Of a stretch of DNA of 64,000 nucleotides, positions 1 through 64,000 are shown in pieces. The stretch covers positions 105,214,001-105,278,000 of the forward strand of contig NC_092345.1 of the NCBI RefSeq assembly GCF_963676685.1, in the 5' to 3' direction. The stretch is from Mytilus edulis (taxonomy: Eukaryota). The translations under genes were made by a program, and so were the position numbers. The notes beneath the pieces are model-generated. The model was not told where the DNA came from and did no database searches. It saw nothing but the letters and a program-made list of their open reading frames with translations. Within the stretch, counting starts at the first letter, position 1, and each line of letters opens with the position of its first letter.

Positions 1-36
1 TCTCTGGCATGAAATTCTACATCTTCATCTGAATAT
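1..36 (-). CDS. Start of a further exon of the same gene (runs off the window)
   Basis: tttttgacag|A TAT TCA GAT GAA GAT GTA GAA TTT CAT GCC AGA; in phase with the previous exon. Confidence 0.6.
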
Positions 37-1009
37 CTGTCAAAAATATCAATAGATTTTCAATATTTTTAAATATAAGTACCGTACGGAAAATATGTAA
101 ACCAATATATATAAATAATATTATTTAAGCATTTGTTTCGACTTGACGGAAAACAATACAAAATAGGGATTTATCTTGATATAAATGTTAATAATAACTT
201 TACCTAACCAGTCATATTTTTTCTCAAATAATTACAGTAAATGTTGGTAGCGATTCTTGAACTCATAAGTCAAAGAGAGAAAAGCTACGAGATATGAAAA
301 AAATAGAATATGATTTTGTTATTGATCATTAATAAAAGTGAGATAATGAAATAATGAATCAGTTATGTCAATTTTGTACAAAAAAGTAAGTAAAGAAACA
401 CGCTGATGAATTATTCTCTTCTCTGTGAATTTTCGACCTCATTGAACCCATATTAGTGTGATCTTCAACTCAACCCTTTACATAGAGATTGGTTTTGTGT
501 CTTTTAATTCTTGTTCTGCCATTAAAAGGGAAAACAAATGTCAACATTGAAAGAAAAACGAAGGTGAACCATTTTGATGACTGATTCGACCCACACAAAA
601 AAATAAATTCTAAACAGGTTAAAACGATGTTTAACTTATTTTGTTCAGCTATAACATGAAATCAAACAGACCTAGAAAAGTCCAATTGCACCAGGTTTTT
701 ATCTATTTATATCTATGGTTTTGTTTATATCGGGTTATGTGACTGTTGGCAGTCTTCAGAGGTCATCTCGATGGTAGACTAAAAATACACACGAAGTGAT
801 GATACATATTATAGAGTACATGCATTGCTAACTGTTTATTTTAAATTTATTACAATTTGGATATACGTTTTAGTATGATATAAATCAAATATGAGAATTT
901 AAGTCAAATCGGAGAACACGAATTTTACAGCATATGCCCCTCTAACATAGATTCATTCATGTAGGCTACAGTCACAAAAACAATAAACAAAAAAGCAGTT
1001 TGAACATAC

Positions 1010-1105
1010 ATTTCCTTTTCTCTGACGTTGACACGGACTCGCCCCAGTAGTTCAACTGTGTCTGTTATAAGAGACTTCAGCTTCAAAATGCTTTCTCTTC
1101 CATGA
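1010..1105 (-). CDS. Internal exon of the unidentified minus-strand gene
   Basis: tttaacag|T CAT GGA; HGRESILKLKSLITDTVELLGRVRVNVREKE; donor AT|GTATGT; 96 nt, phase 2-2. Confidence 0.7.
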
Positions 1106-1577
1106 CTGTTAAATAAATGAAATAATTTTTACAAAACGTAATTATGGATTCATATGGATTTAGCATAACCCTTTTTTTTATTATGTTTCCCATTTTATTG
1201 AGGTAGATACAATCTAATTAAAATGTAGATCTCTGATATCGTTATCCTCGTGTGTATTCATATGTTAATATAGGTCTGAATTTTAATCAGATTGAGGTTG
1301 ATAGCAAATACCAAAATATCTGTAAGATAATTACTGTACATGTTATTTAAATGCATCTGATCTTAAATCTCTATTTGTCTGTATGTATATTAAAGTAAGT
1401 AGCATATTTATTTGTGAATTCAAACTTAGACAATTCAGTTAAAAATGAAAATTGACACAAAAACCTTTAACTATTTTTTTATATAACTAGATTACATTTT
1501 TTTTAGACATCTTTGCTTTTGCAACAGATACATATTTAACACGAAATATAATTTTAATTCCTAATATAAACAATTAC

Positions 1578-1729
1578 CATTCTTTTCTTATCAGATTTGT
1601 TCTTATCTTCCATAATCTATCTACTTCTAACTTGACTTTATTGTCGTCAACTTCCGGTTTCCTTAGACCAATTCCATGTATTACACTACAAGATACACCA
1701 ACAGTCAATTTGTCTTTCCCTTGTTCTTC
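1578..1729 (-). CDS. Internal exon of the unidentified minus-strand gene
   Basis: aatag|GAA GAA..; open frame EEQGKDKLTVGVSCSVIHGIGLRKPEVDDNKVKLEVDRLWKIRTNLIRKE; donor TG|GTAATT. Phase continues into 1010..1105, but the acceptor is weak and its phase does not match the 4948 donor. Confidence 0.65.
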
Positions 1730-1784
1730 CTATTTTATTTATTCTCATTAGAAAGAAGAAAATGTTACATCATATCAAGCTTAG

Positions 1785-2078
1785 TATCACCAGCCCAGTA
1801 GTTAGCACATCAGTGTTGACATGAATATCAATTATATGGTCATTTCTATAAATTTCCTGTTTACAAAACTTTATTTTTTTCGAAAAACTAAGGATTTTCT
1901 TATCCTAGGCATAGATTACCTTAGCCGTATTTGGCACAACTTTTTGGAATGTTGGATCCTCAATGCTCTGCAACTTTTACTTGTTTGGCTATTTTGATCT
2001 GAGCGTCACTGATGAGTCTTATGTAGACGAAACGCGCGTCTGGCGTATTAAATTATAATCCTGGTACCTTTGACAAAT
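1785..2078 (+). mobile_element. Retrozyme/Penelope-associated repeat (partial monomer) carrying the hammerhead
   Basis: Related copies occur at ~24245..24595 (minus, degenerate) and 63060..63150 (minus). A minimal type I hammerhead in a short interspersed repeat is the hallmark of metazoan non-LTR retrozymes. Confidence 0.65.
2003..2046 (+). ncRNA. Minimal type I hammerhead ribozyme (intact core)
   Basis: Stem I gcgtca / CTGATGA / stem II GTCT-tatgt-AGAC / GAAA / C-gcgc-G / TC (GUC cleavage after 2040) / tggcgt pairing back with stem I. Confidence 0.85.
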
Positions 2079-2299
2079 AATTAGACAACATAACTGACAA
2101 TGTACAGTCATAAAAGAGGGGCTAAAAATACCAGAGGGACAGACAAACTCATAAATCGAAAATAAACTGACAACACCATGGCTAAAAATGAAAAAGACAA
2201 ACAGCCAAATAAGTACACAAGACACAACCCTATCATGATCACACTTATCTGACTAAATGACTACCGACTATATTAGATGACGTGAACGCAAAGCATCCA

Positions 2300-4053
2300 T
2301 ATTGACAGAAAAAATATGAACACAAAGTATCCCTATTAACAGAAAATATGTGAACACAAAGTATCCCTATTAACAGAAAAACACAAAGTATCCCTATTAA
2401 CAGAAAAAATATGAACACAAAGTATCCCTATTAACAAAAAAACACAAAGTATCCCTATTAACAGAAAAAATATGAACACAAAGTATCCCTATTAACAGAA
2501 AAACACAAAGTATCCCTATTAACAGAAAAAATATGAACACAAAGTATCCCTATTAACAGAAAAACACAAAGTATCCCTATCAACAGAAAAAATATGAACA
2601 CAAAGTATCCCTATTAACAGAAAAACACAAAGTATCCCTATTAACAGAAAATATGAACACAAAGTATCCCTATTAACAGAAAAACACAAAGTATCCCTAT
2701 TAACAGAAAAAATATGAACACAAAGTATCCCTATTAACAGAAAAACACAAAGTATCCCTATTAACAGAAAATATGAACACAAAGTATCCCTATTAACAGA
2801 AAAACACAAAGTATCCCTATTAACAGAAAAAATATGAACACAAAGTATCCCTATTAACAGAAAAACACAAAGTATCCCTATTAACAGAAAATATGAACAC
2901 AAAGTATCCCTATTAACAGAAAAACACAAAGTATCCCTATTAACAGAAAAAATATGAACACAAAGTATCCCTATTAACAGAAAAACACAAAGTATCCCTA
3001 TTAACAGAAAAAATATGAACACAAAGTATCCCTATTAACAGAAAAACACAAAGTATCCCTATTAACAGAAAATATGAACACAAAGTATCCCTATTAACAG
3101 AAAAACACAAAGTATCCCTATTAACAGAAAAAATATGAACACAAAGTATCCCTATTAACAGAAAAACACAAAGTATCCCTATTAACAGAAAAAATATGAA
3201 CACAGAGTATCCCTATTAACAGAAAAACACAAAGTATCCCTATTAACAGAAAAACACAAAGTATCCCTATTAACAGAAAAAATATGAACACAAAGTATCC
3301 CTATTAACAGAAAAACACAAAGTATCCCTATTAACAGAAAAACACAAAGTATCCCTATTAACAGAAAAAATGTGAACACAAAGTATTCCTATTAACAGAA
3401 AAACACAAAGTATCCCTATTAACAGAAAAAATATGAACACAAAGTATCCCTATTAACAGAAAAACACAAAGTATCCCTATTAACAGAAAAAATATGAACA
3501 CAAAGTATCCCTATTAACAGAAAAACACAAAATATCCCTATTAACAGAAAAACACAAAATATCCCTATTAACAGAAAATATGTGAACACAAAATATCCCT
3601 ATTAACAGAAAATATGTGAACACAAAATATCCCTATTAACAGAAAAACACAAAGTATCCCTATTAACAGAAAATATATGAACACAAAGTATCCCTATTAA
3701 CAGAAAAAATATGAACCCAAAGTATCCCTATTAACAGAAAAACACAAAGTATCCCTATTAACAGAAAAACACAAAGTATCCCTATTAACAGAAAAACACA
3801 AAGTATCCCTATTAACAGAAAAAATGTGAACACAAAATATCCCTAATAACAGAAAAAATGTGAACACAAAGTATCCCTATTAACAGAAAATATGTGAACA
3901 CAAAATATTCCTAATAACAGAAAAAATGTGAACACAAAGTATCCCTAATAACAGAAAAAATGTGAACACAAAGTATCCCTATTAACAGAAAATATGTGAA
4001 CACAAAGTATTCCTATTAACAGAAAAAATATTAACACAAAGTATCCCTAATAA
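2300..4053. repeat. Minisatellite, ~55-60 units of 27 bp and 32-34 bp (ACACAAAGTATCCCTATTAACAGAAAA +/- ATATGA), with 120-bp higher-order period
   Basis: Read directly; lines 2641, 2761 and 2881 are identical. Confidence 0.97.
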
Positions 4054-4139
4054 CTATTTCATCATTGCATCACCTTTTATACGTCATGAGTTAGATATCT
4101 TGTCTGTCTACTGACTAAAATAAGACGTGTATACCTCGC

Positions 4140-4330
4140 GAAACTTCCCTTATCTGTTTACTGAGTGCAGCAGCAATACCTGTGCTTTATGCCAAGAGAT
4201 GTTTCCTTATCTGTTAGCTGACCGCTTGAATACGTGTCTATTATGCAATGTTAAAGTTCCCCACCTATCTGGTGAGAGCTTGAATACCTCTCTATTATGC
4301 TATGTTTAAGATCCATACCTATCTGGTGTT
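4140..4330. repeat. Degenerate ~56-bp tandem repeat (3-4 units)
   Basis: Recurring cct(t)atctg..ttgaatac..ctattatgc. Confidence 0.5.
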
Positions 4331-4873
4331 AGTGTTATACCAAATTCCTCCTCCATTAATTAGCCTTGTGCATATATAAACAATTGTCTTATATTTTATT
4401 CCAAATGATTCATCATTTTCTTGGTTTTCACTTTTATTTCATATAAAATTGATCTAGGTTTTTAAAATGCAACTGCAATTTGGCTGCCAAAAAGGCCAAA
4501 GATTTCATAATACTTGCAGCAAAATATCTTTATTTCTTTTGTTAATTGTTTAATCCGATTTTAAAAATCACTCCTGTTTATTTTGTGAAAAGAACAAGTT
4601 ATAATGTGTGTGTATATATTAATCCCATGTGTCATTTGCAGGTTAAATATATTGTTATTTGTGCCCTTGATGCGCGACCTATCAGAACGGGGGCAATGCA
4701 TGGATTTAATTTTAATTGAAATGGTTTTAAATAAAAATGTTCATGACAAAATATATAGGGACTTTTTTTTATCTACATGACGGTGCTATAATTTTTTGCG
4801 TCCATTTATCCACAAAGCACTTCAGCTGTTTCGGTACTTATACAACATTGGCTTTAAAATATTTGGTTTTGAT

Positions 4874-4913
4874 CGTTCCTGATCAAAATAAATCCAGAAA
4901 AGCGCGTTGAACG
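4874..4913 (+). ncRNA. Degenerate hammerhead remnant of a second repeat family
   Basis: cgttc-CTGATCA-..-GAAA-agcgcgtt-gaacg. Stem I (cgttc/gaacg) and the gcgc loop are retained; the core G is mutated and stem II is broken. Confidence 0.45.
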
Positions 4914-4947
4914 CACAAAATTCCTTAAAGTGTTGTTGTTTACTTAC

Positions 4948-5723
4948 CTTTGTCGAGCTGACCTCAGAAGATTAGCAATGTTTGAACCCATACTTTGAAG
5001 TGATGGAAGTCTCGACTGACGACGGTTGTCTTCTTGTTTGTCTTTGAAACTTGTTATGTCGAGAGACTGTCGCTTTAATTCCAGTGGTTGTCGTCGGATT
5101 TCTTCTTTTTTGTGTTTTTCTCTCTGAAGGGCAATAGTTTGTCGCCTAGGACTAAACCCGACCTTCTGAACCCTTCTATTACTTGGGTGTCGTTTAATGG
5201 TATCCTTTCGAAGACTTCCATCTTTATTGTTATCTTTATTATTGCGTTTTCCACTCAAGTCTATAGGCGGTATTTGGTCGTTAGAACCTAAATCTTTTGA
5301 TTCTGTTGTTTCCTCTGAAATTTCGGATTGTGTAAAATTAATTATCGAGACGTCATCAGTTATATTACTTTGCGCTACTTTTTCAATAATTTCCATATTA
5401 TCATCATGCTTGTCTACATTCTCTGCATTACTTTCCATACCTGACGCTATTGTTTTAGCTACTGCTATTTGTTGATTTTCCTTGGAATTATTTGTTGTTA
5501 CATTTTGGTCTTTCTTTGTAATGTTGTCACTTAATAACTGCAGACCTGTTGTTTTGATTAATGGAATGTTTTCCGATTTTGTATGGTTAGTTTGTTGTTC
5601 TGTGATCTGAGTGTCTTCGCCTTCCTCATTGTTGTCCCAGGTTCGTTCTGTGGGTAATGTCAAAGATATAGTACTCCTTCCTGTTTCACTCAACGATATA
5701 GTACTTCTTCCTGTCTCACTCAT
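4948..5723 (-). CDS. First coding exon of an unidentified multi-exon gene (hydrophilic, low-complexity N-terminus)
   Basis: 259-aa ORF with coding-like composition, ending at a strong donor CAA AG|GTAAGT; acceptor upstream at ~5822; probable non-coding first-exon donor at ~8570 (AG|GTAAGT on minus). Confidence 0.75.
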
Positions 5724-7442
5724 TTTTATGTTTTATAAGAGCGGTTATCAAAATGTCATTATGCTTGTGAGATTATAAACTATGAGTAAGTTATAGGAAT
5801 CTAATGAGTTGGATTTCTGTTTCTGAAAGAAAATTAAAAAAAAATGTAACTTTTGTATTTACTTTTTACATTATAGAAATATACACGTTCTTGATTTTTA
5901 TTTTGTAGTTCAACAAAGGGAAAATTTGTACTAAAATTCAGACAAAAACGAAGGTTTTTGTTCTCCTGTTGTAAATTGTTGTTTCTTTGCAACTGTTTTC
6001 AGTTGAACCATGTTACGGAGTGTTTTATTCCTTTCTTGTACACTCAAGCTGTGTTTGAAGTGATGTTTTAGATCATTTGAAAGTCAGGGATTTCGTAGCC
6101 ACACTCGCTTTCGAAACAAAGATGAAAAGAAAAATCACAACAATACCGAACTCCGAGGAAACGGAAATTGGCAAAATTAAAAGCTCAAGCTCATCAAATC
6201 CCTTTCACTTGCATTACAGTCGCATAAGTATGTAGTTATAGCTGTGACTGAGACATCATTTTACCAATGGAATTTTTATGTTAATATAGTTTACCGAGCT
6301 CGTAAAATCAGATACGTTACATGTAAACTTGCTTTTCTGTAGTTACTGGTGTTAATATTGACTTTATTATTTTTTTTATTTTTTTTTCATTCATCATGGA
6401 TTGACAGGCATTTGATAAATGTTTCAATCCCGGATTCTTTTATATCTTATTATAAGTAATGTATGTGGATTTTATTCATTGTTATGGGGAAATTCAAAAG
6501 TAAAATAACAAAAATACCGGACTCGAGGAAAATTCAATACAGTAAGGCATAATTTTGTCGTATAAAGTGAAAAAAGATGATCCTACGTTTAAACTTAGCG
6601 TCAACATTCGCGACTGTCATTTGAAAAAGTGAAACAAGGGGATCAAATAGGAAGAACGATTACGAGCAGAGGTTCGAACCGTCAATAAATCTGTCATATG
6701 CAGGTTACAAGTAAAGCGGTGATGTATAATAAGGTATGTAGGAGAAGAATTGTTGTCGTCTGTAATTCTCATATCGTAGTTATACGTTGTTTATCTGAAA
6801 TGTTTATAGTTTTTAGTATATGTTCGTTGTTCTTCACTTATCCCACAGATTAACATGGGATGTTTGGGTTCATAAGTTAACTAGTTTAATTAGGCCTATA
6901 TAACACATAATTGTGCTGGTATCAATTAAGGAGTTTATTCTATCGTAGTTTTTTCGTTTTCGTTTATTCTGTCGTTTATAAAATGGCCGATAATTATAAT
7001 TCATCGATTTGAAATGACGAAGGTTGATCTTGAATGCTATATTCTATAACATTGCTTGATTTGATGAAGACTAGTTGGTTGCTTAAATCCACGCCATGAT
7101 ACCCGAATATGCACTATCCTGTATTCTGTTGAAACAATTTTGCAAAACATATTTTATCACTTAATTTTATAAATTTCGTTTCTAGACAAGCAAATGTATA
7201 TAATTATAATGACAATAAGGCTCGTTTTTGAAAAGAAAAAGAAAAATTCTAGTACTTTTTTTTTTGGAAAAGAGAATTTAAGAATTAAAAAGCAAACAGT
7301 TAGAGAAAAAAAAATACTGAGAAAAACATCTAAATATTTTAATAGTTATATGTATCTGTAAATGGTCAATAACATGTGGAGTTTTAAAATATTCTCATTC
7401 AGAAACGTTTTTTGCGCCTATATATCAAATATAGTCTATTTT

Positions 7443-8489
7443 AAAAAACTTGAAAATATTCAGCTTGACGCAGCGCGAATCGTCACGGGGGGTACTAAAC
7501 TTACCAGTATAAACAATTTATATGTTGAAACTCGATGAGAAAAATTATCTGAAAGACGACGCAATCATAGACTAATTCATTATCACAAAATTTTGAATAA
7601 TAAAACTCCAGAATACTTAAGAGACTTATTGCCTGATTCAGTAGGAAGTAGGCATGATCATAATACAAGACAAAGAAATAATATTACCCAAGTCAACACA
7701 CGGACCCGTTTATATTCTGAATATTTCATCCCTGCAACAACAAAACTATGGAACACTCTTAACTTAAACATAAGAAAATGTGAATCTCTATCATTATTCA
7801 AAAAACAAATTAGTACCCAAAATAGTAAGGTCCCAACGTATTATTATATAGGACATCGTTTCGGTCAAATTCTTCATGCTCGCTTAAGAATGGATTCAAG
7901 TTCTTTGAATTCTCACCTTTTCGTTCGTAATTTAGTAGACTCTCCAAATTGTCGTTGTGGTGATGTAGAAACAAATACTCACTTTCTGTTATCTTGTCCT
8001 ATATACATTAATTTAAGACATGAACTATTAGATTCTATTTCAGTTCTTCTTGTCCAAGTAAACACAAAAACTTTGCTTTTTGGATCAACGGTACTCTCAG
8101 ATGAGCAAAATAGTATTTTATTCAGTTTGGTGCAAAAATATATTATTAAAAGTAAACGTTTTAACCCTTGATGTTAATGCCTCATCACTCAATAGGAACC
8201 CAAGCATTTCACACTGTATAAATTACAATTATTCACGTTTATTTATTATTATTTTTATTTTATTTTTCTCATGAATTTTTTTTTTCTTCTTCCTTTTTCA
8301 CCTTTTTCATATTCATATATTTATTACAGAGCATGCCAGTATTTATATTTATGTATTGTTCAATAAGTGTATTATGTCTGTAAAGGGAGACAGATTTGTA
8401 AAAGCAAATTGCTTGTTTCTGAATCCTTAATATTATTTCATTGTATAATATGTTTAATGTTGATTTATCTGAATAAATATTGTTTAAAC
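7443..8489 (+). mobile_element. 5'-truncated CR1/L2-clade LINE (3' end of ORF2 + 3' UTR)
   Basis: LENIQLDAARIVTGG, YFIPATTKLWN, HARLRM..LNSHLF..SPNCRCG..HFLLSCP; in-frame stop near 7537; ends AATAAATATTGTTTAAAC; 13-bp flanking direct repeat TATAGTCTATTTT at 7430..7442 and 8490..8502. Confidence 0.9.
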
Positions 8490-11400
8490 TATAGTCTATT
8501 TTGTTAACATAACAATCTAGTTTTATGCTTTTGTTTTTAACATAATCAATGTAAAAAAAGGTTCACTTACCTTTCCTCATCTGTGCACTCCAATTTAAAT
8601 TCATTGTCTTATTCCAATACACATTACTTTGTGAAATATACAAGTGTATTAAAGTTAATCTTAAGATTAAATAGTTTTTTGTATAATTTTAAACAATCAG
8701 ATTAGAATTATTTTTCATTGTGACATATATAATATAGCAACTGCTTTAATCTTGTTTGTTTGAAAATTGATTTTTTGAAGCAATGAGTAAACATTAATCT
8801 TTGTTCTAAATATTACAACATTTAACTTGTTCAGCAAAAACTGTGACAAACTTACTTCACATATCTGGCGAACAACTGGTCAATATAAACATACCTAGCG
8901 AACAACTGGTCAATATATACATAAATAGTTTGGGTTCATGAAAGTGTTAATAGATTGACAGAAAAAAATGTATGTGTCCTTGTTTATGACTATGGGAGGA
9001 AAACCTAATTAGTTTGCTAACAAAATAAATGCATAAAATCAGCAACACTCTCCCGTATATGAACCGCATGGGTACGTAACATAATCCCATGGCCTTTGAT
9101 GCAATGAGCAGGGGGGTGCTATATAAATCAGATAGGGACTGATAAATGCCGACCGTGCAAGGGCTGTAAAACCAGTCAAGGTCGTTAAAAGTTTCCATCG
9201 TCATAATTGCCGCTTTGAGTCCTTCAGATGTGTGCTTTGACAATGTTGTCTTCTATATTGCTCAAGTGTAAAGTTGTTGCATGTCAATCACACATAGGGA
9301 TGATAGATCCAGATATTGCATCGCCTTTGTGATATAACCTTGTTGTCCTTCAAAATGTTTTTTTTTTTTTGTGGTCCGGTAATTTTGTGTATGGTTCCGT
9401 ATATATCATGGCTAGTATGTCATTATAAATTTTACCAGTAAGATATATTGATTTTGATTTTTTATTCATTATTTTAGCAGTGTTGTAGTTTATATCTGAT
9501 ATCATTAATGGTTGACATGGCGCTTTACTGAGTTTGCCATGTTTGTGTGCATGTCATTAATTTCAAGTAATTATATATTTTATATCAAAAACATCAAACG
9601 ATTGTATAACAATTGTCATATTCTTGACTTAGTACATGCATTTTCTTATGTAGAAAATGGTGGCTTAAACCTGGCATTATAACTAGCTAAACCTCTCACT
9701 TGTAGGACAGTAGCACAAAATTCCATTATTCTGACATCGATGTGTGAACAAAACATACAGATATAATGGATAAAAATTAAATAGCCCGATAGATGTAATT
9801 ATAATACATTGAAATACGTCACATCATCTATTTTCATACCTTGAACAGGTATTCCTACAAAAAAACCAAGACCAAGACTATTGATTTTATCTTACTGTAA
9901 TATAACACCCTTTATGCGCATACGGTACTATACCATGTAACTTGTTAAGAAGCCAAAACATATCGAACTTATTCAAATGGGATGCTGTTTTTCTCCTTCT
10001 GAATATATGTATATCTGTATTTGTCCTGGTCTTTAAGATTTTATCGTTTATGAGATGAGATTAGATAAGATCATGTATATTTTTAACCGGACGACAACAT
10101 CTGACATCAGTTGGTCATAGAACACCTTGTGTTTCAACCACACAACACATGTAACATGGCCTTTTCTGGCATTTTAACAAATACAACAGCTTCTTCATGT
10201 TTTACATACAATCACGATTTGTAGTGTAATTGATTTGTTCTGTGGTGTTGTTTTATTTTCTGATGAGGTACAGGTGAAGGGACAGTGGTAAAAATTTCAG
10301 TACTAGTATCAACACATTTGGCGAATTGGCAACAGAATTGCTGTTGACTGCATTTGTTACATATAATACCATGTTAAAAAAAAGGTTTCCAAAAATTGTT
10401 TGTGTTGTTTTGAAACTTGTATAAAATGGCCTTATTTTATGTTATGTGTATATTACACACGCAACATTTGAGCTTCATTGCTATATAATCAATTCTCGTG
10501 TTATTGGTTATGTACCGGCACCTACATCAGTTTGACGGCAGTTGTTCCTTGCAAATATCATAATAAATGTAAACACATGAATAGAAAGTAAGTCAAGAGT
10601 ATGTAAAGTCATAGGAATGCACACAATAAGCGATACATTTTTATTTTTCTTTAATAAATAATAAATAGTCAAAATGATCCAGAATGACTCTATGAATTAA
10701 GCAAACATCCGAAAAAATATGATAAAACATTAATATCTCATAAAAAATCTATGTGAGATTCGAACTTTGACTTTATTGTTAATGATCTATCCTCTCAAGT
10801 TCCACGGCGGTGCATATACATATTACGTTTCTTTATCAACTATATAGGTTCAATTTAGAGATGTTCCACTTTTTCATTAAAAAGTTGTTTTTTAGGTATT
10901 AAGGACACATTACACATATTTCATTTTTGAGGGGAAAAGTGGTATAGATTACAACAATAACAAAAAATATAACTTGTTTTTGGTTTGAAATGTCCTTCTT
11001 GGGGGATTCCCTTTTTTTCCAATCTGAAAACACCCTAAATTGTGCATATTTGACTTTCATCCTTTTCGAGGGTTGAATTAACTATTTCACACATATCATG
11101 ATATATAAAAATCGAGATATTCATCAAAAAGCATTTTCATTTTTAGTTTTCAAAGTAAATTGTATTCTTTCAGCACTTTTTGAAATTGGCCCTTCTGTGA
11201 AAAAAATTATGGGGAAATTGGTCCTACCTCTTTCAAGTCTGGTGACATTTTCCTTTGTCATACATTATTTGATTATTGTCTCTGTTCTCATATTGTTGTA
11301 TATGTGGAAAAGTGTTTGTGTGATTCTGTTTCAAAAGCTTTTAACAATTCCAGTATAGTCATATCTTTTTTATTTCCTTTTGTTGAATGCCAGTGGTTGG

Positions 11401-11953
11401 AGCATATCGTCGATCGTTTATTTCTAGAAGATACAAGTGAGCATGCTTAGGAATTTAACGGAATAGACAAAGTCAGGTTCGAGAATAAGTATTTCACCAC
11501 CGAACACCACATGACACCCCTGAACTTAACCAAAAAGACAATTTAACTCTATTGTAAACTGTAATGCTGCTCACTTTAATATTTAAACATCAATGATTTT
11601 GTCAAACTTTCACGGAAGGTTAGGAAAACTGGACAGATATGTTATCAAGTTTAAAATATAGCTTCTGATAATAAAAAAAAACCGGCTTTGTAAAAAAATG
11701 TGTATTTTACTGATAAATGATTTTTTTTTGGCAGTCAACATTGTACATTTCCACCGACAGCTGCAATCACAGTCGAGATACAGAGTTCAACCAGACGCGG
11801 GACCCTTTACGAATATTTTTATTGAATATATTTTCTGACCATGAATATACTAAACCGGAAATCTTTAATGTCTATGGTGATGTTAATTAATCAGTTGTTA
11901 AATTAATCAATCAATAAATCTAGTGGTCTAATGGGTGATTATCATAGAAAGTA

Positions 11954-13063
11954 TTAACAACCTGTGATGTTCACTTTATACAGATTTGCATTTTCAGAAC
12001 TATCTTCTAGTGTGCTGCATCCTATGAATAGAACCGTAAATTGTCCTACCGAGGCAATGGCTAGAGAATACGGCAGTGATACTCCAATATCAGTGGTCGT
12101 ATAGGTGGTCAATATGTGACCAGTATTGTTCAGTATATGTAATGTATGATTTTGACAGTCGGATACTATAACATTGTCTAATGGCGTGGTTACAACTGAT
12201 GTTGGTCTGAATGGACAGTGTTTAATGATGGGATTGTAAACACGAATCACATCTACCTTCCCTAGCACCACCACTCGGCGTAAATCCGCAATAAATATAT
12301 TCTCATTACTTGTACTGTTAATAGACATTGGCCATTCAAATAAAGGTTTTTGGTTTTTATCGTTTTCATGCCATGTCAGACGGCTACCGTCTGTATCCAT
12401 GACACCGATAATTTCTCTGTGTTCAGGATCTTTTTTATTTGCAGCTATTATCACTTTTCCATTCTTTGTCACGTGTACACATGAAATTAAGAATGAATCT
12501 GCATGTAGCTCATACGTAGATTCTGACACTTTATTAACGGAAGTAATGATTTGCTTCAGCTTTGTTTCTCGTGTAGCCATCAGCAGGTCATTGGTATGGG
12601 TTATAGCTATGTCCCACACATCAATGTTAAACGTAGATAGAACCTTCAGTTTTTGTTCTTCGACTTTTACCTTTTGAAGGGCAGTTGGTTTAGAGAATGG
12701 ATGGAATCCTTCCAGTTCATTTCCATCACCAATCCAAATCGAATCATCTAATGATATTGCTAAAATTGTGATATTCTCTAATGTTGTCGGGAACTTTTTT
12801 ATATTAGTTATTTTTACTTCTAATCTTGGTGTCATCACTTCTACGTCTTCTTCCGCGTTAAAAGCATCATACTCTTCTTTCCCATCTAACTGAAGTTCCT
12901 TTATATCAATAACTCTATGCTCATTGGCGGCCTTGAATTTAGGATGTACCCTGTCTTTACACTTTATGCACATCAATAACTTACAATCTAAACATTTCCA
13001 TTTGACTTTTGGATCTACTTCACATAACGCACATACCATTGCACATTGTTCTTGTGAAGTCAT
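11954..13063 (-). CDS. TRIM-like protein: N-terminal B-box zinc finger + C-terminal NHL-like beta-propeller, single coding exon
   Basis: CALC..WKCLDC..MC..C..VH..H B-box pattern; propeller motifs WPMSINSTSNENIFIAD, FRPTSVVTTPLDNVIVSDCQNHTLHILNNTG, PYSLA..LFIGC, typical of the expanded bivalve TRIM2/3/71-like family. Confidence 0.85.
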   Translation of the reverse strand: MTSQEQCAMVCALCEVDPKVKWKCLDCKLLMCIKCKDRVHPKFKAANEHRVIDIKELQLDGKEEYDAFNAEEDVEVMTPRLEVKITNIKKFPTTLENITILAISLDDSIWIGDGNELEGFHPFSKPTALQKVKVEEQKLKVLSTFNIDVWDIAITHTNDLLMATRETKLKQIITSVNKVSESTYELHADSFLISCVHVTKNGKVIIAANKKDPEHREIIGVMDTDGSRLTWHENDKNQKPLFEWPMSINSTSNENIFIADLRRVVVLGKVDVIRVYNPIIKHCPFRPTSVVTTPLDNVIVSDCQNHTLHILNNTGHILTTYTTTDIGVSLPYSLAIASVGQFTVLFIGCSTLEDSSENANLYKVNITGC

Positions 13064-13749
13064 ATTTTGTGGTAACGTTGCTTTTTAACTGTAAGTATGG
13101 AATTATTATAGTTGAAGTTTATCAAAAGCTATTTCGTGGATCGCAAAATAGTTCTATTATTTGACTTCTCATTGGGACCAGGAAGTATTTATATTGTCGT
13201 CAGGATGAACAACAGCCAAACGTGAAATTTATAGTGTGAAAGCATTGTTTTGGACCAGAGATTTCAATGTTTTAACTTTTAATTTCAGACTTTGTATAGA
13301 TATATCAGATTTATATCGAACTTGAATATGAACAATACAACTTTAGGGAATTCGATCAGGTTTAGCTTAAATGTCTACGTAAGCGAAAAAAACACGGCGG
13401 CATATGGAGAACCGACCGCAATTTAACAGGCAATCATTTTTTTCAAAATTTAATGTCGACGAAACCTAACGAAAAAATATTGTGTAAACTATGAACTTTT
13501 ATTATAGTTGTTGTGAGTAATCGATACACCGCGAGAGCTTAGCTCTAATTGGTATTTCTAATTTACACCAATAAATTATTGTCAATGCAGATATGATAGT
13601 TGAAGTGAAGTGAGGAAAAGGGATGGGGGTAGGGGTATTTTTGGTCCTATCTTATTGAAAAGCATAATAAATGCGCTCCTGCATTGTAATCCAGTTCATT
13701 TAACGACATCTTTCTGTAAATAATTGTTTCAAACAGGAACTGTGTTCTA

Positions 13750-13930
13750 TAAAAAGTAAAATCACAAAAAATACTGAACTCGGAGGAAAATTCAAAACGA
13801 AAAGTCCCCAATCAAATGGCAAAATCAAAAGCTGAAACACATCAAACGAACGGATAACAACTGTCATACTCCTGATGCACAGGCATCCCCTTATGTAGAA
13901 AATGGTGGATTGATCTTGGTTTTATAGCTA
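13750..13930 (+). repeat. Second interspersed repeat family
   Basis: AAAAGTAAAATCACAAAAATACTGAACTC..GAGGAAAATTCAA; related pieces at ~6125..6200, 6495..6540 and 9590..9770. Confidence 0.7.
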
Positions 13931-15331
13931 TGCATATCTTTACTTTTGTTACCTATTCAGTGACTTTACTGGTTAATAATGACATTGGTCGAAGACGAGA
14001 TATTGAACCCAATAGATGACGTGTTCTGTTGTATGTGTGTTTTTGGGGTACAATGTAGCTATCTCATTGACGTATACCCTATAGCTCATGTTATTCATAC
14101 GTATGTGTCCTTCAATACAAAATAAACACATGTAACATTGATAAAATTATCATTTTAATAAAAAAAAAAAAAAAGAAAAAAACAGCATGACCTCATTGTT
14201 CTTTCTGCATACAGATAAGCTGCATTAAAATTTGCAGTACCAACTTCCCACAAGGGAAAGGCGGCAAACATAGCATAAATGTTTCATCCTCGTCAGTCAT
14301 GACTTCTATTCTGTGTTCACAGAAGACGGAAATTAAACTCAGGCTGATCTTTGCTTGAGAAGATGTGTATATCCATAAGGCGAACAATTGCAAGATATTA
14401 GTCAATGTTGACTTGTGTCGATGAACTCCTCAGCTAGGTTTAATGAATATTTCTAGTTGTACAAAGAAAACGTCTCAAGTCAATAATAAATCACCAATTT
14501 AGAGCTTAATTTGGTACAATTGAACTAAAAACGAGAGACAGTAAATTTTAGGGTGTTGCAAAAAAATAAAATCTATATCCTATTTTAGTCTTACTTTATT
14601 GCATAAACACTTTAATCGTGACCAAACAAACGCAAAATAGGCTGATGTAATTTTTAAACAAGATGCTTTATTTTATATTCACACGCGAGTTACTAAAACA
14701 AACGCACATTTATTATGGTTTTACTGTACAAACCGTGGTTCTGGTGTATATCTTCACATTAATGCGTACTTTAAAAAAAATCGACTTATGACATTGTAGA
14801 ATTTTGTCTTTCGTAATTTTAATCCGTCGCTTAATATAACGTTATGGAAGCTGTCTTCACCAAAACATTACCTGATAAAATTTTCAAAACAAACTTAAAC
14901 ATCCTGCCCTTCCTTTTTATTGTTTGCAAACAACAATTATTTAATGGAGAAGCTTGCTACATGTCTTCGATGAATTCGACAATGCTGGTATTTGGCGGAA
15001 CGATGTAATCCCACATTGACTTAATGGGAGGAAAGGTGTAATACAAATTGTCAAATAATTACATTTCGTTTACAAAAATTACAGTTATTTTGCTCTCATT
15101 GCCTTGTACATATTTAGGTTAACATTAATGAGAAAAATAAATAACAGTATCTAATTGAATTCAATTAAAACTGATATGTAAAAGGAAAAGTAAACGATTT
15201 GTGTTGGGGAGAAATAAATTTCAATCATTTCCAGTGATGTCTATAAGACCAGCTCCATAAGATGTAGGCTGGAGGAAGAATGTAACTCCCTTTGTTTACC
15301 CCCATCTTTTTATAGACTAAAGATTACAAGT

Positions 15332-15340
15332 TTATATAAA
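15332..15340 (+). promoter_or_regulatory. Candidate TATA box for the secreted coiled-coil gene
   Basis: TATATAAAA ~80 bp upstream of ATG 15413. Confidence 0.4.
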
Positions 15341-15412
15341 AGCATCGAATAGTCTAAAGCATGTTTTGTTTTTGAAATAACTCATGACGGGTCTAACGAT
15401 AAATTTTTAATA

Positions 15413-16246
15413 ATGTTATTACTTAAATGTGGATTATTTCTTGTCCTGTTCTTTGGAACAAATGCTGAAATGTGCAAGTATGAATTTGTTGTTCCTGACA
15501 ATAACTGCAAACACATTGGAACACCAGTTTCTGCTGAAGACGAACCTCATTCTATAATGCATATGCAGACGGGGATAGATACTACAAATGCACGACTCAA
15601 CACAATTACTGAAGTTTTCAGTGGTCAATTTACAAAACTAACTACTGATTCTAAGGACTTGAAAGAAGTGACAAAAGAAATGAAGTCAAAACTAGATTCT
15701 ACAAGAGAAAGTATAGCTAGATTGGAAGGGTTCATGGATGAGGTTAAAAGCTGGAAATCAAGTCTTTCTGAGGGAAGTTCTCCAACACTCGCGACTTTAC
15801 AATCGCAAATGTTGGATATTGCCGCCAAATTTCAATCACAGTCCTCCGTTCAAACTTCAATATACAGTTCATTACAACGACAGCTAGCAGAGACAGTAAC
15901 TTCTATTGGCAAACATGCACGCGACATTGACACTTTAAAAGATACAGTTAAAACAGTCGAGAGCTTGAAGACCAAAGTCGACACAATTTCTGAACAAAGT
16001 CGAGGATCTCCCGCTAATTTACAAAATATTGAAGGTAGACTTGGCAGTCTTGAAGAAAAGATAGACCTAAGTTTGCCTCGTGGTAATTCAGTGAATGAAA
16101 TGAAGGTAGCCATTAACTTAATTCAAAGACAATTTTTAGATGAAACTCGTACGTATCGCACTTATATCTTGAACTTGAATGGATCCTTAAATAAACTACA
16201 GTCGGAAATGGAAGTTTTGAAAGCAGGCATTAATACACAAAAGTAA
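15413..16246 (+). CDS. Secreted coiled-coil protein resembling the N-terminal half of angiopoietin-like/fibrinogen-related proteins
   Basis: Signal peptide MLLLKCGLFLVLFFGTNA, then a CKYEFVVP..C motif and ~200 aa of heptad-rich helix; TATA-like element ~80 bp upstream. The end (AAG TAA AC) could be a true stop or a GT donor. Confidence 0.8.
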   Translation: MLLLKCGLFLVLFFGTNAEMCKYEFVVPDNNCKHIGTPVSAEDEPHSIMHMQTGIDTTNARLNTITEVFSGQFTKLTTDSKDLKEVTKEMKSKLDSTRESIARLEGFMDEVKSWKSSLSEGSSPTLATLQSQMLDIAAKFQSQSSVQTSIYSSLQRQLAETVTSIGKHARDIDTLKDTVKTVESLKTKVDTISEQSRGSPANLQNIEGRLGSLEEKIDLSLPRGNSVNEMKVAINLIQRQFLDETRTYRTYILNLNGSLNKLQSEMEVLKAGINTQK

Positions 16247-16854
16247 ACTCACTAGCAGCAATAATACAGTTTAACATTATTTCTATGTTTTGGTTATTCA
16301 GTTTTAATAGTTTTTATTTGTGAACACTGATTAGACCTATAGTTGATGATAATATAATATTTTAATGGTAAGAACGGGTATGGAGATTTACTGAAAAGTT
16401 TTGTCTTTTTGTTTATAGGTAACGATTTAATGATACGAACATTTTTGTTTTTGTTAAAAGATGTAGAGAATTTGAAAGGGTTTATCAATGTACATGTATA
16501 ACTATTCAACCATCACAATAAATTAAATTGGAAGCAGTTTAACGTGATATAGTGTTGTCTATTTACAGCTCTCTGATTCAAGTAAAATAATAGTTTTATA
16601 CCTTGGGGAATCATATATATATATAAGCATTACCTTTCCACGGAAACGAGAAATTTAACAATCAATCGAAGCATAAAAGGGAAACTGTTAAGTCAAGAAT
16701 TTCTGCGTATTTTATTACTGCAATTCGGTTAAACATTCAATTCGGACAAACATAATAGGAGAAAAAATATTTCGATTTCAGGAAAATTGCATATCAAGTA
16801 CAGCTTATTATCATATTTTACTGGTGTTGTGCACAATCATGTTAATAAAAAAAG

Positions 16855-17682
16855 TCTCTGATGCATGATTTTTTATTATTAATTGGTTTTGGCTTTTAAC
16901 TAGCTGTCAGTAACTGCGAGTACTCTCAAATCGTATTTTCTTGTTAATTCGACCTGTTGATACTGTTTATAACGCTTTTTTGTCATTTTTTATTTATACG
17001 GATCTTGTCTGTACACCAGCTTTGATTATTTGTAAAATCTTCACTTATTCTTACAACATTTGTATAAACTTCAAGATTATAAAAAAACCGGTTTTTTTCT
17101 AAAGTGAACATTGATTGGTTAAATATTTCTCAGTCATGTCCTGTTTTTGAATTTGTTTGTTAGCTTTTTGGTCATGAATGTTTGTCTCTAATATTTAATT
17201 AACTGTGCATTTGTATTCAGATATCGCAGATCAAATTTATTCGTTCATTGTTTAATCATACGTTTTTTGATTGAGTTAAGTCTGCCAAATGATATTTTAT
17301 CGTATGTTTTTCTTTGTTGTGATGTTATGCTATTGTTTCAGAAAAAGGGAGAAGGTTTGGATCCATTAAAACGTTTAATCCCGCTGCAAATGTTTGCACC
17401 TGTCCTAAGTCAGGAATCTGATGTACAGTAGTTGTCGTTTGTTTATGTAATATATACGTGTTTCTCGTTTCTCGTTTTGTTTATATAGATTAGACCGTTG
17501 GTTTTCCCGTTTGAATGGTTTTACACTAGTAATTTTGGGGCCCTTTATAGCTTGTTGTTCGGTGTGAGCTAAGGCTCCGTGTTGAAGGCCGTACTTTAAC
17601 CTATAATGGTTTACTTTTTAAATTGTTATTTGTATGGAGAGTTGTCTCATTGGCACTCACACCACATCTTCCTATATCTATA
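16855..17682 (-). repeat. Abundant interspersed repeat family (long copy; class uncertain, possibly Helitron-derived)
   Basis: Core AAGATGTGGT..TGCCAATGAGACAAC..TATAGGTCACCGTACGGCCTTCAAC recurs at ~17950..18160(+), 28380..28785(+), 32935..33140(+), 57890..58235(-) and 59552..59755(+). Confidence 0.75.
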
Positions 17683-19071
17683 TATGTGCTTTTTAGCTCA
17701 CATGGCCATGTGAACTTTTGCCATCACTTGGTGTCCGTCGTCGTCTGTCGTCACTGTCGTACACTATTTCAAGAATTTTCTCTGAAACTACTCGACCAAT
17801 TACCTTCAACCTTAAACCGGATGTTCAAGTGTATCTAGTTTATAAATGGTATCCGAAGTAATGATCCATTAACAAACATTGCCGCCATGGCTTAGAATAG
17901 AACATAGGGGTCAAATTGGTTAATAACTTTACAACAATTGTTCATCCTAAAAAGATGAAGATATGATATGATATGTTTGTCAATGAGACAACTCTTCAGA
18001 AGAGACCAAATGACACAGAAATGAACAGTTATAGGTCACCGTACGGCCTTTAACATTGAGCAAAGTCCATACAGCATAGTCAGGATTCATGTACAAAAAA
18101 TGAACGAAACACAAATATGTAACACAGCAACAAACGAAAACCACTGAACAACAGACTAACATGATAATGAAGAAATAAACATTCAATCAGTTTAATTGAG
18201 GTCTGGAGCTGGCATGCCAGTAACTGCTATATATAGTAGTCTTTTGTTCATTTATGTATCATTGTCATTTTGCTTAGTTTCTTTTGTTACCTATTCTGAT
18301 ATCGGACTCGGCATTATGTTAACTGACTTATTCTGTGCGTATTACTATGTGTTTCTTTATATTTTATTGAGTTCTCACAAAACATGTTTAATGCCGGTCG
18401 CTGCATTTTTGCGCCAGTCCAAAGACAAGAGCATCTGGCCTTTGTTAGTCTTGTATGTTTTTTAATTTTAGTTACTTAGTAATTAGAATTGAGAATGGAA
18501 ATGGGGAATCCATTTTCACTGAACTAGTACACAATTGTATTGAGGGGCGAACTGAGGACAACCTCCGTGTGGGAATTTCTTGCTGCGTTAAAGACCCATT
18601 GGTGGCCTTCAGTTGTCGCTCTTTTGTCGGGTTGTTATCTCTTTGACATATTCTCCATTGCCATTCTCAACTTTAACATTTAAAAATCTTCTCCTCTGAA
18701 ACAATTGCGCCTAATACTTCTAAACCCTAAGAGAATGTTCTTTAGAGTAACTGATGATAAATTGTATCGGAAGTTTTGATCCATCAACAAACATGGTCGA
18801 TATGACTAAAAATAGACGATCGGGGTCAAATGCAGTTTTTGGCTTTCATCTCAAAACTATAGCTGTAAAAGCAAAAAGAGTTAGAGAGATGAATAAGTCA
18901 AAATCTATCTGATATTGACCACCTTCGTAGTCCTATTGTAGGGTTACTGTCCGAAAAAGTTTATTTTATTAAGTTTTACGGTTTTTTGGTTATTATCTGT
19001 AATAGATAGAGCGAAAGTGTAATTGGCAAGCAAGTCTATTTCTTTTTCAAAACATCTTCTTCTATAAAACT

Positions 19072-19402
19072 CGGTGCATTACGTTTGCGCGTATTACCAT
19101 TGCATTTGCGCGCAAAAATCATTACGTTTGCGCGCAGCTTTACATTACAATTGCGCGCATTTATTTGACAGGTAAACTTGGGTAAGCTCAGGCATTTTGA
19201 AATACTTATTCATTTATAAATTTATTCAATTATTTTTTAGTAGCAGTTCCCTTTCCGTTTTATATTATTTATATTTCATTATACATGTATACCCTTTTTT
19301 ACCTGAGTTTACCTGTAAGATAAATGCACGCAAATGTAATCAAAAGCTGCGCGAAAACGTAAAACATTTTAATCCCCAAGTGCGCGCAAACGAAGTGCGC
19401 CC
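19072..19402. mobile_element. Fold-back MITE with GCGCGCAAA repeats, nested in a HINE-like repeat
   Basis: ~110-bp imperfect inverted arms (gcgcgcatttatttgacaggtaaact / agtttacctgtaagataaatgcacgc). Confidence 0.7.
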
Positions 19403-22400
19403 AAAAAACTACTTGGCCAAATACTTCAAAACTGTAATTGAATATGCCTTAGGGTATACGTATCTAGTTTATAAGTGGTACCCGACAGTTATATGATCTA
19501 CCAATAAACAGGGCAGTCATGGCTAAAATAGAACATAGGGGACAAAAACAGAGTTTTTTTTTAGAAAGTCAAGATGGCGGCGTACTCCTTAGTTACGACA
19601 TGACATTGTGCATCTGATGGTACATATAGTAGCCATCAAAGTAATGATGTAAATTAATATTCGCGTATGTTTGGCTGAAGAATTATAAGGATTAAACACG
19701 TTAAATTCGGACTTTTATTCAGTTTGTGAGTTAACCGCCCCGGTTTACACATCAATAACCTCTAGAAAAAATGTGTTTAATCCTATAATAAATGCCGTGA
19801 GAATCCAATCCGATACGATTTTATAATTAACATCTATATAGAATATTCAATTTTACTGCTAGTAATCATGTGTTTTTGGAGGAATAATTGCTGCGTTATA
19901 TATTCAACCCGAGTATGATTTTATTCAAGCAGTGACATACAATAGTATAAAAAGTTTTCTTACTTTTTGATCGCTTTATAGATGTTCATTTTTGTAATGT
20001 GTGCATCGTTTCGTTTTGTTGAGAGCAGGACATTTATATTTAGTGGAGGCAGGAACACGCGAATGCAGTTCATGCCGTCCCTTGTGGCGACGTCAAATTA
20101 TGATAACGGACAAACTTGCAAGGCATTTTCATCAATCCGTATTTTTTATGAATAACCCTATAATATTACTGCTGTTTGGTGTACTAATTTCAACTTTTAA
20201 AGTACTTTTAATTGGTATACTAGTTGTTTTCAAAGCCGAAAAATAATCATGGCTTCACGAAATCAAATCTCTGGTTTTTTGGCCGTAAAATTTTGTGTAG
20301 GCATGAAAGTTTAACTCGGACATTTCCGAAAGACATTGCAAATCTCTTGTTTTGAATTGAATAGCTCAATTTATTTTTCAATTCGAATTTTGGGAGCTTA
20401 CACTTAGCACAAAACGATCGTGCTTACAATTTAATGAATTATCTGTCAAAATTTTATTTTTGAACTGAAATGTTTCAAGTTTCCAAATTAAATTTCCGAT
20501 GGAACATGGCCGTACATCATAACCTTTTTGAAAATATGTATGCAATTTTTAAAATGGAGACAGCCATGTTAACCAATACTGAAATATATCACGTCATATT
20601 ATGTTCATGCAAAATTTCGAAGAGTTGCGTGAACATTTCGCGAATTGTTCGAGTTTTATGTTTCGAGTTTGTTACATGGGACAACGCTAAGTAAACGTTT
20701 TTCGGATAATCTGTGTCTTCCTAAGCCTAATGAATATTATATTTTTATTCTTTCTCCATCAGAATGTGAAAATTTAAGAATCAATCTTTATTTTCATGTA
20801 TAACTTGACATATTTATTTTAGCATTTCTATAAAAAAAATTCCCGTCAAATATTTACTTAACGCTATTTTTCGTGGTACTAGCAATATCTAACGTTGCGT
20901 CTTGTCTCATTGGGATCACACCACATCTTCTTTCTATATTCACGGAAAGATACTAAATATCAGTGATACGCAAATCTGATACAAGTAAAAAAGACGAGAG
21001 ATACCAAAATAAAAACTCGCATGTCAAAACTTAGAAGTAAAAGAGACATGATATACCATAGAAATAAATAATTCAGAAAACGGTTCAGTGCCTTTAAGCT
21101 ATGATAACCACGTCACAATCTTTGTGTGCGTGTCCAAAGTCTGGAACCTGCATTTTGTGACAAAAATCGGACCTGCTAAATGAAAAATGAAGTCCTGAAT
21201 AAACCTGGATATATATAGTTAATTCAACAGTTGCATATAAAACATTTGCATTTTCATTTAAGAAGACATGGAAGAGTCAAAAGCAACTTGTGATAAAAAT
21301 ATTCATGGTAGTTAATTGTAGCGATTAGTGTAACAAGATATAGTAATAATCTAATTAAAAGATTAAAGTGAAATGTTTATTTAGACTAATGATCCAATTA
21401 TCACCTGATATCAATACAACGGGCACACTTTCATGTAATTAAACTGACATTCCAATCGACGAACACTCGTCTTTAAATTAAATATGGTTTATACGCAAAT
21501 TGAATAAGTTTGAATAATTTCAACGAGCCAATCTTCTTTTTTTTCTTTATGTCCAGGATTCATCATCAACAACGAAGGTATTTTGTATAATTCAAATATA
21601 TTCCTGTATAAAAATAAAGTCATTCGTTCTCTTCAAAAGACCTTTGTCTTAAATAAAAACAAATAGAGAAAAAAAAATGTTGTGCAAGTTTAAATACATC
21701 TACCCTTATGATTCATGCATGTCTTATTTCCCTGACAAGGTCCCAATTTTGTAACTCAACCATTATATTTTCGATAAAATTCTTTATCATTTCGATGATA
21801 TATTATACCTTTCCTATAACGTCCTATAACAAAATTCATATTTCAAGGAGATTGATTGAAAACAGTAAGAACTTCAATAAATCTGACCGCAGTCTTTTCA
21901 AGCAAATTTATGTTATCTAAATTTAATTTTCCTCTCAGGTCCGAGTTTTCACGCCCCAACGATATTTTCAATTTTTATTTTTTTTTATTTTATCATTAAA
22001 CCTATCTTTTAGTTTCACAAAATCTAAAATTGAAAGATAACCATTGAATATTAAAAAAGTTAATGGAGTTAGAATTAGTCCGACCATAGATTTTCAGGTC
22101 CCTTCAGGTCCAACTTTTGGCATCCAAAACTTGTTTTTGATTTAGAACATTTAAATTTTAATGAAATATGGATATTTACTAATAGTAAAATTCCATCCAA
22201 TAATAAAAAAGTTATTGCAATTTGAATAGTTTTAATCGTCTTTTCAGGTCTTTTCAGGTCCACTTTCAGGTCTTTAGTGTAACCCAGAAGAATTACCTCC
22301 CTTACAAGCACTTCCTAAAGAAAAAAAACAACATACGGTTATGTAAAAAAGTAAATGTTATCCTTGATAACAACTATTTCTATGGGTAAACATGTTAATT

Positions 22401-22872
22401 CTGTAGTATGTTGTTGTAAAATGAAAGATTCGATGTATCGGTAGTAAATCCGAAATGTTGTACTAAATGTCACCGACATTAAAACGTAAAACAAATAGCA
22501 GTCAGGTCAACAGGTCAATAACGCATTTATATTAAATCAATATTTCATTATTTAAAAGACTACATATAAATGAAAAAAATATTTGACTTTTAAGCAAAAT
22601 GTTCAGCTTTATCAAAGTATGACACGAAACTCCCTACTTTACTATGTGTCCAGCAATTAATGTCGTGTGTTAATACCTCAGAAATAATGGTACATCATGA
22701 TCATAAAATTGAGAATGAAAATGGAGAATGTGTCAAAGAAACAACAACCCGACCATAGAACAGACAACAGCAGAAGGTCACCAACAGGTCTTCAATGCAG
22801 CAAGAAATCATGCACCTGGAGGCTTCCTTCAGTTGGCCCCTAAACAAATTTATATACTAGTTCAGTGATAAT

Positions 22873-24084
22873 AGTAAAGGCTTTTGACATAGTACCCCAT
22901 AAGAGACTGCTATCAAAAATGGGCAACTATGGAATCCGAGGGCCAATAAATAACTGGTTAAATATGTTTTTGACAAACAGGAAAATGAAAGTGGTAGTGG
23001 AAGGAGAACAATCAGAAGAAGTAACGGTAGACTGTGGAGTCCCACAAGGCACAGTTTTAGGACCATTGGCAATTTGCTAATCCTTTGCCATATAAACGAC
23101 CTTCCAGACGCTGTCAAATCTTCAGTCAGACTTTTCGCTGATGACTGCCTTCTTTACAGAACAGTGAAATCTCAGAAAGACCACGACATACTTCAAGAAG
23201 ACCTCAATCACCTAGAAGTATGGGCTGATAACTGGGGAATGCGGTTCAATGCCAAAAAATGCTACATCCTAAGCATCAAAAACAAGAGCCATAAATTCTA
23301 CAGTTTAAATGGACACATTTTACAACAAGTCCAGCATAGCCCTTACCTAGGCCTACAAATTTCAGAAGACCACAAATGGACCACATATCAAACGTGGCAA
23401 AGAAAGCAAACTCAACACTAGGCTTTCTAAGAATAAATGTGAAATACTATCCACAAGATTGTAAAAAAACAGCTTACATCTCGCTTGTCAGATCAACGAT
23501 GGAATATGGAGCCATAGTATGAGACCCCTACACCGTCACCAACATAAATAAGCTTGAACAGATACAACGCCAAGTGGCAAAATTCATCACTAGAGACTAC
23601 AAGTCAAGAGAGGACAAATGTGTCTCAAAAATGCTTGCCCAACTGGAACTACAAGACCTCCAGACAAGACGAACAAGCCAGAAGTTAATATTTATGTTCA
23701 AAGTGGTTGAGGGGCTGATTCCAGCTATCATTTGGCTATTCAACCAGACGAATTTCTCAAAAAAGCACATCCTAAGAGAAACATAACTGCCAAGAAATTT
23801 GAAGGATACCAAGCAACCAATATCTGAATATTGTGGAAAAACAAGTAAAGAACAACTCTTAAGTGTTTTGACATTCCACCAAGAAAAACACCACAATACT
23901 CAAATTCATTTTTTGTAAAGACAGTGATCGCATGGAACCAGCTTGGCAACACTGTAGTGCGTGCATCAAGCGTAGAGAGCTTTGAATCTGCTCTCACGTC
24001 CCGTCAATAAATCAGCGGCCCTCTCTCATACTGTTGTATCAAAGCCAGTATTGGTATCGACAACGTACTCATACAGATACAAAC
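22873..24084 (+). mobile_element. Truncated, frameshifted CR1/L2-type LINE reverse-transcriptase fragment nested in another repeat
   Basis: KAFDIVPH, GVPQGTVLGP, FADD, WGMRFNAKKC, YLG motifs split across three ORFs; GATACA-like tail. Confidence 0.9.
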
Positions 24085-25340
24085 TGAATGCCATACTAAA
24101 CTCCAAATTGTACACAAGAAACTAAAATTAAAAATAATACAAGGTTATGAATGATCATGACAGTTTTCTAACACACATTTAGTTTCAATAGATCTTATTT
24201 GGCTCAGCCGGTTAGAGTGCTGCCTTTGGGTTGTTCAATCCTGCTGGTACCATCAAATTTTTTCACAATAACTGAGTTTTTCATCAAAATTGTAATTGTC
24301 AATGTCAGACTCAAAGGTTGAAAAATCTGAAAACCAAAAATTACAAAATAGTGTGGCAAATAGGCCTAAGGCCATGAACTGATTTTCAGGGCCTCTCTTC
24401 CATTTCTATTGATGCTGTATACTGGACCTGCAATGCACCTATTCAGGTTCGGGTTGGGTAAGAAAAACCTTAGTCTGTTGAAGTATTCTGTGACTGTCAA
24501 AATGACTGTAATTTCCATTGACTGCAGTATCAATGATATTTCGTGTGAATACGCATGAGATGGGAATGTTGACTACTGGACTGGTGATGCTCAGTAATGA
24601 AATATCTACCTGTAACCAGCTGACCCATGATAAACTGAGTAACTTGACTTATGTCTGCCTTTTGAACATTTCAATGTCTAAGTGGTGAGACAATGGAGTT
24701 TGCCAAGCAAACTTATTTTCCAGTATCCTTTTCACCATCTAAACTGAATAGATTTAAATGAAGGTATTGAATTTTCCTGGTGAACATGGTGAAGGTCTTT
24801 GGTTCACTCCAGGCACTTTGTCCTCCTCTACCAATAAAACTCAGCCCCCAATGAAATAGCGAAAAGTACTGAAAGTGCTTAATACCAAATAATTAATAGT
24901 AAAAATTTATGCCCTCCCCAGAATATTTCCTGTGTCACAATCCTTATGTCAATTACCTCATAGTAAACACTGATTGTTCCATGAAATCTATTTTACTATT
25001 GACATCAGGCCTACCAGTGTAATTCATTCATAAAATACTTCTAGAGATATTGGTCATGTTGGTTAAGTGTCAATCAATCTATGATATATAATTATCTTAT
25101 TACAAGGCACCATAATATATATCTAAATACATGACATAATACTATATTTTGTTTGATGACTCAAACATGTCAAAATAAGATATGACAAACAATAGTTTCT
25201 TAGCAAAGATACATCAAAATTAACATGTATTAAGGAGAATTATTTGTATTAAAACAAAACATGACAATGCACCTCCACGTATAAATGATGTGTTTATATA
25301 TATAATTATATGCTTTTGCAATAACTACATGTGCATGTAG

Positions 25341-26653
25341 CAGGCATGGGGTTATCGTAATCAGCTGTAATCGATTACATTTTGCAGTGTAATCCTATGT
25401 AATCAGTAATCAATTATGCCATTTCTGATTACAAGTAATCATAATGTAATCGACTACATAGCTAAAAACAGGTGTAATCATGATTACTTTTAGATTACTT
25501 TCAGATTACATTCATATGATTACTTGCTGATTAAAAATTTTGTAAATATATGAAAATAGTTTAGATAGACAATATGACAATAAGAAAATAAGAAAATGTA
25601 AAGCATGAATGAAAAATCATAAAACTAGTACATTTGTATTCAGTATGATAGCACTTAGTTTAATGTGATAAATTGTATCATCTATATAACAAGTTTTGTA
25701 TCAAGTGTTTTATTTTGTTACAGTTTACTAAAAGAATTTGCCTTTCCAATATTTTGTTGTGAGATTGAGCTCTTACGATACAAGAATATGCCTTGAAAGC
25801 CTTTTTTATTCCTTGATTGAACACTTCTGATATAAACTCCAATTTCATTTAAGTTTGCCCAATACTTTGATAAAACTACATTGAAATATAAAAGCAGAAA
25901 ACATTTAGTTCGAAATTGACTTTGATGGTCGACATAAATGCATGAGCCCACTTAATTCAAACATGTCAAAATGGAATTCAAAACCAGATTTCATTTTTTG
26001 AGAAATTGAATAAATTTTATTTTCCATAAACATTATAATATGTGCTTTCTTATTACATCAAGTATTAAAAATTTCAAACAAATAATGACAATTAACCACT
26101 TATATCTTTATTGATATTGCAGTTAAGACAATAAAATTTTAATACCCAGGCTCACCAATGTTGGTAAGAAAAAAATGGAAGTAGTGATAAACACCTGTAA
26201 AAACCTTTATGAGTGTGTCGATTATGTCCCCACAGACAATAAAACTATATTTAATTAATTTTTCATTATTTGTTCAGTTTTTTTTTGTTAATTGGATAGT
26301 TGGTTAAAGTTTGTAGAGAAAAGACACTTGTCTATAGCTATGTTATCAAATTACACATGTTACACTGTACTTGTCTAAATTCATTCAAATAAGATAATTA
26401 AATTTAGTTTTTAAAAAGTCACCAAAATTAGCTTTTTCGTGAGGATAAAACATGTAAAAAGTTTTAAGAAATTCTTTGACATTTCAATATACAATGTAAT
26501 CATAAGTAATCATGATTACTTTAAAGAGAAGTAATTTAATGTAATCGATTACATTTGAAATTAGGTGTAATTGTAATGTAATCGATTACATTTTATTAGC
26601 AAAGTAATTGTAATTTAATCGATTACATTTTAAAGTAATCTACCCCATCCCTG
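25341..26653. mobile_element. Non-autonomous hAT-type element
   Basis: TIR CAGGCATGGGGT / CAGGGATGGGGT; 8-bp TSD GCATGTAG (25333..25340, 26654..26661); many sub-terminal GTAATC/GATTAC motifs at both ends. Confidence 0.9.
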
Positions 26654-26787
26654 GCATGTAGATTGTATAGCTTTAAGGTCAATTCTTATACTTCATTATT
26701 AAATAGATTAAACAAATTCATATTTTCTTTGCCCAGAAGGTAGCAGACTAACTATATGCTTACATATATATTTATACCTGTGTATAA

Positions 26788-26988
26788 GAGGGGGGCAATA
26801 GGGGTTCCGTTAACATGTTTACAACATCTTGATTTTGTCAAACAACAAATGCAAAAATGCTGATAACAGTGGGTTGAAAACAGTCAACAAGTTAACAGTT
26901 TAAATTTATCTCAGATAACAGTTAACAATACCATGAATACCTTGAAAAAGGCAAAAACAGGTTAACATAAAAAGGTATTGCCCCCCTT
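26788..26988. mobile_element. MITE
   Basis: TIR GAGGGGGGCAATA / TATTGCCCCCCT; flanking (T)GTATAA duplication; internal GTTAAC motifs. Confidence 0.75.
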
Positions 26989-27215
26989 GTATAACCACAG
27001 TTTTGTTATATTGATAATAAAATTTAAGACGATGCGGTTTGTTGACACCTGATAGTAACAGAGATATGTATTTTCTTCATTTCAGTGATGAAAGTCCACA
27101 TGTTTACAGTGGCTATGGTAATTAAAGGCATCATTGGATCAGAGTAATCAGAAAGTTATTTCCTCTACAATCATAAGCTTTACATTGATATTGGTGTATC
27201 AAGATTTAGTGAAGA

Positions 27216-27636
27216 ATGGATACCAATCATTCTATATCCTCTCCACACAGTGAACATAATGACACCCATACAGATGCGGGCACAACAGTAAACTTTGACA
27301 ACTTGTATCCTGCCATTGTCCAATGCTTTGCCGTCATTCTCTTCGGTTACATTGCTGGCCGAGCAAATATCATCTCTACCTCACAAGGAAAAGGAATTGG
27401 GACTTTTGTCTCAAAATTTTGTCTTCCTGCTCTGCTTTTCAAAAATATGTGCATTTTGGATTTTTCCATTGTTAACTGGATGTTTTTGATAAGTGTGTTG
27501 ATCTCAAAATCTGTTGTATTTATAATTGTTACAATTGTAACATTAGTTGCCAAGCGACCAGTTAATTATGGATATGCTGGATTGTTTGCTATTTTCTGTA
27601 CACAAAGCAACGACTTTGCTTTAGGATATCCTATAT
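27216..27636 (+). CDS. GPR155: GPR155 coding exon 1
   Basis: Upstream acceptor ttttcttcatttcag ends at 27085 (5' UTR part); ATG 27216; donor T|GTAAGT; phase 1. Confidence 0.93.
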
Positions 27637-30600
27637 GTAAGTACATGTATATATTGGCTCCTACATGTACATAAAGTTATGTTAATGTTGAGAACTTTGT
27701 TTTCAAGAGAAAAAAAAATCAAAGTAAAATATTTAGAGATTAAAATCTCTTGTTTAAAATTTTAAAGAACAACAGAATTTACATAAAATCATACCCTACA
27801 ATGTGAATTTGACATTACATTTATATGTGTAGTAACATGCAGACTACCTGTATTTAAAAAAATGTTTATTCAGTATTAGCATTGTATTAAAAATGTCATT
27901 TACCATGCATGTTGAATTGTCATTACTAACATTTCAAAACTTTTTCTTTTTTTCAGTACAAGCCTTGTACCAAGAAAGCCATCCACAGTACCTGAACTAT
28001 ATCTATCTGATAGCTCCTGTGTCTGTAGTTATTCTCAACCCTATTGGATTTTTATTGTTGGAAATTCAGAAAAAGAGGGAAGGGGATAAAGTAGAAGTGT
28101 CTAAGAGTATAAATGACTCTGGTTCAAAATCTGGGACATGTGCCTTGATACTACATGTGATTAAAGGTGTAATCACGAATCCCATTGTATTCATGACAAT
28201 CATTGGTATTGTTGGAAACTTCATACTACGGAGAAATTTACCTTTGGTTATCTCAGAAATTCTTGATGTTTTAGGTATTATAATTGTTTTTGTTTTATTT
28301 AGAATTAAAACATGTGAATAATATAATAACAAAATGTATTCTTAAAATTTAACATTATTATTTTAGATATATCTATATATAAAGAAGATGTAGTACATGT
28401 ATGAATGCGAATTCGACAACTCTCCATCAGAGACCAAATGACACAGAAACTAACAACTATACATACTATACATACTATAGGTCACTGTACAGCCTTCAAC
28501 AATAAACAAAGGCCTTAACACATAGCCAGCAATATAAGGGGCCGAAATGACAAATGTAAAACAATTCAAAAGAGAAAAATAAATGACCTAATTTATGTAC
28601 AAAAAAAAGTGAATGAAAAACAAATATATGTAAGACAGCAACAAAAAACAACCACTGAATTACAGGTTCCTGACTTGGGACAGCAACATATAGACTGTGG
28701 CAGGTTTGAACTAATTCGAAGGTGCTAACCATCCCCAAAACAGTGGTGCAACAGCACAACAGAAGAACAGACTATGAAACACAATAAACAAATAACTATA
28801 TGCTGTTTTAAATGACAATTATTTATATGTTTCCATGTCTGCTGTACAGATACATGTATATAATTTACTTGTATGTATTATTTACATTTCAATGAAATAT
28901 GATAAAGATATTTCATTTATATTAATGAGATATTAAAAAAATGTTTAACAATACACAGTTCATGTACACATGCATTTTTGTTTTTTCTAGTTTTTAACTG
29001 CAGTTTATAGTGATATCTTTATCTTTACAGGTGATGCTTTCTCTGGAGCAGCTTTATTTTATCTTGGTCTAAGTTTGGTAGGGAAAATATCAGGCCAGAT
29101 GGGTCCACAACTAATTGTACCAGTACTTCTAATAGCAGCTAAAGCGTAAGTATCTAGGATTATGAATAATTAAAACACTTTTACATAGGCCATAACAACA
29201 TTGATTGATTGATTGTTGGTGTTAAATGCCATTTTTGAGCACTTTTAGTTACATCATGGAGGTCAGCTGTTATTGGTATTTTTGAAAGAGTCAGCATACC
29301 TGGAGAGAACCAATTCCTTTGGCAGGAAAAAACATGCAATCTTTGTCAATTAAGATAGTAGTCGTAGGTATCTTCAAATAGCAAGGTTTGAACTCACAAT
29401 CACCTTGTTGACAGGCTAGTGATTACCAAAGATGAACTTGTCAGACAACTAAGGTCCACTGTCAGAATAAGAGGCAGTCTGAAAGTGTCAGCATCATTAA
29501 AAAAATATAGTTACCATGGTTACTGTCATAATGAAAAATTACAGCATTGTTTCCATGACTGATCAAGTGTTCCATATTGTTTTTGGTAATTTTTCTTTTC
29601 AAGTTGAGAATTCAAATATGCTTTACCCTCCAGTTGCAATTTAATGCATATTCAGGATGACTATGAATGCAAAAAGGCACTTTAAATCTACTAATTATCA
29701 CTTATAAATTAAATTAATTATTTATTATATTGATTATTATTCACATTTAAACTATCATATAAAATGTATGTCTAATTAATAGGTTGATTCTGCCATTAAT
29801 AACATGGGAAGTTGTTGGTGCTTTAGAGAAATCCTATAGTGACAAGAATACTACAGAATCATTGAGTATGTTTGGTTTCTTATATGGCACATTCCCAACA
29901 GCGCCATCTGTCTTCTTATATGCCAGCCACTACTCTATTGGACAAGATATTGTAAGTAGCAATTTGAAATATAAAGTGTATTGTAAAAAATATAAGGAGA
30001 CGTGGTATGAATGCCAATAAGACAACTATCCACCAAAGTTGTGAAATTTGTAGAAAATAAAGATACTTGAATTCTCTTTGGTTTTTTTTTATGTATTAAA
30101 TTATTTAAAAACTACACAGGAAAATAAAGTCTATAGATATCTCATTCAAGATAAAGAGAGAAATAAGAATGCAAAACTACAATATGTGTTGAAATAAAAA
30201 CAAGAACCGTGAGATATCATCTATACACATTGATATAAGTGTGTTTAAGATATCTCTATAAAGTAAATGTTGGGCCAAAACTAATTAACACATTATTAAG
30301 GAGAAAACCAAATAAGTTACAATATATTGCAGTAAATATGCAAGTGAAAACCATTCAAATTTGTATTTAATATGATTTTAGGTGGCCACAGGAATGGTAG
30401 CTGGTACATTCTTGTCAGCACCTATCATGTTTGTGTCAGCTAAAATGTTAACAGTTGTAGTGAACAGTGAGCTGGACTATAAAACACTGATGTTAGAGAC
30501 TTCATTTGATACTAGTATCATTAGCTTAGTCTGCAGTGTAAGTAGTAATAAGTATACTTTTTAAATGAAATAAGGTTATAATTAAGGTAGTAGTAAATAA

Positions 30601-33600
30601 AATTATATATGGTATATATTCTTGTGTATTTTCTTTTATTTGAAAATAATAAACAAAAGTGTAGGTTGTTTTTTTTAAAGAACAAAAGTTTCTATTACAA
30701 AAAATGTTGTAATTTTACTGTTTGTATCATTTTTAACTGCTGCCATATCTTCATACCCTTGGCTGGTACTACTTTATCTTGTCTTACTCATGTAACCCAA
30801 GATGATAACCAATTCAATAATTTCAGGGGCTTCTCATGCTCAGGTTTATTTTGGGCATTGGGTAGTAAATTTGAAAATTTAAATGTCTATGAAGCTGTAG
30901 AATCTATATATATAATTGTTGTGCAAGTAGTTTCTAAATGATATATCGTGTCAGAAAAGGCCATATATATTAATCTGTATGTTTGACATCGTTAAGTTAT
31001 TATGTATACTGTTAATTTTTGTTTTATTTTCTTGATGTTTTGGAAGGTAGGTTAATTATATACTTTGTGTAAATATCAAATTTATTTTTTTCCTTCCCCT
31101 GCTTTTATAAACCTTGATTAATAGTATTCAAAGCTTGAAATCTAGTATTGGAGTTAAACTTTGTAGGCAATACTAATAGGCATTTTATAATCCTAGGTTT
31201 AATAGTTTTAGGATGCACATTTTCAGTGGAATATAAGGACTGATAGAATATCATGTTTTAATTTCTGCATAAATATACACACAAAAAAAGGGGTATTTTT
31301 TAATTTCATATTTTTGAGGGCTTTCTTTGTATTTGTTTAGTTAGTACTAGTATGAACCTTTATTAGTTTAAGGGGTTTATGATGCAATGCTATTTTTGTA
31401 ATGCCACATAATCATGTCAAAACAACATTGTTTAGCTATTTTAATTTTATACGACCGCAAACAAAATTTTTGGGATCATATAATGGTATGATGTCGTCGT
31501 CATCTGCCTCGTCTGAAGACACATTGGTTTCTAGACAATAACGTTAGTTTAAGTGAATAGATCTTTATGAAATTTTTTCAGAAGGTTCAATACCACAAAA
31601 GGAAGGTTTGGATTGATTTTGGGGATGATGGTCCCAACTGTTTAGGAATTAGGGGCCCAAAAATGGCCAAAAACCAGCATTTTTCTAGTTTCAGGATAAT
31701 AACTTGTGTATAAGTATTTCTATTGCTCTGAAATTGTACCACAATGTTTACTACCACAAGTAGAAGGTTTGGATTCATATAAGGAGTTATGAGGCCAACG
31801 TTTAGGAATTCAGGGCCAAATAGGGCCAAAAACAAGCATTTTTCTAGTTTCTAGACAATAACTTGTGTGTAATTAACTGTATGGATCTCTCTGAAATTGT
31901 ACCACTGTTCAGGGTTCGACCACTGGGGTCGTATAAAGCTGCGCCCTGCTGAGCACCTGTTTTTTTTCTATGTTCAGTTTCATTGTTGTAAAAACAATGT
32001 CTTGTGATAAACAGACTTTTTTAAAATATGTAAATCTGTGATGCGATGAACAGGTTGTCAAAAGCAAATTCAAGAGAATACAACAGTTAAGATAATATAT
32101 TTAGGGGGTGGTGAAGATTTGTTCTTCTTATTTATACAAGTACCTTTATAAATTTGACAGATATGGGTTGTAGTTTTGATGTTTCTGAGTGGCAGATACA
32201 AGAAAATGCCACATCAGTTTCTTCTTTGTTTCTGTGTGGCTCATGTAAGTACTTATAATAACGTTTTATGATAGAGAACACTGTTAGACTTATAATAACG
32301 TTTTATGATAGAGAACACTGTACACTTATAATAACGTTTTTAGAGAACACTGTACACTTATAATAACGTTTTTAGAGAACACTGTACACTTATTGATTGG
32401 ATTTTGGTTACGCAGATAAGTTTCTACCAATTTACATTTCAAAAACCAAACTTTTACCTCAGAAAAAACAGGTGTTTGTAAATGTTCAGTGAATTCATAA
32501 GTAACTCCCCCCCTCCCCCCTATTTGCAGTAAAGTTTCCGATGAAACCAATATATCAAGAGTTTACTGATGAGTTAATTGAACCAAGAATTACAATGATA
32601 CACATATTTACACATATAGGGACACAAACAGTCAAAATTATACACTTTTGTTACTGATACATTTATAATTTACATTATTTTACTTAATAGGTGTTTAGCT
32701 GTTTAGGACTGATTACGTATGAAGGAACCCACAACCAACCAATCACATGGGTACATCTGGTTCAGTTCACCTTAATTCTAGTCGGAGTTCTGTCAACAAG
32801 ATGTTGGACTGCAGTTATCTCCCTTTGTTTGTACTTCCTCCATTGTAAAAGTTTATGTTTTGTACTCAGAATAAGATGGTGGCTGATACTTGCTGGTTTT
32901 GGGTTGGTATTCCTTTAATATATATTTGATACATGTAGTAGAATACCATTAGAAGTAAACCATTATAGGTCAAGGTCTTCAACACAGAGCAGAAGCTCAC
33001 TTCGAACAGCAAGCTATAAAAGGCACCCAACAAATTACTGGTGTAAAACCACACAAACAGGAAAACCAATAGTCTAATCTTTATAAAAGAAAAGAAACAC
33101 TTATGAACCACATCAACAAAGGCAACTACATCAGATTCCTATACTTTATTATATTTTTTACTGAAATCATTATTTTGACAGCAAATGTTATTGTCAACAC
33201 CTTAAAAATAGGAGCAATCCCCCTTGTACTGTTTACAGGGGATTTGCCTTGGATCCAGTGTGAGTCTTATCTCCATTCATGTCTCTATCTATTTGGTAGA
33301 TAAATTTTGAACTGAAAGGTCCTCCTTGCCAAAAACATTATAAAAGTTATATGCAATGAACTGTTTTCAGCATTATAAGTCTTAATAATAAATTAATCAT
33401 ACATTCTACACCTTTGTGTTGTAGGATATCTATGTTCTGTTCAGCATTTTAAGATTTAGTGATAAATTAATGATGATTTGTTTACCTTTGTAGGATACCT
33501 ATGTTCTGTACAGGTTTATTAATTATGCTGGCTGGACATCACATGCATGCTGAAATAGACCCTTCATTCCATTATGGTGCTGACCAGGTAGGAATACAGA

Positions 33601-36600
33601 TAACAACCATTTATTTTTTATTTTCAATGTTTGCAACAATAAATAAACTTCTAGGTTTATTTTGCTGTTTCTTTAAGTTATAATGTATATCTAAACTAAT
33701 TTAGCACATCAACATTTTGCTTCATAAACTTCAAACTGAAATGTGACTGATTATTTGTCACGGCACTTAGTCAATATTATTGAAATACAACTAACAATAA
33801 TATACTAGTTTACTTAAAGGTTTTTGGGATACGATTGCTTTCAATCAATCTGTAGACTTATACTATTGGCTCAGGGCCATGCCCTCACGTCAACCGTTTT
33901 ATTCTAAACATTCAGCAACATCTCAGATTCTTATGATTGTCTTGCTTTAACCCTTTCGCGGCGAGTGTATCCTTCAGGATACACAATGCGCAGGGCGGAT
34001 GTATCCTTGAGGATACATGATGCGCAGGGCGAGTGTATCTTTCAGGATACATAAATATTGTCCCAATGAAAACCGCAATTTTACAGTATTTGCCGTTCTT
34101 AACAGTTGAAATCAATGCTTCAATCAAAATCTACGATACCTGAGGGTCATATTTTAGTTCTTCAGCAGCATTAATAACATCGTGAAAGGTAAATAAATCA
34201 AATCGGAAAATTTTATTTTCTAAAATTAGAACCGGAAACACGTTTTGAGGTCATGTGAGGATTCAAAATGGCTCCTCTCGATAACAAGCAGTGGAAGTAC
34301 GGCTGTTTTCGCTCTTTTAAAGGAGCCCTTCACATTTCATAGGTATTGTTGGATATATAATAATAATAAATGATTCAATATATATTTATAAATAATGAAA
34401 GCGATCATTGGTAGGCCCTTTTCCCCACAAGTAGGCACAAGACAGGTAAGACTTGCATGTAGTTTTAATTTTTTGTCACCGGTTTCGAGGGGAAAAGATA
34501 ATTGGGTTTGGAATGTACGGGAAAATGCACGAAATTAATTAAGGAAGTACAAGTTCGTCTGCTACTATTGCAGTCTAAAAATGTCGTCAGACGAATCTGA
34601 CGGCGACTTTGAAGGGTTTAGTGAAACTGATGTTATAAATGCCGAACAAGAGGTTTTGGCCGCTGAGGAAAGGTTGCGAGTTATTTTGAGTGAACAGGGG
34701 ATAGGGGATGACAGTGATGGAGATCTCAATGAGTCTGAAAATGAGGATGAAGGGGAGGAGGAGGTGCATATTGATGAGAGAGGAGATGGTGGCGATGGAT
34801 GGCATTCTAGGTTTGATATTTATGAAAGGGGTTTACCACATTTATTTAACCCTCGTGGCAATACTGGGCCAAGTCGCGTCATGGGTGCTGAAAAGGAAGT
34901 CTTAGATTTTTGGCAACTCTACATGGGTGATCAATTTCTTGAGTTTCTTATTAACCAAACAGATAGTTATGCCAACTATAACATTCAGCATAGGCCAAAC
35001 GATAACAAAATGCCTTGGAGTATCCCAACTTTACCAGAAATTAAAGCATTTCTTGGTCTAACCTACCAAATGGGAATAAATCGCAAACCATCTACTAAAT
35101 TATATTGGTCAACCGATCCAGTTATGGTCACCCCAATATTTTCATCAACAATGACCAGAGACAGATACACCCAAATATTGCGGTACCTCCATTTCTCTAA
35201 CATTGCAAATGAACCTAGACAAGGAGAACCAAATTATGATCCTTTATATAAAATTAAACCTGTAGTTAACCATTTAAATAATAAATTTGGTTTAGAATAT
35301 ATACCAAAAAGAAATGTCACCATTGATGAGTGTATGGTACCTTTCAAAGGGAGAACATTATTGAAACAATACTTACCAAGTAAACCACATAAATGGGGCG
35401 CAAAGGTTTGGATGCTGGCAGAATCTGCCAACAGCTACATACAATATATAGATGTGTATCCAGGTAGAACAGTTAGAACAGAGGGCAGTCTGGGTTCTTC
35501 GGTGGTAAAGAATTGTTTAGAAGGTGCAAATATTGCAGGTCAGGGCTATCATGTTTATACCGATAACTTTTTTACATCGCCTAACCTTTATTTAGAGTTG
35601 TGGGAGAATTATGACACAGCTGCATGTGGAACAGTCCGTAACACTAGGGCAGGTTTGCCAAAAGATATCATGTGTAAAAAGCCAGTTAATGTTGTAACTC
35701 GTGGAGACCATCAATTCAGGCAAAAAGGTGCTTTGTTAGCGGTATCTTGGAAGGACAAAAAAACTGTATCAGTATTGTCAACAATACACAATGAAAGCAT
35801 TGGTCAAGTTACTCGTTCAGTAAATGTTGACGGCCAATTTGCAAGACAGGAGTTTAATTGCCCATCTGCTATTGTTGACTACACTTGTAATATGGGTGGT
35901 GTTGACAAAGCAGATCAATACATTCAGTATTATTGTTATCACCAGAAAACCTTAAAATGGCCAAAAAAAGTATTTTTTAGTCTACTTGAGATGGTTAAAT
36001 TTAATGCCTACAGATTATTCACATTAAGTCCAAACCATTCTTCAAACCTCACATTCCTTCAGTTTTCTTGTTTGCTGATAAAAGGATTGATCAATGGATA
36101 TTCTGCCGGGGTACGGAGAGGAAGGCCATTACTTGCCCCTGATCAGAGATTGATTCAAAGACACATGCCTACAACTTTAAATAGTAAAGGCAGGTGTCAT
36201 GTCTGTTACATGAGACAGAAGAATGGCAAGCAAGACAATATAAGACAAACTAAATATGGGTGTTCAGTATGTGGCAAACACCTCTGTATGCCTCAATGCT
36301 TCACAATTTACCATACAGAGAAGAATTACTGCTAGACTGACTTTGTGTTCTTTGTTTAATACCGTTTATTGTTCCAGTTTTATTCATGGATTTGTGTTAT
36401 AACTTTTAAACTTTTTTCAAATTGACCTTTAATTAACTGAATAATCATGACAATTGGTGTAAAAAATGTGAGGAAAAGCAAGAGAATTACAAAGAAATAA
36501 TCCTTGAGTGAATGGCACACAATTCATAGGTGAGTCACTGAATGTTGGTTGTTTTTTGTTCTTGTTCGTTTAAATCTTATTGTTGAAAATTTATAAATTA

Positions 36601-39600
36601 TTTTGAAGACTTTAGTTATACGTGTACTGATAAAAAAAAATATCTTTCAGTTCCAGTACATTTAAGTTTTGTAACTTGATATGGTAAAAAAACCTGCACT
36701 GAATGATCAAGAATTGAGAATACCTGTTATGTGTGTACACAATAAATGAATGTAAAATTTCATTTTATAAGTGAAATAACACAGGTTTGAACATTGTTTT
36801 CAATTTAGACTTGTATAATACTATATAATGAAATTCGAAAACTGAGTGATTTTAAAACTGGAAATACAAATAGTGAATCCATGAATAAAGCTGTAACATA
36901 TCGGGGAATTACAATTGGTACTAGAGAAAGTTGAAAGTTACCTTTGCCTAAAAAAAAAAAAAATACAAATGTTCTTGTACATAATGGTGATTCTGATTAT
37001 TTATTTCTATATTTAATAGTATAGTAAATAACTGACATTCCTGGCCAGCTATTCTGCTCTATTCTTCTATTCTTCTAAAATAAGTTGCAAGAGCTGATTG
37101 AAAAAAGGCATAATATAATTTGTCTTTGTTGAATCTGAGTATAGAAGATCATAGAAAGGTTTCTTTTTGCAAAGCATTTATTTTAGCATTGAAAAGTATT
37201 TTTTTTTGCAATTTTTTTTTTTTTTTTGCAAAGTTTCTAAAACAAAATAGTGACATTTATTCTTGGAGTATGAATCAAAAATTTCATATCTAATTTGTTT
37301 GATAATCGCTCTTATCAAAATTAAACAGTGTTTTGAATTTTAACAACGTATCTGTGGTTCCATATATTATTGTACATCGAAAAAGAGTAGTCGTTCGTCG
37401 ATTGACAGAGTTGTCTTTTCATCAGTACAAATGGCGGTCGTAAACGGAAAGTCAAAACGGTCAAAAATGAAAGATAAAAAGCTTCGAACTTGCCATAAAC
37501 GATGTTTGAATGACCAAATCGATTGATAAGATAAATGAGAAGACTCGGTAATAGCGATTTGCCGGATATTATACGTTTTAAATGCATTTTACACGTATTC
37601 AGTATCGAAATTTTGGCAACATTGAGCAAACAAGGTAACAAAATCAAACTTTCAAACATCATAAGGACTTTATTATTCGTTTCAATTTGATAAGACATAG
37701 AAAATATTAAACATAGTAATCTATTCAACTTCCGTATCAGTTTTTTTTGCAATCTGTGCCGTGGTTTTCCAGTTGCAGCACGTTTTTCAAGTTGCAACTT
37801 TTCTTGAAGCACCGATCACGAAATTAATTCAGGCTGGGGAATCTGAGCGTGCAAATTTGCCTCGGCCACAGAAACCCGCGGAAAAAATAAATTCAGTAGT
37901 GAAAGTGTTAAAAGGTAAAAACAAGTAAAAGGATTGAACATAAACAACTTTCCTGTAATGTTCTTCTCATAATCTTCATGTTTGATATTTCCCTTGACCT
38001 ATATGCGTTTTTTTAACAACACGGAAAATCAGAATACACCTTATCGCTATTCCCGGCTGACCCGTCCGCTTGAACTTTTGACGTCAACAACAATCACTTT
38101 TCCATTGTGGCGTCAGACATTTTGTTTTATGACGTCAACATTTTACGGGAACCTGTGTGATTTCCAGCAATGGCGGACAAATAGCGATAAGGTGTATTAA
38201 GGAGGCTCGCGGGTATAAGATTTTCCGAAAAAAAATAAACTTTAATTTTTCATTACAAATTTTATTCCCTTCCTTAAGTAGTTGTTACTTTATCATATGA
38301 TCCAAAATTCAATCCGAAAAATCAATTCGTGTTGGCCCCGGGTGACTTTTAAAGTGTTGATATCACCGAAAAAGCTCCAAATTATCTCCCTTTGGTGCAA
38401 AAATGCCATTTTTTGGTATTAAAATTGAAATATCTTTGTTAAATCATCGGTGACCTATATTTTTTATTGTTGTTTTCGAAAAAGCTGTACATGAACTAAA
38501 TAATTGTAAAATTTAAGCGATTTCTGTAATTTAGTTCTTTTTTTATTTCGATATTACCGATATTTCTCCTATTAGTTCAACAGAAAAAAAGGACATTAAC
38601 AAAAATGTATGCTTCTTTCGAAGGCAGATAGTGAGCGTAAATGAACGGTGACCCCATTTTTTTATTTCATTTTTCTATTAAGAATAAGTTAAAGTTCGTT
38701 TATAGAAAAATATAGGTATATCCTATATTAAATAAAAAAAAAATGATTTAGACCCGCGAGCCCCCTTAAGCAGTATTTATATTTAGTGTTTTTATAAATT
38801 TAGAAACACGTCAGAGGGAATTCCCCAGTTTTGATAAATGCGAGAGTTCTCTGAATTCCGATAATTCTATTTCTGTCATGTAAGAACTGAAGTGGAGTTT
38901 TTCCATATTTTACCGGTATGAAACTGAAATTTGATACTGTACTCTCATTAAGAAATGGAGAACCATTCATCATATCATTTAATAAACATTCTTGTTCCAA
39001 GTCGCAAGTCGCGGGTTTGTTTATGTATTAATGCGCATGCGTATTGTTTTCTTGATTTCAAGAGGTATCAGATTGAGTGGTTGCTCTGGATTCCATGCTT
39101 CATTGATTAATTTGAAACTCATGGGATTCTTTCTATGTCTGTCTGCTATTGAGGATTATTGTTGTTGCATAATTTTAAATCATATGCATCATTTAAATTA
39201 AAATAAATGTAGTGTTTACCTATAACACCCCTTCAGCCGAAATGGAGTCTTCCATATTATTGTTTCGAGTTGTCTCCCTCCCGGAAGTATTTTCTGTCAA
39301 AATCGAAATACAATACGACTCGTCAAGAAAAATTAACTCGCTAGATGTCGATAAACGTCGTATTATATTGAGAACAATCTCAATTTAAACAGAGGAGTGT
39401 GTACAGAAAGGAGTCATGCCCATGGTCCCAAAGGAAGTTAATATTTAAAGAGTTAGAAATGGGGTTCCTCCTAGAATTAACGGTGATAAGATACGAAGTG
39501 AAATACCTTCTCTCACTATCGGTGACTGCTGTGGAAAGTAAACATAGAATTGATAGTACAAAAATAAAACACAATACGTACATTGCTCATACACTTGTAT

Positions 39601-42600
39601 CCGGGATTGGCTATTTTTAAAGTTGAGTGACTATTCAGATTATTACATTTTGCATATGCAGTTGAATTAGTTTTGAAAATAATACTATCCAGCTGTACCA
39701 GGGCTGCCAAAAATGCGTGAGACTCATGCATGTTCATGCTTATTTGCGGCAGTATCCTTGGATCTATTTTTTTCCCTCTTTGATCTTTTCAATTTTGGCC
39801 AAATCTCAGGCATTTGCTTAATGAAAAGTTGACAGAACTGCTATACATGTGTCAATGAAAACTATGGCAATCATATCCCTCAGAGCATTCTGCTCTTTGA
39901 TTTCCCTTCTTTATTTAAAATTTTATAAGATAGAAATGCACTGTACAAAATAGAAACTTCTAGTATCTCTTTGTTTTCTTGTAAAATATTAACATATTGA
40001 CAGCTTCAGACTACACTGAAATGTAACACAGATTGTCTATATTATGTGAAACAGCTGAGACATGTGTTATAATAACTACATATGTCTCACCTGTGTCATA
40101 TTTTATGATGGGGGAAACAAGAATCAATGAGGAATTAAAATAGATACATATAGTTTTGAGAAATGATATACACTTTAAAATGTGTAGTGAACCAACACTA
40201 ACAGCAGAGACAGAGGAAAAAATATATGACAAGTCTTACTCTCCAATAATGTTTCTTTTCACAAGTCATCCTGTCATTCTTAATTCTATATAGTACTGTT
40301 TACTTTATGTATACATATATTTCTATTTATTAGCTAATTTATAATGTCTGTAGTGAGAGATATTTTATCACACTAGATGCAGTGGTAGAATATAAATGTA
40401 TATATTATTATACAGATTTTATTTGTTTTACAGACCATCTTATCCCTGATAATCTTGACTGTGTGTAGTGCAATAAACATTGTCTGTCTAATATTAAAAC
40501 AAAGGAATTCATCAGCGTATTTGAAATTACGAGAACATAAGAATGGTGACATATTAAACAGTAAGAGAAAGAAAAATGATGGAATGAAGGACGACAGTCG
40601 CTGTAGGTTGTTAGGAAGGAGAGACAGTAATGAAGAAGATTATAGATCTATTAATGACTGTAACAATTGTGATAATTCATGTGAAGGTAAATACTGTTCA
40701 GAAAGGATGTTTAAGATAAGATTTGAATCAATCCAAAAAACAACAATAGATTTAGAAATAGGTTTTACTAATCACTTTGTGCAAAAAATATAGAATACAG
40801 AATAACAATGAAACCTGTAAAAGCATATATTATATTTTCATTTCCAGTCCCATTTCACTGAAGATTTCTTTGTTCTGTTAGATTAAATTAAATAGATTGC
40901 TTAATCAATCGTGAAAGAAAAGATATTTGTTTTTTTGTTTTAGTTCAAAGGTTAGGTTGAAAAGATTTCTGTAGACTGTATAATTTTAAAGATGATACTT
41001 ACACAATGTGATCCTTTGATATAACCTTTAAAGGTAATTTTGAAAGTAAAACTTGAATAATATGCTCTTTTGTATAATTTGTTTGTCTCCTGCCATTATT
41101 TATATTTCTTTATAGGAGTAGGTAGAACCAGTATTGAAGATATAGTGCCTTTCCCTAAAGAGACAGAAAGTCTGATATCTGACACGTCCAGTACTACTAG
41201 TGACAGCCTAACAGAGACGTATGAAGTAGAGCAGTGTGTGTATGGCACTTGTGGTATAGAGCAGAGACGTAGGTGTGCGGGTCTACTCAGGAAGTATAAT
41301 ACATCTGTCGTAGCGATACCGGATGAAGATTCTGTAGGCAGCAATCGATCAAGGAAAGTTAAAGATGATTTCCAAAGTAACAGATTTATGTTGATGTTGG
41401 TTCTCTGTCAAGTTTCTATGTTTATGGTAAGTGTCAAGTTTCTATGTTTATGGTAAGTGTCAAGTCTCTATGTGTATGTTAAGTGTCAAGTTTCTATGTG
41501 TATGGTAAGTGTCAAGTTTCTATGTGTATGGTAAGTGTCAAGTCTCTATGTTTATGGTAAGTGTCAAGTTTCTATGTTTATGGTAAGTGTCAAGTTTCTA
41601 TGTTTATGGTAAGTGTCAAGTTTCTATGTATATGGTAAGTGTCAAGTTTCTATGTTTATGGTAAGTGGCAGCAGTTGATGTTGATGTTGGTTCTCTGTCA
41701 AGTTTCTATGTTTATGGTAAGTGGCAGCAGTTGATGTTGATTCTCTGTCAAGTTTCTATGTTTATGGTAAGTGGCAGCAGTTGGTGTTGATGTTGGTTCT
41801 CTGTCAAGTTTCTATGTTTATGGTAAGTGGAAGCAGTTGATGTTGATGTTGGTACTATGTCAAGTTTCTATGTTTATGGTAAGTGTCAAGTTTCTATGTT
41901 TATGGTAAGTGTCAAGTTTCTATGTATATGGTAAGTGTCAAGTTTCTATGTTTATGGTAAGTGTCAAGTTTCTATGTTTATGGTAAGTGTCAAGTTTCTA
42001 TGTTTATGGTAAGTGGCAGCAGTTGATGTTGATGTTGGTTCTCGGTCAAGTTTCTATGTTTATGGTAAGTGGCAGCAGTTGGCAGGGTTTCCCCTGGGTC
42101 AATTATTTTTTTCGCCACCTCTTTCGCCAAAACAATATATTTTTCGCCACTTGATTATTTTTTTCGCCAAGTGACATAAATATATTTTTCGTTTAAAATT
42201 TACCTTTTTTCTAACCCCCCCCCTTTTTCCCCCACTACTTCCCTTTAAAAAGATGATTTCGCGCCATTGTATCTATGATTATTCTCTCAAACTTATTTTA
42301 GAGTCTACATTTTAATGAATAAACACTAAGCATTTACTTTAAAACAACAGATTTTTTTAACTTAAAAGGGAAAAACATTCATAGTATTTTAAACAGCTTT
42401 TCTAAATGAGGGGGCCACTATACTTTAAATAATAAAGAAGATATAAGTCCTGGAATATAACAAAATTCATGGACATGTTTTGATCATATAATACCATTAT
42501 ACTTCGTTGGGAAAGTTGATTTCTCATTTCATGTGTAGTCATTACATTGAAGGGTTACTCTCATTCGAGGGATTGTTCCCAACCTTTTGGACAGTTTTCT

Positions 42601-45600
42601 TTTCTTGACCATCGTAAATGAAAAAGTTGAGACGTAATTTTATGCTTGAAACACGTGTGTCACTCAAACGACTTTACAGTAGACTCCCTAAGCAATTACC
42701 TATATTAAAGTCAAAGGATAATTAAAGTTTTAAATCAGAGATTTTCTTGCTTTTGAACATTTTTCGTCACAACAACAGCTTTCTTTTCTAAACTATCGTT
42801 AAAAGGAGAGGTGACGTCAAAAGTTAGCTCCAAACACGTGCGTCGCAAAGTGTGAATAAATTATGTATGTGACATTTAGCGGAAGCCATTTAACCATATC
42901 ATTTTTTCAAACAATACAATCAACACCTTTATTAATTAGTCCTTTGTTGTCGATAGCTATAAAATGCAATCAGCTGATTATTGATTTTCTGTCCAAATCT
43001 TATTGAGGTCAAGGTGAACTCCGAGTATTGTCTGATCGAGTAAAGTCCGAGAAACTCGGAAAAAAGTAAATAAACAAGATGTAGGAAATAAATCGTTATA
43101 AATATTTCTTTCGCCAAATTCTTTCACAAATGACAATTTTTTATCGCCACAATTATTATTTTTTCGCAAATTGCGAAAATGGCGACCGCCAGCGGAAACC
43201 CTGGCAGTTGGTGTTGATGTTGGTTCTCTGTCAAGTTTCTATGTTTATGGTAAGTGGCAGCAGTTGATGTTGATGTTGGTTCTATGTCAAGTTTCTATGT
43301 TTATGGTAAGTGGCAACAGTTGATGTTGATGTTGGTACTATGTCAAGTTTCTATGTTTATGGTAAGTGTCAAGTTTCTATGTATATGGTAAGTGTCAAGT
43401 TTCTATGTTTATGGTAAGTGGCAGCAGTTGATGTTGATGTTGGTTCTCTGTTAAGTTTCTATGTTTATGGTAAGTGGCAGCAATTAAGGTTGATGTTGGT
43501 TCTCTGTCAAGTTTCTATGTTTATGGTAAGTGGCAGCAGTTGGTGTTGATGTTGGTTCTCTGTCAAGTTTCTATATTTATGGTAAGTGGCAGCAGTTGAT
43601 GTTGGTACTATGTCAAGTTTCTATGTTTATGGTAAGTGTCAAGTTTCTATGTTTATGGTAAGTGTCAAGTTTCTATGTATATGGTAAGTGTCAAGTTTCT
43701 ATGTTTATGGTAAGTGTCAAGTTTCTATGTTTATGGTAAGTGTCAGCAGTTGATGTTGATGTTGGTTCTTTGTCAAGTTTCTATGTTTATGGTAAGTGTC
43801 AAATTTCTATGTTTATGGTAAGTGTCAAGTTTCTATGTTTATGGTAAGTGTCAGCAGTTGATGTTGATGTTGGTTCTCTGTCAAGTTTCTATGTTTATGG
43901 TAAGTGTCAAGTTTCTATATTTATGGTAAGTGTCAAGTTTCTATGTTTATGGTAAGTGTCAGCAGTTGATGTTGATGTTGGTTCTCTGTCAAGTTTCAAT
44001 GTTTATGGTAAGTGTCAGCAGTTGATGTTGATGTTGGTTCTCTGTCAAGTTTCTATGTTTATGGTAAGTGTCAGCAGTTGATGTTGATGTTGGTTCTCTG
44101 TCAAGTTTCTATGTTTATGGTAAGTGGCAGCAGTTGATGTTGGTTCTCTGTCAAGTTTCTGTGTTTATGGTAAGTGTCAAGTTTCTATGTTTATGGTAAG
44201 TGTCAAGTTTCTATGTTTATGGTAAGTGGCAGCAGTTGATGTTGATGTTGGTTCTCTGTCAAGTTTCTATGTTTATGGTAAGTGGCAGCAATTGATGTTG
44301 ATGTTGGTTCTCTGTCAAGTTTCTATGTTTATGGTAAGTGTCAGCAGTTGATGTTGATGTTGGTTCTCTGTCAAGTTTCAATGTTTATGGTAAGTGTCAG
44401 CAGTTGATGTTGATGTTGGTTCTCTGTCAAGTTTCTATGTTTATGGTAAGTGGAAGCAGTTGATGTTGATGTTGGTTCTCTGTCAAGTTTCTATGTTTAT
44501 GGTAAGTGGCAGCAGTTGATGTTGATGTTGGTTCTCTGTCAAGGTTCTGTGTTTATGGTAAGTGGCAGCAGTTGATGTTGATGTTGGTTCTCTGTCAAGT
44601 TTCTGTGTTTATGGTAAGTCAGCAATTATTTGTAGTCCGCTTGAGATTTCCAGATACGTCTGTTCTGTTTTGGGGGGCTTTGGCATAAGAGACAAAATAC
44701 TGGATTGACAATGACAAGATAGAAAATATGGTGTTTTTTTTACTATTTCAGTAAATATCAGCTTCTCTTCTGATATCTCAATTCACATCAATTTCAATTT
44801 TTCACCAAATCCAATTTTAACAGAGTGCATGCTAGAACAAAGAAAATGTTGTCATGTTTGTTGTAACAAATATTATTAATATATTAATATTTTATTTTTT
44901 GTAGGGACTTTTTTTGTGTACATGGAGACTGTTTAATAAAGTTACAACAGGAACATACGTAGAAGTAGAATTCCTTGACGGTGTGATGAACTATGGTCAG
45001 GTAAGTCTGTTTGATAGTTTGCTGTCTCATGGTCATGTAGCCTCTCTTTTAATTCATATAAAATTCATGTTTCATACATTAGTTAACTACTGATTCTACA
45101 GATGAACTGAGTGTTATATACATGTACAATTTTTCTCTAGTCAAGACTTTGTCTTTCTTTTTCAATGATTGCAAAAAAGATGATTTCTTTTAATGTGATT
45201 TCATCTGGCATGATTGCTCTTTTTAAGATGTCATGCTAACATATTTAGAGGAACACCAAAAAAATGAACTCAAACAAACCAGTCCACATGTTGATTATAA
45301 AAAGACAACCAATTGTTTTAAAAATGTTTAAAAAGACTAAAAGTTAGAAAAGTTCACTTATATTGTAAATTGAGAAATGTCATATTGAAAAACAAGGAAA
45401 ATGAGACAGGATTATTATTACATTGGTTAGAATTTTTGTTTCTGAATGCAGTATTTGTATGCAGTGTTTCATAAAAATACATGAAATAAATCTTTCATAT
45501 ATGCTTATTTTTTGTACAGTTGCATTAACATCTACATGCACAAATTACAAAAAATTTGAGCATCAAGTTGGTATTTATAAAAGTATTAAACTATTAAAAA

Positions 45601-48369
45601 AAAAGTTCCATGGACAAAACCATTTTTTTTTCCAGGGATTTATTGAACAAAACTGCTTTATTTTGTAGGGATTTATTGAACAAAACTACTATATTTTGTA
45701 GGGATTTATTGAACAAAACTACTTCATTTTGCAGGGATTTTTTTAACAAAACTACTATATTTTGTAGGGATTTATTGAACAAAACTATTTTATTTTGTAG
45801 GGATTTATTATATTTGCGATATTTGGGTTTGATACCAGATTAATATTCTTGCCATGTATAAAAAGGTATGTACAATGTTATTCTCTAATAGATATTTTAT
45901 ACTGGTGGTCAGACACAATAGTTCTAGTTTAGGAAAGTACAATGATGGTTTAGTATATAAAAAATCTGTTCAATCTTTACATGGTGGAAGGGGAAAATAG
46001 TACTTTTGTAGCTGGAATTTTTTGTGTGAATAATACCTTGAACTGATAATCAGTTTATTTCTATTGAAAATTGGTAAATGAGACTTAAATTAAACCTGGT
46101 CAAAAATTAATTTTCCCATATGCCATAACCAATTATTTCGAAAATTGTTTTCCCTTTAATTTCTTTTAAGACAAGGATTTAAGATCCATTACAAGAACCA
46201 GTTCAGAAAATATTGTTTAAGAACTATCGACAATTTATGAAACTTTCAATAGGGGAAATCCCTCCTCTGAAATTAAAACAAAACGGTATAAGAGGTGGTG
46301 AATTTGCGATTTCTGGCATGTTACACTCCTTTTAGGTTGGGACAAGTGAGCTTTTTATCAGACTACTTCTTATAGGACTTATTCCCATACAAAAGAGGAT
46401 TTTACCCATTTTCTATTGACCTGAAACATATAGATAATCTTTTTTATAATCCAGCCCATACAATATTCCTTTATAATGGTTAATTTACTTTTAAAATGCA
46501 TTGAAGATGTGAAACTTATAAATGATTTTAAAATTATACCACGTTAGTCAATATGTATATAGATGTAATGGTTATATTGTAGCTTGGTCAACTTTAAACG
46601 TAAATTGTTAAAAAGGTAACCGTCTTATATGTTGTAATGCATGGCATGTTGTAATCGATGATATGGCAGTGTTATCTTGGGTTCAAATGTACTTTAAATT
46701 GCATGTTAATTTGTTCAGTGCTCCTATGATGGGATTTATTTGTATTCAATGTGGCTAAAATTATCAGAGGGACAAATATTTTTCCTTCATCTATCAATAT
46801 ATATATGTGTACCTAGATATGTTTTAAAACCAGAGATTGCAGATGTTCAATTTTATATATTTTTTTTTAATTGTTCTTGTTTGAATGAAATGCTAGTTAG
46901 TCATCCTATATAGTATAGCACTTTCATAGAACATGGCATTTCTAAAAGATGTTATCACTTGATATTCCTAAATGTTATCATATGACACTCCTACAAAACA
47001 AGTTCCTTTATATTATAATGGTCCTGGGGGCCCTGGTAACCGAGTAGTCTTAAGTAATACAACTACTGTATTACAAGCCAGTCAACACCAAGGTTGTGGG
47101 TTTGAATTTCAAACATGGTAGGTGAGCTTGACTCTAATCTTAATTGACTACAATTGTCAGTTTTCCAAAGGTAGGTTGTTCTATCCTGGCACTGGGATTC
47201 TTCCACCAATAAAACCTGACCACCATGAAGTAGCACAATAGTGGCGTTAAAACACCAATCAAACATTTGACACTCCTACAACAAATTATCACATGACACT
47301 CCTACAACAAATTATCACATGACACTCCTACAACAATTTTTAAAGAATTCTTTCTATCAGTAATCTATACCAGTGGTTAGTTATGCAGATAAATTGAACC
47401 AACATGTTATGTTTGTCTATAATTACATTGATACTAAATTAAGTAAGATATTTAATTATATAAGTATTTTCTATGAATAAAAACTCATTTTCATTTCATT
47501 ATATGAATATCTGAATTTATAGAATAACTGATTTCTTGATTGTGTGTATATTACAGATGGCGTAAACTTGTTTATGGTGTAGAAATTGTGACACTTCCAG
47601 ATTCCTCCGAACTTGATGAAGAAACAATGCATTTATGTGAACAGTTTAAAAAATACCACAAAAATAATTGTTCTAAAGCTATTGTTAAAGATCTAAAGTA
47701 AGTACTGTTTGCTATTAATTAGGACATTCAAAAGCAAAACCCATTGATGTTTTGGGAATATTTCCTACTTAACACAGTTATTCACACAGTAATTATTCCT
47801 GGTGATTTGGTTATCCATGTAAAACAAAATGTTATAAATCAAAACTTATAGAATAAATCAAAAAAAAAAGAAAAGATATGATGAATTAAAAAATTAATGA
47901 CAAAAGAATTTGAATTTTAAATGATTAAATTATTAGTTTAAAACAAATTGTTACTTTTTGTTTTTTTATGCATTATAAGTTTTTGTGAATATGAATGATA
48001 GGAGATGTTGGGTATTCATTAATCTGACAGCAACCCAAATGACATAAAAATTTAACAAACATTTAGTATTATGAAGACAATGAATAGTAATTCACGTATT
48101 ATTAATGACATAGATGTTTTTTTCACAGAAATATAACAAAGATTTATTATAATTTCAGATATAGGTTAAAAGAATATAAACAAGTATTTACAGGAACCGA
48201 CATGTGTGATTGGTTATTAGAAGTTGGTTTAGCCCATGATAGGGGAGAGGCCATAGAATATGGACGTACTCTTGTTACAGGACACATTGTTAGTCATGTG
48301 ACCAAGGAACATCATTTTCATGACCTGCCATATTTTTACAGTTTTATTGAAGAAGAGGAATATGATTGA
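27216..48369 (+). CDS. GPR155: GPR155/LYCHOS (lysosomal cholesterol sensor: permease-like TM domain + GPCR-like TM domain + C-terminal DEP domain), 14 coding exons, 881 aa
   Basis: join(27216..27636,27957..28274,29031..29145,29783..29951,30382..30537,32161..32244,32691..32902,33494..33587,40434..40686,41116..41426,44905..45000,45801..45865,47557..47697,48159..48369). All introns are GT-AG, phases are consistent, total 2646 nt. Motifs recognised: LYPAIVQCFAVILFGYIAG, FCLPALLFKNM, FCTQSNDFALGYPI, LYGTFPTAPSV, YVEVEFLDGVMNYGQG, and DEP domain FTGTDMCDWLLEVGLAHDRGEAIEYG...HHFHD. Confidence 0.95.
27957..28274 (+). CDS. GPR155: GPR155 coding exon 2
   Basis: tttttttcag|TA CAA GCC; QALYQESHPQYLNYIYLIAPVS..NPIVFMTIIG; donor G|GTATTA. 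Confidence 0.92.
29031..29145 (+). CDS. GPR155: GPR155 coding exon 3
   Basis: ctttacag|GT GAT GCT; DAFSGAALFYLGLSLVGK..LIAAK; donor GC|GTAAGT. Not in the ORF track. Confidence 0.92.
29783..29951 (+). CDS. GPR155: GPR155 coding exon 4
   Basis: taatag|G TTG ATT; LILPL..FLYGTFPTAPSVFLYASHY; donor ATT|GTAAGT. Confidence 0.92.
30382..30537 (+). CDS. GPR155: GPR155 coding exon 5
   Basis: ttttag|GTG GCC; VATGMVAGTFLSAPIMFVSA; donor AGT|GTAAGT. Confidence 0.92.
31445..31962 (+). mobile_element. HINE-like element (second family) with ~2 internal repeats
   Basis: ttttatacgacc.. / ..ggtcgtataaa sub-terminal inverted repeat, GTC microsatellite, internal duplication. Confidence 0.65.
32161..32244 (+). 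CDS. GPR155: GPR155 coding exon 6
   Basis: ttgacag|ATA TGG; IWVVVLMFLSGRYKKMPHQFLLCFCVAH; donor CAT|GTAAGT. Confidence 0.9.
32251..32392. repeat. 33-37-bp tandem repeat (4 units) starting directly after the exon-6 donor
   Basis: ACTTATAATAACGTTTT(ATGA)TAGAGAACACTGT x4. Confidence 0.9.
32691..32902 (+). CDS. GPR155: GPR155 coding exon 7
   Basis: ttaatag|GTG TTT; hydrophobic TM segments; donor GG|GTTGGT chosen to match the phase of the next exon. Confidence 0.85.
33494..33587 (+). CDS. GPR155: GPR155 coding exon 8
   Basis: cctttgtag|G ATA CCT; GIPMFCTGLLIML..IDPSFHYGADQ; donor CAG|GTAGGA. Confidence 0.9.
33961..34052 (+). repeat. Three ~34-bp sub-terminal direct repeats of the piggyBac, each with palindrome TGTATCCT-NN-AGGATACA
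   Basis: gcgagtgtatccttcaggatacacaatgcgcagg x3, read directly. Confidence 0.85.
34581..36335 (+). CDS. piggyBac transposase (PGBD4-like, DDE_Tnp_1_7), intact, 584 aa
   Basis: Acidic N-terminus; DDD triad in TIDECMVPFKG, YTDNFF, MGGVDKADQ; KPHKWG; C-terminal cysteine-rich domain RCHVC..CSVCGKHLC..CF..YH; no stops or frameshifts. Confidence 0.96.
   Translation: MSSDESDGDFEGFSETDVINAEQEVLAAEERLRVILSEQGIGDDSDGDLNESENEDEGEEEVHIDERGDGGDGWHSRFDIYERGLPHLFNPRGNTGPSRVMGAEKEVLDFWQLYMGDQFLEFLINQTDSYANYNIQHRPNDNKMPWSIPTLPEIKAFLGLTYQMGINRKPSTKLYWSTDPVMVTPIFSSTMTRDRYTQILRYLHFSNIANEPRQGEPNYDPLYKIKPVVNHLNNKFGLEYIPKRNVTIDECMVPFKGRTLLKQYLPSKPHKWGAKVWMLAESANSYIQYIDVYPGRTVRTEGSLGSSVVKNCLEGANIAGQGYHVYTDNFFTSPNLYLELWENYDTAACGTVRNTRAGLPKDIMCKKPVNVVTRGDHQFRQKGALLAVSWKDKKTVSVLSTIHNESIGQVTRSVNVDGQFARQEFNCPSAIVDYTCNMGGVDKADQYIQYYCYHQKTLKWPKKVFFSLLEMVKFNAYRLFTLSPNHSSNLTFLQFSCLLIKGLINGYSAGVRRGRPLLAPDQRLIQRHMPTTLNSKGRCHVCYMRQKNGKQDNIRQTKYGCSVCGKHLCMPQCFTIYHTEKNYC
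38037..38194. mobile_element. Tc1/mariner-like MITE
   Basis: Perfect 15-bp TIR CACCTTATCGCTATT flanked by TA on both sides. Confidence 0.8.
38201..38765. mobile_element. Non-autonomous Kolobok-like element
   Basis: TTAA TSD on both sides; TIR GGAGGCTCGCGGGTATAA / GGGGGCTCGCGGGTCTAA; purine termini point to Kolobok rather than piggyBac. Confidence 0.82.
40434..40686 (+). CDS. GPR155: GPR155 coding exon 9
   Basis: gttttacag|ACC ATC; TM helix followed by a cytosolic loop; donor G|GTAAAT. Confidence 0.88.
41116..41426 (+). CDS. GPR155: GPR155 coding exon 10
   Basis: ctttatag|GA GTA; SIEDI..Cys-containing loop..RFMLMLVLCQVSMFM; donor ATG|GTAAGT, which is the first unit of the donor array. Confidence 0.88.
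41407..44620 (+). repeat. Tandem array of the GPR155 exon-10 3' end plus 5' splice site (26-bp and 56-bp units, ~50 GTAAGT donors)
   Basis: Short unit CAAGTTTCTATGTTTATG|GTAAGTGT; long unit adds CAGCAGTTGATGTTGATGTTGGTTCTCTGT; interrupted by a hAT element. Confidence 0.97.
42083..43203. mobile_element. Non-autonomous hAT-type element inserted into the donor array
   Basis: TIR CAGGGTTTCCCCTGG / CAGGGTTTCCGCTGG; 8-bp TSD GCAGTTGG (42075..42082, 43204..43211); sub-terminal TTCGCCA repeats. Confidence 0.92.
44905..45000 (+). CDS. GPR155: GPR155 coding exon 11
   Basis: ttttttgtag|GGA CTT; GLFLCTWRLFNKVTTGTYVEVEFLDGVMNYGQ; donor CAG|GTAAGT. Confidence 0.92.
45612..45809 (+). repeat. Six 33-bp tandem copies of the GPR155 exon-12 3' splice site
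   Basis: AG|GGATTT with AG ending at 45635, 45668, 45701, 45734, 45767 and 45800. Confidence 0.95.
45801..45865 (+). CDS. GPR155: GPR155 coding exon 12
   Basis: ttttgtag|GGA TTT ATT; GFIIFAIFGFDTRLIFLPCIK; donor AG|GTATGT. Confidence 0.9.
47025..47265 (+). mobile_element. tRNA-derived SINE-like repeat
   Basis: GGGGCC..TGGTAACCGAGT (A-box-like), GGTTTGAAT (B-box-like), ..CCACCAATAAAAC..AAAACACCAATCAA tail; related copies at ~29200..29450(-) and 24770..24890(+). Confidence 0.55.
47557..47697 (+). CDS. GPR155: GPR155 coding exon 13
   Basis: ttacag|A TGG CGT; WRKLVYG..LCEQFKKYHKNNCSKAIVKD; donor AA|GTAAGT. Confidence 0.9.
48159..48369 (+). CDS. GPR155: GPR155 last coding exon (DEP domain)
   Basis: aatttcag|A TAT AGG; VFTGTDMCDWLLEVGLAHDRGEAIEYGRTLVTGHIVSHVTKEHHFHDLPYFYSF; stop TGA 48367..48369. 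Confidence 0.93.
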
Positions 48370-49139
48370 AATTATGAAAATAATTTTGATATGATTGAAA
48401 TATAGTGCTAACTTTTGAAATTATCCAATCTGTTTATAAATGTTTTCTTTAAATATGAGTTGTCTCCCATTGTTGCTGCGTTATCCTTTCTGGTATTTCA
48501 CACGGTTGAGTTCATTTAAAACATTCAGTTTCCCTGTTATTGATACTTTTTAAGAAAGAGAAATCGTTCAGAAAAGTGGTCAAAAGAAGCCAACAAATTA
48601 TAAATACTAGTAGATAAAACAAATTATATCTTAAATCATGAATCATAAATTTAACATATTTACATTAAATGGGAGATAACTCTACACTTATTAGATGAAA
48701 AGAAAGAACTCAAGTCTAAAGTAATAACTTAATATTTCCATAGTTATTTTATATGTTAATTAAAACCAGTAATTAATATCAAACAAATTCCATATTGATA
48801 CTAAAAGGTCCTTTGGAGAATATTTTGGTACTGAAACCATTTTAATTGATATTTGATGGCTAATATTGACCCTTTATACTCCTACTCTTTTCCTGATGTG
48901 GAAAGGAATCATTCATCAAAATCATTTTTAAGAAGGATTGCATTTTGAATCTGCATTTTACTGATAAGAGAACCTGTATTTTTCTAGTCAATACATAACA
49001 CATTTTCATACTGACAGGAGGTGAGACACTTTTTGAATTATTTTGTTGAAAATGTTACTGATGTCAGTATCAGACCAATAGATAGATAGATCATGTATCA
49101 GACCCAGGGTAACATAAGATATTTTTGTAACAATGACAT

Positions 49140-49936
49140 ATTTGTATGCCCCACCTACGATAGTAGAGGGGCATTATGTTTTCTGGTCTGTGCGTCCGCC
49201 TGTACGTTCGTCTGTCCATCCGTTCTTCCCACTTCAGGTTAAAGTTTTTGGTCAAGGTAGTTTTTGATGAAGCTGAAGTCCAATCAACTTGAAACTTAGT
49301 ACACATGTTTCTTATGATATGAACTTTCTTATATTAAAACCAAATTAGACTTTTGACCCCATTTTCATGATCCACTGAATATAGAAATTAAAATGTGAGT
49401 TTCAGGTTAAAGTTTTTGGTCAAGGTGGTTTTTGATGAAGCTGAAGTCCAATCAACTTGAAACTTAGTACACATGTTCCTTATGATATGATCTTTCTTAT
49501 TTTAAAACCAAATTAGACTTTTGACCCCATTTTCATGGTCCACTGAACATAGAAATTAAAAGAGTGAGTTTCAGGTAAAAGTTTTTGGTCAAGGTAGTTT
49601 TTGATGAAGCTGAAGTCCAATCAACTTGAAACTTAGTACAGATGTTCCTTATGATATGATCTTTCTTATTTTAAAACCAAATTAGACTTTTGACCCCATT
49701 TTCATGGTCCACTGATCATATAAAATGAAAGTGTGTGTTTCAGGTTAAGGTTTTTCGGTCAAGGTAATTTTTGATGAAGTTTAAGCCCAATCAACTTGAA
49801 ACTACACTTGTTCCCTATTGGTTGATCTTTTTACTTTTAAGGCCTAATTAGATTTTTTACCCAATTTCACGGTCCATTGATAAAGGTAAATGATAATGGG
49901 AGTGGGGTATCCGTGTACTTTGGACACATTCTTGTT
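49140..49936 (+). mobile_element. Helentron-associated (HINE/pearl-like) non-autonomous element with four ~169-bp internal tandem units
   Basis: 5' atgccccacc..ggggcat sub-terminal inverted repeat, GTCY microsatellite, units starting ~49235/49403/49572/49741, and T-rich insertion site. Confidence 0.75.
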
Positions 49937-52140
49937 ATATTCTTATTCATGCTTTGGGTATTTGTGGAAGTCCAAAAAAAACACAGGTGTAAAGAAAATC
50001 TCAATTATTTTCTAAATTTTCTGTATGGAATATTTTAAAGCAATCTCTGTTACAAGTTCATTCCACAAAAAGAATATGTTGATATTATATTCATATTTGC
50101 CATTCTTGCTATAGACATAATTGTATGTCTTATGCCAATACTGTGTTTATTAATCATTTTAAACTTTATAAACTGAACCTGTTTACAATTTCTCCTCAGA
50201 TTTTTCATACGTTTATAATTTGCTTGATACACATGTATTTCTTTGCCTGTTATAATTTATATTAATTGCATTTCATCATAGTCTCAGTAAAGTGCTTCAT
50301 TTCTGTTGAGTTAAAATTTTAAAAATTTTATGTTCAAACCTTCTACCAGGTTTTTATTTATGTTTTTCTAAGACATAAGTTTGATTGTCTTTAAAAGTTC
50401 ATATTTAGTGATTGTATATCTCTGTCAATTTACACCTATCACATAATCATCCTTTACACAATAAATTGTACCATTTACTTTGTTTTTTATGGTTTGATAA
50501 GTTGTTGTCATAAATTGTTAGCAAACATGTAATGTATAAACTATTTCAACATTGTATAGTTTTATTTTGCTTTATGTAAATTTTGCAACTTTTAAACATT
50601 TTTTGGGTGATTTTTATGGGATATGGTTCATTTTCTTTATAACATTTTAAGCTTTTAAAGACGTTTTGAAAACAGTGGACACTGAATATTTTCCATATTT
50701 CTAAATTCATCCAAAGTCAACTTTGCCTGAGGGAATTGGAACCTTAGTTTATTCATATATTCTTAATTTGGAGAATTTTAAATAAGTATGTTGTGAATCA
50801 TGCCGTTTGAAGCAGATTTTTTTTGGAAACACCATTGCATTTATATATATCCATATGGAATGGAATTATTTTGATTTAAAAGTAATTAATTTTACATATG
50901 ATGTATATAAAAACAATAATACTCTGTTACTGAAACAATTCATTACTTTGCATTAGATAACATACATGTACATTTTTTTATGCTATTTGTTTTGCATTTA
51001 ATAATTTACATTTTTTTTCATGTTATTTGTGACATTTCTGATGGGGAAAATATGGAGACTATGAATCAGATAACATTCTGTCTGTAACACGGGTATTTAT
51101 TTGGGATATATTATGTATATTCTGTTGCTGTATTAGTACAATGTCTGATGTTTAATTGTGGCATTTGATTATTTTTTTTAATGTGAGGGTTCTTGTTATA
51201 ACATATGTGTATAGACTGGTATCTAAATGCATTTAAAAGTAAGTTGGGAATTTATTGTTCAATGTTATGAACTCTCATTTAAAAGGTTTCTTTACAATTT
51301 TCTGCAAGCTACTTTATTCCTTTAGAAATTTGAACCTCTGATATTTGAGAATGCTTTGTAAAATCAATACAAAATATTCTTGTCATTTAAATTTGTTCAT
51401 GAATATATGAAAGAAGCATTCTATTTTAGATCAAATTATAAATAAAGTAAAATGGTGCTGTGATATATATATAATGTTTTGAAGTCTTGGATGTGTGATG
51501 TTGTTTTTTTAACTTGTTTGTTTATTAATACATAAATTATAACTGTAGTGTCTTTTGTAAAATGTGCAAAAAACAAATAAGAATATATTACTGTAAATTA
51601 ACAACATCATACAAAAAATAATAATTTATATTTATTTTGATTCTTTGTTATTGTTATATTTTTTTTTGGACAAAATTGCTGAATAAAACGATAATATATA
51701 AATGTATGTCTTCATCTGTTTTTATTGTCCATGTAGAGTGTTTAAATAAAAATGAGTCTGTCAAGTGGAACAACTGTTATCTCAAACTGTCCACTAAGCT
51801 TGATAAAGTTTTGAGGAGCTGTGATGATGAGGTATGAGCTGGTGAGGACCAAAATTGTAAAGCTGATAAATGAACCATGAAAATTGTCAATGTTAAAGAG
51901 ACTTTTGTTTGTTCAGACAGGCATGTACAAAAATCTAAACATAGAAAATAGGCTGAATTTTCTTTGACCTAAATTACCTGATGGAGGTTAAACTGCTATC
52001 ACGTAAAGAATGATTTAGTAGATATAAAGTAATTTGTCCCCTTTTGTGATCTAAATTGAAGGGGATTCCCCTCCCACAAGCCCATTTCAAAATATTTACA
52101 TTTGGAGTTGTTCATTAATCTATATTGTTGAATGCATTAA

Positions 52141-55100
52141 GGTGGCTCGGGACTATTCGACTGCGCATAATTTCACGCATGAACTACAAAAGTATTTGTC
52201 GTAAATTCGATATAATTTTTATGCAGTTAAGCTGCATTATGCGAGCACCCTAGATTTGTGTTCTCCCAATAAATCCTGAAATACTTGCCATTGTTATTAT
52301 CTAGCTTGCTACTATGTTATATATAACTAATTGAACACTTTTTTAATACTTTTTATTCTGGATTACAAAAATAATGACCAGAAAAACCTTAAATGATCGT
52401 CGATTTATCCAAAAGTTTTAAAGTTACACATAGGAAGTAGTGCTTATTAAGAATCCTTGTGTAGTTCATTATGACTTGTGCTTTTAGCTAAGATGTCAAA
52501 GAACAATTGTATGAAATATTTAATCGCCGAATATCTCTTAAGACAAGTAGTTTAGATTTCCCAAATGACAAAAGTCGTAGGAATATTGTTTGTCATCAAA
52601 TACGTAGTACAACTACGTCAGTAGTCTATTATATAATAATTTCAACTGTTCATGCTGTTGGCGGCAATTTCAAATTAGAAAAGAAATTTTCGTAGCTTTT
52701 CAATTTGGAGGCAGGTGTGCAAATTAGCGGTGGTCCGAGGTCCGCGACCTTCCACTTTTGCAAGCGGAATTTCGACTAGGATAGTTGGTTTCTAGCTACG
52801 CCCGACGTAGTCACCTTGAAAGAAAATAAGAAATTACTTTGCAAACCTTTTCACCATTTTCACCAAAGTCTCCAATTAAACGAGCTAAAAACTTATTTTT
52901 ATCATTATTATTCATGATTATTCATGACGGCGATGTTCATTTTGTTCAACCGCTAGCTTTATACAGAAAATCGCCGACAAATATTGTATAAATTCGAGTA
53001 AAATCGTATCTGATTGACAAAAACAACATTGCAAACACATCACAATGGCGGCCGTGAAGACAAAATTTTACAAAATCGGATCCGATTCCGGAAGCGGATA
53101 AGGGTAATTCCGGGTTAGGCGATCATTTACAAAATAAATCCAAGCAGGTGAAAAATACATCTATGCATGGTAAATGAATATAAACACTAGTATTGTAAAC
53201 CAAAAGAAATATGTAAAAGAAAGAAAAAGCAGAAAAATATTTTATTCAGAAACTCAAAATTACTTTTTGACAAATTTTAATTTAAAAATCCAATACAACG
53301 TGACAGCTGGGAACAGTATATCTAACAATATACATGTTCATGGTCACAGTCTAAATTTTCTTTATAAATGATAAATGATGATAATGCATGTGAGATGCTT
53401 TTAAAGTGTAAAGATTACTGCAATTTCGAGGAGTTATTTGTTTTTTCTCAATTTTGAAGGGTCAACTAAAGTAGCTGAAAGTTTCATTCTTTTTTTTTTC
53501 ACTAATAATGCAACTATATTATATATACCTTAATGTAAGTAAATCATATGATATATAGGTGGCATTCTTTGGGCCACTCTACCCCCTCCTGTTTGATAAC
53601 TTGGAAACGGTCGAGCTCCCCACCCCTAAACCATATGAGGGGGCAGATCCAGGATTTTAGGTTAGGAGGGGCGCAAACTTAAATTTTCGCTGAGCAGAGC
53701 GAAGCTAAAAAAAAATTGAGGTAAAATTCTCGGAATATTCTTTATTAAGCTGAAGAGTTGCTAGGGGTCACCCCACCCATCCTGTTTTAGAATTTAAAAA
53801 TGGTCGAGATCCCCATCCCTAAACCATATATATTCATGTATGGGATAATATAACAAATCAGATGAAAGATAGGGGGAGTCACTGAGGTCACTGTTCACCC
53901 TCCTGTTTGAGAACTTGGAAATGGTCAAGATCCTTACCCCTAAACCATATATACTCATGTATGGGACAATATAACAAATCAAATGAAATATAGGGGAAGT
54001 CCCTGTGGTCATCCCAACCCTCCTGTTTGAGAACTTGGAAACGGTCGAGATCCCCACACCAAAACAATATATATTCATGTATGGATCAATATAACTAATT
54101 AAATGAAATATAGGGGGAGTCCCTTGGGTCACCCTACCCCTTCTGTTTGAGAACTTGGAAACCAATGAGATCCCCACCCCTAAACCATATATATTCATGT
54201 ATGGGACAATATAACAAATAAAATGAAATGTAGGGGAAGTCCCTAGGGTCACCATACCCCTAGTGGCGGATCCAGACATTTTTATAAGTGGGGCCCACTA
54301 ACTGACCTAAGAGGGGCCCGCTCCAGTCACGCTTCAGTGATTCCCTATATAAGCAACCAAATTTTTTCCAATAAAGGGGGGCCGGGCCCCCTGCCCCCCT
54401 AAATCCTCTGCCTACCCCTACCTGTTTGAGAACTTGTAAACCGTTGAGATCCCCATCCCTAAATTATATATATTCATATGTATGGGACAAAATAACAAAT
54501 CATTTACATTTACTATGGGCAGGTCAGTCAGACCTCACCTTTGATCCCTGTTGTAGTGAACATTTGTTTTCTTTCCAGTGAAACCAGTCCATTCATACTA
54601 TTACATGTTCATACTAAGTCAAATTCAACTTCTAGCAGTCAAATAAAACCAAGGTTAACTACCAAGTAGAACAACTGCAATCATTGGGAACTTGTACCAC
54701 TGCAGATTCGACATAAAAAATATACATTGATACCGTATATGCATTGCTTTTGAAACCTTGATAACATAAATTATTTGCCTTAATAAATTAATCATTAGAT
54801 AAACATGAATGTACTATATATGAATGTTTAATGTTGAGGCAACATTGCCACAGTTTTCATAATTACGGTTGCCTTGGTTTTTGGTTAACTGCCTTCAGCG
54901 CTTACAGCGCTTTGATTTTAAATATTTTGCTTGATTAGAAATGCTAAATCATTGTAGTTATGTGAATAATAGAATATTTTCGTTATAATCCGTATTTGGT
55001 AAAGGGTCAAAATGACATTTCACCCAGTTTTACCATTTTCCCGCCAAAATTTGGGTTTTAAGGCAAAATATATATTTTTCCTTATCGGTAACCTATTTTT

Positions 55101-55395
55101 TTTATTTGCTTATTCTTTGAAGCTATATTTCAGCTTTTTATTTTACAGTTTTGGACCAAGTGTCATAGAACGTTTTTTTGGTAATCCGATAAAATTATGT
55201 CAACACCTCTATTTTCCCTATCATTTCATTGAAAAATGGTCTCTTTTACATACCTGTTTAAAAGTAAAATTTTGAGCTTAAATGGTCCGTGACCCCCTAT
55301 TTTTTTTCAACCAATTTGATTTAATTTCTGTAAAGAATAAAATATCAAAAAATACGGCACTTCTGATAGTAACTTTTAATAGGCCCCGAGCCACC
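52141..55395. mobile_element. 3.25-kb non-autonomous Kolobok-like element between the convergent GPR155 and TACO1 3' ends
   Basis: TTAA at 52137..52140 and 55396..55399; TIR GGTGGCTCGGG; no long ORF; contains a minisatellite and nested short elements. Confidence 0.8.
53570..54505. repeat. ~120-bp tandem repeat (about 5-6 units) interrupted by two GGCGGATCCAG-type short insertions
   Basis: aaaccatata recurs at ~53821, 53942, 54062 and 54182; insertions at ~53638..53750 and ~54262..54412. Confidence 0.85.
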
Positions 55396-55937
55396 TTAAC
55401 ATATTTCAATTGCACCAAAAGGTTTCCATAGAATATAATTTTTCTCATATCCACTTCAAAGTACCCTGCAATGGAAACAAAACAATGTGTTTTACATGTC
55501 TATTATATTTAAAACAAATGACCAGTTGTTTCTGTAAACTGTCAAAAAGAAGAACTGAGCAAAAACAACCTGGCTCTGAATTTTTTGAGAAACTTTAATA
55601 GTCTCCTACCAAAAAAGTAGAAGGGGACTTGAGGTTTGAACTCCGTCCCTCTGTCTGTCCATCTGTTAGTCTGGCAACTCAGTTTTCCACTTTTGTTCTT
55701 CATGCTTGAAGATATTGATTTGGTATTTTGTGTATTTTTTTTCGTGACAAGTTCGAATTTTGTTCTGATCTGATGATTGTATGCAGAGTTATGGTCCTTG
55801 TTTACTATCCAATGAGAACTAGGCGATTTTCTTCGATCTTTCTTAGGAGGGGGATATATTTCATCTTGGCATAAGGAAAAGAAATTAATTAAAGCTTAGT
55901 AACATAATTATAAATAAGTTTTATTCTCAAATAAACA

Positions 55938-56153
55938 TCAACTTTCTGGTTCAGCATTAAAAAATACTTCTTCCACACCTTCTACTTCTTTGACTTTGTC
56001 TATAAGTTTGTACAGTTTTTCCATGTTGTCTGTATTCATTTGAACAACTGAAGTTTGGATTGGTATAAACACTGACTCAGCATAAACTATATTCAAACCT
56101 TTAGATTGTAAATACTTCCTCACTTGGTTCACAACTAAATAGTTACACTCGAA
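55938..56153 (-). CDS. TACO1: TACO1 last coding exon
   Basis: atttcag|TTC GAG; AESVFIP..VEEVFFNAEPES*; AATAAA follows on the minus strand (~55920). Confidence 0.9.
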   Translation of the reverse strand, partial: FECNYLVVNQVRKYLQSKGLNIVYAESVFIPIQTSVVQMNTDNMEKLYKLIDKVKEVEGVEEVFFNAEPES

Positions 56154-59100
56154 CTGAAATAGATAAGAAAACATGATATTATTATAGTTAATTAAAGGTT
56201 GGAAGGCACTTCTGTTTAAAAAATTAAATGTGTGGTGGTTATTTTAACAATTATATGAAATAGTCAATTAAAGTTACATGCATTGCAGGGTTAATTAACA
56301 AGAGCTTTCCAATTTACTGTGGGTTCATTTATTTTGGTGGGTATCAATTTTCGTGGATTGAGGAAAACGTGCATTTTTGTGGATATTTCATTTTGTGATT
56401 TGACCAATCTCTTCATACAAAGCCTATAGAAAATTTGTTATTCGTAGAACATTTGAATTCATGGTTCACCTGTACCCACAAAACCCAGGAAATCGGTATC
56501 CAACAAATAATAATGAATTCACAGTATATAATAAGATATTTAGTATCCATTTATAAATCATAAAATTTACAAGAAACTAAGGTTTTAACTCTCTCTGGCT
56601 AATCAGCTTAGATTGATTTTGCTATTATTCGAAAGTCCCTTTCAGTAATTACTGTAAAGTATTTCTACCTGCAGTATATCTATTCCTTCCTCATTGGTTT
56701 CCATGGAGACATCATCAGCCTCAGCTTCAATAGCCAGCTCTAAATGATCATCATGGTTTCTACTGTCTCCTTCACCGAGCTCAACATCTACAAAACCTTT
56801 TCTCTCAAAACTACGTGTAGCTGTCCCTTGTTTATCTATTGTTGCCCTAAAAACCAAAAAATGTTCTATCATTTATTTACTGAACATCTAAAAGTTTTTG
56901 TTGAAACTATTTTTAAATTGTGTAATTTTATGTTACTGTATGTTACTGTATGAAATGGTTATGTTAATATCAGCATAGACTTGCAGCTGCAAAACATATG
57001 AATCCCAGCACTTGTTAAAATAATATTATAGCGAGATTCCTATGGCCACACTATATCAGACTTGGGATTAATTACATAGTGACTACATATATATTTATTC
57101 TACCATCTTCTCTCATGACAGTTAAAAAATAGTCAAAATCTATTTGTCACAAGTAGAAATATTGTATAATAGCAGATTCAATAGTGAAAGTTATCATAAG
57201 TGATATTTTAGGGATTTAAGTCTTTTTTTAAAAATGATCTGCATAAGGTGTTCTTTCTTTGTCTGAAGTCATCAGACATGGTTAACATTTTACATGGAAT
57301 TAAAATAATGAATTCAGAGGAAAGCAAGAAAAGTTGAAATCATCATTGAATTTTGAATATTTAAGTTTTTTTGAACCAGGTCAATATGTTTCCTAGACCT
57401 AATAAATGTGGTTTAATTCTGGTTGATTTGTCAATGATTAATTAGTCAAATAATCAAAAGTGTTATTTACCCAAATTTTTTAAGTTTAGATTGAATATCT
57501 GGTCTGGTTCTCTTTGGAAGATCTGTGAAAGCTTGTATGATAAACTTCAACCCACCAGCACCGGAACATTCTATTATCTCCTCACGAGAACTTTCATTCT
57601 TGGATGCCTGAAAATAAAATCATTTCTATAAATGGAAACAAGTACAATTTGTTATCAAACATAGTTACTATCAGCGGTGAGTTAAAGTCTTTTACAATTA
57701 ATTATTTCCTTTTTATTAATCAAAAGCTTAGGCTATATATATACAATTCGCCAAAGTTTCATGAAAATTGCTCAAGGCATTTTTCAATTATTGTAAGAAA
57801 ACTGGAAAATCACACATTTGATTATAAATAAAATCCCATGATTCAGAAATGAAAAATAAAAAAAATGATGAAAATCAAAAGGGAGCATAGGGGTTAGGGG
57901 GAGGGTTGGGATCCCGCTAACATGTTTAACCCCGCCACATTATTTATGTATGTGCCTGTCCGAATTCAGGAGCCTGTTATTCAGTGGTTGTCGTTTGCTT
58001 ATGTGTTACATATTTTTTTTTTAGTTCATTTTTTTATATTAATAAGGCCGTTAGTTTTCTCGCTTGAATTGTTTTATATTGTCATAGCGGGGCCTTTTAT
58101 AGCTGACTTTAATGGTAAGGGCTTTGCTCATTGTTGAAGGCCGTACGGTGACCTATAGTTGTTAATGTATGTGTCATTTTGGTCTTTTGTGGACAGTTGT
58201 CCCATTAGCAATCATACTATATCTTCTTTTTTATATATGTATCAATAGATATGATTAATTCACCAAAGTTTCATGAAAATTGCTTAAAATGTTTTTGAGT
58301 TATTGTTGGAAGTGTAGACGATGGTATATACCATAAAATGTTGCAGCTTAGATGGGCCTATAAAAATGTTAACAGTTATATATTTACTGTGTTCTTGATA
58401 ATCCTAAGAATGGTGTCCATGGCAATATTTTTCTGTTTAGCCGAATCAATACATCTTCCTAATTCATTGTTCACTTTAGGATCTGTCGAGGCATTATCTG
58501 AAATATACCATGTTTTACAGTCAAAATATATATATGATGATAATGAAATTGCATTTTAAGTCCAGTGGCAAAAATAACATTCATAACAGGACAAAAGCAT
58601 ATTCATGTGTTATAAATATCTACCCTGCTTTAGCTATTAGATTTCTTTTCAGGTCACATATTTCATAAAACTATATTTAAAGAATAGGATAACAAGCAAA
58701 ACAAATCCTTAGACAAAGTTTAGAGCACTTGACAAATCACTATATATAAATATATAAAATGTACGTCATGTAATTAGCAAGTTGTTAAGTTCATGATCTT
58801 CAGATATATATAAATAAATTAAAAAATACTTAAAAAATTGCATATTCATGCATTGAAAAATTAATACTCTTTTTTTGTGCATTTTGATTCTAATTGTTTA
58901 ACATGTTAGATTAGGTTTATACATGTAATTTCAAAAGACATCTGGGAATTGAGGAAATTGCTCTTAGTCTATATCAAGGGGGAAATGCCAAATAAATAAA
59001 AGAGATCAAATTGCTTAGTGTTTTAGCTAAATCCACTTCCCTAATTAAGATTTTTTTGTCATTTTTGAACAAGTAATTTTATACATATGAAAGTCAGGCT

Positions 59101-60220
59101 GTTTCTCCTATTTTAATCAGTCAAAACCTTAAAACACAAGAATGTGTCCATAGTACATGGATGCCCCACTCACATTATCGTTTTCTATGTTCATGATCAG
59201 TGGACCGTGAAATTGGGGCCAAAAATCTAATTTAGCATTTAAATTAGAAAGATCATATCATCATCATCATAGGGAACATGTGTATTAAGTTTCAAGTTGA
59301 TTGGACTTGGCTTCATAAAAAACTACCTCCACCAAAAACTTTAAGCTGAAGCGGGGCAAACAGATGAACAGACAAACGGACGAACTGACCAACAGACCAG
59401 AAAACATAATGCCCCTTTAATATCATAGGTGGGGCATAAAAAAAAAATTGCCTACCTACATACATGTACCATCTATAGTTGTTTTCAACATATAAGCAGA
59501 AACACAGAAGTTATTATTTTATAAGGCTTATTTTACTACATTTTGTACATATAAAAAAGAAGATGTGGTATGATTGCCAATGAGACAACTGTCCACAAGA
59601 GACCAAAATGACACAGACATTACCAACTCTAGGTCACCGTAATGCCTTCAACAATGAGCAAAGCCCATACCGCATAGTGAGCTATAAAAGGCCGATAAGA
59701 CAATGTAAAACAATTCAAACAAGAAAACTAAAAAACAAAAAAATATGTAACATCTTTTCAATATTTCAGCCCTACAAGTATCTTACCATATTTTGTATAC
59801 AATTGACACCACCATTTCAATAACCTAATCTTCATGGTAATATTAGAGATAAATACCTTTGAGAGCATTTTTTATCCTTAACGTTAACATTTGTGTATCC
59901 TTTCCTCTTATCGCGTCCTGTTCACCTTTAGTGTGTTTAATATTCTGCCAATGGCTATGTCCTTTCTGTCTGTTTTGTTGATAAAAAATATCACTAAAAC
60001 TTAAAACTAAACCAGACTTGGATACTTTTGTATTGTCACTAAATGTAATTCTAAATCTAGAATCTGTCATATAACAGCATGTGTGTTTTTGCCTCATTAA
60101 TGTTCCACTATGATCACATGTTGAGGATAAAATGCTTATATTGTTCTTCAATTGAATTTTGGTTAGTACATCTTGGATACGAATTGCTGCTCTCATCGAA
60201 AACAGCTGTTTGCAGTTCAT
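55938..60220 (-). CDS. TACO1: Translational activator of cytochrome c oxidase 1 (YebC/PmpR family, mitochondrial), 5 coding exons, 334 aa
   Basis: complement(join(55938..56153,56669..56846,57471..57607,58388..58497,59857..60220)), 1005 nt, GT-AG, phases consistent. Motifs KGHSHWQNIKHTK (family GHSKWxNIKH), DPKVNNEL, SFERKG, LELAIEAEADDV, VEEVFFN; long N-terminal presequence. An acceptor just upstream of the ATG (~60237) implies a non-coding first exon. Confidence 0.9.
56317..56524. mobile_element. Tc1/mariner-like MITE in the last TACO1 intron
   Basis: TA-CTGTGGGTTCATT ... AATGAATTCACAG-TA. Confidence 0.7.
56669..56846 (-). CDS. TACO1: TACO1 coding exon 4
   Basis: tttttag|G GCA; SFERKGFVDV..LELAIEAEADDV; donor CAG|GTAGAA. 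Confidence 0.9.
57471..57607 (-). CDS. TACO1: TACO1 coding exon 3
   Basis: ttttcag|GCA TCC; ECSGAGGLKFIIQAFTD..RT..KKFG; donor GG|GTAAAT. Confidence 0.88.
58388..58497 (-). CDS. TACO1: TACO1 coding exon 2
   Basis: atttcag|AT AAT; STDPKVNNELGRCIDSAKQKNIAMDTI; donor ACA|GTAAAT. Confidence 0.88.
59135..59440 (-). mobile_element. Same HINE-like family, single-unit copy, in TACO1 intron
   Basis: Reverse complement of the 49140..49936 ends with one internal unit. Confidence 0.75.
59857..60220 (-). CDS. TACO1: TACO1 coding exon 1
   Basis: ATG 60220; GHSHWQNIKHTKGEQD; donor AAA G|GTATTT. Confidence 0.88.
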
Positions 60221-63093
60221 CTTAACTGTAGTTCAATCTGTAAAGATATTCATCATCATCATGTTTTTATTGCATTTTACATGTATCATTTTGATAAAAT
60301 CAATGAGTATAACATAATGTTATGTGAATAGAAATCTTTCAATAACCTCTGAATAAAACAAATATGACCATTTGAACAGTGTGTAAGACAAACCCTGACC
60401 TTCTTGTACAGTCAAACCCAGACATTGTACAGTCGACATACAAAGACCTTGTACCTGATAAAATGAGTGTTATGTTAAACTTAAAACCTTGTTCTCCAGA
60501 AAATTTGTATACGATTGTATGCAGACTTCCCCAAAACCATGACATGTACTACCCACATGTAAGATTTCCATAATCCACTAAAACAGGTACCAAAAAAATA
60601 ATGAATCCGCAGTATGGGACGTCTTAGAAGGCTATTTTAAATTTTTGCTTTGATGCTTTCCTGTGATGTTAATATACAATAGCCTTCCACGACATCATAA
60701 TTATTTTTGGACTAAAACATGACATGTCTTTTTTTTTTTTTTTTTTCATTTTTGTGTACATGTATATTGAGGGGAGGTCGGAGGGGTCCTGATCCTGAAA
60801 TCCCAGGCTTAAAAACATGAAATCCGAAAATTCCAAAAAAGAAATCCCGGATCTAGAAAGGGTCAATCCCAAAATCCTGAGTTTAAAAAACACCCGATCC
60901 TGACATTCCGAAAAAGGTCCAACCCCTAGTGTTTTCCCCAGATATTTTTGATAGCATCACATTTGGCGAAGAAAAAAAATTGTCATTTGTCCTGTCGGGG
61001 CAAAGCTCTATTTCCTTTTTTTATATCTTTATATTGTTCAAATCATAACGGAGAATACAATTAAACTATACCCATGATTACAGTTGTTTCAATTTATGTT
61101 TTCTATATTCATTTAAAGTTACAGAATTATTTTTTTCCTCTTTGGCCAAACATAAATATATGTGTGGTTTTAGTTCTAGATCTATTTTCAAAAAGAGTAC
61201 ATTTATCAAAAACATCGAACAATTAGTCAGTTAATACGTTTGGAATGCATAGTTTTCTCTTTTTAGATAATTTTTTCTGGCTACTGTGCCATATTTGTGC
61301 AGCTGTAGTTTAATAACCGTAAAAATGCGGATTTCAATGTTGGCCGAAGAAAAAATAAAAATTTCAAAAATAAACAATGTTTGACAAGAGATTGGGAATG
61401 CATATGACGATTTTGATGCATTAAAGGGATGAAACATTAACCAAAGCCAATCATGATCACTTTCTAAAGAAGTATCAAACTAATTCATCTCAAAATCAAA
61501 ATGTTTTATAAACCCTTTGATTGACAAGTAGTACCAGAAGAGAAAGCAAGTAATTTTTTGAAAGTATTAAAAATATACGACCAAACCTCTTTTCTAAAGA
61601 GATAAATCGTTTGTATCTTTGAATTTTCATTATATATATATTATATAGCCTCACTGGACACAATTAAGAACCATTTTTGAACTTTAATTATTTTTTTTCT
61701 TTGTAGAATACTGTTCTTGAATTGTTTGTACCATAGAATTAAAGATGTATGAATGCTTTTCATTTTGAATCATAACACACATAATTTTCTATTTACGTTG
61801 GGATACTTTGGTAAGATTTTCATGACCTGGTTTTATGGGTCTAGCAAGCCCAATATGGACGAAATTACGAACGGCACTATATTTATATATCTGGCAGAAA
61901 AAATCAATGACAACGATCTAAATTTATGAAACATACATTAATCTAATCTAAAACACATTTCCTAAGAAAATAAGAAGTGTAATATGGTATTTTACTTCAA
62001 ATTCTTCAGCAGTAGTTGGAGACGAAATTGGTGACAAAAAAATTTCTTTCAAAAGAAAATAATTCGGATTTTTTGTTTTTATGCAAGTTCTTTCGTCTAA
62101 GAAGCACTGAATTCTCTTTTTAGTTAGTGAACCTATGATTTTAATTTATATTTAACCTTTACTTTCGGAGTTCTCGGGACTTTCCAATAAAAATACTATT
62201 TTCTTCTGACAATGCTCAGGATCACCCGAGTCTGAGAAAACGTTCATTTTTGGATTATTTGGGCAAGATAAAGGGTATCACACATATGAACAGATTCAGG
62301 AGATATTTTTCTATCTATATAATGACAAAAGAAGGCAATTTGCACTAGCTTGTGTGCTTTATTCGTGTAATTTCCAAAAGAGGGAGTCATTATTTTGACA
62401 TTTACGAAACTTAATTTTTCGTCGTCTGCAACATTAACCAAGTGCGCATGAACTTTTTTTTCGTTAAAACACCAGTAATGTAGTGGGTTTTTGATTAATA
62501 GAAACATTTATTAATTTTCATGCATAAATATAATATAAGGGTGCAAACATTAAAAATCGTTCTTAATTGTGTCCAGTCATAATTGCGTCCGGTAAGGCTA
62601 TGTTAGATTTACTGTTCCCAGATTATGAAAACGTAGATTTCGAATTGTATTACTATTTACTTCTGATTACGTTTTCTGCATGTATTAAGATCATGTCAGC
62701 AATTCAAGATACCATTAAATGCAATGTTTCAACAATAACACATGTAATTATAAATAATAAGGCAAGTGTAAACACGATTATGATATTGATAAATAAAAAA
62801 GGGGGGTTGTCATCACTATCAGGCCTGTTCAGAGATTGATTTGATAAGGAATGACATCCATTAAAATATTTGCTTTCAGTTGTTGAGATAATTGAAAAAT
62901 ACCATAGATATAACTTAAGTAGTCTAGATCTAGTATCACATGTGCCGGTGGATTCACCTTCAGAATTTTTAGGTTTTTGGTTGAAGTAAATATATAAACT
63001 CCAAAGTCAATAACGGACCTTTACCGCTATTATTCCGGAAAACTGGTAAAAAAACTCATCATAGATACCAGGACTATAAAATTTCGTATATAT

Positions 63094-63143
63094 ACGCCAG
63101 ACGCGCGTTTCGTCTACAAAAGACTCATCATTCAGTGACGCTC
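63094..63143 (-). ncRNA. Second hammerhead copy, core disrupted by a 4-nt insertion
   Basis: Revcomp gagcgtca-CTGAatgaTGA-GTCT-tttgt-AGAC-GAAAC-gcgc-GTC-tggcgt. Confidence 0.7.
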
Positions 63144-63182
63144 AAATCCAAAAAAAGTTAACAAATTCAAATAGTATACCAT

Positions 63183-63468
63183 AATTCAAACACTGGCGTT
63201 TGTGGAGTGGAGCCCCCCTTCTTTTTTTTTTTACATTTTTTTTTATTTCATTTTTTTTTTAAATTTCAACTTATATAACTAAGATTTACTTATTTAAGGT
63301 GTTCAACGTCTTTTCAATGAGTTTTTTTTTAATGTTAAATCTCATTGAAAAGACTTTGAACACGGCCAAACAAAGTTTATATAAGTTGAAATATGAAAAA
63401 AAAAAAAAAAAATTTATAAAATACAAAAATAAAAAAAGGGGGTCCACTCCACAAACGCCTGTGAATTA
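63183..63468. mobile_element. Near-complete palindromic (fold-back) element
   Basis: GGCGTTTGTGGAGTGGA / TCCACTCCACAAACGCC; the poly-T/poly-A tracts and inner arms (GTCTTTTCAATGAG / CTCATTGAAAAGAC) also pair. Confidence 0.8.
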
Positions 63469-64000
63469 AAACTGCCAGTAATGAATTAGCCGTATTTTTC
63501 TCACAGGACAACCGTACTAGAATATGGACGGATTTTGAAAATGACCCATATAGTGATGTGGTCTGTTAAGTTCTAAAAGGCGGATTTTAAGGGGAGGCAG
63601 GGTGCCCGGGACCAAATTGAGAGCTATCTTCATGGTTAGGGCAGCCTATTCCATTCCAATCTTTGTCTAAATCCCCCCTTTTCAAAATCCTAGATCCGTA
63701 TTTGTCTCTACATGTTTTACATTGAACTTGCAATGAGATGAGATTTCTAGTTCCATGTTGAAGGCCATACATTATACAGTGACTTTGAGACGAAGAACAG
63801 TACTTATGCATAGACTTAATCGATGTATTAACATGTTTATTTCCATTAAATGGGCTCAAGGTTAGGAGCATAGTACAATATATTGTCGAAATTACCCAAG
63901 GGAATTAAATTTAAATAAAGCGAATATATAAAACAATATCTGTCCTTTCCTATATTTAGATTTTTCATTTTCACATTGTTTTCATCGGTAGAAACATTGA

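What the first reader, a model, noticed from the sequence alone, without database searches (positions are those of the whole stretch)
27216..48401. Recurrent seeding of tandem duplications at exon boundaries across one gene: a candidate genome-wide process
Seen: independent, sequence-unrelated repeats sit at the exon-10 donor (~50 copies), exon-12 acceptor (6), exon-8 acceptor (2), immediately after the exon-6 donor (4) and over the stop codon (2). A weak echo lies before exon 3 (tttatagtgatatcttt vs tttacaggtgatgcttt). In the splice-site cases the working site is the exon-proximal copy and the expansion runs into the intron. Inference: about five events at the boundaries of 14 exons seems too many for random placement. 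It suggests a mechanism targeting exon-intron junctions (polymerase pausing or R-loops at splice sites, nucleosome-edge repair, or RNA-templated repair), with exon definition letting the products persist. It could also supply raw material for intron and exon gain.
Basis: partly seen in the sequence, partly recalled or inferred. Interest (0 to 1): 0.85.

Follow-up and report, generated by a model that had tools for sequence, protein, structure and literature searches.

The report
Splice-junction minisatellites in mussel GPR155
Four separate short tandem duplications in one bivalve gene (GPR155/LYCHOS) copy or directly abut its own exon edges and splice sites; this kind of repeat is already known (amphioxus "mirages", the human F7 repeat), and whether the genome makes such repeats preferentially at splice junctions is suggested here but not proven.

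Summary
The window holds a 14-exon GPR155/LYCHOS orthologue. Three of the six claimed repeats clearly contain splice junctions:
- The exon-10 donor array has 51 identical ATGGTAAGT sites, in units of 26 and 56 bp, and is split by a later transposon insertion.
- The exon-12 acceptor array has six acceptors in register, 33 bp apart.
- The exon-8 acceptor has a two-copy duplication of about 70 bp.

A fourth array starts right after the exon-6 donor. The stop-codon repeat and the exon-3 echo are at chance level.

All three large arrays are unique in the 1.37-Gb genome, so they arose locally. Every decoy site leads to a premature stop.

Within the gene, 4 of 8 local duplications touch a junction, against about 0.5 expected (P about 0.001). 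That test is post hoc.

Genome-wide word counts show arrays carrying the consensus donor octamers 3-5 times more often than matched controls. An acceptor octamer shows no excess, a poor-donor variant is also raised, and one control is inflated by a transposon family.

The class is known: mirages, and the F7, 6-16 and CBS repeats. Other windows of this genome gave the scan the same finding. A junction bias is plausible, and its mechanism is open.

The parts
27216..48369 (+). GPR155/LYCHOS-like gene, 14 coding exons: 27216-27636, 27957-28274, 29031-29145, 29783-29951, 30382-30537, 32161-32244, 32691-32902, 33494-33587, 40434-40686, 41116-41426, 44905-45000, 45801-45865, 47557-47697, 48159-48369 (stop)
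   Evidence: tblastn with orthologue P0004, exon by exon. All introns are GT-AG and the phases close on 2,646 nt. Pfam Mem_trans matches exon 1 and DEP matches the last exon. Human GPR155/LYCHOS PDB chains match at E 1e-41 and 5e-14.
41388..42082 (+). Exon-10 donor minisatellite, proximal block. It begins inside exon 10; the authentic donor GT is at 41427-41428. Units are 26 bp, then 56 bp.
   Evidence: TRF, sequence, donor count and spacing. The exon tail is conserved coding sequence in P0004.
42083..43203 (.). Non-autonomous element with terminal inverted repeats (hAT-like), inserted into the array. It has perfect 10-bp terminal inverted repeats and an 8-bp target-site duplication, GCAGTTGG, at 42075-42082 and 43204-43211.
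   Evidence: Inverted repeat I1. The family has many copies: 2,044 first-look candidates, with scored copies 85-97% identical.
43204..44619 (+). Exon-10 donor minisatellite, distal block, mostly 56-bp units. It ends at GGTAAGT followed by unique intron sequence.
   Evidence: TRF, sequence. All genome matches to the unit lie inside this window.
45614..45809 (+). Exon-12 acceptor minisatellite: six 33-bp units, each ending in YAG followed by GGATTT. The last copy is the real acceptor, and exon 12 starts at 45801.
   Evidence: TRF, sequence. The five decoys run into an in-frame stop. The array is unique in the genome.
33389..33522 (+). Two-copy tandem duplication across the exon-8 acceptor. The decoy AG is at 33423-33424 and the real AG at 33492-33493.
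   Evidence: Local alignment scores 45; none of 500 shuffles reached it. Sequence.
32245..32393 (+). Exon-6 donor GTAAGT (32245-32250), followed at once by 4.2 copies of a 32-36-bp unit. The internal junctions are degenerate, donor-like (TGTTAG, TGTAC).
   Evidence: TRF, sequence, alignment. The array is unique in the genome.
48361..48401 (+). 13-nt direct repeat 28 bp apart, over and after the stop codon. It is at chance level.
   Evidence: Sequence. It scores 14, against a background in which 8.8% of positions reach that score.
29004..29040 (+). 'Echo' in front of exon 3. It is at chance level.
   Evidence: Sequence. It scores 10, reached by 75% of background positions.

Best explanation
These are 'mirage'-type minisatellites: local DNA-level tandem duplications whose unit straddles, or in one case abuts, an exon-intron junction of a conserved gene, and which later grew by slippage or unequal exchange.

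**Shown:**
- Each unit holds real exon sequence plus the adjoining splice site.
- The units are unrelated to each other, and the three large arrays are unique in the genome.
- The exon-10 array has the nested, interspersed variant units (26 and 56 bp) typical of minisatellite turnover.
- The exon-10 array is older than a transposon insertion inside it.
- Only the exon-proximal splice site gives the protein that is collinear with orthologues. All 50 decoy donors, the 5 decoy acceptors of exon 12 and the exon-8 decoy lead to a frameshift or a stop.

**Inferred:**
- The arrays persist because splice-site choice favours the exon-proximal copy and mis-spliced RNA is degraded, so they are nearly neutral.
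- The clustering at junctions probably reflects a real, moderate junction bias of such repeats in this genome. This gene shows about 7-8 times the random expectation, and consensus donor words show 3-5 times the control rate genome-wide.
- The cause of that bias is not identified.
For: - Anatomy of the arrays.
- Local origin.
- Exon tails are conserved coding sequence, and the exon 10-11, 11-12 and 7-8 joins are collinear with P0004.
- Transposon insertion with a target-site duplication inside the array.
- In-gene permutation: 0.46-0.56 expected, 4 observed.
- Genome word counts. Distinct arrays on contigs C1-C3 were AGGTAAGT 25 and AGGTGAGT 10. Eight non-donor words gave 3-12.
- Per 10,000 occurrences, both donor words gave 6.6 arrays. 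The four controls of known frequency gave 1.35-1.47.
- Precedents with the same anatomy and proximal-site use: PMC1557585 (F7, 6-16, CBS, LMNB2, PDGF), PMC3087553 and PMC3902484 (amphioxus mirages).
Against: - No RNA evidence could be obtained, so use of the proximal sites rests on protein collinearity alone.
- The in-gene statistic is post hoc.
- The genome word test is indirect, because no annotation or flanking sequence was available. It shows no excess when matches are counted instead of arrays (373 against 663, and 1,671 against 1,860).
- The acceptor word shows no excess (11 against 10 arrays).
- The poor-donor word AGGTTAGT is also high (12 arrays, 4.7 per 10,000). Part of the signal may therefore come from the sequence itself and not from the junction.
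- The control AGCTAAGT reaches 9 arrays on C1 through a dispersed family.
- The exon-6 array does not contain an intact donor.
Confidence: 0.6

Rival explanations
1. Chance clustering plus ascertainment. The genome is rich in minisatellites, arrays fall at random in introns, and this gene was noticed because several happened to lie at exon edges.
For: - A systematic 200-kb sample has 23 TRF arrays per 100 kb, covering 6.1% of the sequence. By arithmetic from that density, a 14-exon gene has a chance of a few in a thousand of holding three or more junction arrays, so some such genes must exist.
- Two of the six claimed cases are at chance level.
- The match-level word counts show no donor excess.
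- The acceptor word shows none.
- The null for single words is overdispersed.
Against: - P(>=4 of 8) is 0.0004-0.0012 using this gene's own repeat load.
- Array-level donor counts are 25 and 10. Four controls of known frequency predict about 5 and 2.
- The donor arrays have unrelated units, so they are not one family.
Confidence: 0.25
2. A mutational process aimed at exon-intron junctions. Breaks or stalls tied to transcription or splicing would be repaired as small tandem duplications, which then expand.
For: - Junction excess in this gene.
- Donor-word excess genome-wide.
- Two different unit sizes (26 and 56 bp), with different breakpoints on both sides, are centred on the same donor.
Against: - No test here addresses any such mechanism.
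- A general junction process should also raise acceptor words, and TTTTCAGG is at baseline, although fewer than about a fifth of its occurrences are likely to be real acceptors.
- The poor-donor word is raised too.
- The 26-bp unit could equally have come from the 56-bp unit by an internal deletion.
Confidence: 0.2
3. RNA-templated origin: splicing intermediates or circular intron RNA are reverse-transcribed into arrays.
For: Genome-wide, some donor-word arrays have units that read GTAAGT...YAG head to tail, like whole short introns.
Against: In this gene every unit crosses the splice site, carrying exon and intron sequence on both sides. It therefore cannot come from a molecule cut at that site. 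The head-to-tail units are 34-51 bp, short for real introns.
Confidence: 0.03
4. The decoy arrays are kept by selection because they do something, such as binding U1 or U2 factors to tune splicing or to protect the long transcript.
For: All 51 donor 9-mers in the exon-10 array are identical, although other parts of the units vary.
Against: - Homogenisation by unequal exchange explains the identity without selection.
- The decoys next to exon 6 have decayed.
- No conservation or expression data could be obtained.
Confidence: 0.05

Closest known systems
Amphioxus 'mirages' (Adh3, globins BflGb6 and BflGb9, troponin C, PGBD5)
   Same: [quoted passage not shown] Units range from tens of bp to about 160 bp, and several can occur per gene. 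Regular splicing is kept. They have been proposed as a source of new introns, and their mechanism is called unclear (PMC3087553, PMC3902484).
   Different: This is a different phylum (a bivalve). One array here reaches about 50 copies and has a transposon inside it. Length polymorphism and somatic instability, shown for Adh3, could not be tested here.
Human VNTRs whose first monomer spans an exon-intron boundary (F7 IVS7 37 bp x5-9; 6-16/IFI6 with 25 pseudo-donors; CBS; LMNB2; PDGF)
   Same: The authentic donor is followed by identical pseudo-donors in the intron. The most upstream site is the one normally used (PMC1557585).
   Different: Those are single loci per gene, and their splicing was measured. 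Here there are four loci in one gene, two of them on the acceptor side, and no RNA data.
Intron gain by tandem duplication of an AGGT-containing segment (Rogers model; Hellsten et al. 2011)
   Same: A tandem duplication creates extra splice sites that allow the duplicate to be spliced out (PMC3265369, PMC4974935).
   Different: Here the duplications sit on existing junctions and lengthen existing introns. No new intron or exon is shown.
Tandem repeats enriched towards intron ends in plants and green algae
   Same: This is a genome-wide, non-random excess of repeats near intron-exon junctions (PMC3887541).
   Different: That survey is dominated by short motifs, and it did not show units copied from the junction itself.

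Membership tests
Mirage / junction-spanning minisatellite | Head-to-tail tandem copies | tested here: met
   TRF and alignments for the exon 10, 12, 6 and 8 loci.
Mirage / junction-spanning minisatellite | The monomer next to the exon contains real exon sequence plus its splice site | tested here: met
   Met for exon 10 (donor), exon 12 and exon 8 (acceptors). The exon-6 array only abuts the donor. The stop-codon and exon-3 cases fail.
Mirage / junction-spanning minisatellite | Made locally from the gene's own sequence, not a dispersed satellite or transposon repeat | tested here: met
   Whole-genome searches with the three large arrays find only this locus. The exon-8 duplication was not searched.
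Mirage / junction-spanning minisatellite | Normal splicing is kept and the authentic, exon-proximal site is used | not testable with these tools
Indirect support: only the proximal sites give a protein collinear with P0004, and all decoys give premature stops.
Mirage / junction-spanning minisatellite | Copy-number instability or polymorphism | not testable with these tools
   No reads and no second haplotype were available. The unit search found no alternative contig.
   Only an annotation-free proxy could be run. Donor octamers gave 6.6 arrays per 10,000 occurrences against 1.35-1.47 for controls. The acceptor word was at baseline, a poor-donor variant was raised, and one control was inflated by a family.
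   No expression or chromatin data could be reached.
Intron gain by tandem duplication | A new intron whose two splice sites both come from the duplicated AGGT segment | not tested
   The arrays lie in introns that separate conserved exon blocks. Intron-position conservation was not compared with other species.

The most novel reading that the evidence does not exclude
In this mussel genome, small tandem duplications are seeded several-fold more often on exon-intron junctions, above all on 5' splice sites, than elsewhere in introns. The cause would be a mutational process tied to transcription or splicing, and it would continuously supply decoy splice sites and raw material for new introns and exons.
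Probability: 0.25. Interest if true: 0.75.

Novelty: new member of a known kind. Interest (0 to 1): 0.45.

Why it matters
Junction-spanning minisatellites have been described gene by gene, in amphioxus and in a few human genes, and their cause has been called unclear. If a chromosome-scale mussel genome carries them at several times the chance rate, it offers hundreds of natural cases. Those cases could be used to test three things:
- how splice sites are chosen among identical copies;
- whether duplication is biased to junctions;
- whether such arrays seed new introns or exons.

This single gene adds a clear example, with about 50 identical donors and six in-register acceptors. It does not add a new principle.

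Tried and rejected
Loci, and later the matched letters, were withheld.
  - As a result, no flanks of the genome-wide donor arrays could be read.

**Analyses that gave nothing usable**
- Counting splice motifs in TRF consensus units of the 264 kb in hand: too few arrays to say anything.
- The match-level comparison of donor words with reversed words: it is dominated by a few long arrays, so it was replaced by counts of distinct arrays.
- Normalising by word frequency is imperfect, because AGGTTAGT is high per occurrence.

**Readings considered and dropped**
- The exon-10 unit as a dispersed satellite: rejected.
- The exon tail as derived from the repeat: rejected, because the tail is conserved coding sequence.
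- Strong microhomology at the ends of the 26-bp unit: none was seen when reading.

- The spliced protein was never joined or searched. Exons were searched one by one by reference, and only lengths and phases were summed.
Full report
**The gene.** Pfam finds Mem_trans in the first ORF and DEP in the last. A whole-library search with exon 1 returned full-length relatives of 820-941 aa. tblastn of these against the window lays out 14 blocks on the + strand. I refined the blocks to GT-AG boundaries whose phases close on 2,646 nt, ending at the TGA at 48367-48369. Exon 1 matches residues 29-153, and the last exon residues 780-836, of human GPR155/LYCHOS structures. The spliced protein was never joined or searched, and only lengths and phases were summed.

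**Exon-10 donor.**
- Exon 10 ends with the codons for ...QVSMFM, followed by GTAAGT (41427).
- The orthologue P0004 reads ...QVSMIV GIFLCSWRL across the same place. The window joins ...QVSMFM to GLFLCTWRL of exon 11 without a gap. The exon tail is therefore old coding sequence, and the first donor is the functional one.
- From 41388 to 44619 the exon tail plus the start of the intron is repeated. There are 51 exact ATGGTAAGT sites, spaced 26 bp (24 times), 56 bp (21 times) or 50-52 bp (4 times).
- The 56-bp unit reaches about 40 nt into the exon and about 16 nt into the intron. The 26-bp unit reaches 20 nt into the exon and 6 nt into the intron.
- Of the 50 decoys, 34 shift the frame and 16 are in frame but cross a stop.
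- One gap of 1,185 bp in the array is a 1,121-bp element. It has perfect 10-bp terminal inverted repeats and an 8-bp target-site duplication, and it belongs to a family with about 2,000 candidate copies. The array was therefore already there when the element landed.
- A genome search with two units finds only this array.

**Exon-12 acceptor.** Six 33-bp units each end in a pyrimidine tract and YAG, followed by GGATTT. The last is the real exon start at 45801. Read from any of the five upstream copies, the frame hits a stop within 3-10 codons, in four of the five at the TAG that forms the next acceptor. The array is unique in the genome.

**Exon-8 acceptor.** 33389-33452 is an imperfect copy (about 80%, with one 5-nt gap) of 33463-33522. 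The copied segment holds 31 nt of intron and the first 29 nt of exon 8. None of 500 shuffles reached this score. The decoy would add 69 nt that contain a stop (my reading of the frame).

**Exon-6 donor.** A 32-36-bp unit in 4.2 copies begins at 32251, the base after GTAAGT. Its internal junctions (TGTTAG, TGTAC before ACTTATAA) weakly resemble the donor. This is compatible with an ancestral unit that included the donor and with decoys that have since decayed, but the evidence is thin. The array is unique in the genome.

**The weak cases.** I scored every junction's 40-mer for a local copy within 400 bp and did the same every 5 bp along the window.
- The stop-codon repeat scores 14, which 8.8% of non-array positions reach. 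With 28 sites tested, two or three such hits are expected.
- The exon-3 echo scores 10, which 75% of positions reach.
- Both are at chance level.

**Is the placement unusual within the gene?**
- The same scan finds eight local-duplication loci in the gene at a score of 20 or more.
- One of them (31465-31910) is a diverged 160-bp repeat that looks transposon-borne.
- Four loci touch a junction.
- I placed eight seed units of the observed lengths at random in the gene. This gave 0.46-0.56 junction hits on average, with P(>=4) of 0.0004-0.0012 and P(>=3) of 0.005-0.016.
- This is a post hoc test on a gene chosen because it looked odd.
- A systematic 200-kb sample of contig C1 has 23 arrays per 100 kb. 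At that density some genes with three junction arrays must exist by chance.

**A genome-wide proxy.** The tool supplies the reversed word as a control. Match counts are dominated by a few long arrays and show no donor excess (1,671 against 1,860, and 373 against 663). I therefore counted distinct arrays on contigs C1-C3, about a quarter of the genome.

| Word | Type | Arrays on C1-C3 | Genome-wide occurrences | Arrays per 10,000 occurrences |
|---|---|---|---|---|
| AGGTAAGT | consensus donor | 25 | 38,102 | 6.6 |
| AGGTGAGT | consensus donor | 10 | 15,075 | 6.6 |
| TGAATGGA | control | 10 | 73,856 | 1.35 |
| TAGTGAAG | control | 4 | 29,251 | 1.37 |
| TGTAGAAG | control | 8 | not counted | - |
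| AGTGAAGT | control | 3 | not counted | - |
| TAGGAAGT | control | 5 | not counted | - |
| TTTTCAGG | acceptor | 11 | 80,590 | 1.36 |
| GGACTTTT | reversed acceptor | 10 | 67,874 | 1.47 |
| AGGTTAGT | poor-donor variant | 12 | 25,639 | 4.7 |

- AGGTATGT has 12 arrays on C1 alone.
- An independent estimate from the random sample gives at most 8.75 arrays per 10,000 positions once low-complexity hits are included.
- The donor arrays have unrelated units. Half carry C at position -3, and several read like GTAAGT...YAG units placed head to tail.

Three caveats weaken this proxy:
- The acceptor word is at baseline.
- The poor-donor word AGGTTAGT is also raised.
- AGCTAAGT reaches 9 arrays on C1 because it sits in a dispersed family of 22-bp inverted arrays, so single-word counts are overdispersed.

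I read this as suggestive of a 3-5-fold donor-side excess. It is not proof that arrays are seeded at real junctions.

**Mechanism.** Every unit crosses its splice site, so the template was DNA or unspliced sequence, not a splicing intermediate. The interspersed 26- and 56-bp variants and the later transposon insertion fit ordinary minisatellite turnover. That the working site is the exon-proximal copy, and that the arrays extend into the intron, follows from the gene still being intact. It agrees with what was measured for the human F7, 6-16 and CBS repeats (PMC1557585). Nothing here tests R-loops, pausing or nucleosome edges.

**Comparison with what is known.**
- Human examples with identical pseudo-donors are listed in PMC1557585.
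- Intron gain from such duplications is an established model (PMC3265369, PMC4974935).
- Repeats enriched near intron ends are reported for plants and algae (PMC3887541).

**Earlier notes of this scan.** I read these after my own word tests. They report the same class in other windows of this genome, with follow-up estimates of a four- to ten-fold excess, and they gave me the 'mirage' lead, which I then checked in the papers. They are not independent evidence. They call the genome Mytilus, which I did not verify. The 1.37-Gb size is, from my own knowledge of mussel genomes, compatible with that.

**Verdict.** It is a clear new example of a known kind of repeat. A genome-wide junction bias is plausible (about 60%). 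A mechanism aimed at junctions remains a hypothesis (about 20-25%).

Noticed in passing
window 34581-36335 (+), intron 8: An intact 584-aa piggyBac-type transposase ORF (Pfam DDE_Tnp_1_7, E 4.7e-76, plus the C-terminal zinc finger) lies inside the GPR155 intron, in the sense orientation.
   Followed up: no
window 42083-43203: A high-copy non-autonomous element with 10-bp terminal inverted repeats and an 8-bp target-site duplication (hAT-like). It has about 2,000 candidate copies in the genome at 85-97% identity.
   Followed up: partly
window 31465-31910 and 49233-49880: Diverged tandem repeats of about 160-169 bp. Similar 147-169-bp arrays are frequent in the random C1 sample (L016, L018, L024, L026, L028, L029). 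They are probably a transposon-associated satellite class.
   Followed up: no
G000:C1:2834435, C1:112040926, C1:122940523, C2:10709442, C2:95821364, C3:103518366, C9:60916776: Tandem arrays whose 34-51-bp units begin with GTAAGT and end in a pyrimidine-rich tract plus CAG. Acceptor-like and donor-like sites therefore abut, like recursive splice sites or whole mini-introns placed head to tail. Their flanks could not be read.
   Followed up: partly
whole genome G000: The consensus donor octamer AGGTAAGT is only half as frequent as its reversed word (38,102 against 73,856). AGGTTAGT is three times rarer than its reversal (25,639 against 75,305). AGGT-NAGT words thus appear depleted in bulk DNA.
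   Followed up: no
G000:C1:20777855, C1:36651277, C1:48899837, C2:18211303, C2:77035968 and others: A dispersed family of paired, oppositely oriented arrays with 22-bp period that contain AGCTAAGT. It is presumably the internal repeat of a transposon (letters withheld).
   Followed up: no
window 11954-13063 (-) and 15413-16246 (+): Two long single-exon ORFs lie upstream of GPR155. One is a 369-aa cysteine-rich N-terminus followed by beta-propeller-like repeats, possibly of the TRIM/NHL kind. The other is a 277-aa secreted coiled-coil-like protein. Neither was searched.
   Followed up: no
window 2283-4054: A 1.75-kb minisatellite with 27-, 34- and 61-bp periods lies just downstream of a sequence that another reader noted as hammerhead-like. 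No exon edge is evident at either end of it.
   Followed up: partly

Follow-up and report, generated by a model that had tools for sequence, protein, structure and literature searches.

A minisatellite built from the exon 10/intron 10 junction, with 51 intact 5' splice sites, in the GPR155/LYCHOS gene of Mytilus edulis

How does an intron come to open with some fifty consecutive copies of its own 5' splice site, which of these sites does the cell use, and do the copies have any role? These questions are raised by a locus of Mytilus edulis that we analysed within a window of 64,000 nt (NC_092345.1:105214001-105278000). All coordinates are counted from the start of the window, and the features described lie on the + strand, with the exception of a transposon to which no strand is assigned.

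The host gene of the array is the bivalve GPR155/LYCHOS gene, since a Mem_trans domain (PF03547, 27312-27650) and a DEP domain (PF00610, 48154-48345) are found on one strand, colinear with a named orthologue. This orthologue, P0004, carries both domains, belongs to a cluster named 'lysosomal cholesterol signaling protein-like', and matches the window in 14 colinear tblastn segments. The first homology-supported coding exon (27258..27662), where Mem_trans starts, is defined by the PF03547 match and the tblastn of P0004, and the DEP-domain exon (48154..48345) by a PF00610 match of 61 bits and by tblastn. The tenth homology-supported coding exon, hereafter exon 10 (41116..41426), rests on its translation, on tblastn with P0004 and P0012, and on the RNA contigs X15 and X17; translation, colinearity with the orthologue and an RNA contig place its end at 41426, in phase 0, where the terminal peptide reads ..FMLMLVLCQVSMFM. 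Exon 11 (44905..45000), which is 96 nt long, runs from phase 0 to phase 0 and encodes GLFLCTWRLF...NYGQ, is supported by tblastn, by its sequence and by the same two RNA contigs, and is followed at 45000 by its own GGTAAGT-type donor. The exons were handled singly, and the frame consequences reported below come from separate translations.

When the sequence is split on the donor, the array (41407-44619) resolves into 52 head-to-tail units of 26, 50 or 56 nt, a count that includes the first, exon-embedded unit. Writing S for 26 nt, L for 56 nt and l for 50 nt, the units are ordered SSSSSSSSSS L l L L SSSSS L [insert] L L SS L L L l SSSS L SS L SS L L L l SS LLLLLLL. The first part of the array (41407..42082) contains units 1-20, that is, ten S, then L l L L, five S and one L, plus the left piece of an L unit split by the transposon; the second part (43204..44619), defined by sequence, repeat finding and DNA contigs, contains the right piece of the split L and 31 further units. 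Tandem Repeats Finder reports a period of 26 at 41406-42015 and a period of 56 at 43204-44619. Unit 1 (41407-41432) holds the real end of exon 10 and the authentic donor. Each S unit consists of the last 18-19 nt of exon 10 followed by GTAAGTG(T), while an L unit consists of the last 42 nt of the exon (41385-41426 in exon 10 itself), with one mismatch, and about 14 nt of intron. The last unit ends in GGTAAGT and gives way immediately to unique intron sequence.

Intron 10 is 3478 nt long, and the array and transposon make up 92% of it; its sole non-repeated part is a stretch of 285 nt (44620..44904), where a polypyrimidine tract is found and the acceptor AG occupies 44903-44904. Intact GGTAAGT is present in 51/52 units, the lone mutated donor being GTTAAGT at 41478-41484, and the heptamer occurs 52 times in the whole window, 51 times inside the array and once as the exon 11 donor. 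The array donors fit the U1 consensus at 8/9 positions. The 26-nt cores match the exon sequence exactly in 35 of the 52 units, with 20 differing cells among 1352. A sequence-only reading of this locus had described about 50 copies of an exon end plus donor, beginning within the exon and covering about 2.1 kb without the insert; the 52 units, 51 of them with GGTAAGT, and the ~2.08 kb that we measured bear out this description. The same reading gave the unit as the last 18-40 nt of exon 10 plus the donor, which is right in composition and needs correction in length (18-19 nt in S, 42 nt in L).

The insert inside the split L unit (42083..43203, 1121 bp) is a non-autonomous DNA transposon, recognised by an inverted repeat and a target duplication. 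The duplication is 8 bp long (GCAGTTGG, at 42075-42082 and 43204-43211), and the termini are imperfect inverted repeats that start with CAGGG (CAGGGTTTCCCC.. and ..GGAAACCCTG); with its 8-bp duplication and short terminal inverted repeats, the element looks hAT-like, as had been supposed. It is a high-copy element, with >2000 first-look candidates genome-wide at 85-97% identity, and contigs derived from its other copies break at 42082/3 and 43203/4, where the depth is ~1000x single-copy. AATAAA motifs are present within it.

The authentic 5' splice site, the GTAAGT at 41427..41432 (donor 1), is the one used in RNA. Record 9 of the RNA contig X17 shows 41197-41425 contiguous with 44904-45001, that is, a junction from 41425/6 to 44904/5, and X15 is consistent with it; this is the only junction seen, at contig level. 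The label of the RNA run names another organism, and its sequence is 96.5% identical in exon 10; as assembled contigs drop rare isoforms, minor use of donors 2 onward is possible. Colinearity with the orthologue identifies the same donor, the spliced peptide ..QVSMFM/GLFLCTW being colinear with ..QVSMIV/GIFLCSW (the slash marks the junction). Donor 2 adds 26 nt, so that exon 11 is read one base out of frame and stops after 18 codons. Its own G/GTAAGT makes an in-frame TAA (41454..41456; ORF 41070..41456 and translation), at which any transcript from donor 3 or later terminates. The predictions that the second donor shifts the frame, that later donors include this TAA and that only the exon-proximal donor yields full-length protein are thus confirmed. 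Because the exon copy stands first, donor 1 still gives the normal protein, and nothing points to any change in the GPR155 protein.

When two strong donors compete in vitro, the one nearest the 3' splice site is often favoured, so it is no trivial outcome that, of 51 perfect sites, donor 1 alone should be used. Over its first 291 nt, the RNA folds no more stably than shuffles do (z=0.01), and structural masking of the pseudo-donors is therefore unsupported. The locus represents an unusually large natural tandem of identical near-consensus 5' splice sites, 51 of them at intervals of 26-56 nt and headed by the correct one. As such it offers a non-vertebrate test of donor choice, in which a preference for the upstream site (scanning or exon definition) competes with nearness to the 3' splice site.

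In the human genes F7, IFI6 (6-16), CBS, LMNB2 and PDGFA, minisatellites have been described in which the first monomer extends across an exon-intron boundary (PMC1557585), and the earlier impression that the array belongs to no named repeat class has to be abandoned. It is a large new member of this class: its tandem units of 26-56 nt fall within the range of roughly 10-100 bp that marks the class, the first monomer contains the real junction, the donor is reiterated in 51/52 units and, at the level of RNA contigs, the most upstream donor is the one found in the mRNA. In the 37-bp VNTR of F7 intron 7, experiments established that the most upstream of identical consecutive donors is selected, and that the pseudo-sites become functional once those upstream of them are destroyed (Borensztajn et al. 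2006, PMC1557585). Both in F7 and here, the exon-intron boundary lies within the first monomer, pseudo-donors of the same sequence come after the authentic donor, and the most upstream donor is used, in F7 under physiological conditions and here in RNA contigs. The F7 repeat has 5-9 copies of a single unit size that includes 4 nt of exon, and its donor (TGG/GTGGGT) is weak, whereas the mussel array has 52 copies of three unit sizes with 18-42 nt of exon, a near-consensus donor, a transposon inside and a mollusc as its host. According to PMC1557585, the minisatellite of IFI6 intron 2 has 25 pseudo-sites (Turri 1995) and the 31-bp VNTR of CBS exon 13/intron 13 has 15-20 repeats (Yang 2000; Lievers 2001), so that in these genes, too, the junction is reiterated many times; there, the authentic donor shares constitutive use with its two closest pseudo-sites, in contrast to our locus, where only donor 1 is seen (contigs may miss minor use) and donor 2 is out of frame. 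In further vertebrate junction minisatellites, which have 10-18 copies of longer units, the intron consists largely of the repeat and splicing employs the authentic donor alone, as here.

Regarding the origin of the array, the last 14 residues of exon 10 align gap-free to a scallop LYCHOS-like protein and to P0012, and FMLMLVLCQVSMFM is identical in the relatives P0151-P0154, which are ~72% identical over the exon and whose predicted proteins read on into different sequence (V RLINIW..) without an array at the junction. Since the exon-end peptide is common to relatives that lack the array at this junction, it was the splice junction that seeded the array, in agreement with the sequence-only reading. 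Metagenome contigs were searched with P0152 as a source of the junction; the 37 loci found all matched residues ~96-125 only, a stretch of intron read-through that is evidently a repeat dispersed in the genome of that relative, and the orthologous exon-intron junction DNA was absent among these 37 loci.

We consider it likely that the array is a lineage-specific minisatellite derived from the exon 10/intron 10 junction, that donor 1 is chosen by an upstream-first rule, and that the array is tolerated and essentially neutral. Under this reading, a 56-nt segment comprising the last 42 nt of the exon and the first ~14 nt of the intron would have been duplicated in tandem, the first duplication probably by slippage or unequal exchange between short similar stretches ~56 nt apart, for which we propose ..CAGATTTATGTTG.. 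in the exon and ..CAGCAATTATTTG.. in the intron. The 26-nt unit may have arisen by a 30-nt deletion between two GTCA tetramers of a T-type long unit, and the 50-nt unit when a single TGATGT hexamer was lost. Three occurrences of the motif L(GGTACTATG)-S-S(TATATG)-S.. in the array suggest that multi-unit blocks were re-duplicated afterwards. The hAT-like element would later have inserted into one long unit; array and transposon together would have expanded an intron of ~300 nt to 3478 nt, one route of intron growth (to 3.5 kb) by duplication of an intron's own junction plus one transposon. The ~50 downstream copies leave with the spliced-out intron. The choice of donor 1 is best explained by the rule known from human F7 IVS7, namely that the most upstream of identical consecutive donors is chosen, with the upstream preference arising from 5'-to-3' scanning or exon definition. 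If donor 2 or a later one were occasionally chosen, the resulting transcripts would carry premature stop codons.

Two other accounts concern the reality and the use of the array. Long near-identical tandem arrays are error-prone in assemblies, and in the runs compared, where short-read contigs collapse the array, the contig depth is zero over most of its bins; one could therefore suspect an artefact of assembly in the presence of the array or in its length. We regard this as extremely improbable, given that the units are non-identical and follow an ordered S/L/l pattern with shared variants, that one of them holds a transposon with a clean 8-bp target duplication, and that short-read contigs from another source break at both array borders. 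In that source, the DNA run X5, which has another organism label, contigs end at 41417 and ~44653, at the array edges, and one contig joins an array unit to the 3' flank; the array is thus not confined to the assembled individual. As for use, telescripting and decoy functions of 5' splice sites are defined experimentally, by U1 inhibition and by read-outs of premature polyadenylation. The array resembles such intronic sites in placing many U1-complementary sites in one intron; it is known from sequence and its U1 sites are predicted, whereas those functions were defined by experiment. The sequence-only reading had suggested a U1 landing pad that could serve as a decoy field tuning GPR155 through NMD, or suppress premature polyadenylation. 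On this view, the 50 consensus sites would draw part of the splicing into unproductive isoforms targeted by NMD, or would shield the enlarged intron, with the polyadenylation-like signals of the transposon, from premature cleavage (telescripting). What speaks for such a function is that 51/52 donors are intact and fit 8/9 positions of the U1 consensus, that all donors except the first lead to premature stops, that the AATAAA motifs of the insert resemble polyadenylation signals, and that IFI6 and CBS, according to PMC1557585, also use the two pseudo-sites closest to the authentic donor. The per-position comparison of GTAAGT with the rest of the unit, which had been put forward as a check, gave a divided answer. 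By distinct variants, which speak against selection, there is 1 in the 7 donor positions vs 9 in the other 19 (p=0.20), so the donor is not significantly better kept. Counted by differing cells, which speak for it, the figures are 1 in the donor vs 19 in the rest, a nominally significant result (p=0.016) obtained from cells that are not independent events. The whole unit is ~98.5% uniform, which fits youth or homogenisation and not selection on the donor alone; relatives with the same exon-end peptide lack the array at the junction (predicted proteins), the fold is ordinary, and donor 1 provides the only RNA junction seen. Moreover, similar arrays occur at unrelated genes of the same genome, which points to a mutational process rather than to gene-specific regulation. 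We found no sign of array function, the donor being not significantly better kept by distinct variants and the fold not unusual, and we consider a functional array improbable.

Another chromosome, represented by the chromosome-scale contig C1, carries a satellite of ~9.6 kb with about 165 copies of a 56-nt period (G000:C1:104787560-104797190), for which the proposed junction-array history does not account. Its units align collinearly with the long unit, at about 66-70% identity and with a score of 61 that none of 2000 shuffles reaches (0/2000; shuffle maximum 44), and they show ~75% collinearity, in turn, to a 56-nt family that occupies several loci on C11 (z 14-15). The combined motif CAGTTGATG..TGTCAA..TTTCTATGT is limited, in 1.37 Gb, to the C1 satellite and the GPR155 array. 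The C11 family itself was considered as a relative of the array and set aside, as it has no similarity to the long unit (z 1-2). The shared period, the collinearity above all shuffles, the link from C1 to C11 and the motif restricted to two loci speak for another account, in which the array would belong to an older 56-nt satellite family (C1, C11) that colonised the intron and would have come to resemble the exon through later exchange with it. This account is, in our judgement, very improbable, because the array resembles C1 most strongly in its exon-derived part (a score of 35 for the exon by itself, compared with a maximum of 27 among 8656 other 56-mers of the window), which is ancestral coding sequence, and because array units, being identical with the exon across 42 nt, can only be its copies. 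The flanks of the C1 satellite and those of the GPR155 array show no homology, no exon-10-like peptide was found at the C1 locus, and the long unit lacks C11 similarity; in addition, when a best match is picked from a genome rich in minisatellites, arrays with the same period are favoured.

The junction origin of the array leaves room for a more speculative extension, which we think rather unlikely: the 56-nt GPR155 unit could have escaped and seeded the C1 satellite and, more broadly, the genome could make junction-anchored arrays above the random rate by a transcription- or splicing-coupled process. If true, this would be a satellite family born from a coding exon/5' splice-site junction. 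Genome-wide, three GGTAAGT at 15-45 nt spacing occur 1671 times, vs 1860 times for the reversed heptamer; there is no excess, and this crude count alone gives no support to a special donor-amplifying process. The type of array does recur in this genome: among ten sampled GGTAAGT-periodic arrays on C1, eight begin where an open frame of 31-93 codons ends, and two of these are verified by Pfam as exon ends (Peptidase_C1 and 7tm_1). With such arrays at other genes, the species could serve for a genome-wide study of how often they originate, how long they persist and whether unproductive isoforms leak from them.

The end of coding exon 10 of the Mytilus edulis GPR155 gene and the 5’ splice site that follows it are repeated in tandem over 41407-44619 (Tandem Repeats Finder: period 26 at 41406-42015, and period 56 at 43204-44619). 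Cut at each donor, the array falls into 52 units, which measure 26 nt (S), 56 nt (L), or 50 nt (l) and follow one another in the order SSSSSSSSSS L l L L SSSSS L (insert) L L SS L L L l SSSS L SS L SS L L L l SS LLLLLLL. Across all 64 kb of the window there are 52 copies of the heptamer GGTAAGT, 51 within the array and one at 45000, where it is the donor of exon 11; a single unit has GTTAAGT instead (41478-41484). The array observed in the sequence-only reading is therefore confirmed. The consensus of the 26-nt cores is the exon sequence, matched exactly by 35 of the 52, and only 20 of 1352 cells differ. The L unit consists of the terminal 42 nt of the exon with one mismatch, GTAAGT, and about 8 further intron bases (GGCAGCAG or GTCAGCAG); S corresponds to a T-type L without the 30 nt separating two GTCA tetramers, and l to a unit without one TGATGT hexamer. 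The strand is rich in G and T (GC skew +0.47), a possible contributor to array instability.

The gene was assigned by orthology. The window corresponds to G000:C2:105214001-105278000 in the 1.37-Gb genome searched, and contains plus-strand domain matches to Mem_trans (27312-27650) and DEP (48154-48345). Used as a query without a profile, the Mem_trans exon retrieved full-length relatives; the best of them, the scallop protein P0004 (941 aa), carries both domains, and its 90% cluster includes proteins that bear the LYCHOS/GPR155 name 'lysosomal cholesterol signaling protein-like [Argopecten irradians]'. By tblastn, P0004 aligns with the window in 14 colinear coding segments, the tenth and eleventh of which are coding exon 10 (41116-41426, plus strand; phase-0 end ..FMLMLVLCQVSMFM) and coding exon 11 (44905-45000, plus strand; phase-0 start GLFLCTWRLF..). 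Since the scallop protein matches across this boundary, where ..FMILLIYNQVSMIV is followed by GIFLCSWRLM.., joining donor 1 (GTAAGT at 41427-41432, with its GT at 41427) to the acceptor at 44904 gives an orthologue-colinear product. Exons were compared with the orthologue one at a time, by reference. The read-through of unit 1 (41427-41453) encodes VSVKFLCLW, similar to the true exon 11 start GLFLCTW (44905-44925), so tblastn carries the exon 10 alignment on into the intron; with about 10 of 15 nt in common, the likeness is probably fortuitous and could be a trap for gene predictors. Elsewhere in the gene, coding exons 8 and 9 are separated by a long intron that holds an intact 584-aa ORF (34581-36335, plus strand), which has a transposase domain of piggyBac type (DDE_Tnp_1_7, E=5e-76) together with its zinc finger, and a separate 33-nt tandem repeat (45614-45809; 5.9 copies, 87% matches) lies in the intron after exon 11, just upstream of coding exon 12.

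The insert (42083-43203) lies inside an L unit, has imperfect terminal inverted repeats starting with CAGGG, and is flanked by an 8-bp target duplication, GCAGTTGG, at 42075-42082 and 43204-43211. A first look across the genome gave more than 2000 matches (identity 85-97%), and contigs derived from other copies stop precisely at its ends; these sequence features fit a hAT-like non-autonomous element. The order of the units and the differences between them speak against a collapse or expansion artefact, as does the transposon with its clean target duplication. In the DNA run X5, whose organism label differs from that of the window, one contig identical to 41000-41417 stops at the repeat start, a second stops about 34 nt beyond the array, and a third links a unit to the 3’ flank; this pattern is what a tandem array should produce in a short-read graph.

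Contigs from three RNA runs and this DNA run were aligned to 41000-45100. A contig of RNA run X17 (record 9, 412 nt) matches 41197-41425 with bases 1-229 and 44904-45001 with bases 230-327, joining exons 10 and 11 at donor 1, with a boundary G assignable to either exon. In RNA run X15 both exons are covered, and the exon-11 contig has 28 extra bases toward exon 10. Donor 1 is thus used in RNA; no other donor was seen in the contigs of the three RNA runs, which is compatible with minor use of later donors, since contigs lose rare isoforms. The reading consequences claimed earlier also hold: donor 2 adds 26 nt and shifts the frame, so that exon 11 is read from its second base and a stop follows after 18 codons, while the TAA at 41454-41456 falls within the transcript for every donor after donor 2.

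With the exon-10 translation as query, we retrieved short predicted proteins of relatives. Their identity is about 72% over a poorly conserved linker, and their final exon residues are exactly those of the window (QSNRFMLMLVLCQVSMFM). Past the donor (V), they continue RLINIWFGLW.., whereas the array encodes VSVKFLCLW; in P0156, from a more distant relative, SMFI is followed by VS, a retained GTAAGT-like intron start. A shared exon end with a differing read-through shows that the exon end and donor are ancestral, that the exon preceded the array, and that the junction array is specific to the window's lineage, in support of the suggestion that the splice junction itself seeded the repeat. The intron after the last unit (GTAAGT CAGCAATTATTTG..) resembles the exon just upstream of the unit (..CAGATTTATGTTG..), and this short homology may have been the substrate for a first slippage or unequal exchange; the S unit would derive from a T-type L by loss of 30 nt between the GTCA tetramers. 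A multi-unit motif, L with GGTACTATG, S, S with TATATG, and more S units, is seen three times, which indicates that blocks of units were re-duplicated. Intron 10 measures 3478 nt (array, 2072 nt; transposon, 1121 nt; unique sequence, 285 nt), and the small unique part suggests an ancestral intron of about 300 nt. The relatives' read-through tail (..WFGLWCLMPLSTIFQFNKLISLLW) matches dozens of metagenome contigs of one project (L026-L062; JYMV01..., Ga0256844...), which points to a dispersed repeat right after the donor in that relative.

Although the sequence-only reading did not recognise the GPR155 array as a named repeat class, the kind of element is already known: minisatellites whose first monomer overlaps an exon-intron boundary, described for several human genes. 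In F7 IVS7, a 37-bp repeat is present in 5-9 copies and the most upstream site is the sole site used; with 50 constructs, Borensztajn et al. found that the pseudo-sites are functional and outcompeted by the most upstream one, which they termed oriented scanning (PMC1557585). The same article describes IFI6/6-16 (25 pseudo-sites, the two closest to the authentic donor used as well), CBS IVS13 (15-20 repeats, two pseudo-sites in use), LMNB2 (10-15 repeats of 100 bp, the authentic site alone used), and PDGFA intron 4 (an 81-bp repeat in 16-18 copies). The GPR155 array shares the defining features of this class, within which it is distinguished by its large size, near-consensus donor, and mollusc host, making it a striking natural substrate for work on 5’ splice-site choice and intron growth.

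The proposed functions, a decoy field, tuning by NMD, and suppression of premature polyadenylation (telescripting), are unsupported by our analysis, although a low level of unproductive splicing may occur. Per-position conservation, counted as distinct variants, revealed no significant excess preservation of the donor (1 in 7 donor positions against 9 in the other 19 core positions; binomial p=0.20); counting differing cells gives 1 against 19 (p=0.016), but cells are not independent because variants are copied together with units. The RNA fold of the first 291 nt of the array was no better than that of shuffles (z=0.01).

The sole other genomic match to the array is a minus-strand 56-nt satellite of about 165 copies and 9.6 kb at G000:C1:104787560-104797190 (loci L015 7587-10000 and L016 1-7188). 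This satellite may descend from the GPR155 junction repeat or be a chimera; alternatively, the likeness is a coincidence, favoured by choosing the best equal-period match in a minisatellite-rich genome. The two units are collinear with about 66-70% identity, their gapped score of 61 was reached by none of 2000 shuffles (maximum 44), the C1 unit and the exon end by itself give a score of 35, compared with at most 27 for 8656 other window 56-mers, and a motif combining both units finds these two loci alone in the genome. The flanks of the two loci show no homology, and the C1 unit is also collinear, at about 75%, with a 56-nt family present at multiple C11 loci; that family has no similarity to the L unit in direct comparison. 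On C11 (L018-L025), at least seven copies of an element of more than 3 kb with the same internal layout, about 0.2-0.7 Mb apart (near 1.19, 1.91, 2.66, 3.21, 3.78, 4.29 and 4.48 Mb), are filled with degenerate 56-nt repeats made of 8-mers like TGTCAATG/TGTTGATG.

Genome-wide, runs of three GGTAAGT spaced 15-45 nt apart number 1671; the reversed heptamer gives 1860, so there is no raw excess. An open frame of 31-93 codons directly precedes 8 of 10 such arrays sampled on C1 and reaches at least 56 codons in 5 of them (p=0.005 for at least 5 of 10, on the window's own baseline), and two of six tested frames, taken up to the first donor, have Pfam matches above the cut-off. One array (L076, G000:C1:7120939-7122354; 47-nt unit, at least 28 copies) starts at the exon end of a papain-family protease (Peptidase_C1), and the other (L084, G000:C1:1871448-1871685; 30-nt unit) at that of a rhodopsin-type GPCR (7tm_1). 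These frames and matches indicate that junction-spanning arrays are common in this genome, and a rough random expectation suggests an excess over chance that is at most few-fold. At G000:C1:2834436-2834595, a tandem 34-nt unit reads GTAAGT...TTTTTTATTACAG; since the unit combines a donor, a pyrimidine tract, and an acceptor, the array resembles a complete mini-intron copied head to tail.

Follow-up and report, generated by a model that had tools for sequence, protein, structure and literature searches.

GPR155/LYCHOS of Mytilus edulis and its tandem arrays

The window, a stretch of 64,000 nt of the forward strand of Mytilus edulis (GCF_963676685.1, NC_092345.1, positions 105,214,001-105,278,000), contains the gene for GPR155/LYCHOS, the lysosomal cholesterol sensor. 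Its translation is identical to Mytilus edulis XP_071158713.1, matches human LYCHOS chains with an E value of 9e-163 and shows the GPR155/LYCHOS architecture of a PIN-like transporter, a 7-helix domain and a DEP domain (Pfam: Mem_trans 33-358, DEP 819-885). The features of the gene which are relevant here are the following:

27216..48369, plus strand: coding span of GPR155/LYCHOS, 15 coding exons counting the microexon
41407..44620, plus strand: mirage of the donor type in intron 10, where the exon-10 end and its donor stand 52 times, 51 of them with intact GTAAGT
42083..43203, no strand assigned: insertion of 1121 bp in the donor array, with 8-bp target duplication and 10-bp terminal inverted repeat
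44905..45000, plus strand: coding exon 11 (96 nt), phase-0 end, last residue Q743 of the QG motif
45612..45809, plus strand: 33-bp minisatellite of six units, an acceptor-type mirage; each unit comprises 24 nt of the intron-11 end and 9 nt of the exon-12 start
45801..45865, plus strand: coding exon 12 (65 nt), encoding the second half of the last membrane helix
46583..46615, plus strand: cassette microexon of 33 nt (11 aa), included or skipped, without relation to the acceptor array

An earlier note on this DNA had described six in-register acceptors in 33-bp units before exon 12. Array and exon number were both confirmed: Tandem Repeats Finder reported positions 45614-45809 with period 33, 5.9 copies, 87% matches and a score of 301, and a degenerate unit pattern matched six times in the window, always within the array (none of 100 shuffles reached six; mean 0.00). 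The AGs end at 45635, 45668, 45701, 45734, 45767 and 45800 and are each directly followed by GGATTT, with 45636/45669/45702/45735/45768/45801 as the first exon bases. The last unit continues into exon 12, and the repeat thus runs head-to-tail across the intron-exon boundary of its host gene. Its parts are:

45612..45644, plus strand: unit 1, decoy acceptor CAG ending at 45635; the most diverged unit, with 6 differences from the consensus (others 1-3)
45645..45677, plus strand: unit 2, decoy acceptor TAG ending at 45668, doubling as in-frame stop for decoy 1
45678..45710, plus strand: unit 3, decoy acceptor TAG ending at 45701
45711..45743, plus strand: unit 4, decoy acceptor CAG ending at 45734; an in-frame TAA is next at 45744-45746
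45744..45776, plus strand: unit 5, decoy acceptor TAG ending at 45767
45777..45800, plus strand: authentic acceptor, TAG, phase 0, joined in RNA-like contigs and top-scoring in a small weight matrix

In the 1.37-Gb genome, an exact 30-letter unit pattern gave at least two matches, both in the array (control 0), and a DNA search with 341 bases gave at least one, the locus itself; among the matches listed, the unit is therefore local rather than a dispersed satellite. Both the composition of intron end plus exon start and the restriction of matches to this locus favour a neutral reading of the repeat. Units differ pairwise by 1-8 letters (unit 1 from the others by 5-8, units 2-6 among themselves by 1-5), and judged by its divergence the edge unit was left out of homogenisation. 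All six retain the splice AG, and a branch-point-like YTRA motif lies at about -23 in five of the six acceptors.

The intron-10 array has spacings of 26, 50 and 56 bp and is split by the insertion, which we take to be hAT-like. Only one contig, from set X4, is informative on its donors; there the first, exon-adjacent donor is used, and the loose end is exon-10 sequence. This second, larger mirage in the preceding intron, with its exon-adjacent donor in use, likewise speaks for neutrality. Two further arrays of the window were rejected as mirages: 2283-4054 has units resembling acceptors on the minus strand, yet its last copy is not followed by any clear exon, and 32251-32393 begins just past the exon-6 donor and excludes the donor itself. 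Within 200 kb of neighbouring DNA we found 40 tandem arrays; an automatic filter on 26 of them returned one unconvincing match and missed a case visible by eye, and 14 were viewed by eye in part, so that no rate of mirages was derived.

Haplotypes and acceptor usage

Eight of 24 sequencing runs (X1, X2, X4, X17, X19-X21 and X24) were compared with the locus; X20 had no coverage of the acceptor array. One run carries a different haplotype (4 substitutions and a 17-nt insertion); its contig 44577-45688 leads from unique intron sequence into the array, and its contig 45758-46100 extends from inside the array past exon 12. Positions 45659-45721 were present unchanged in a run under another organism label, and no array-free allele was seen among the runs compared. 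As the array occurs in at least two haplotypes and under one other organism label, it is not a one-off; this shared occurrence counts, for its part, against a neutral reading. Contigs of other runs end inside the array, and none spans all of it, as would be expected if the array were a repeat mis-expanded during assembly. Yet the units are mutually distinct by 1-8 letters, and the unit junctions and both array edges were recovered in independent contigs of two runs. An assembly slip is thus unlikely as the source of the array, and we assign virtually no probability to an artefact.

The earlier note had proposed to count the junctions that link 45000 with the individual acceptors, six in all. 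In all three RNA-like contig sets which cover both exons (X1, X2 and X4, from three studies), 45000 is joined to 45801; no other intron-11 joint was found in these contigs, and bins lying wholly within the array had no depth. The expected joint was hence recovered and the decoy joints were not, in contigs that represent the major form only, drop rare variants and cannot demonstrate absence of decoy use. The RNA status of the three sets is a computed guess, and their source animals may lack the array. Among the runs listed for the locus none is recorded as RNA, which says nothing on expression. At the protein level, all 12 junction-spanning Mytilus proteins, among 13 listed, read YGQG(F/L)I without insert, as did four of four that were aligned (15 of the 21 cluster members were listed). 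Steady-state RNA would miss decoy products that are removed by nonsense-mediated decay (NMD), and protein databases would seldom contain them. The 11-aa gap between the protein isoforms X1 and X2 was considered as use of a 33-nt decoy and rejected; it corresponds to the separate microexon 46583-46615. Raw reads were too thin for rare junctions: 39 reads of run X24 were placed, almost all of them falling on a dispersed repeat around 47130-47165 and none across a joint (depth 0.2-0.4 at exon 12, 19% of the run sampled), and X21 gave no reads.

The earlier note had also argued that the first AG after the branch point is usually chosen and that the cell must skip five plausible sites. This rule was misapplied, since, according to the accessible part of a published account, each 3' site typically has a tract and branch point of its own for its definition once the distance between sites exceeds 12-20 nt (PMC9225289). 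Acceptors spaced by 33 nt, each with its own tract and five of the six with a branch-point-like motif, need not break the rule. According to the same source, exon-defined splice sites pair across the exon, and human 3' sites show an overall upstream preference which is merely lowered under exon definition (PMC9225289). The introns on either side of exon 12 measure 800 and 717 nt, both above 250 nt. A weight matrix trained only on the 13 other acceptors of the gene scored 45801 at 10.5 and the decoys at 4.4-7.4; real acceptors span -1.4 to 12.8 when scored leave-one-out, and the decoys fall within that span. The lead of 45801 speaks for a neutral reading; the decoy scores and the human upstream preference count against it.

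Decoy products and their interpretation

All five upstream acceptors lead to stops, as claimed earlier. The translated tails are GFIEQNCFIL for decoy 1 (stop ending at 45668), GFIEQNYYIL for decoy 2, GFIEQNYFILQGFF for decoy 3, GFF for decoy 4 (TAA ending at 45746) and GFIEQNYFIL for decoy 5, each followed by a stop, and the reading frame is open at 45801 only. The resulting proteins would have 746-757 aa compared with the normal 892. A DEP-less receptor had been anticipated; truncation does fall before DEP, but the cut lies inside the last membrane helix and not just before that domain. Transcripts are marked for NMD when a stop lies over 50-55 nt upstream of a junction; as the stops of all five decoys are 65-197 nt from the next exon junction, their products would be candidates for NMD by this rule.

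These stops, the intactness of every AG, the alternatively spliced microexon nearby and the presence of the array in more than one haplotype could be taken to indicate a regulated poison switch, in which a shift to an upstream acceptor shuts off LYCHOS via NMD or a truncated receptor. Simulated duplications at the exon-12 acceptor gave a stop or frameshift in 728 of 728 cases (8830 of 10192 over the 14 acceptors of the gene), so the decoy stops are automatic and follow from the phase-0 TAG of the real acceptor alone. Retention of the AGs is at chance level: with 13 differences in five decoys, the probability that no AG was affected is 0.43, and conservation of the poison sites beyond chance was not found in this within-array comparison of low power. 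Moreover, no decoy junction occurs in the three RNA-like contig sets, six copies are more than a switch needs, the truncated product would have a broken last helix (the QG motif lies at the junction) and repeats of this type are common in places with no known function. The built-in switch suggested in the earlier note is therefore not supported, and we regard it as very improbable. Its other option, tolerated noise, agrees with the chance-level AGs, the automatic stops and the contigs joined at 45801 only.

An unregulated but measurable leak deserves separate consideration. Decoys would take a steady share of splicing that rises with copy number, and array length would thereby be a splicing QTL for the amount of LYCHOS. 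Besides the decoy scores, published cases point in this direction, as far as their accessible parts go: in human 6-16 and CBS, splicing extends to the nearest pseudo-sites of the donor minisatellite (PMC1557585), CBS 844ins68 yields mostly normal mRNA and traces of a nuclear transcript (PMC1334203), and the copy number of a mirage differs between amphioxus haplotypes (PMC3087553). Against this, the decoy joint is absent from all three contig sets, and amphioxus mirages are reported to produce no aberrant mRNA. A leak of this kind has a small chance of being real. Slimmer still is the prospect that acceptor and donor arrays both leak into NMD in step with their copy number, so that alleles of different length set how much lysosomal cholesterol sensor the mussel makes. 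If true, and with arrays of this sort common in the genome, bivalves would have in their mirages a widespread kind of cis-acting expression variant that has gone unrecognised.

Very probably, then, the array is a locus-specific repeat of the intron-11/exon-12 boundary. It is likely neutral and likely grew by slippage or unequal crossing-over, and the contigs use only its exon-adjacent acceptor. The last acceptor presumably wins because it alone precedes the whole exon, is nearest to the exon-12 donor and has the cleanest T-tract; given a branch-point-like motif per unit, no AG would have to be passed over after branch-point selection. Leaky splicing to a decoy would end in a premature stop and NMD, or otherwise in a protein whose last membrane helix is broken, and its cost, a small loss of mRNA, may be tolerated by selection. 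The array is thus probably harmless clutter, of a sort described from lancelets and a few human genes, and not a demonstrated switch.

With six near-identical acceptors and, one intron upstream, 52 donors in a single gene, the locus is a natural setting in which to test how 3' splice sites are chosen, and the array can mislead gene prediction. Should alleles of different length alter the expression of LYCHOS, this would be relevant to nutrient signalling in mussels and to expression shaped by repeats.

Comparison with known boundary repeats

The insertion 844ins68 of CBS duplicates the intron 7/exon 8 junction. As far as the accessible source goes, this human polymorphism comprises one extra copy, whereas the mussel array has five. 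Minisatellites at human exon boundaries are described for F7 intron 7 (37 bp), CBS intron 13, 6-16, LMNB2 and PDGF; in the accessible account, identical splice sites are repeated into the intron and the exon-adjacent one is used or preferred (PMC1557585). These are donor arrays and directly match the array in intron 10, while the array at exon 12 is of the acceptor type.

In amphioxus, mirages are described in the globins BflGb6 (acceptor type) and BflGb9, in Adh3, troponin C and PGBD5 (PMC3087553, PMC3902484). According to the accessible parts of these reports, they resemble the mussel array in being minisatellite-like tandem copies of an intron 3' end and the first part of the exon that follows, in that many copies keep the splice signal and in that edge units escape homogenisation, the divergence pattern reported for BflGb6 being that of the mussel units. 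Splicing is reported as normal, and donor and acceptor types both occur, as in the mussel gene. The host is a mollusc instead of a cephalochordate, and the unit measures 33 bp compared with 150-160 bp in BflGb6 and 10-72 bp in Adh3; unlike the amphioxus mirages, as described there, the mussel array copies just 9 nt of exon. For amphioxus, copy-number variation, with six and three units in two haplotypes for BflGb6 (PMC3087553), and somatic instability are described, whereas the mussel array is known from the assembly and from broken contigs. We found no report of a Mytilus minisatellite at an intron splice site in the part of the open literature searched, subscription journals being outside the scope, and mussel mirages may be unreported there. 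The mussel array is a further example of the described mirage or exon-boundary minisatellite type.

The acceptor array at exon 12 of the GPR155/LYCHOS gene

The window carries a GPR155/LYCHOS gene on the + strand, and exon 10, used as a query, matched Mytilus GPR155 proteins. With GT/AG splicing its translation is identical (100% letter match) to the 892-aa Mytilus edulis model XP_071158713.1 (P0011), which contains the Pfam domains Mem_trans and DEP and compares with human LYCHOS structures at E 9e-163. The two M. trossulus gene models (P0009 and P0014; 288 and 623 aa) are pieces overlapping in exon 3, likely an assembly or annotation break.

27216-48369, + strand: GPR155/LYCHOS coding span, 15 coding exons
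44905-45000, + strand: exon 11
45612-45809: acceptor array, six 33-bp units
45801-45865, + strand: exon 12

Each unit of the array joins 24 nt of the end of intron 11 (800 nt, phase 0) to 9 nt from the start of exon 12. A tandem repeat search returned period 33, 5.9 copies and 87% matches; the degenerate unit pattern was found six times in the window (mean over 100 shuffles, 0.00), and the exact pattern twice in the genome, both times within the array. Contigs from a run of another haplotype reach both array edges, which concerns the edges and not the copy number, and a run labelled as another organism contains an inner unit junction unaltered. An assembly slip is therefore unlikely, and we consider the array as an artefact hardly credible. 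It is a likely neutral mirage of an already described type, i.e., minisatellite-like tandem copies of an exon-intron boundary with its splice signal.

Decoy products and acceptor choice

Computed splicing and translation reproduced the acceptor coordinates and the peptide GFIEQNCFIL* of the earlier note, and all five upstream acceptors (decoys) lead to stop codons as it had claimed, with stops ending at 45668, 45701, 45746, 45746 and 45800; the proteins would be 753, 753, 757, 746 and 753 aa long. The authentic acceptor at 45801 is a TAG in phase 0, so that an upstream copy in register must read this TAG and a copy out of register shifts the frame. When single duplications (15-40 nt of intron plus 3-30 nt of exon) were simulated, a stop or frameshift resulted in 728/728 cases at this acceptor and in 8830 of 10192 over the gene's 14 acceptors. 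The decoys differ from their consensus at 13 positions, and the chance that no AG is affected is 0.43 in this low-power test, which gives no hint of decoys being maintained. The "built-in poison switch" proposed earlier is not supported, and there is no sign of designed stops; with automatic stops and AG retention at chance level, a regulated switch via the upstream acceptors is very improbable.

NMD generally depends on the distance between a stop and the next junction; the decoy stops lie 65-197 nt upstream of it, and leak products would be NMD candidates. In the alignment with human LYCHOS the exon 11/12 junction falls in the QG motif, located in TM17 by the LYCHOS cryo-EM preprint (10.1101/2024.09.24.614577), so a translated decoy product would lack both DEP and half of the last helix. 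The predicted loss of DEP stands, and a working short receptor is unlikely.

The rule of the first AG, which had been taken to force five skips, holds only after branch-point choice, and a YTRA motif, formed where the exon start meets the intron piece, lies at about -23 in five of the six acceptors. This motif is the putative branch point of these five. Since 3' sites in competition typically have a tract and a branch point each once they lie more than 12-20 nt from one another (PMC9225289), the contest would be one among six whole 3' sites. Three features likely favour the last one: it is closest to the exon-12 donor, as exon definition would prefer, more than 9 nt of exon follow only there, and its acceptor score is highest. 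Both introns flanking exon 12 are longer than the 250-nt limit above which exon definition is expected; this limit derives from human data, in which the upstream preference is reduced but not clearly reversed (PMC9225289). In a small weight matrix built from the gene's 13 other acceptors, 45801 scores 10.5 versus 4.4-7.4 for the decoys; these lie within the spread of real acceptors, which makes some leak plausible.

In all three RNA-like contig sets covering both exons (three studies, RNA status guessed) 45000 was joined to 45801, with depths of 11 (X2), 64.7 (X1) and 20.8 (X4). No other intron-11 joints are listed in these contigs, which drop rare forms, and bins wholly within the array have zero depth; the animals behind the sets may or may not carry the array, and the intron pieces of X2 and X4 show 0 differences from the window. 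The survey covered 8 of the 24 runs listed for the locus, with raw-read depth at exon 12 of 0.2-0.4 in run X24 and none in X21. Among 13 proteins compared (15 of 21 listed in the cluster), none of the 12 spanning the exon 11/12 junction has an insert there, stop-bearing forms being unlikely to be catalogued. Decoy scores overlap those of real acceptors, but decoy joints are absent from the three contig sets, and a measurable leak is unlikely. The earlier observation is confirmed and its interpretation supported in part.

The donor array and neighbouring features

41407-44620, + strand: donor-type mirage in intron 10, 52 copies of the exon-10 end plus donor, 51 with intact GTAAGT
42083-43203: 1121-bp insertion splitting this array, 8-bp target duplication, short inverted ends

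The donor array (spacings 26, 50 and 56 bp) is the larger mirror case of the acceptor array. Read-through past its first donor meets a stop at 41454; in X4 it is exon-10 sequence that leads into the joint, hence the first donor is used, and the exon-adjacent site wins in both arrays. Summed depth over the donor array is high in three other runs. The insertion, presumably hAT-like, is later than array formation. Arrays in two successive introns are better explained by a repeat-prone genome than by two separate switches.

33947-36335: intron 8, piggyBac-type element with an uninterrupted frame of 598 codons (DDE_Tnp_1_7 in Pfam, E 5e-76)
2283-4054: array with a 27/34-bp unit repeated about 58 times, acceptor-like on the minus strand
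11954-13084, - strand: single long frame with B-box and NHL repeat, both below Pfam cut-offs
46583-46615: 33-nt microexon (SLVNFKRKLLK)
L009:4209-5529 (neighbouring DNA about 74 kb past the window): 95-bp x 13 array, 12 copies of a GTTAGT donor with the preceding end of an open, AG-bounded stretch of 175 nt
L008:2487-2780 (neighbouring DNA): decayed 34-bp repeats echoing the start of a downstream open stretch

The piggyBac-type element begins with TTAA-CCCT at 33947, and an exact search found no matching right end. No clear exon follows the 2283-4054 array. The L009 array looks like another donor mirage of a putative exon, for whose open stretch a Pfam search gave no match; the L008 repeats are a probable old acceptor mirage, its exon likewise putative.

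The microexon, just downstream of the last membrane helix, is a conserved, real splicing choice: included and skipped forms occur in one run and in the models of several Mytilus species, and a related form is present in P0005, a protein with 77% identity. Its peptide is perhaps, as a guess, an amphipathic helix. Upstream of it, unspliced intron-12 pieces (45866-46731) in two RNA-like runs may be due to slow splicing or to carried-over DNA.

Comparison with known mirages

Human donor arrays are described in F7, CBS, 6-16, LMNB2 and PDGF, some of them splicing at the nearest pseudo-sites, and early globin experiments with duplicated splice sites gave conflicting results (PMC1557585). CBS 844ins68 is reported to yield normal mRNA for the most part, and another form in traces in the nucleus (PMC1334203). 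In amphioxus, PGBD5 and troponin C are further mirages (PMC3902484); in globin BflGb6 the term covers an intron 3' end that is duplicated in tandem with the 5' part of the exon, one haplotype having 6 units and another 3, and RT-PCR suggested normal splicing (PMC3087553). Edge units of BflGb6 escape homogenisation (PMC3087553), and likewise unit 1, at the edge of the mussel acceptor array, is the outlier among the six.
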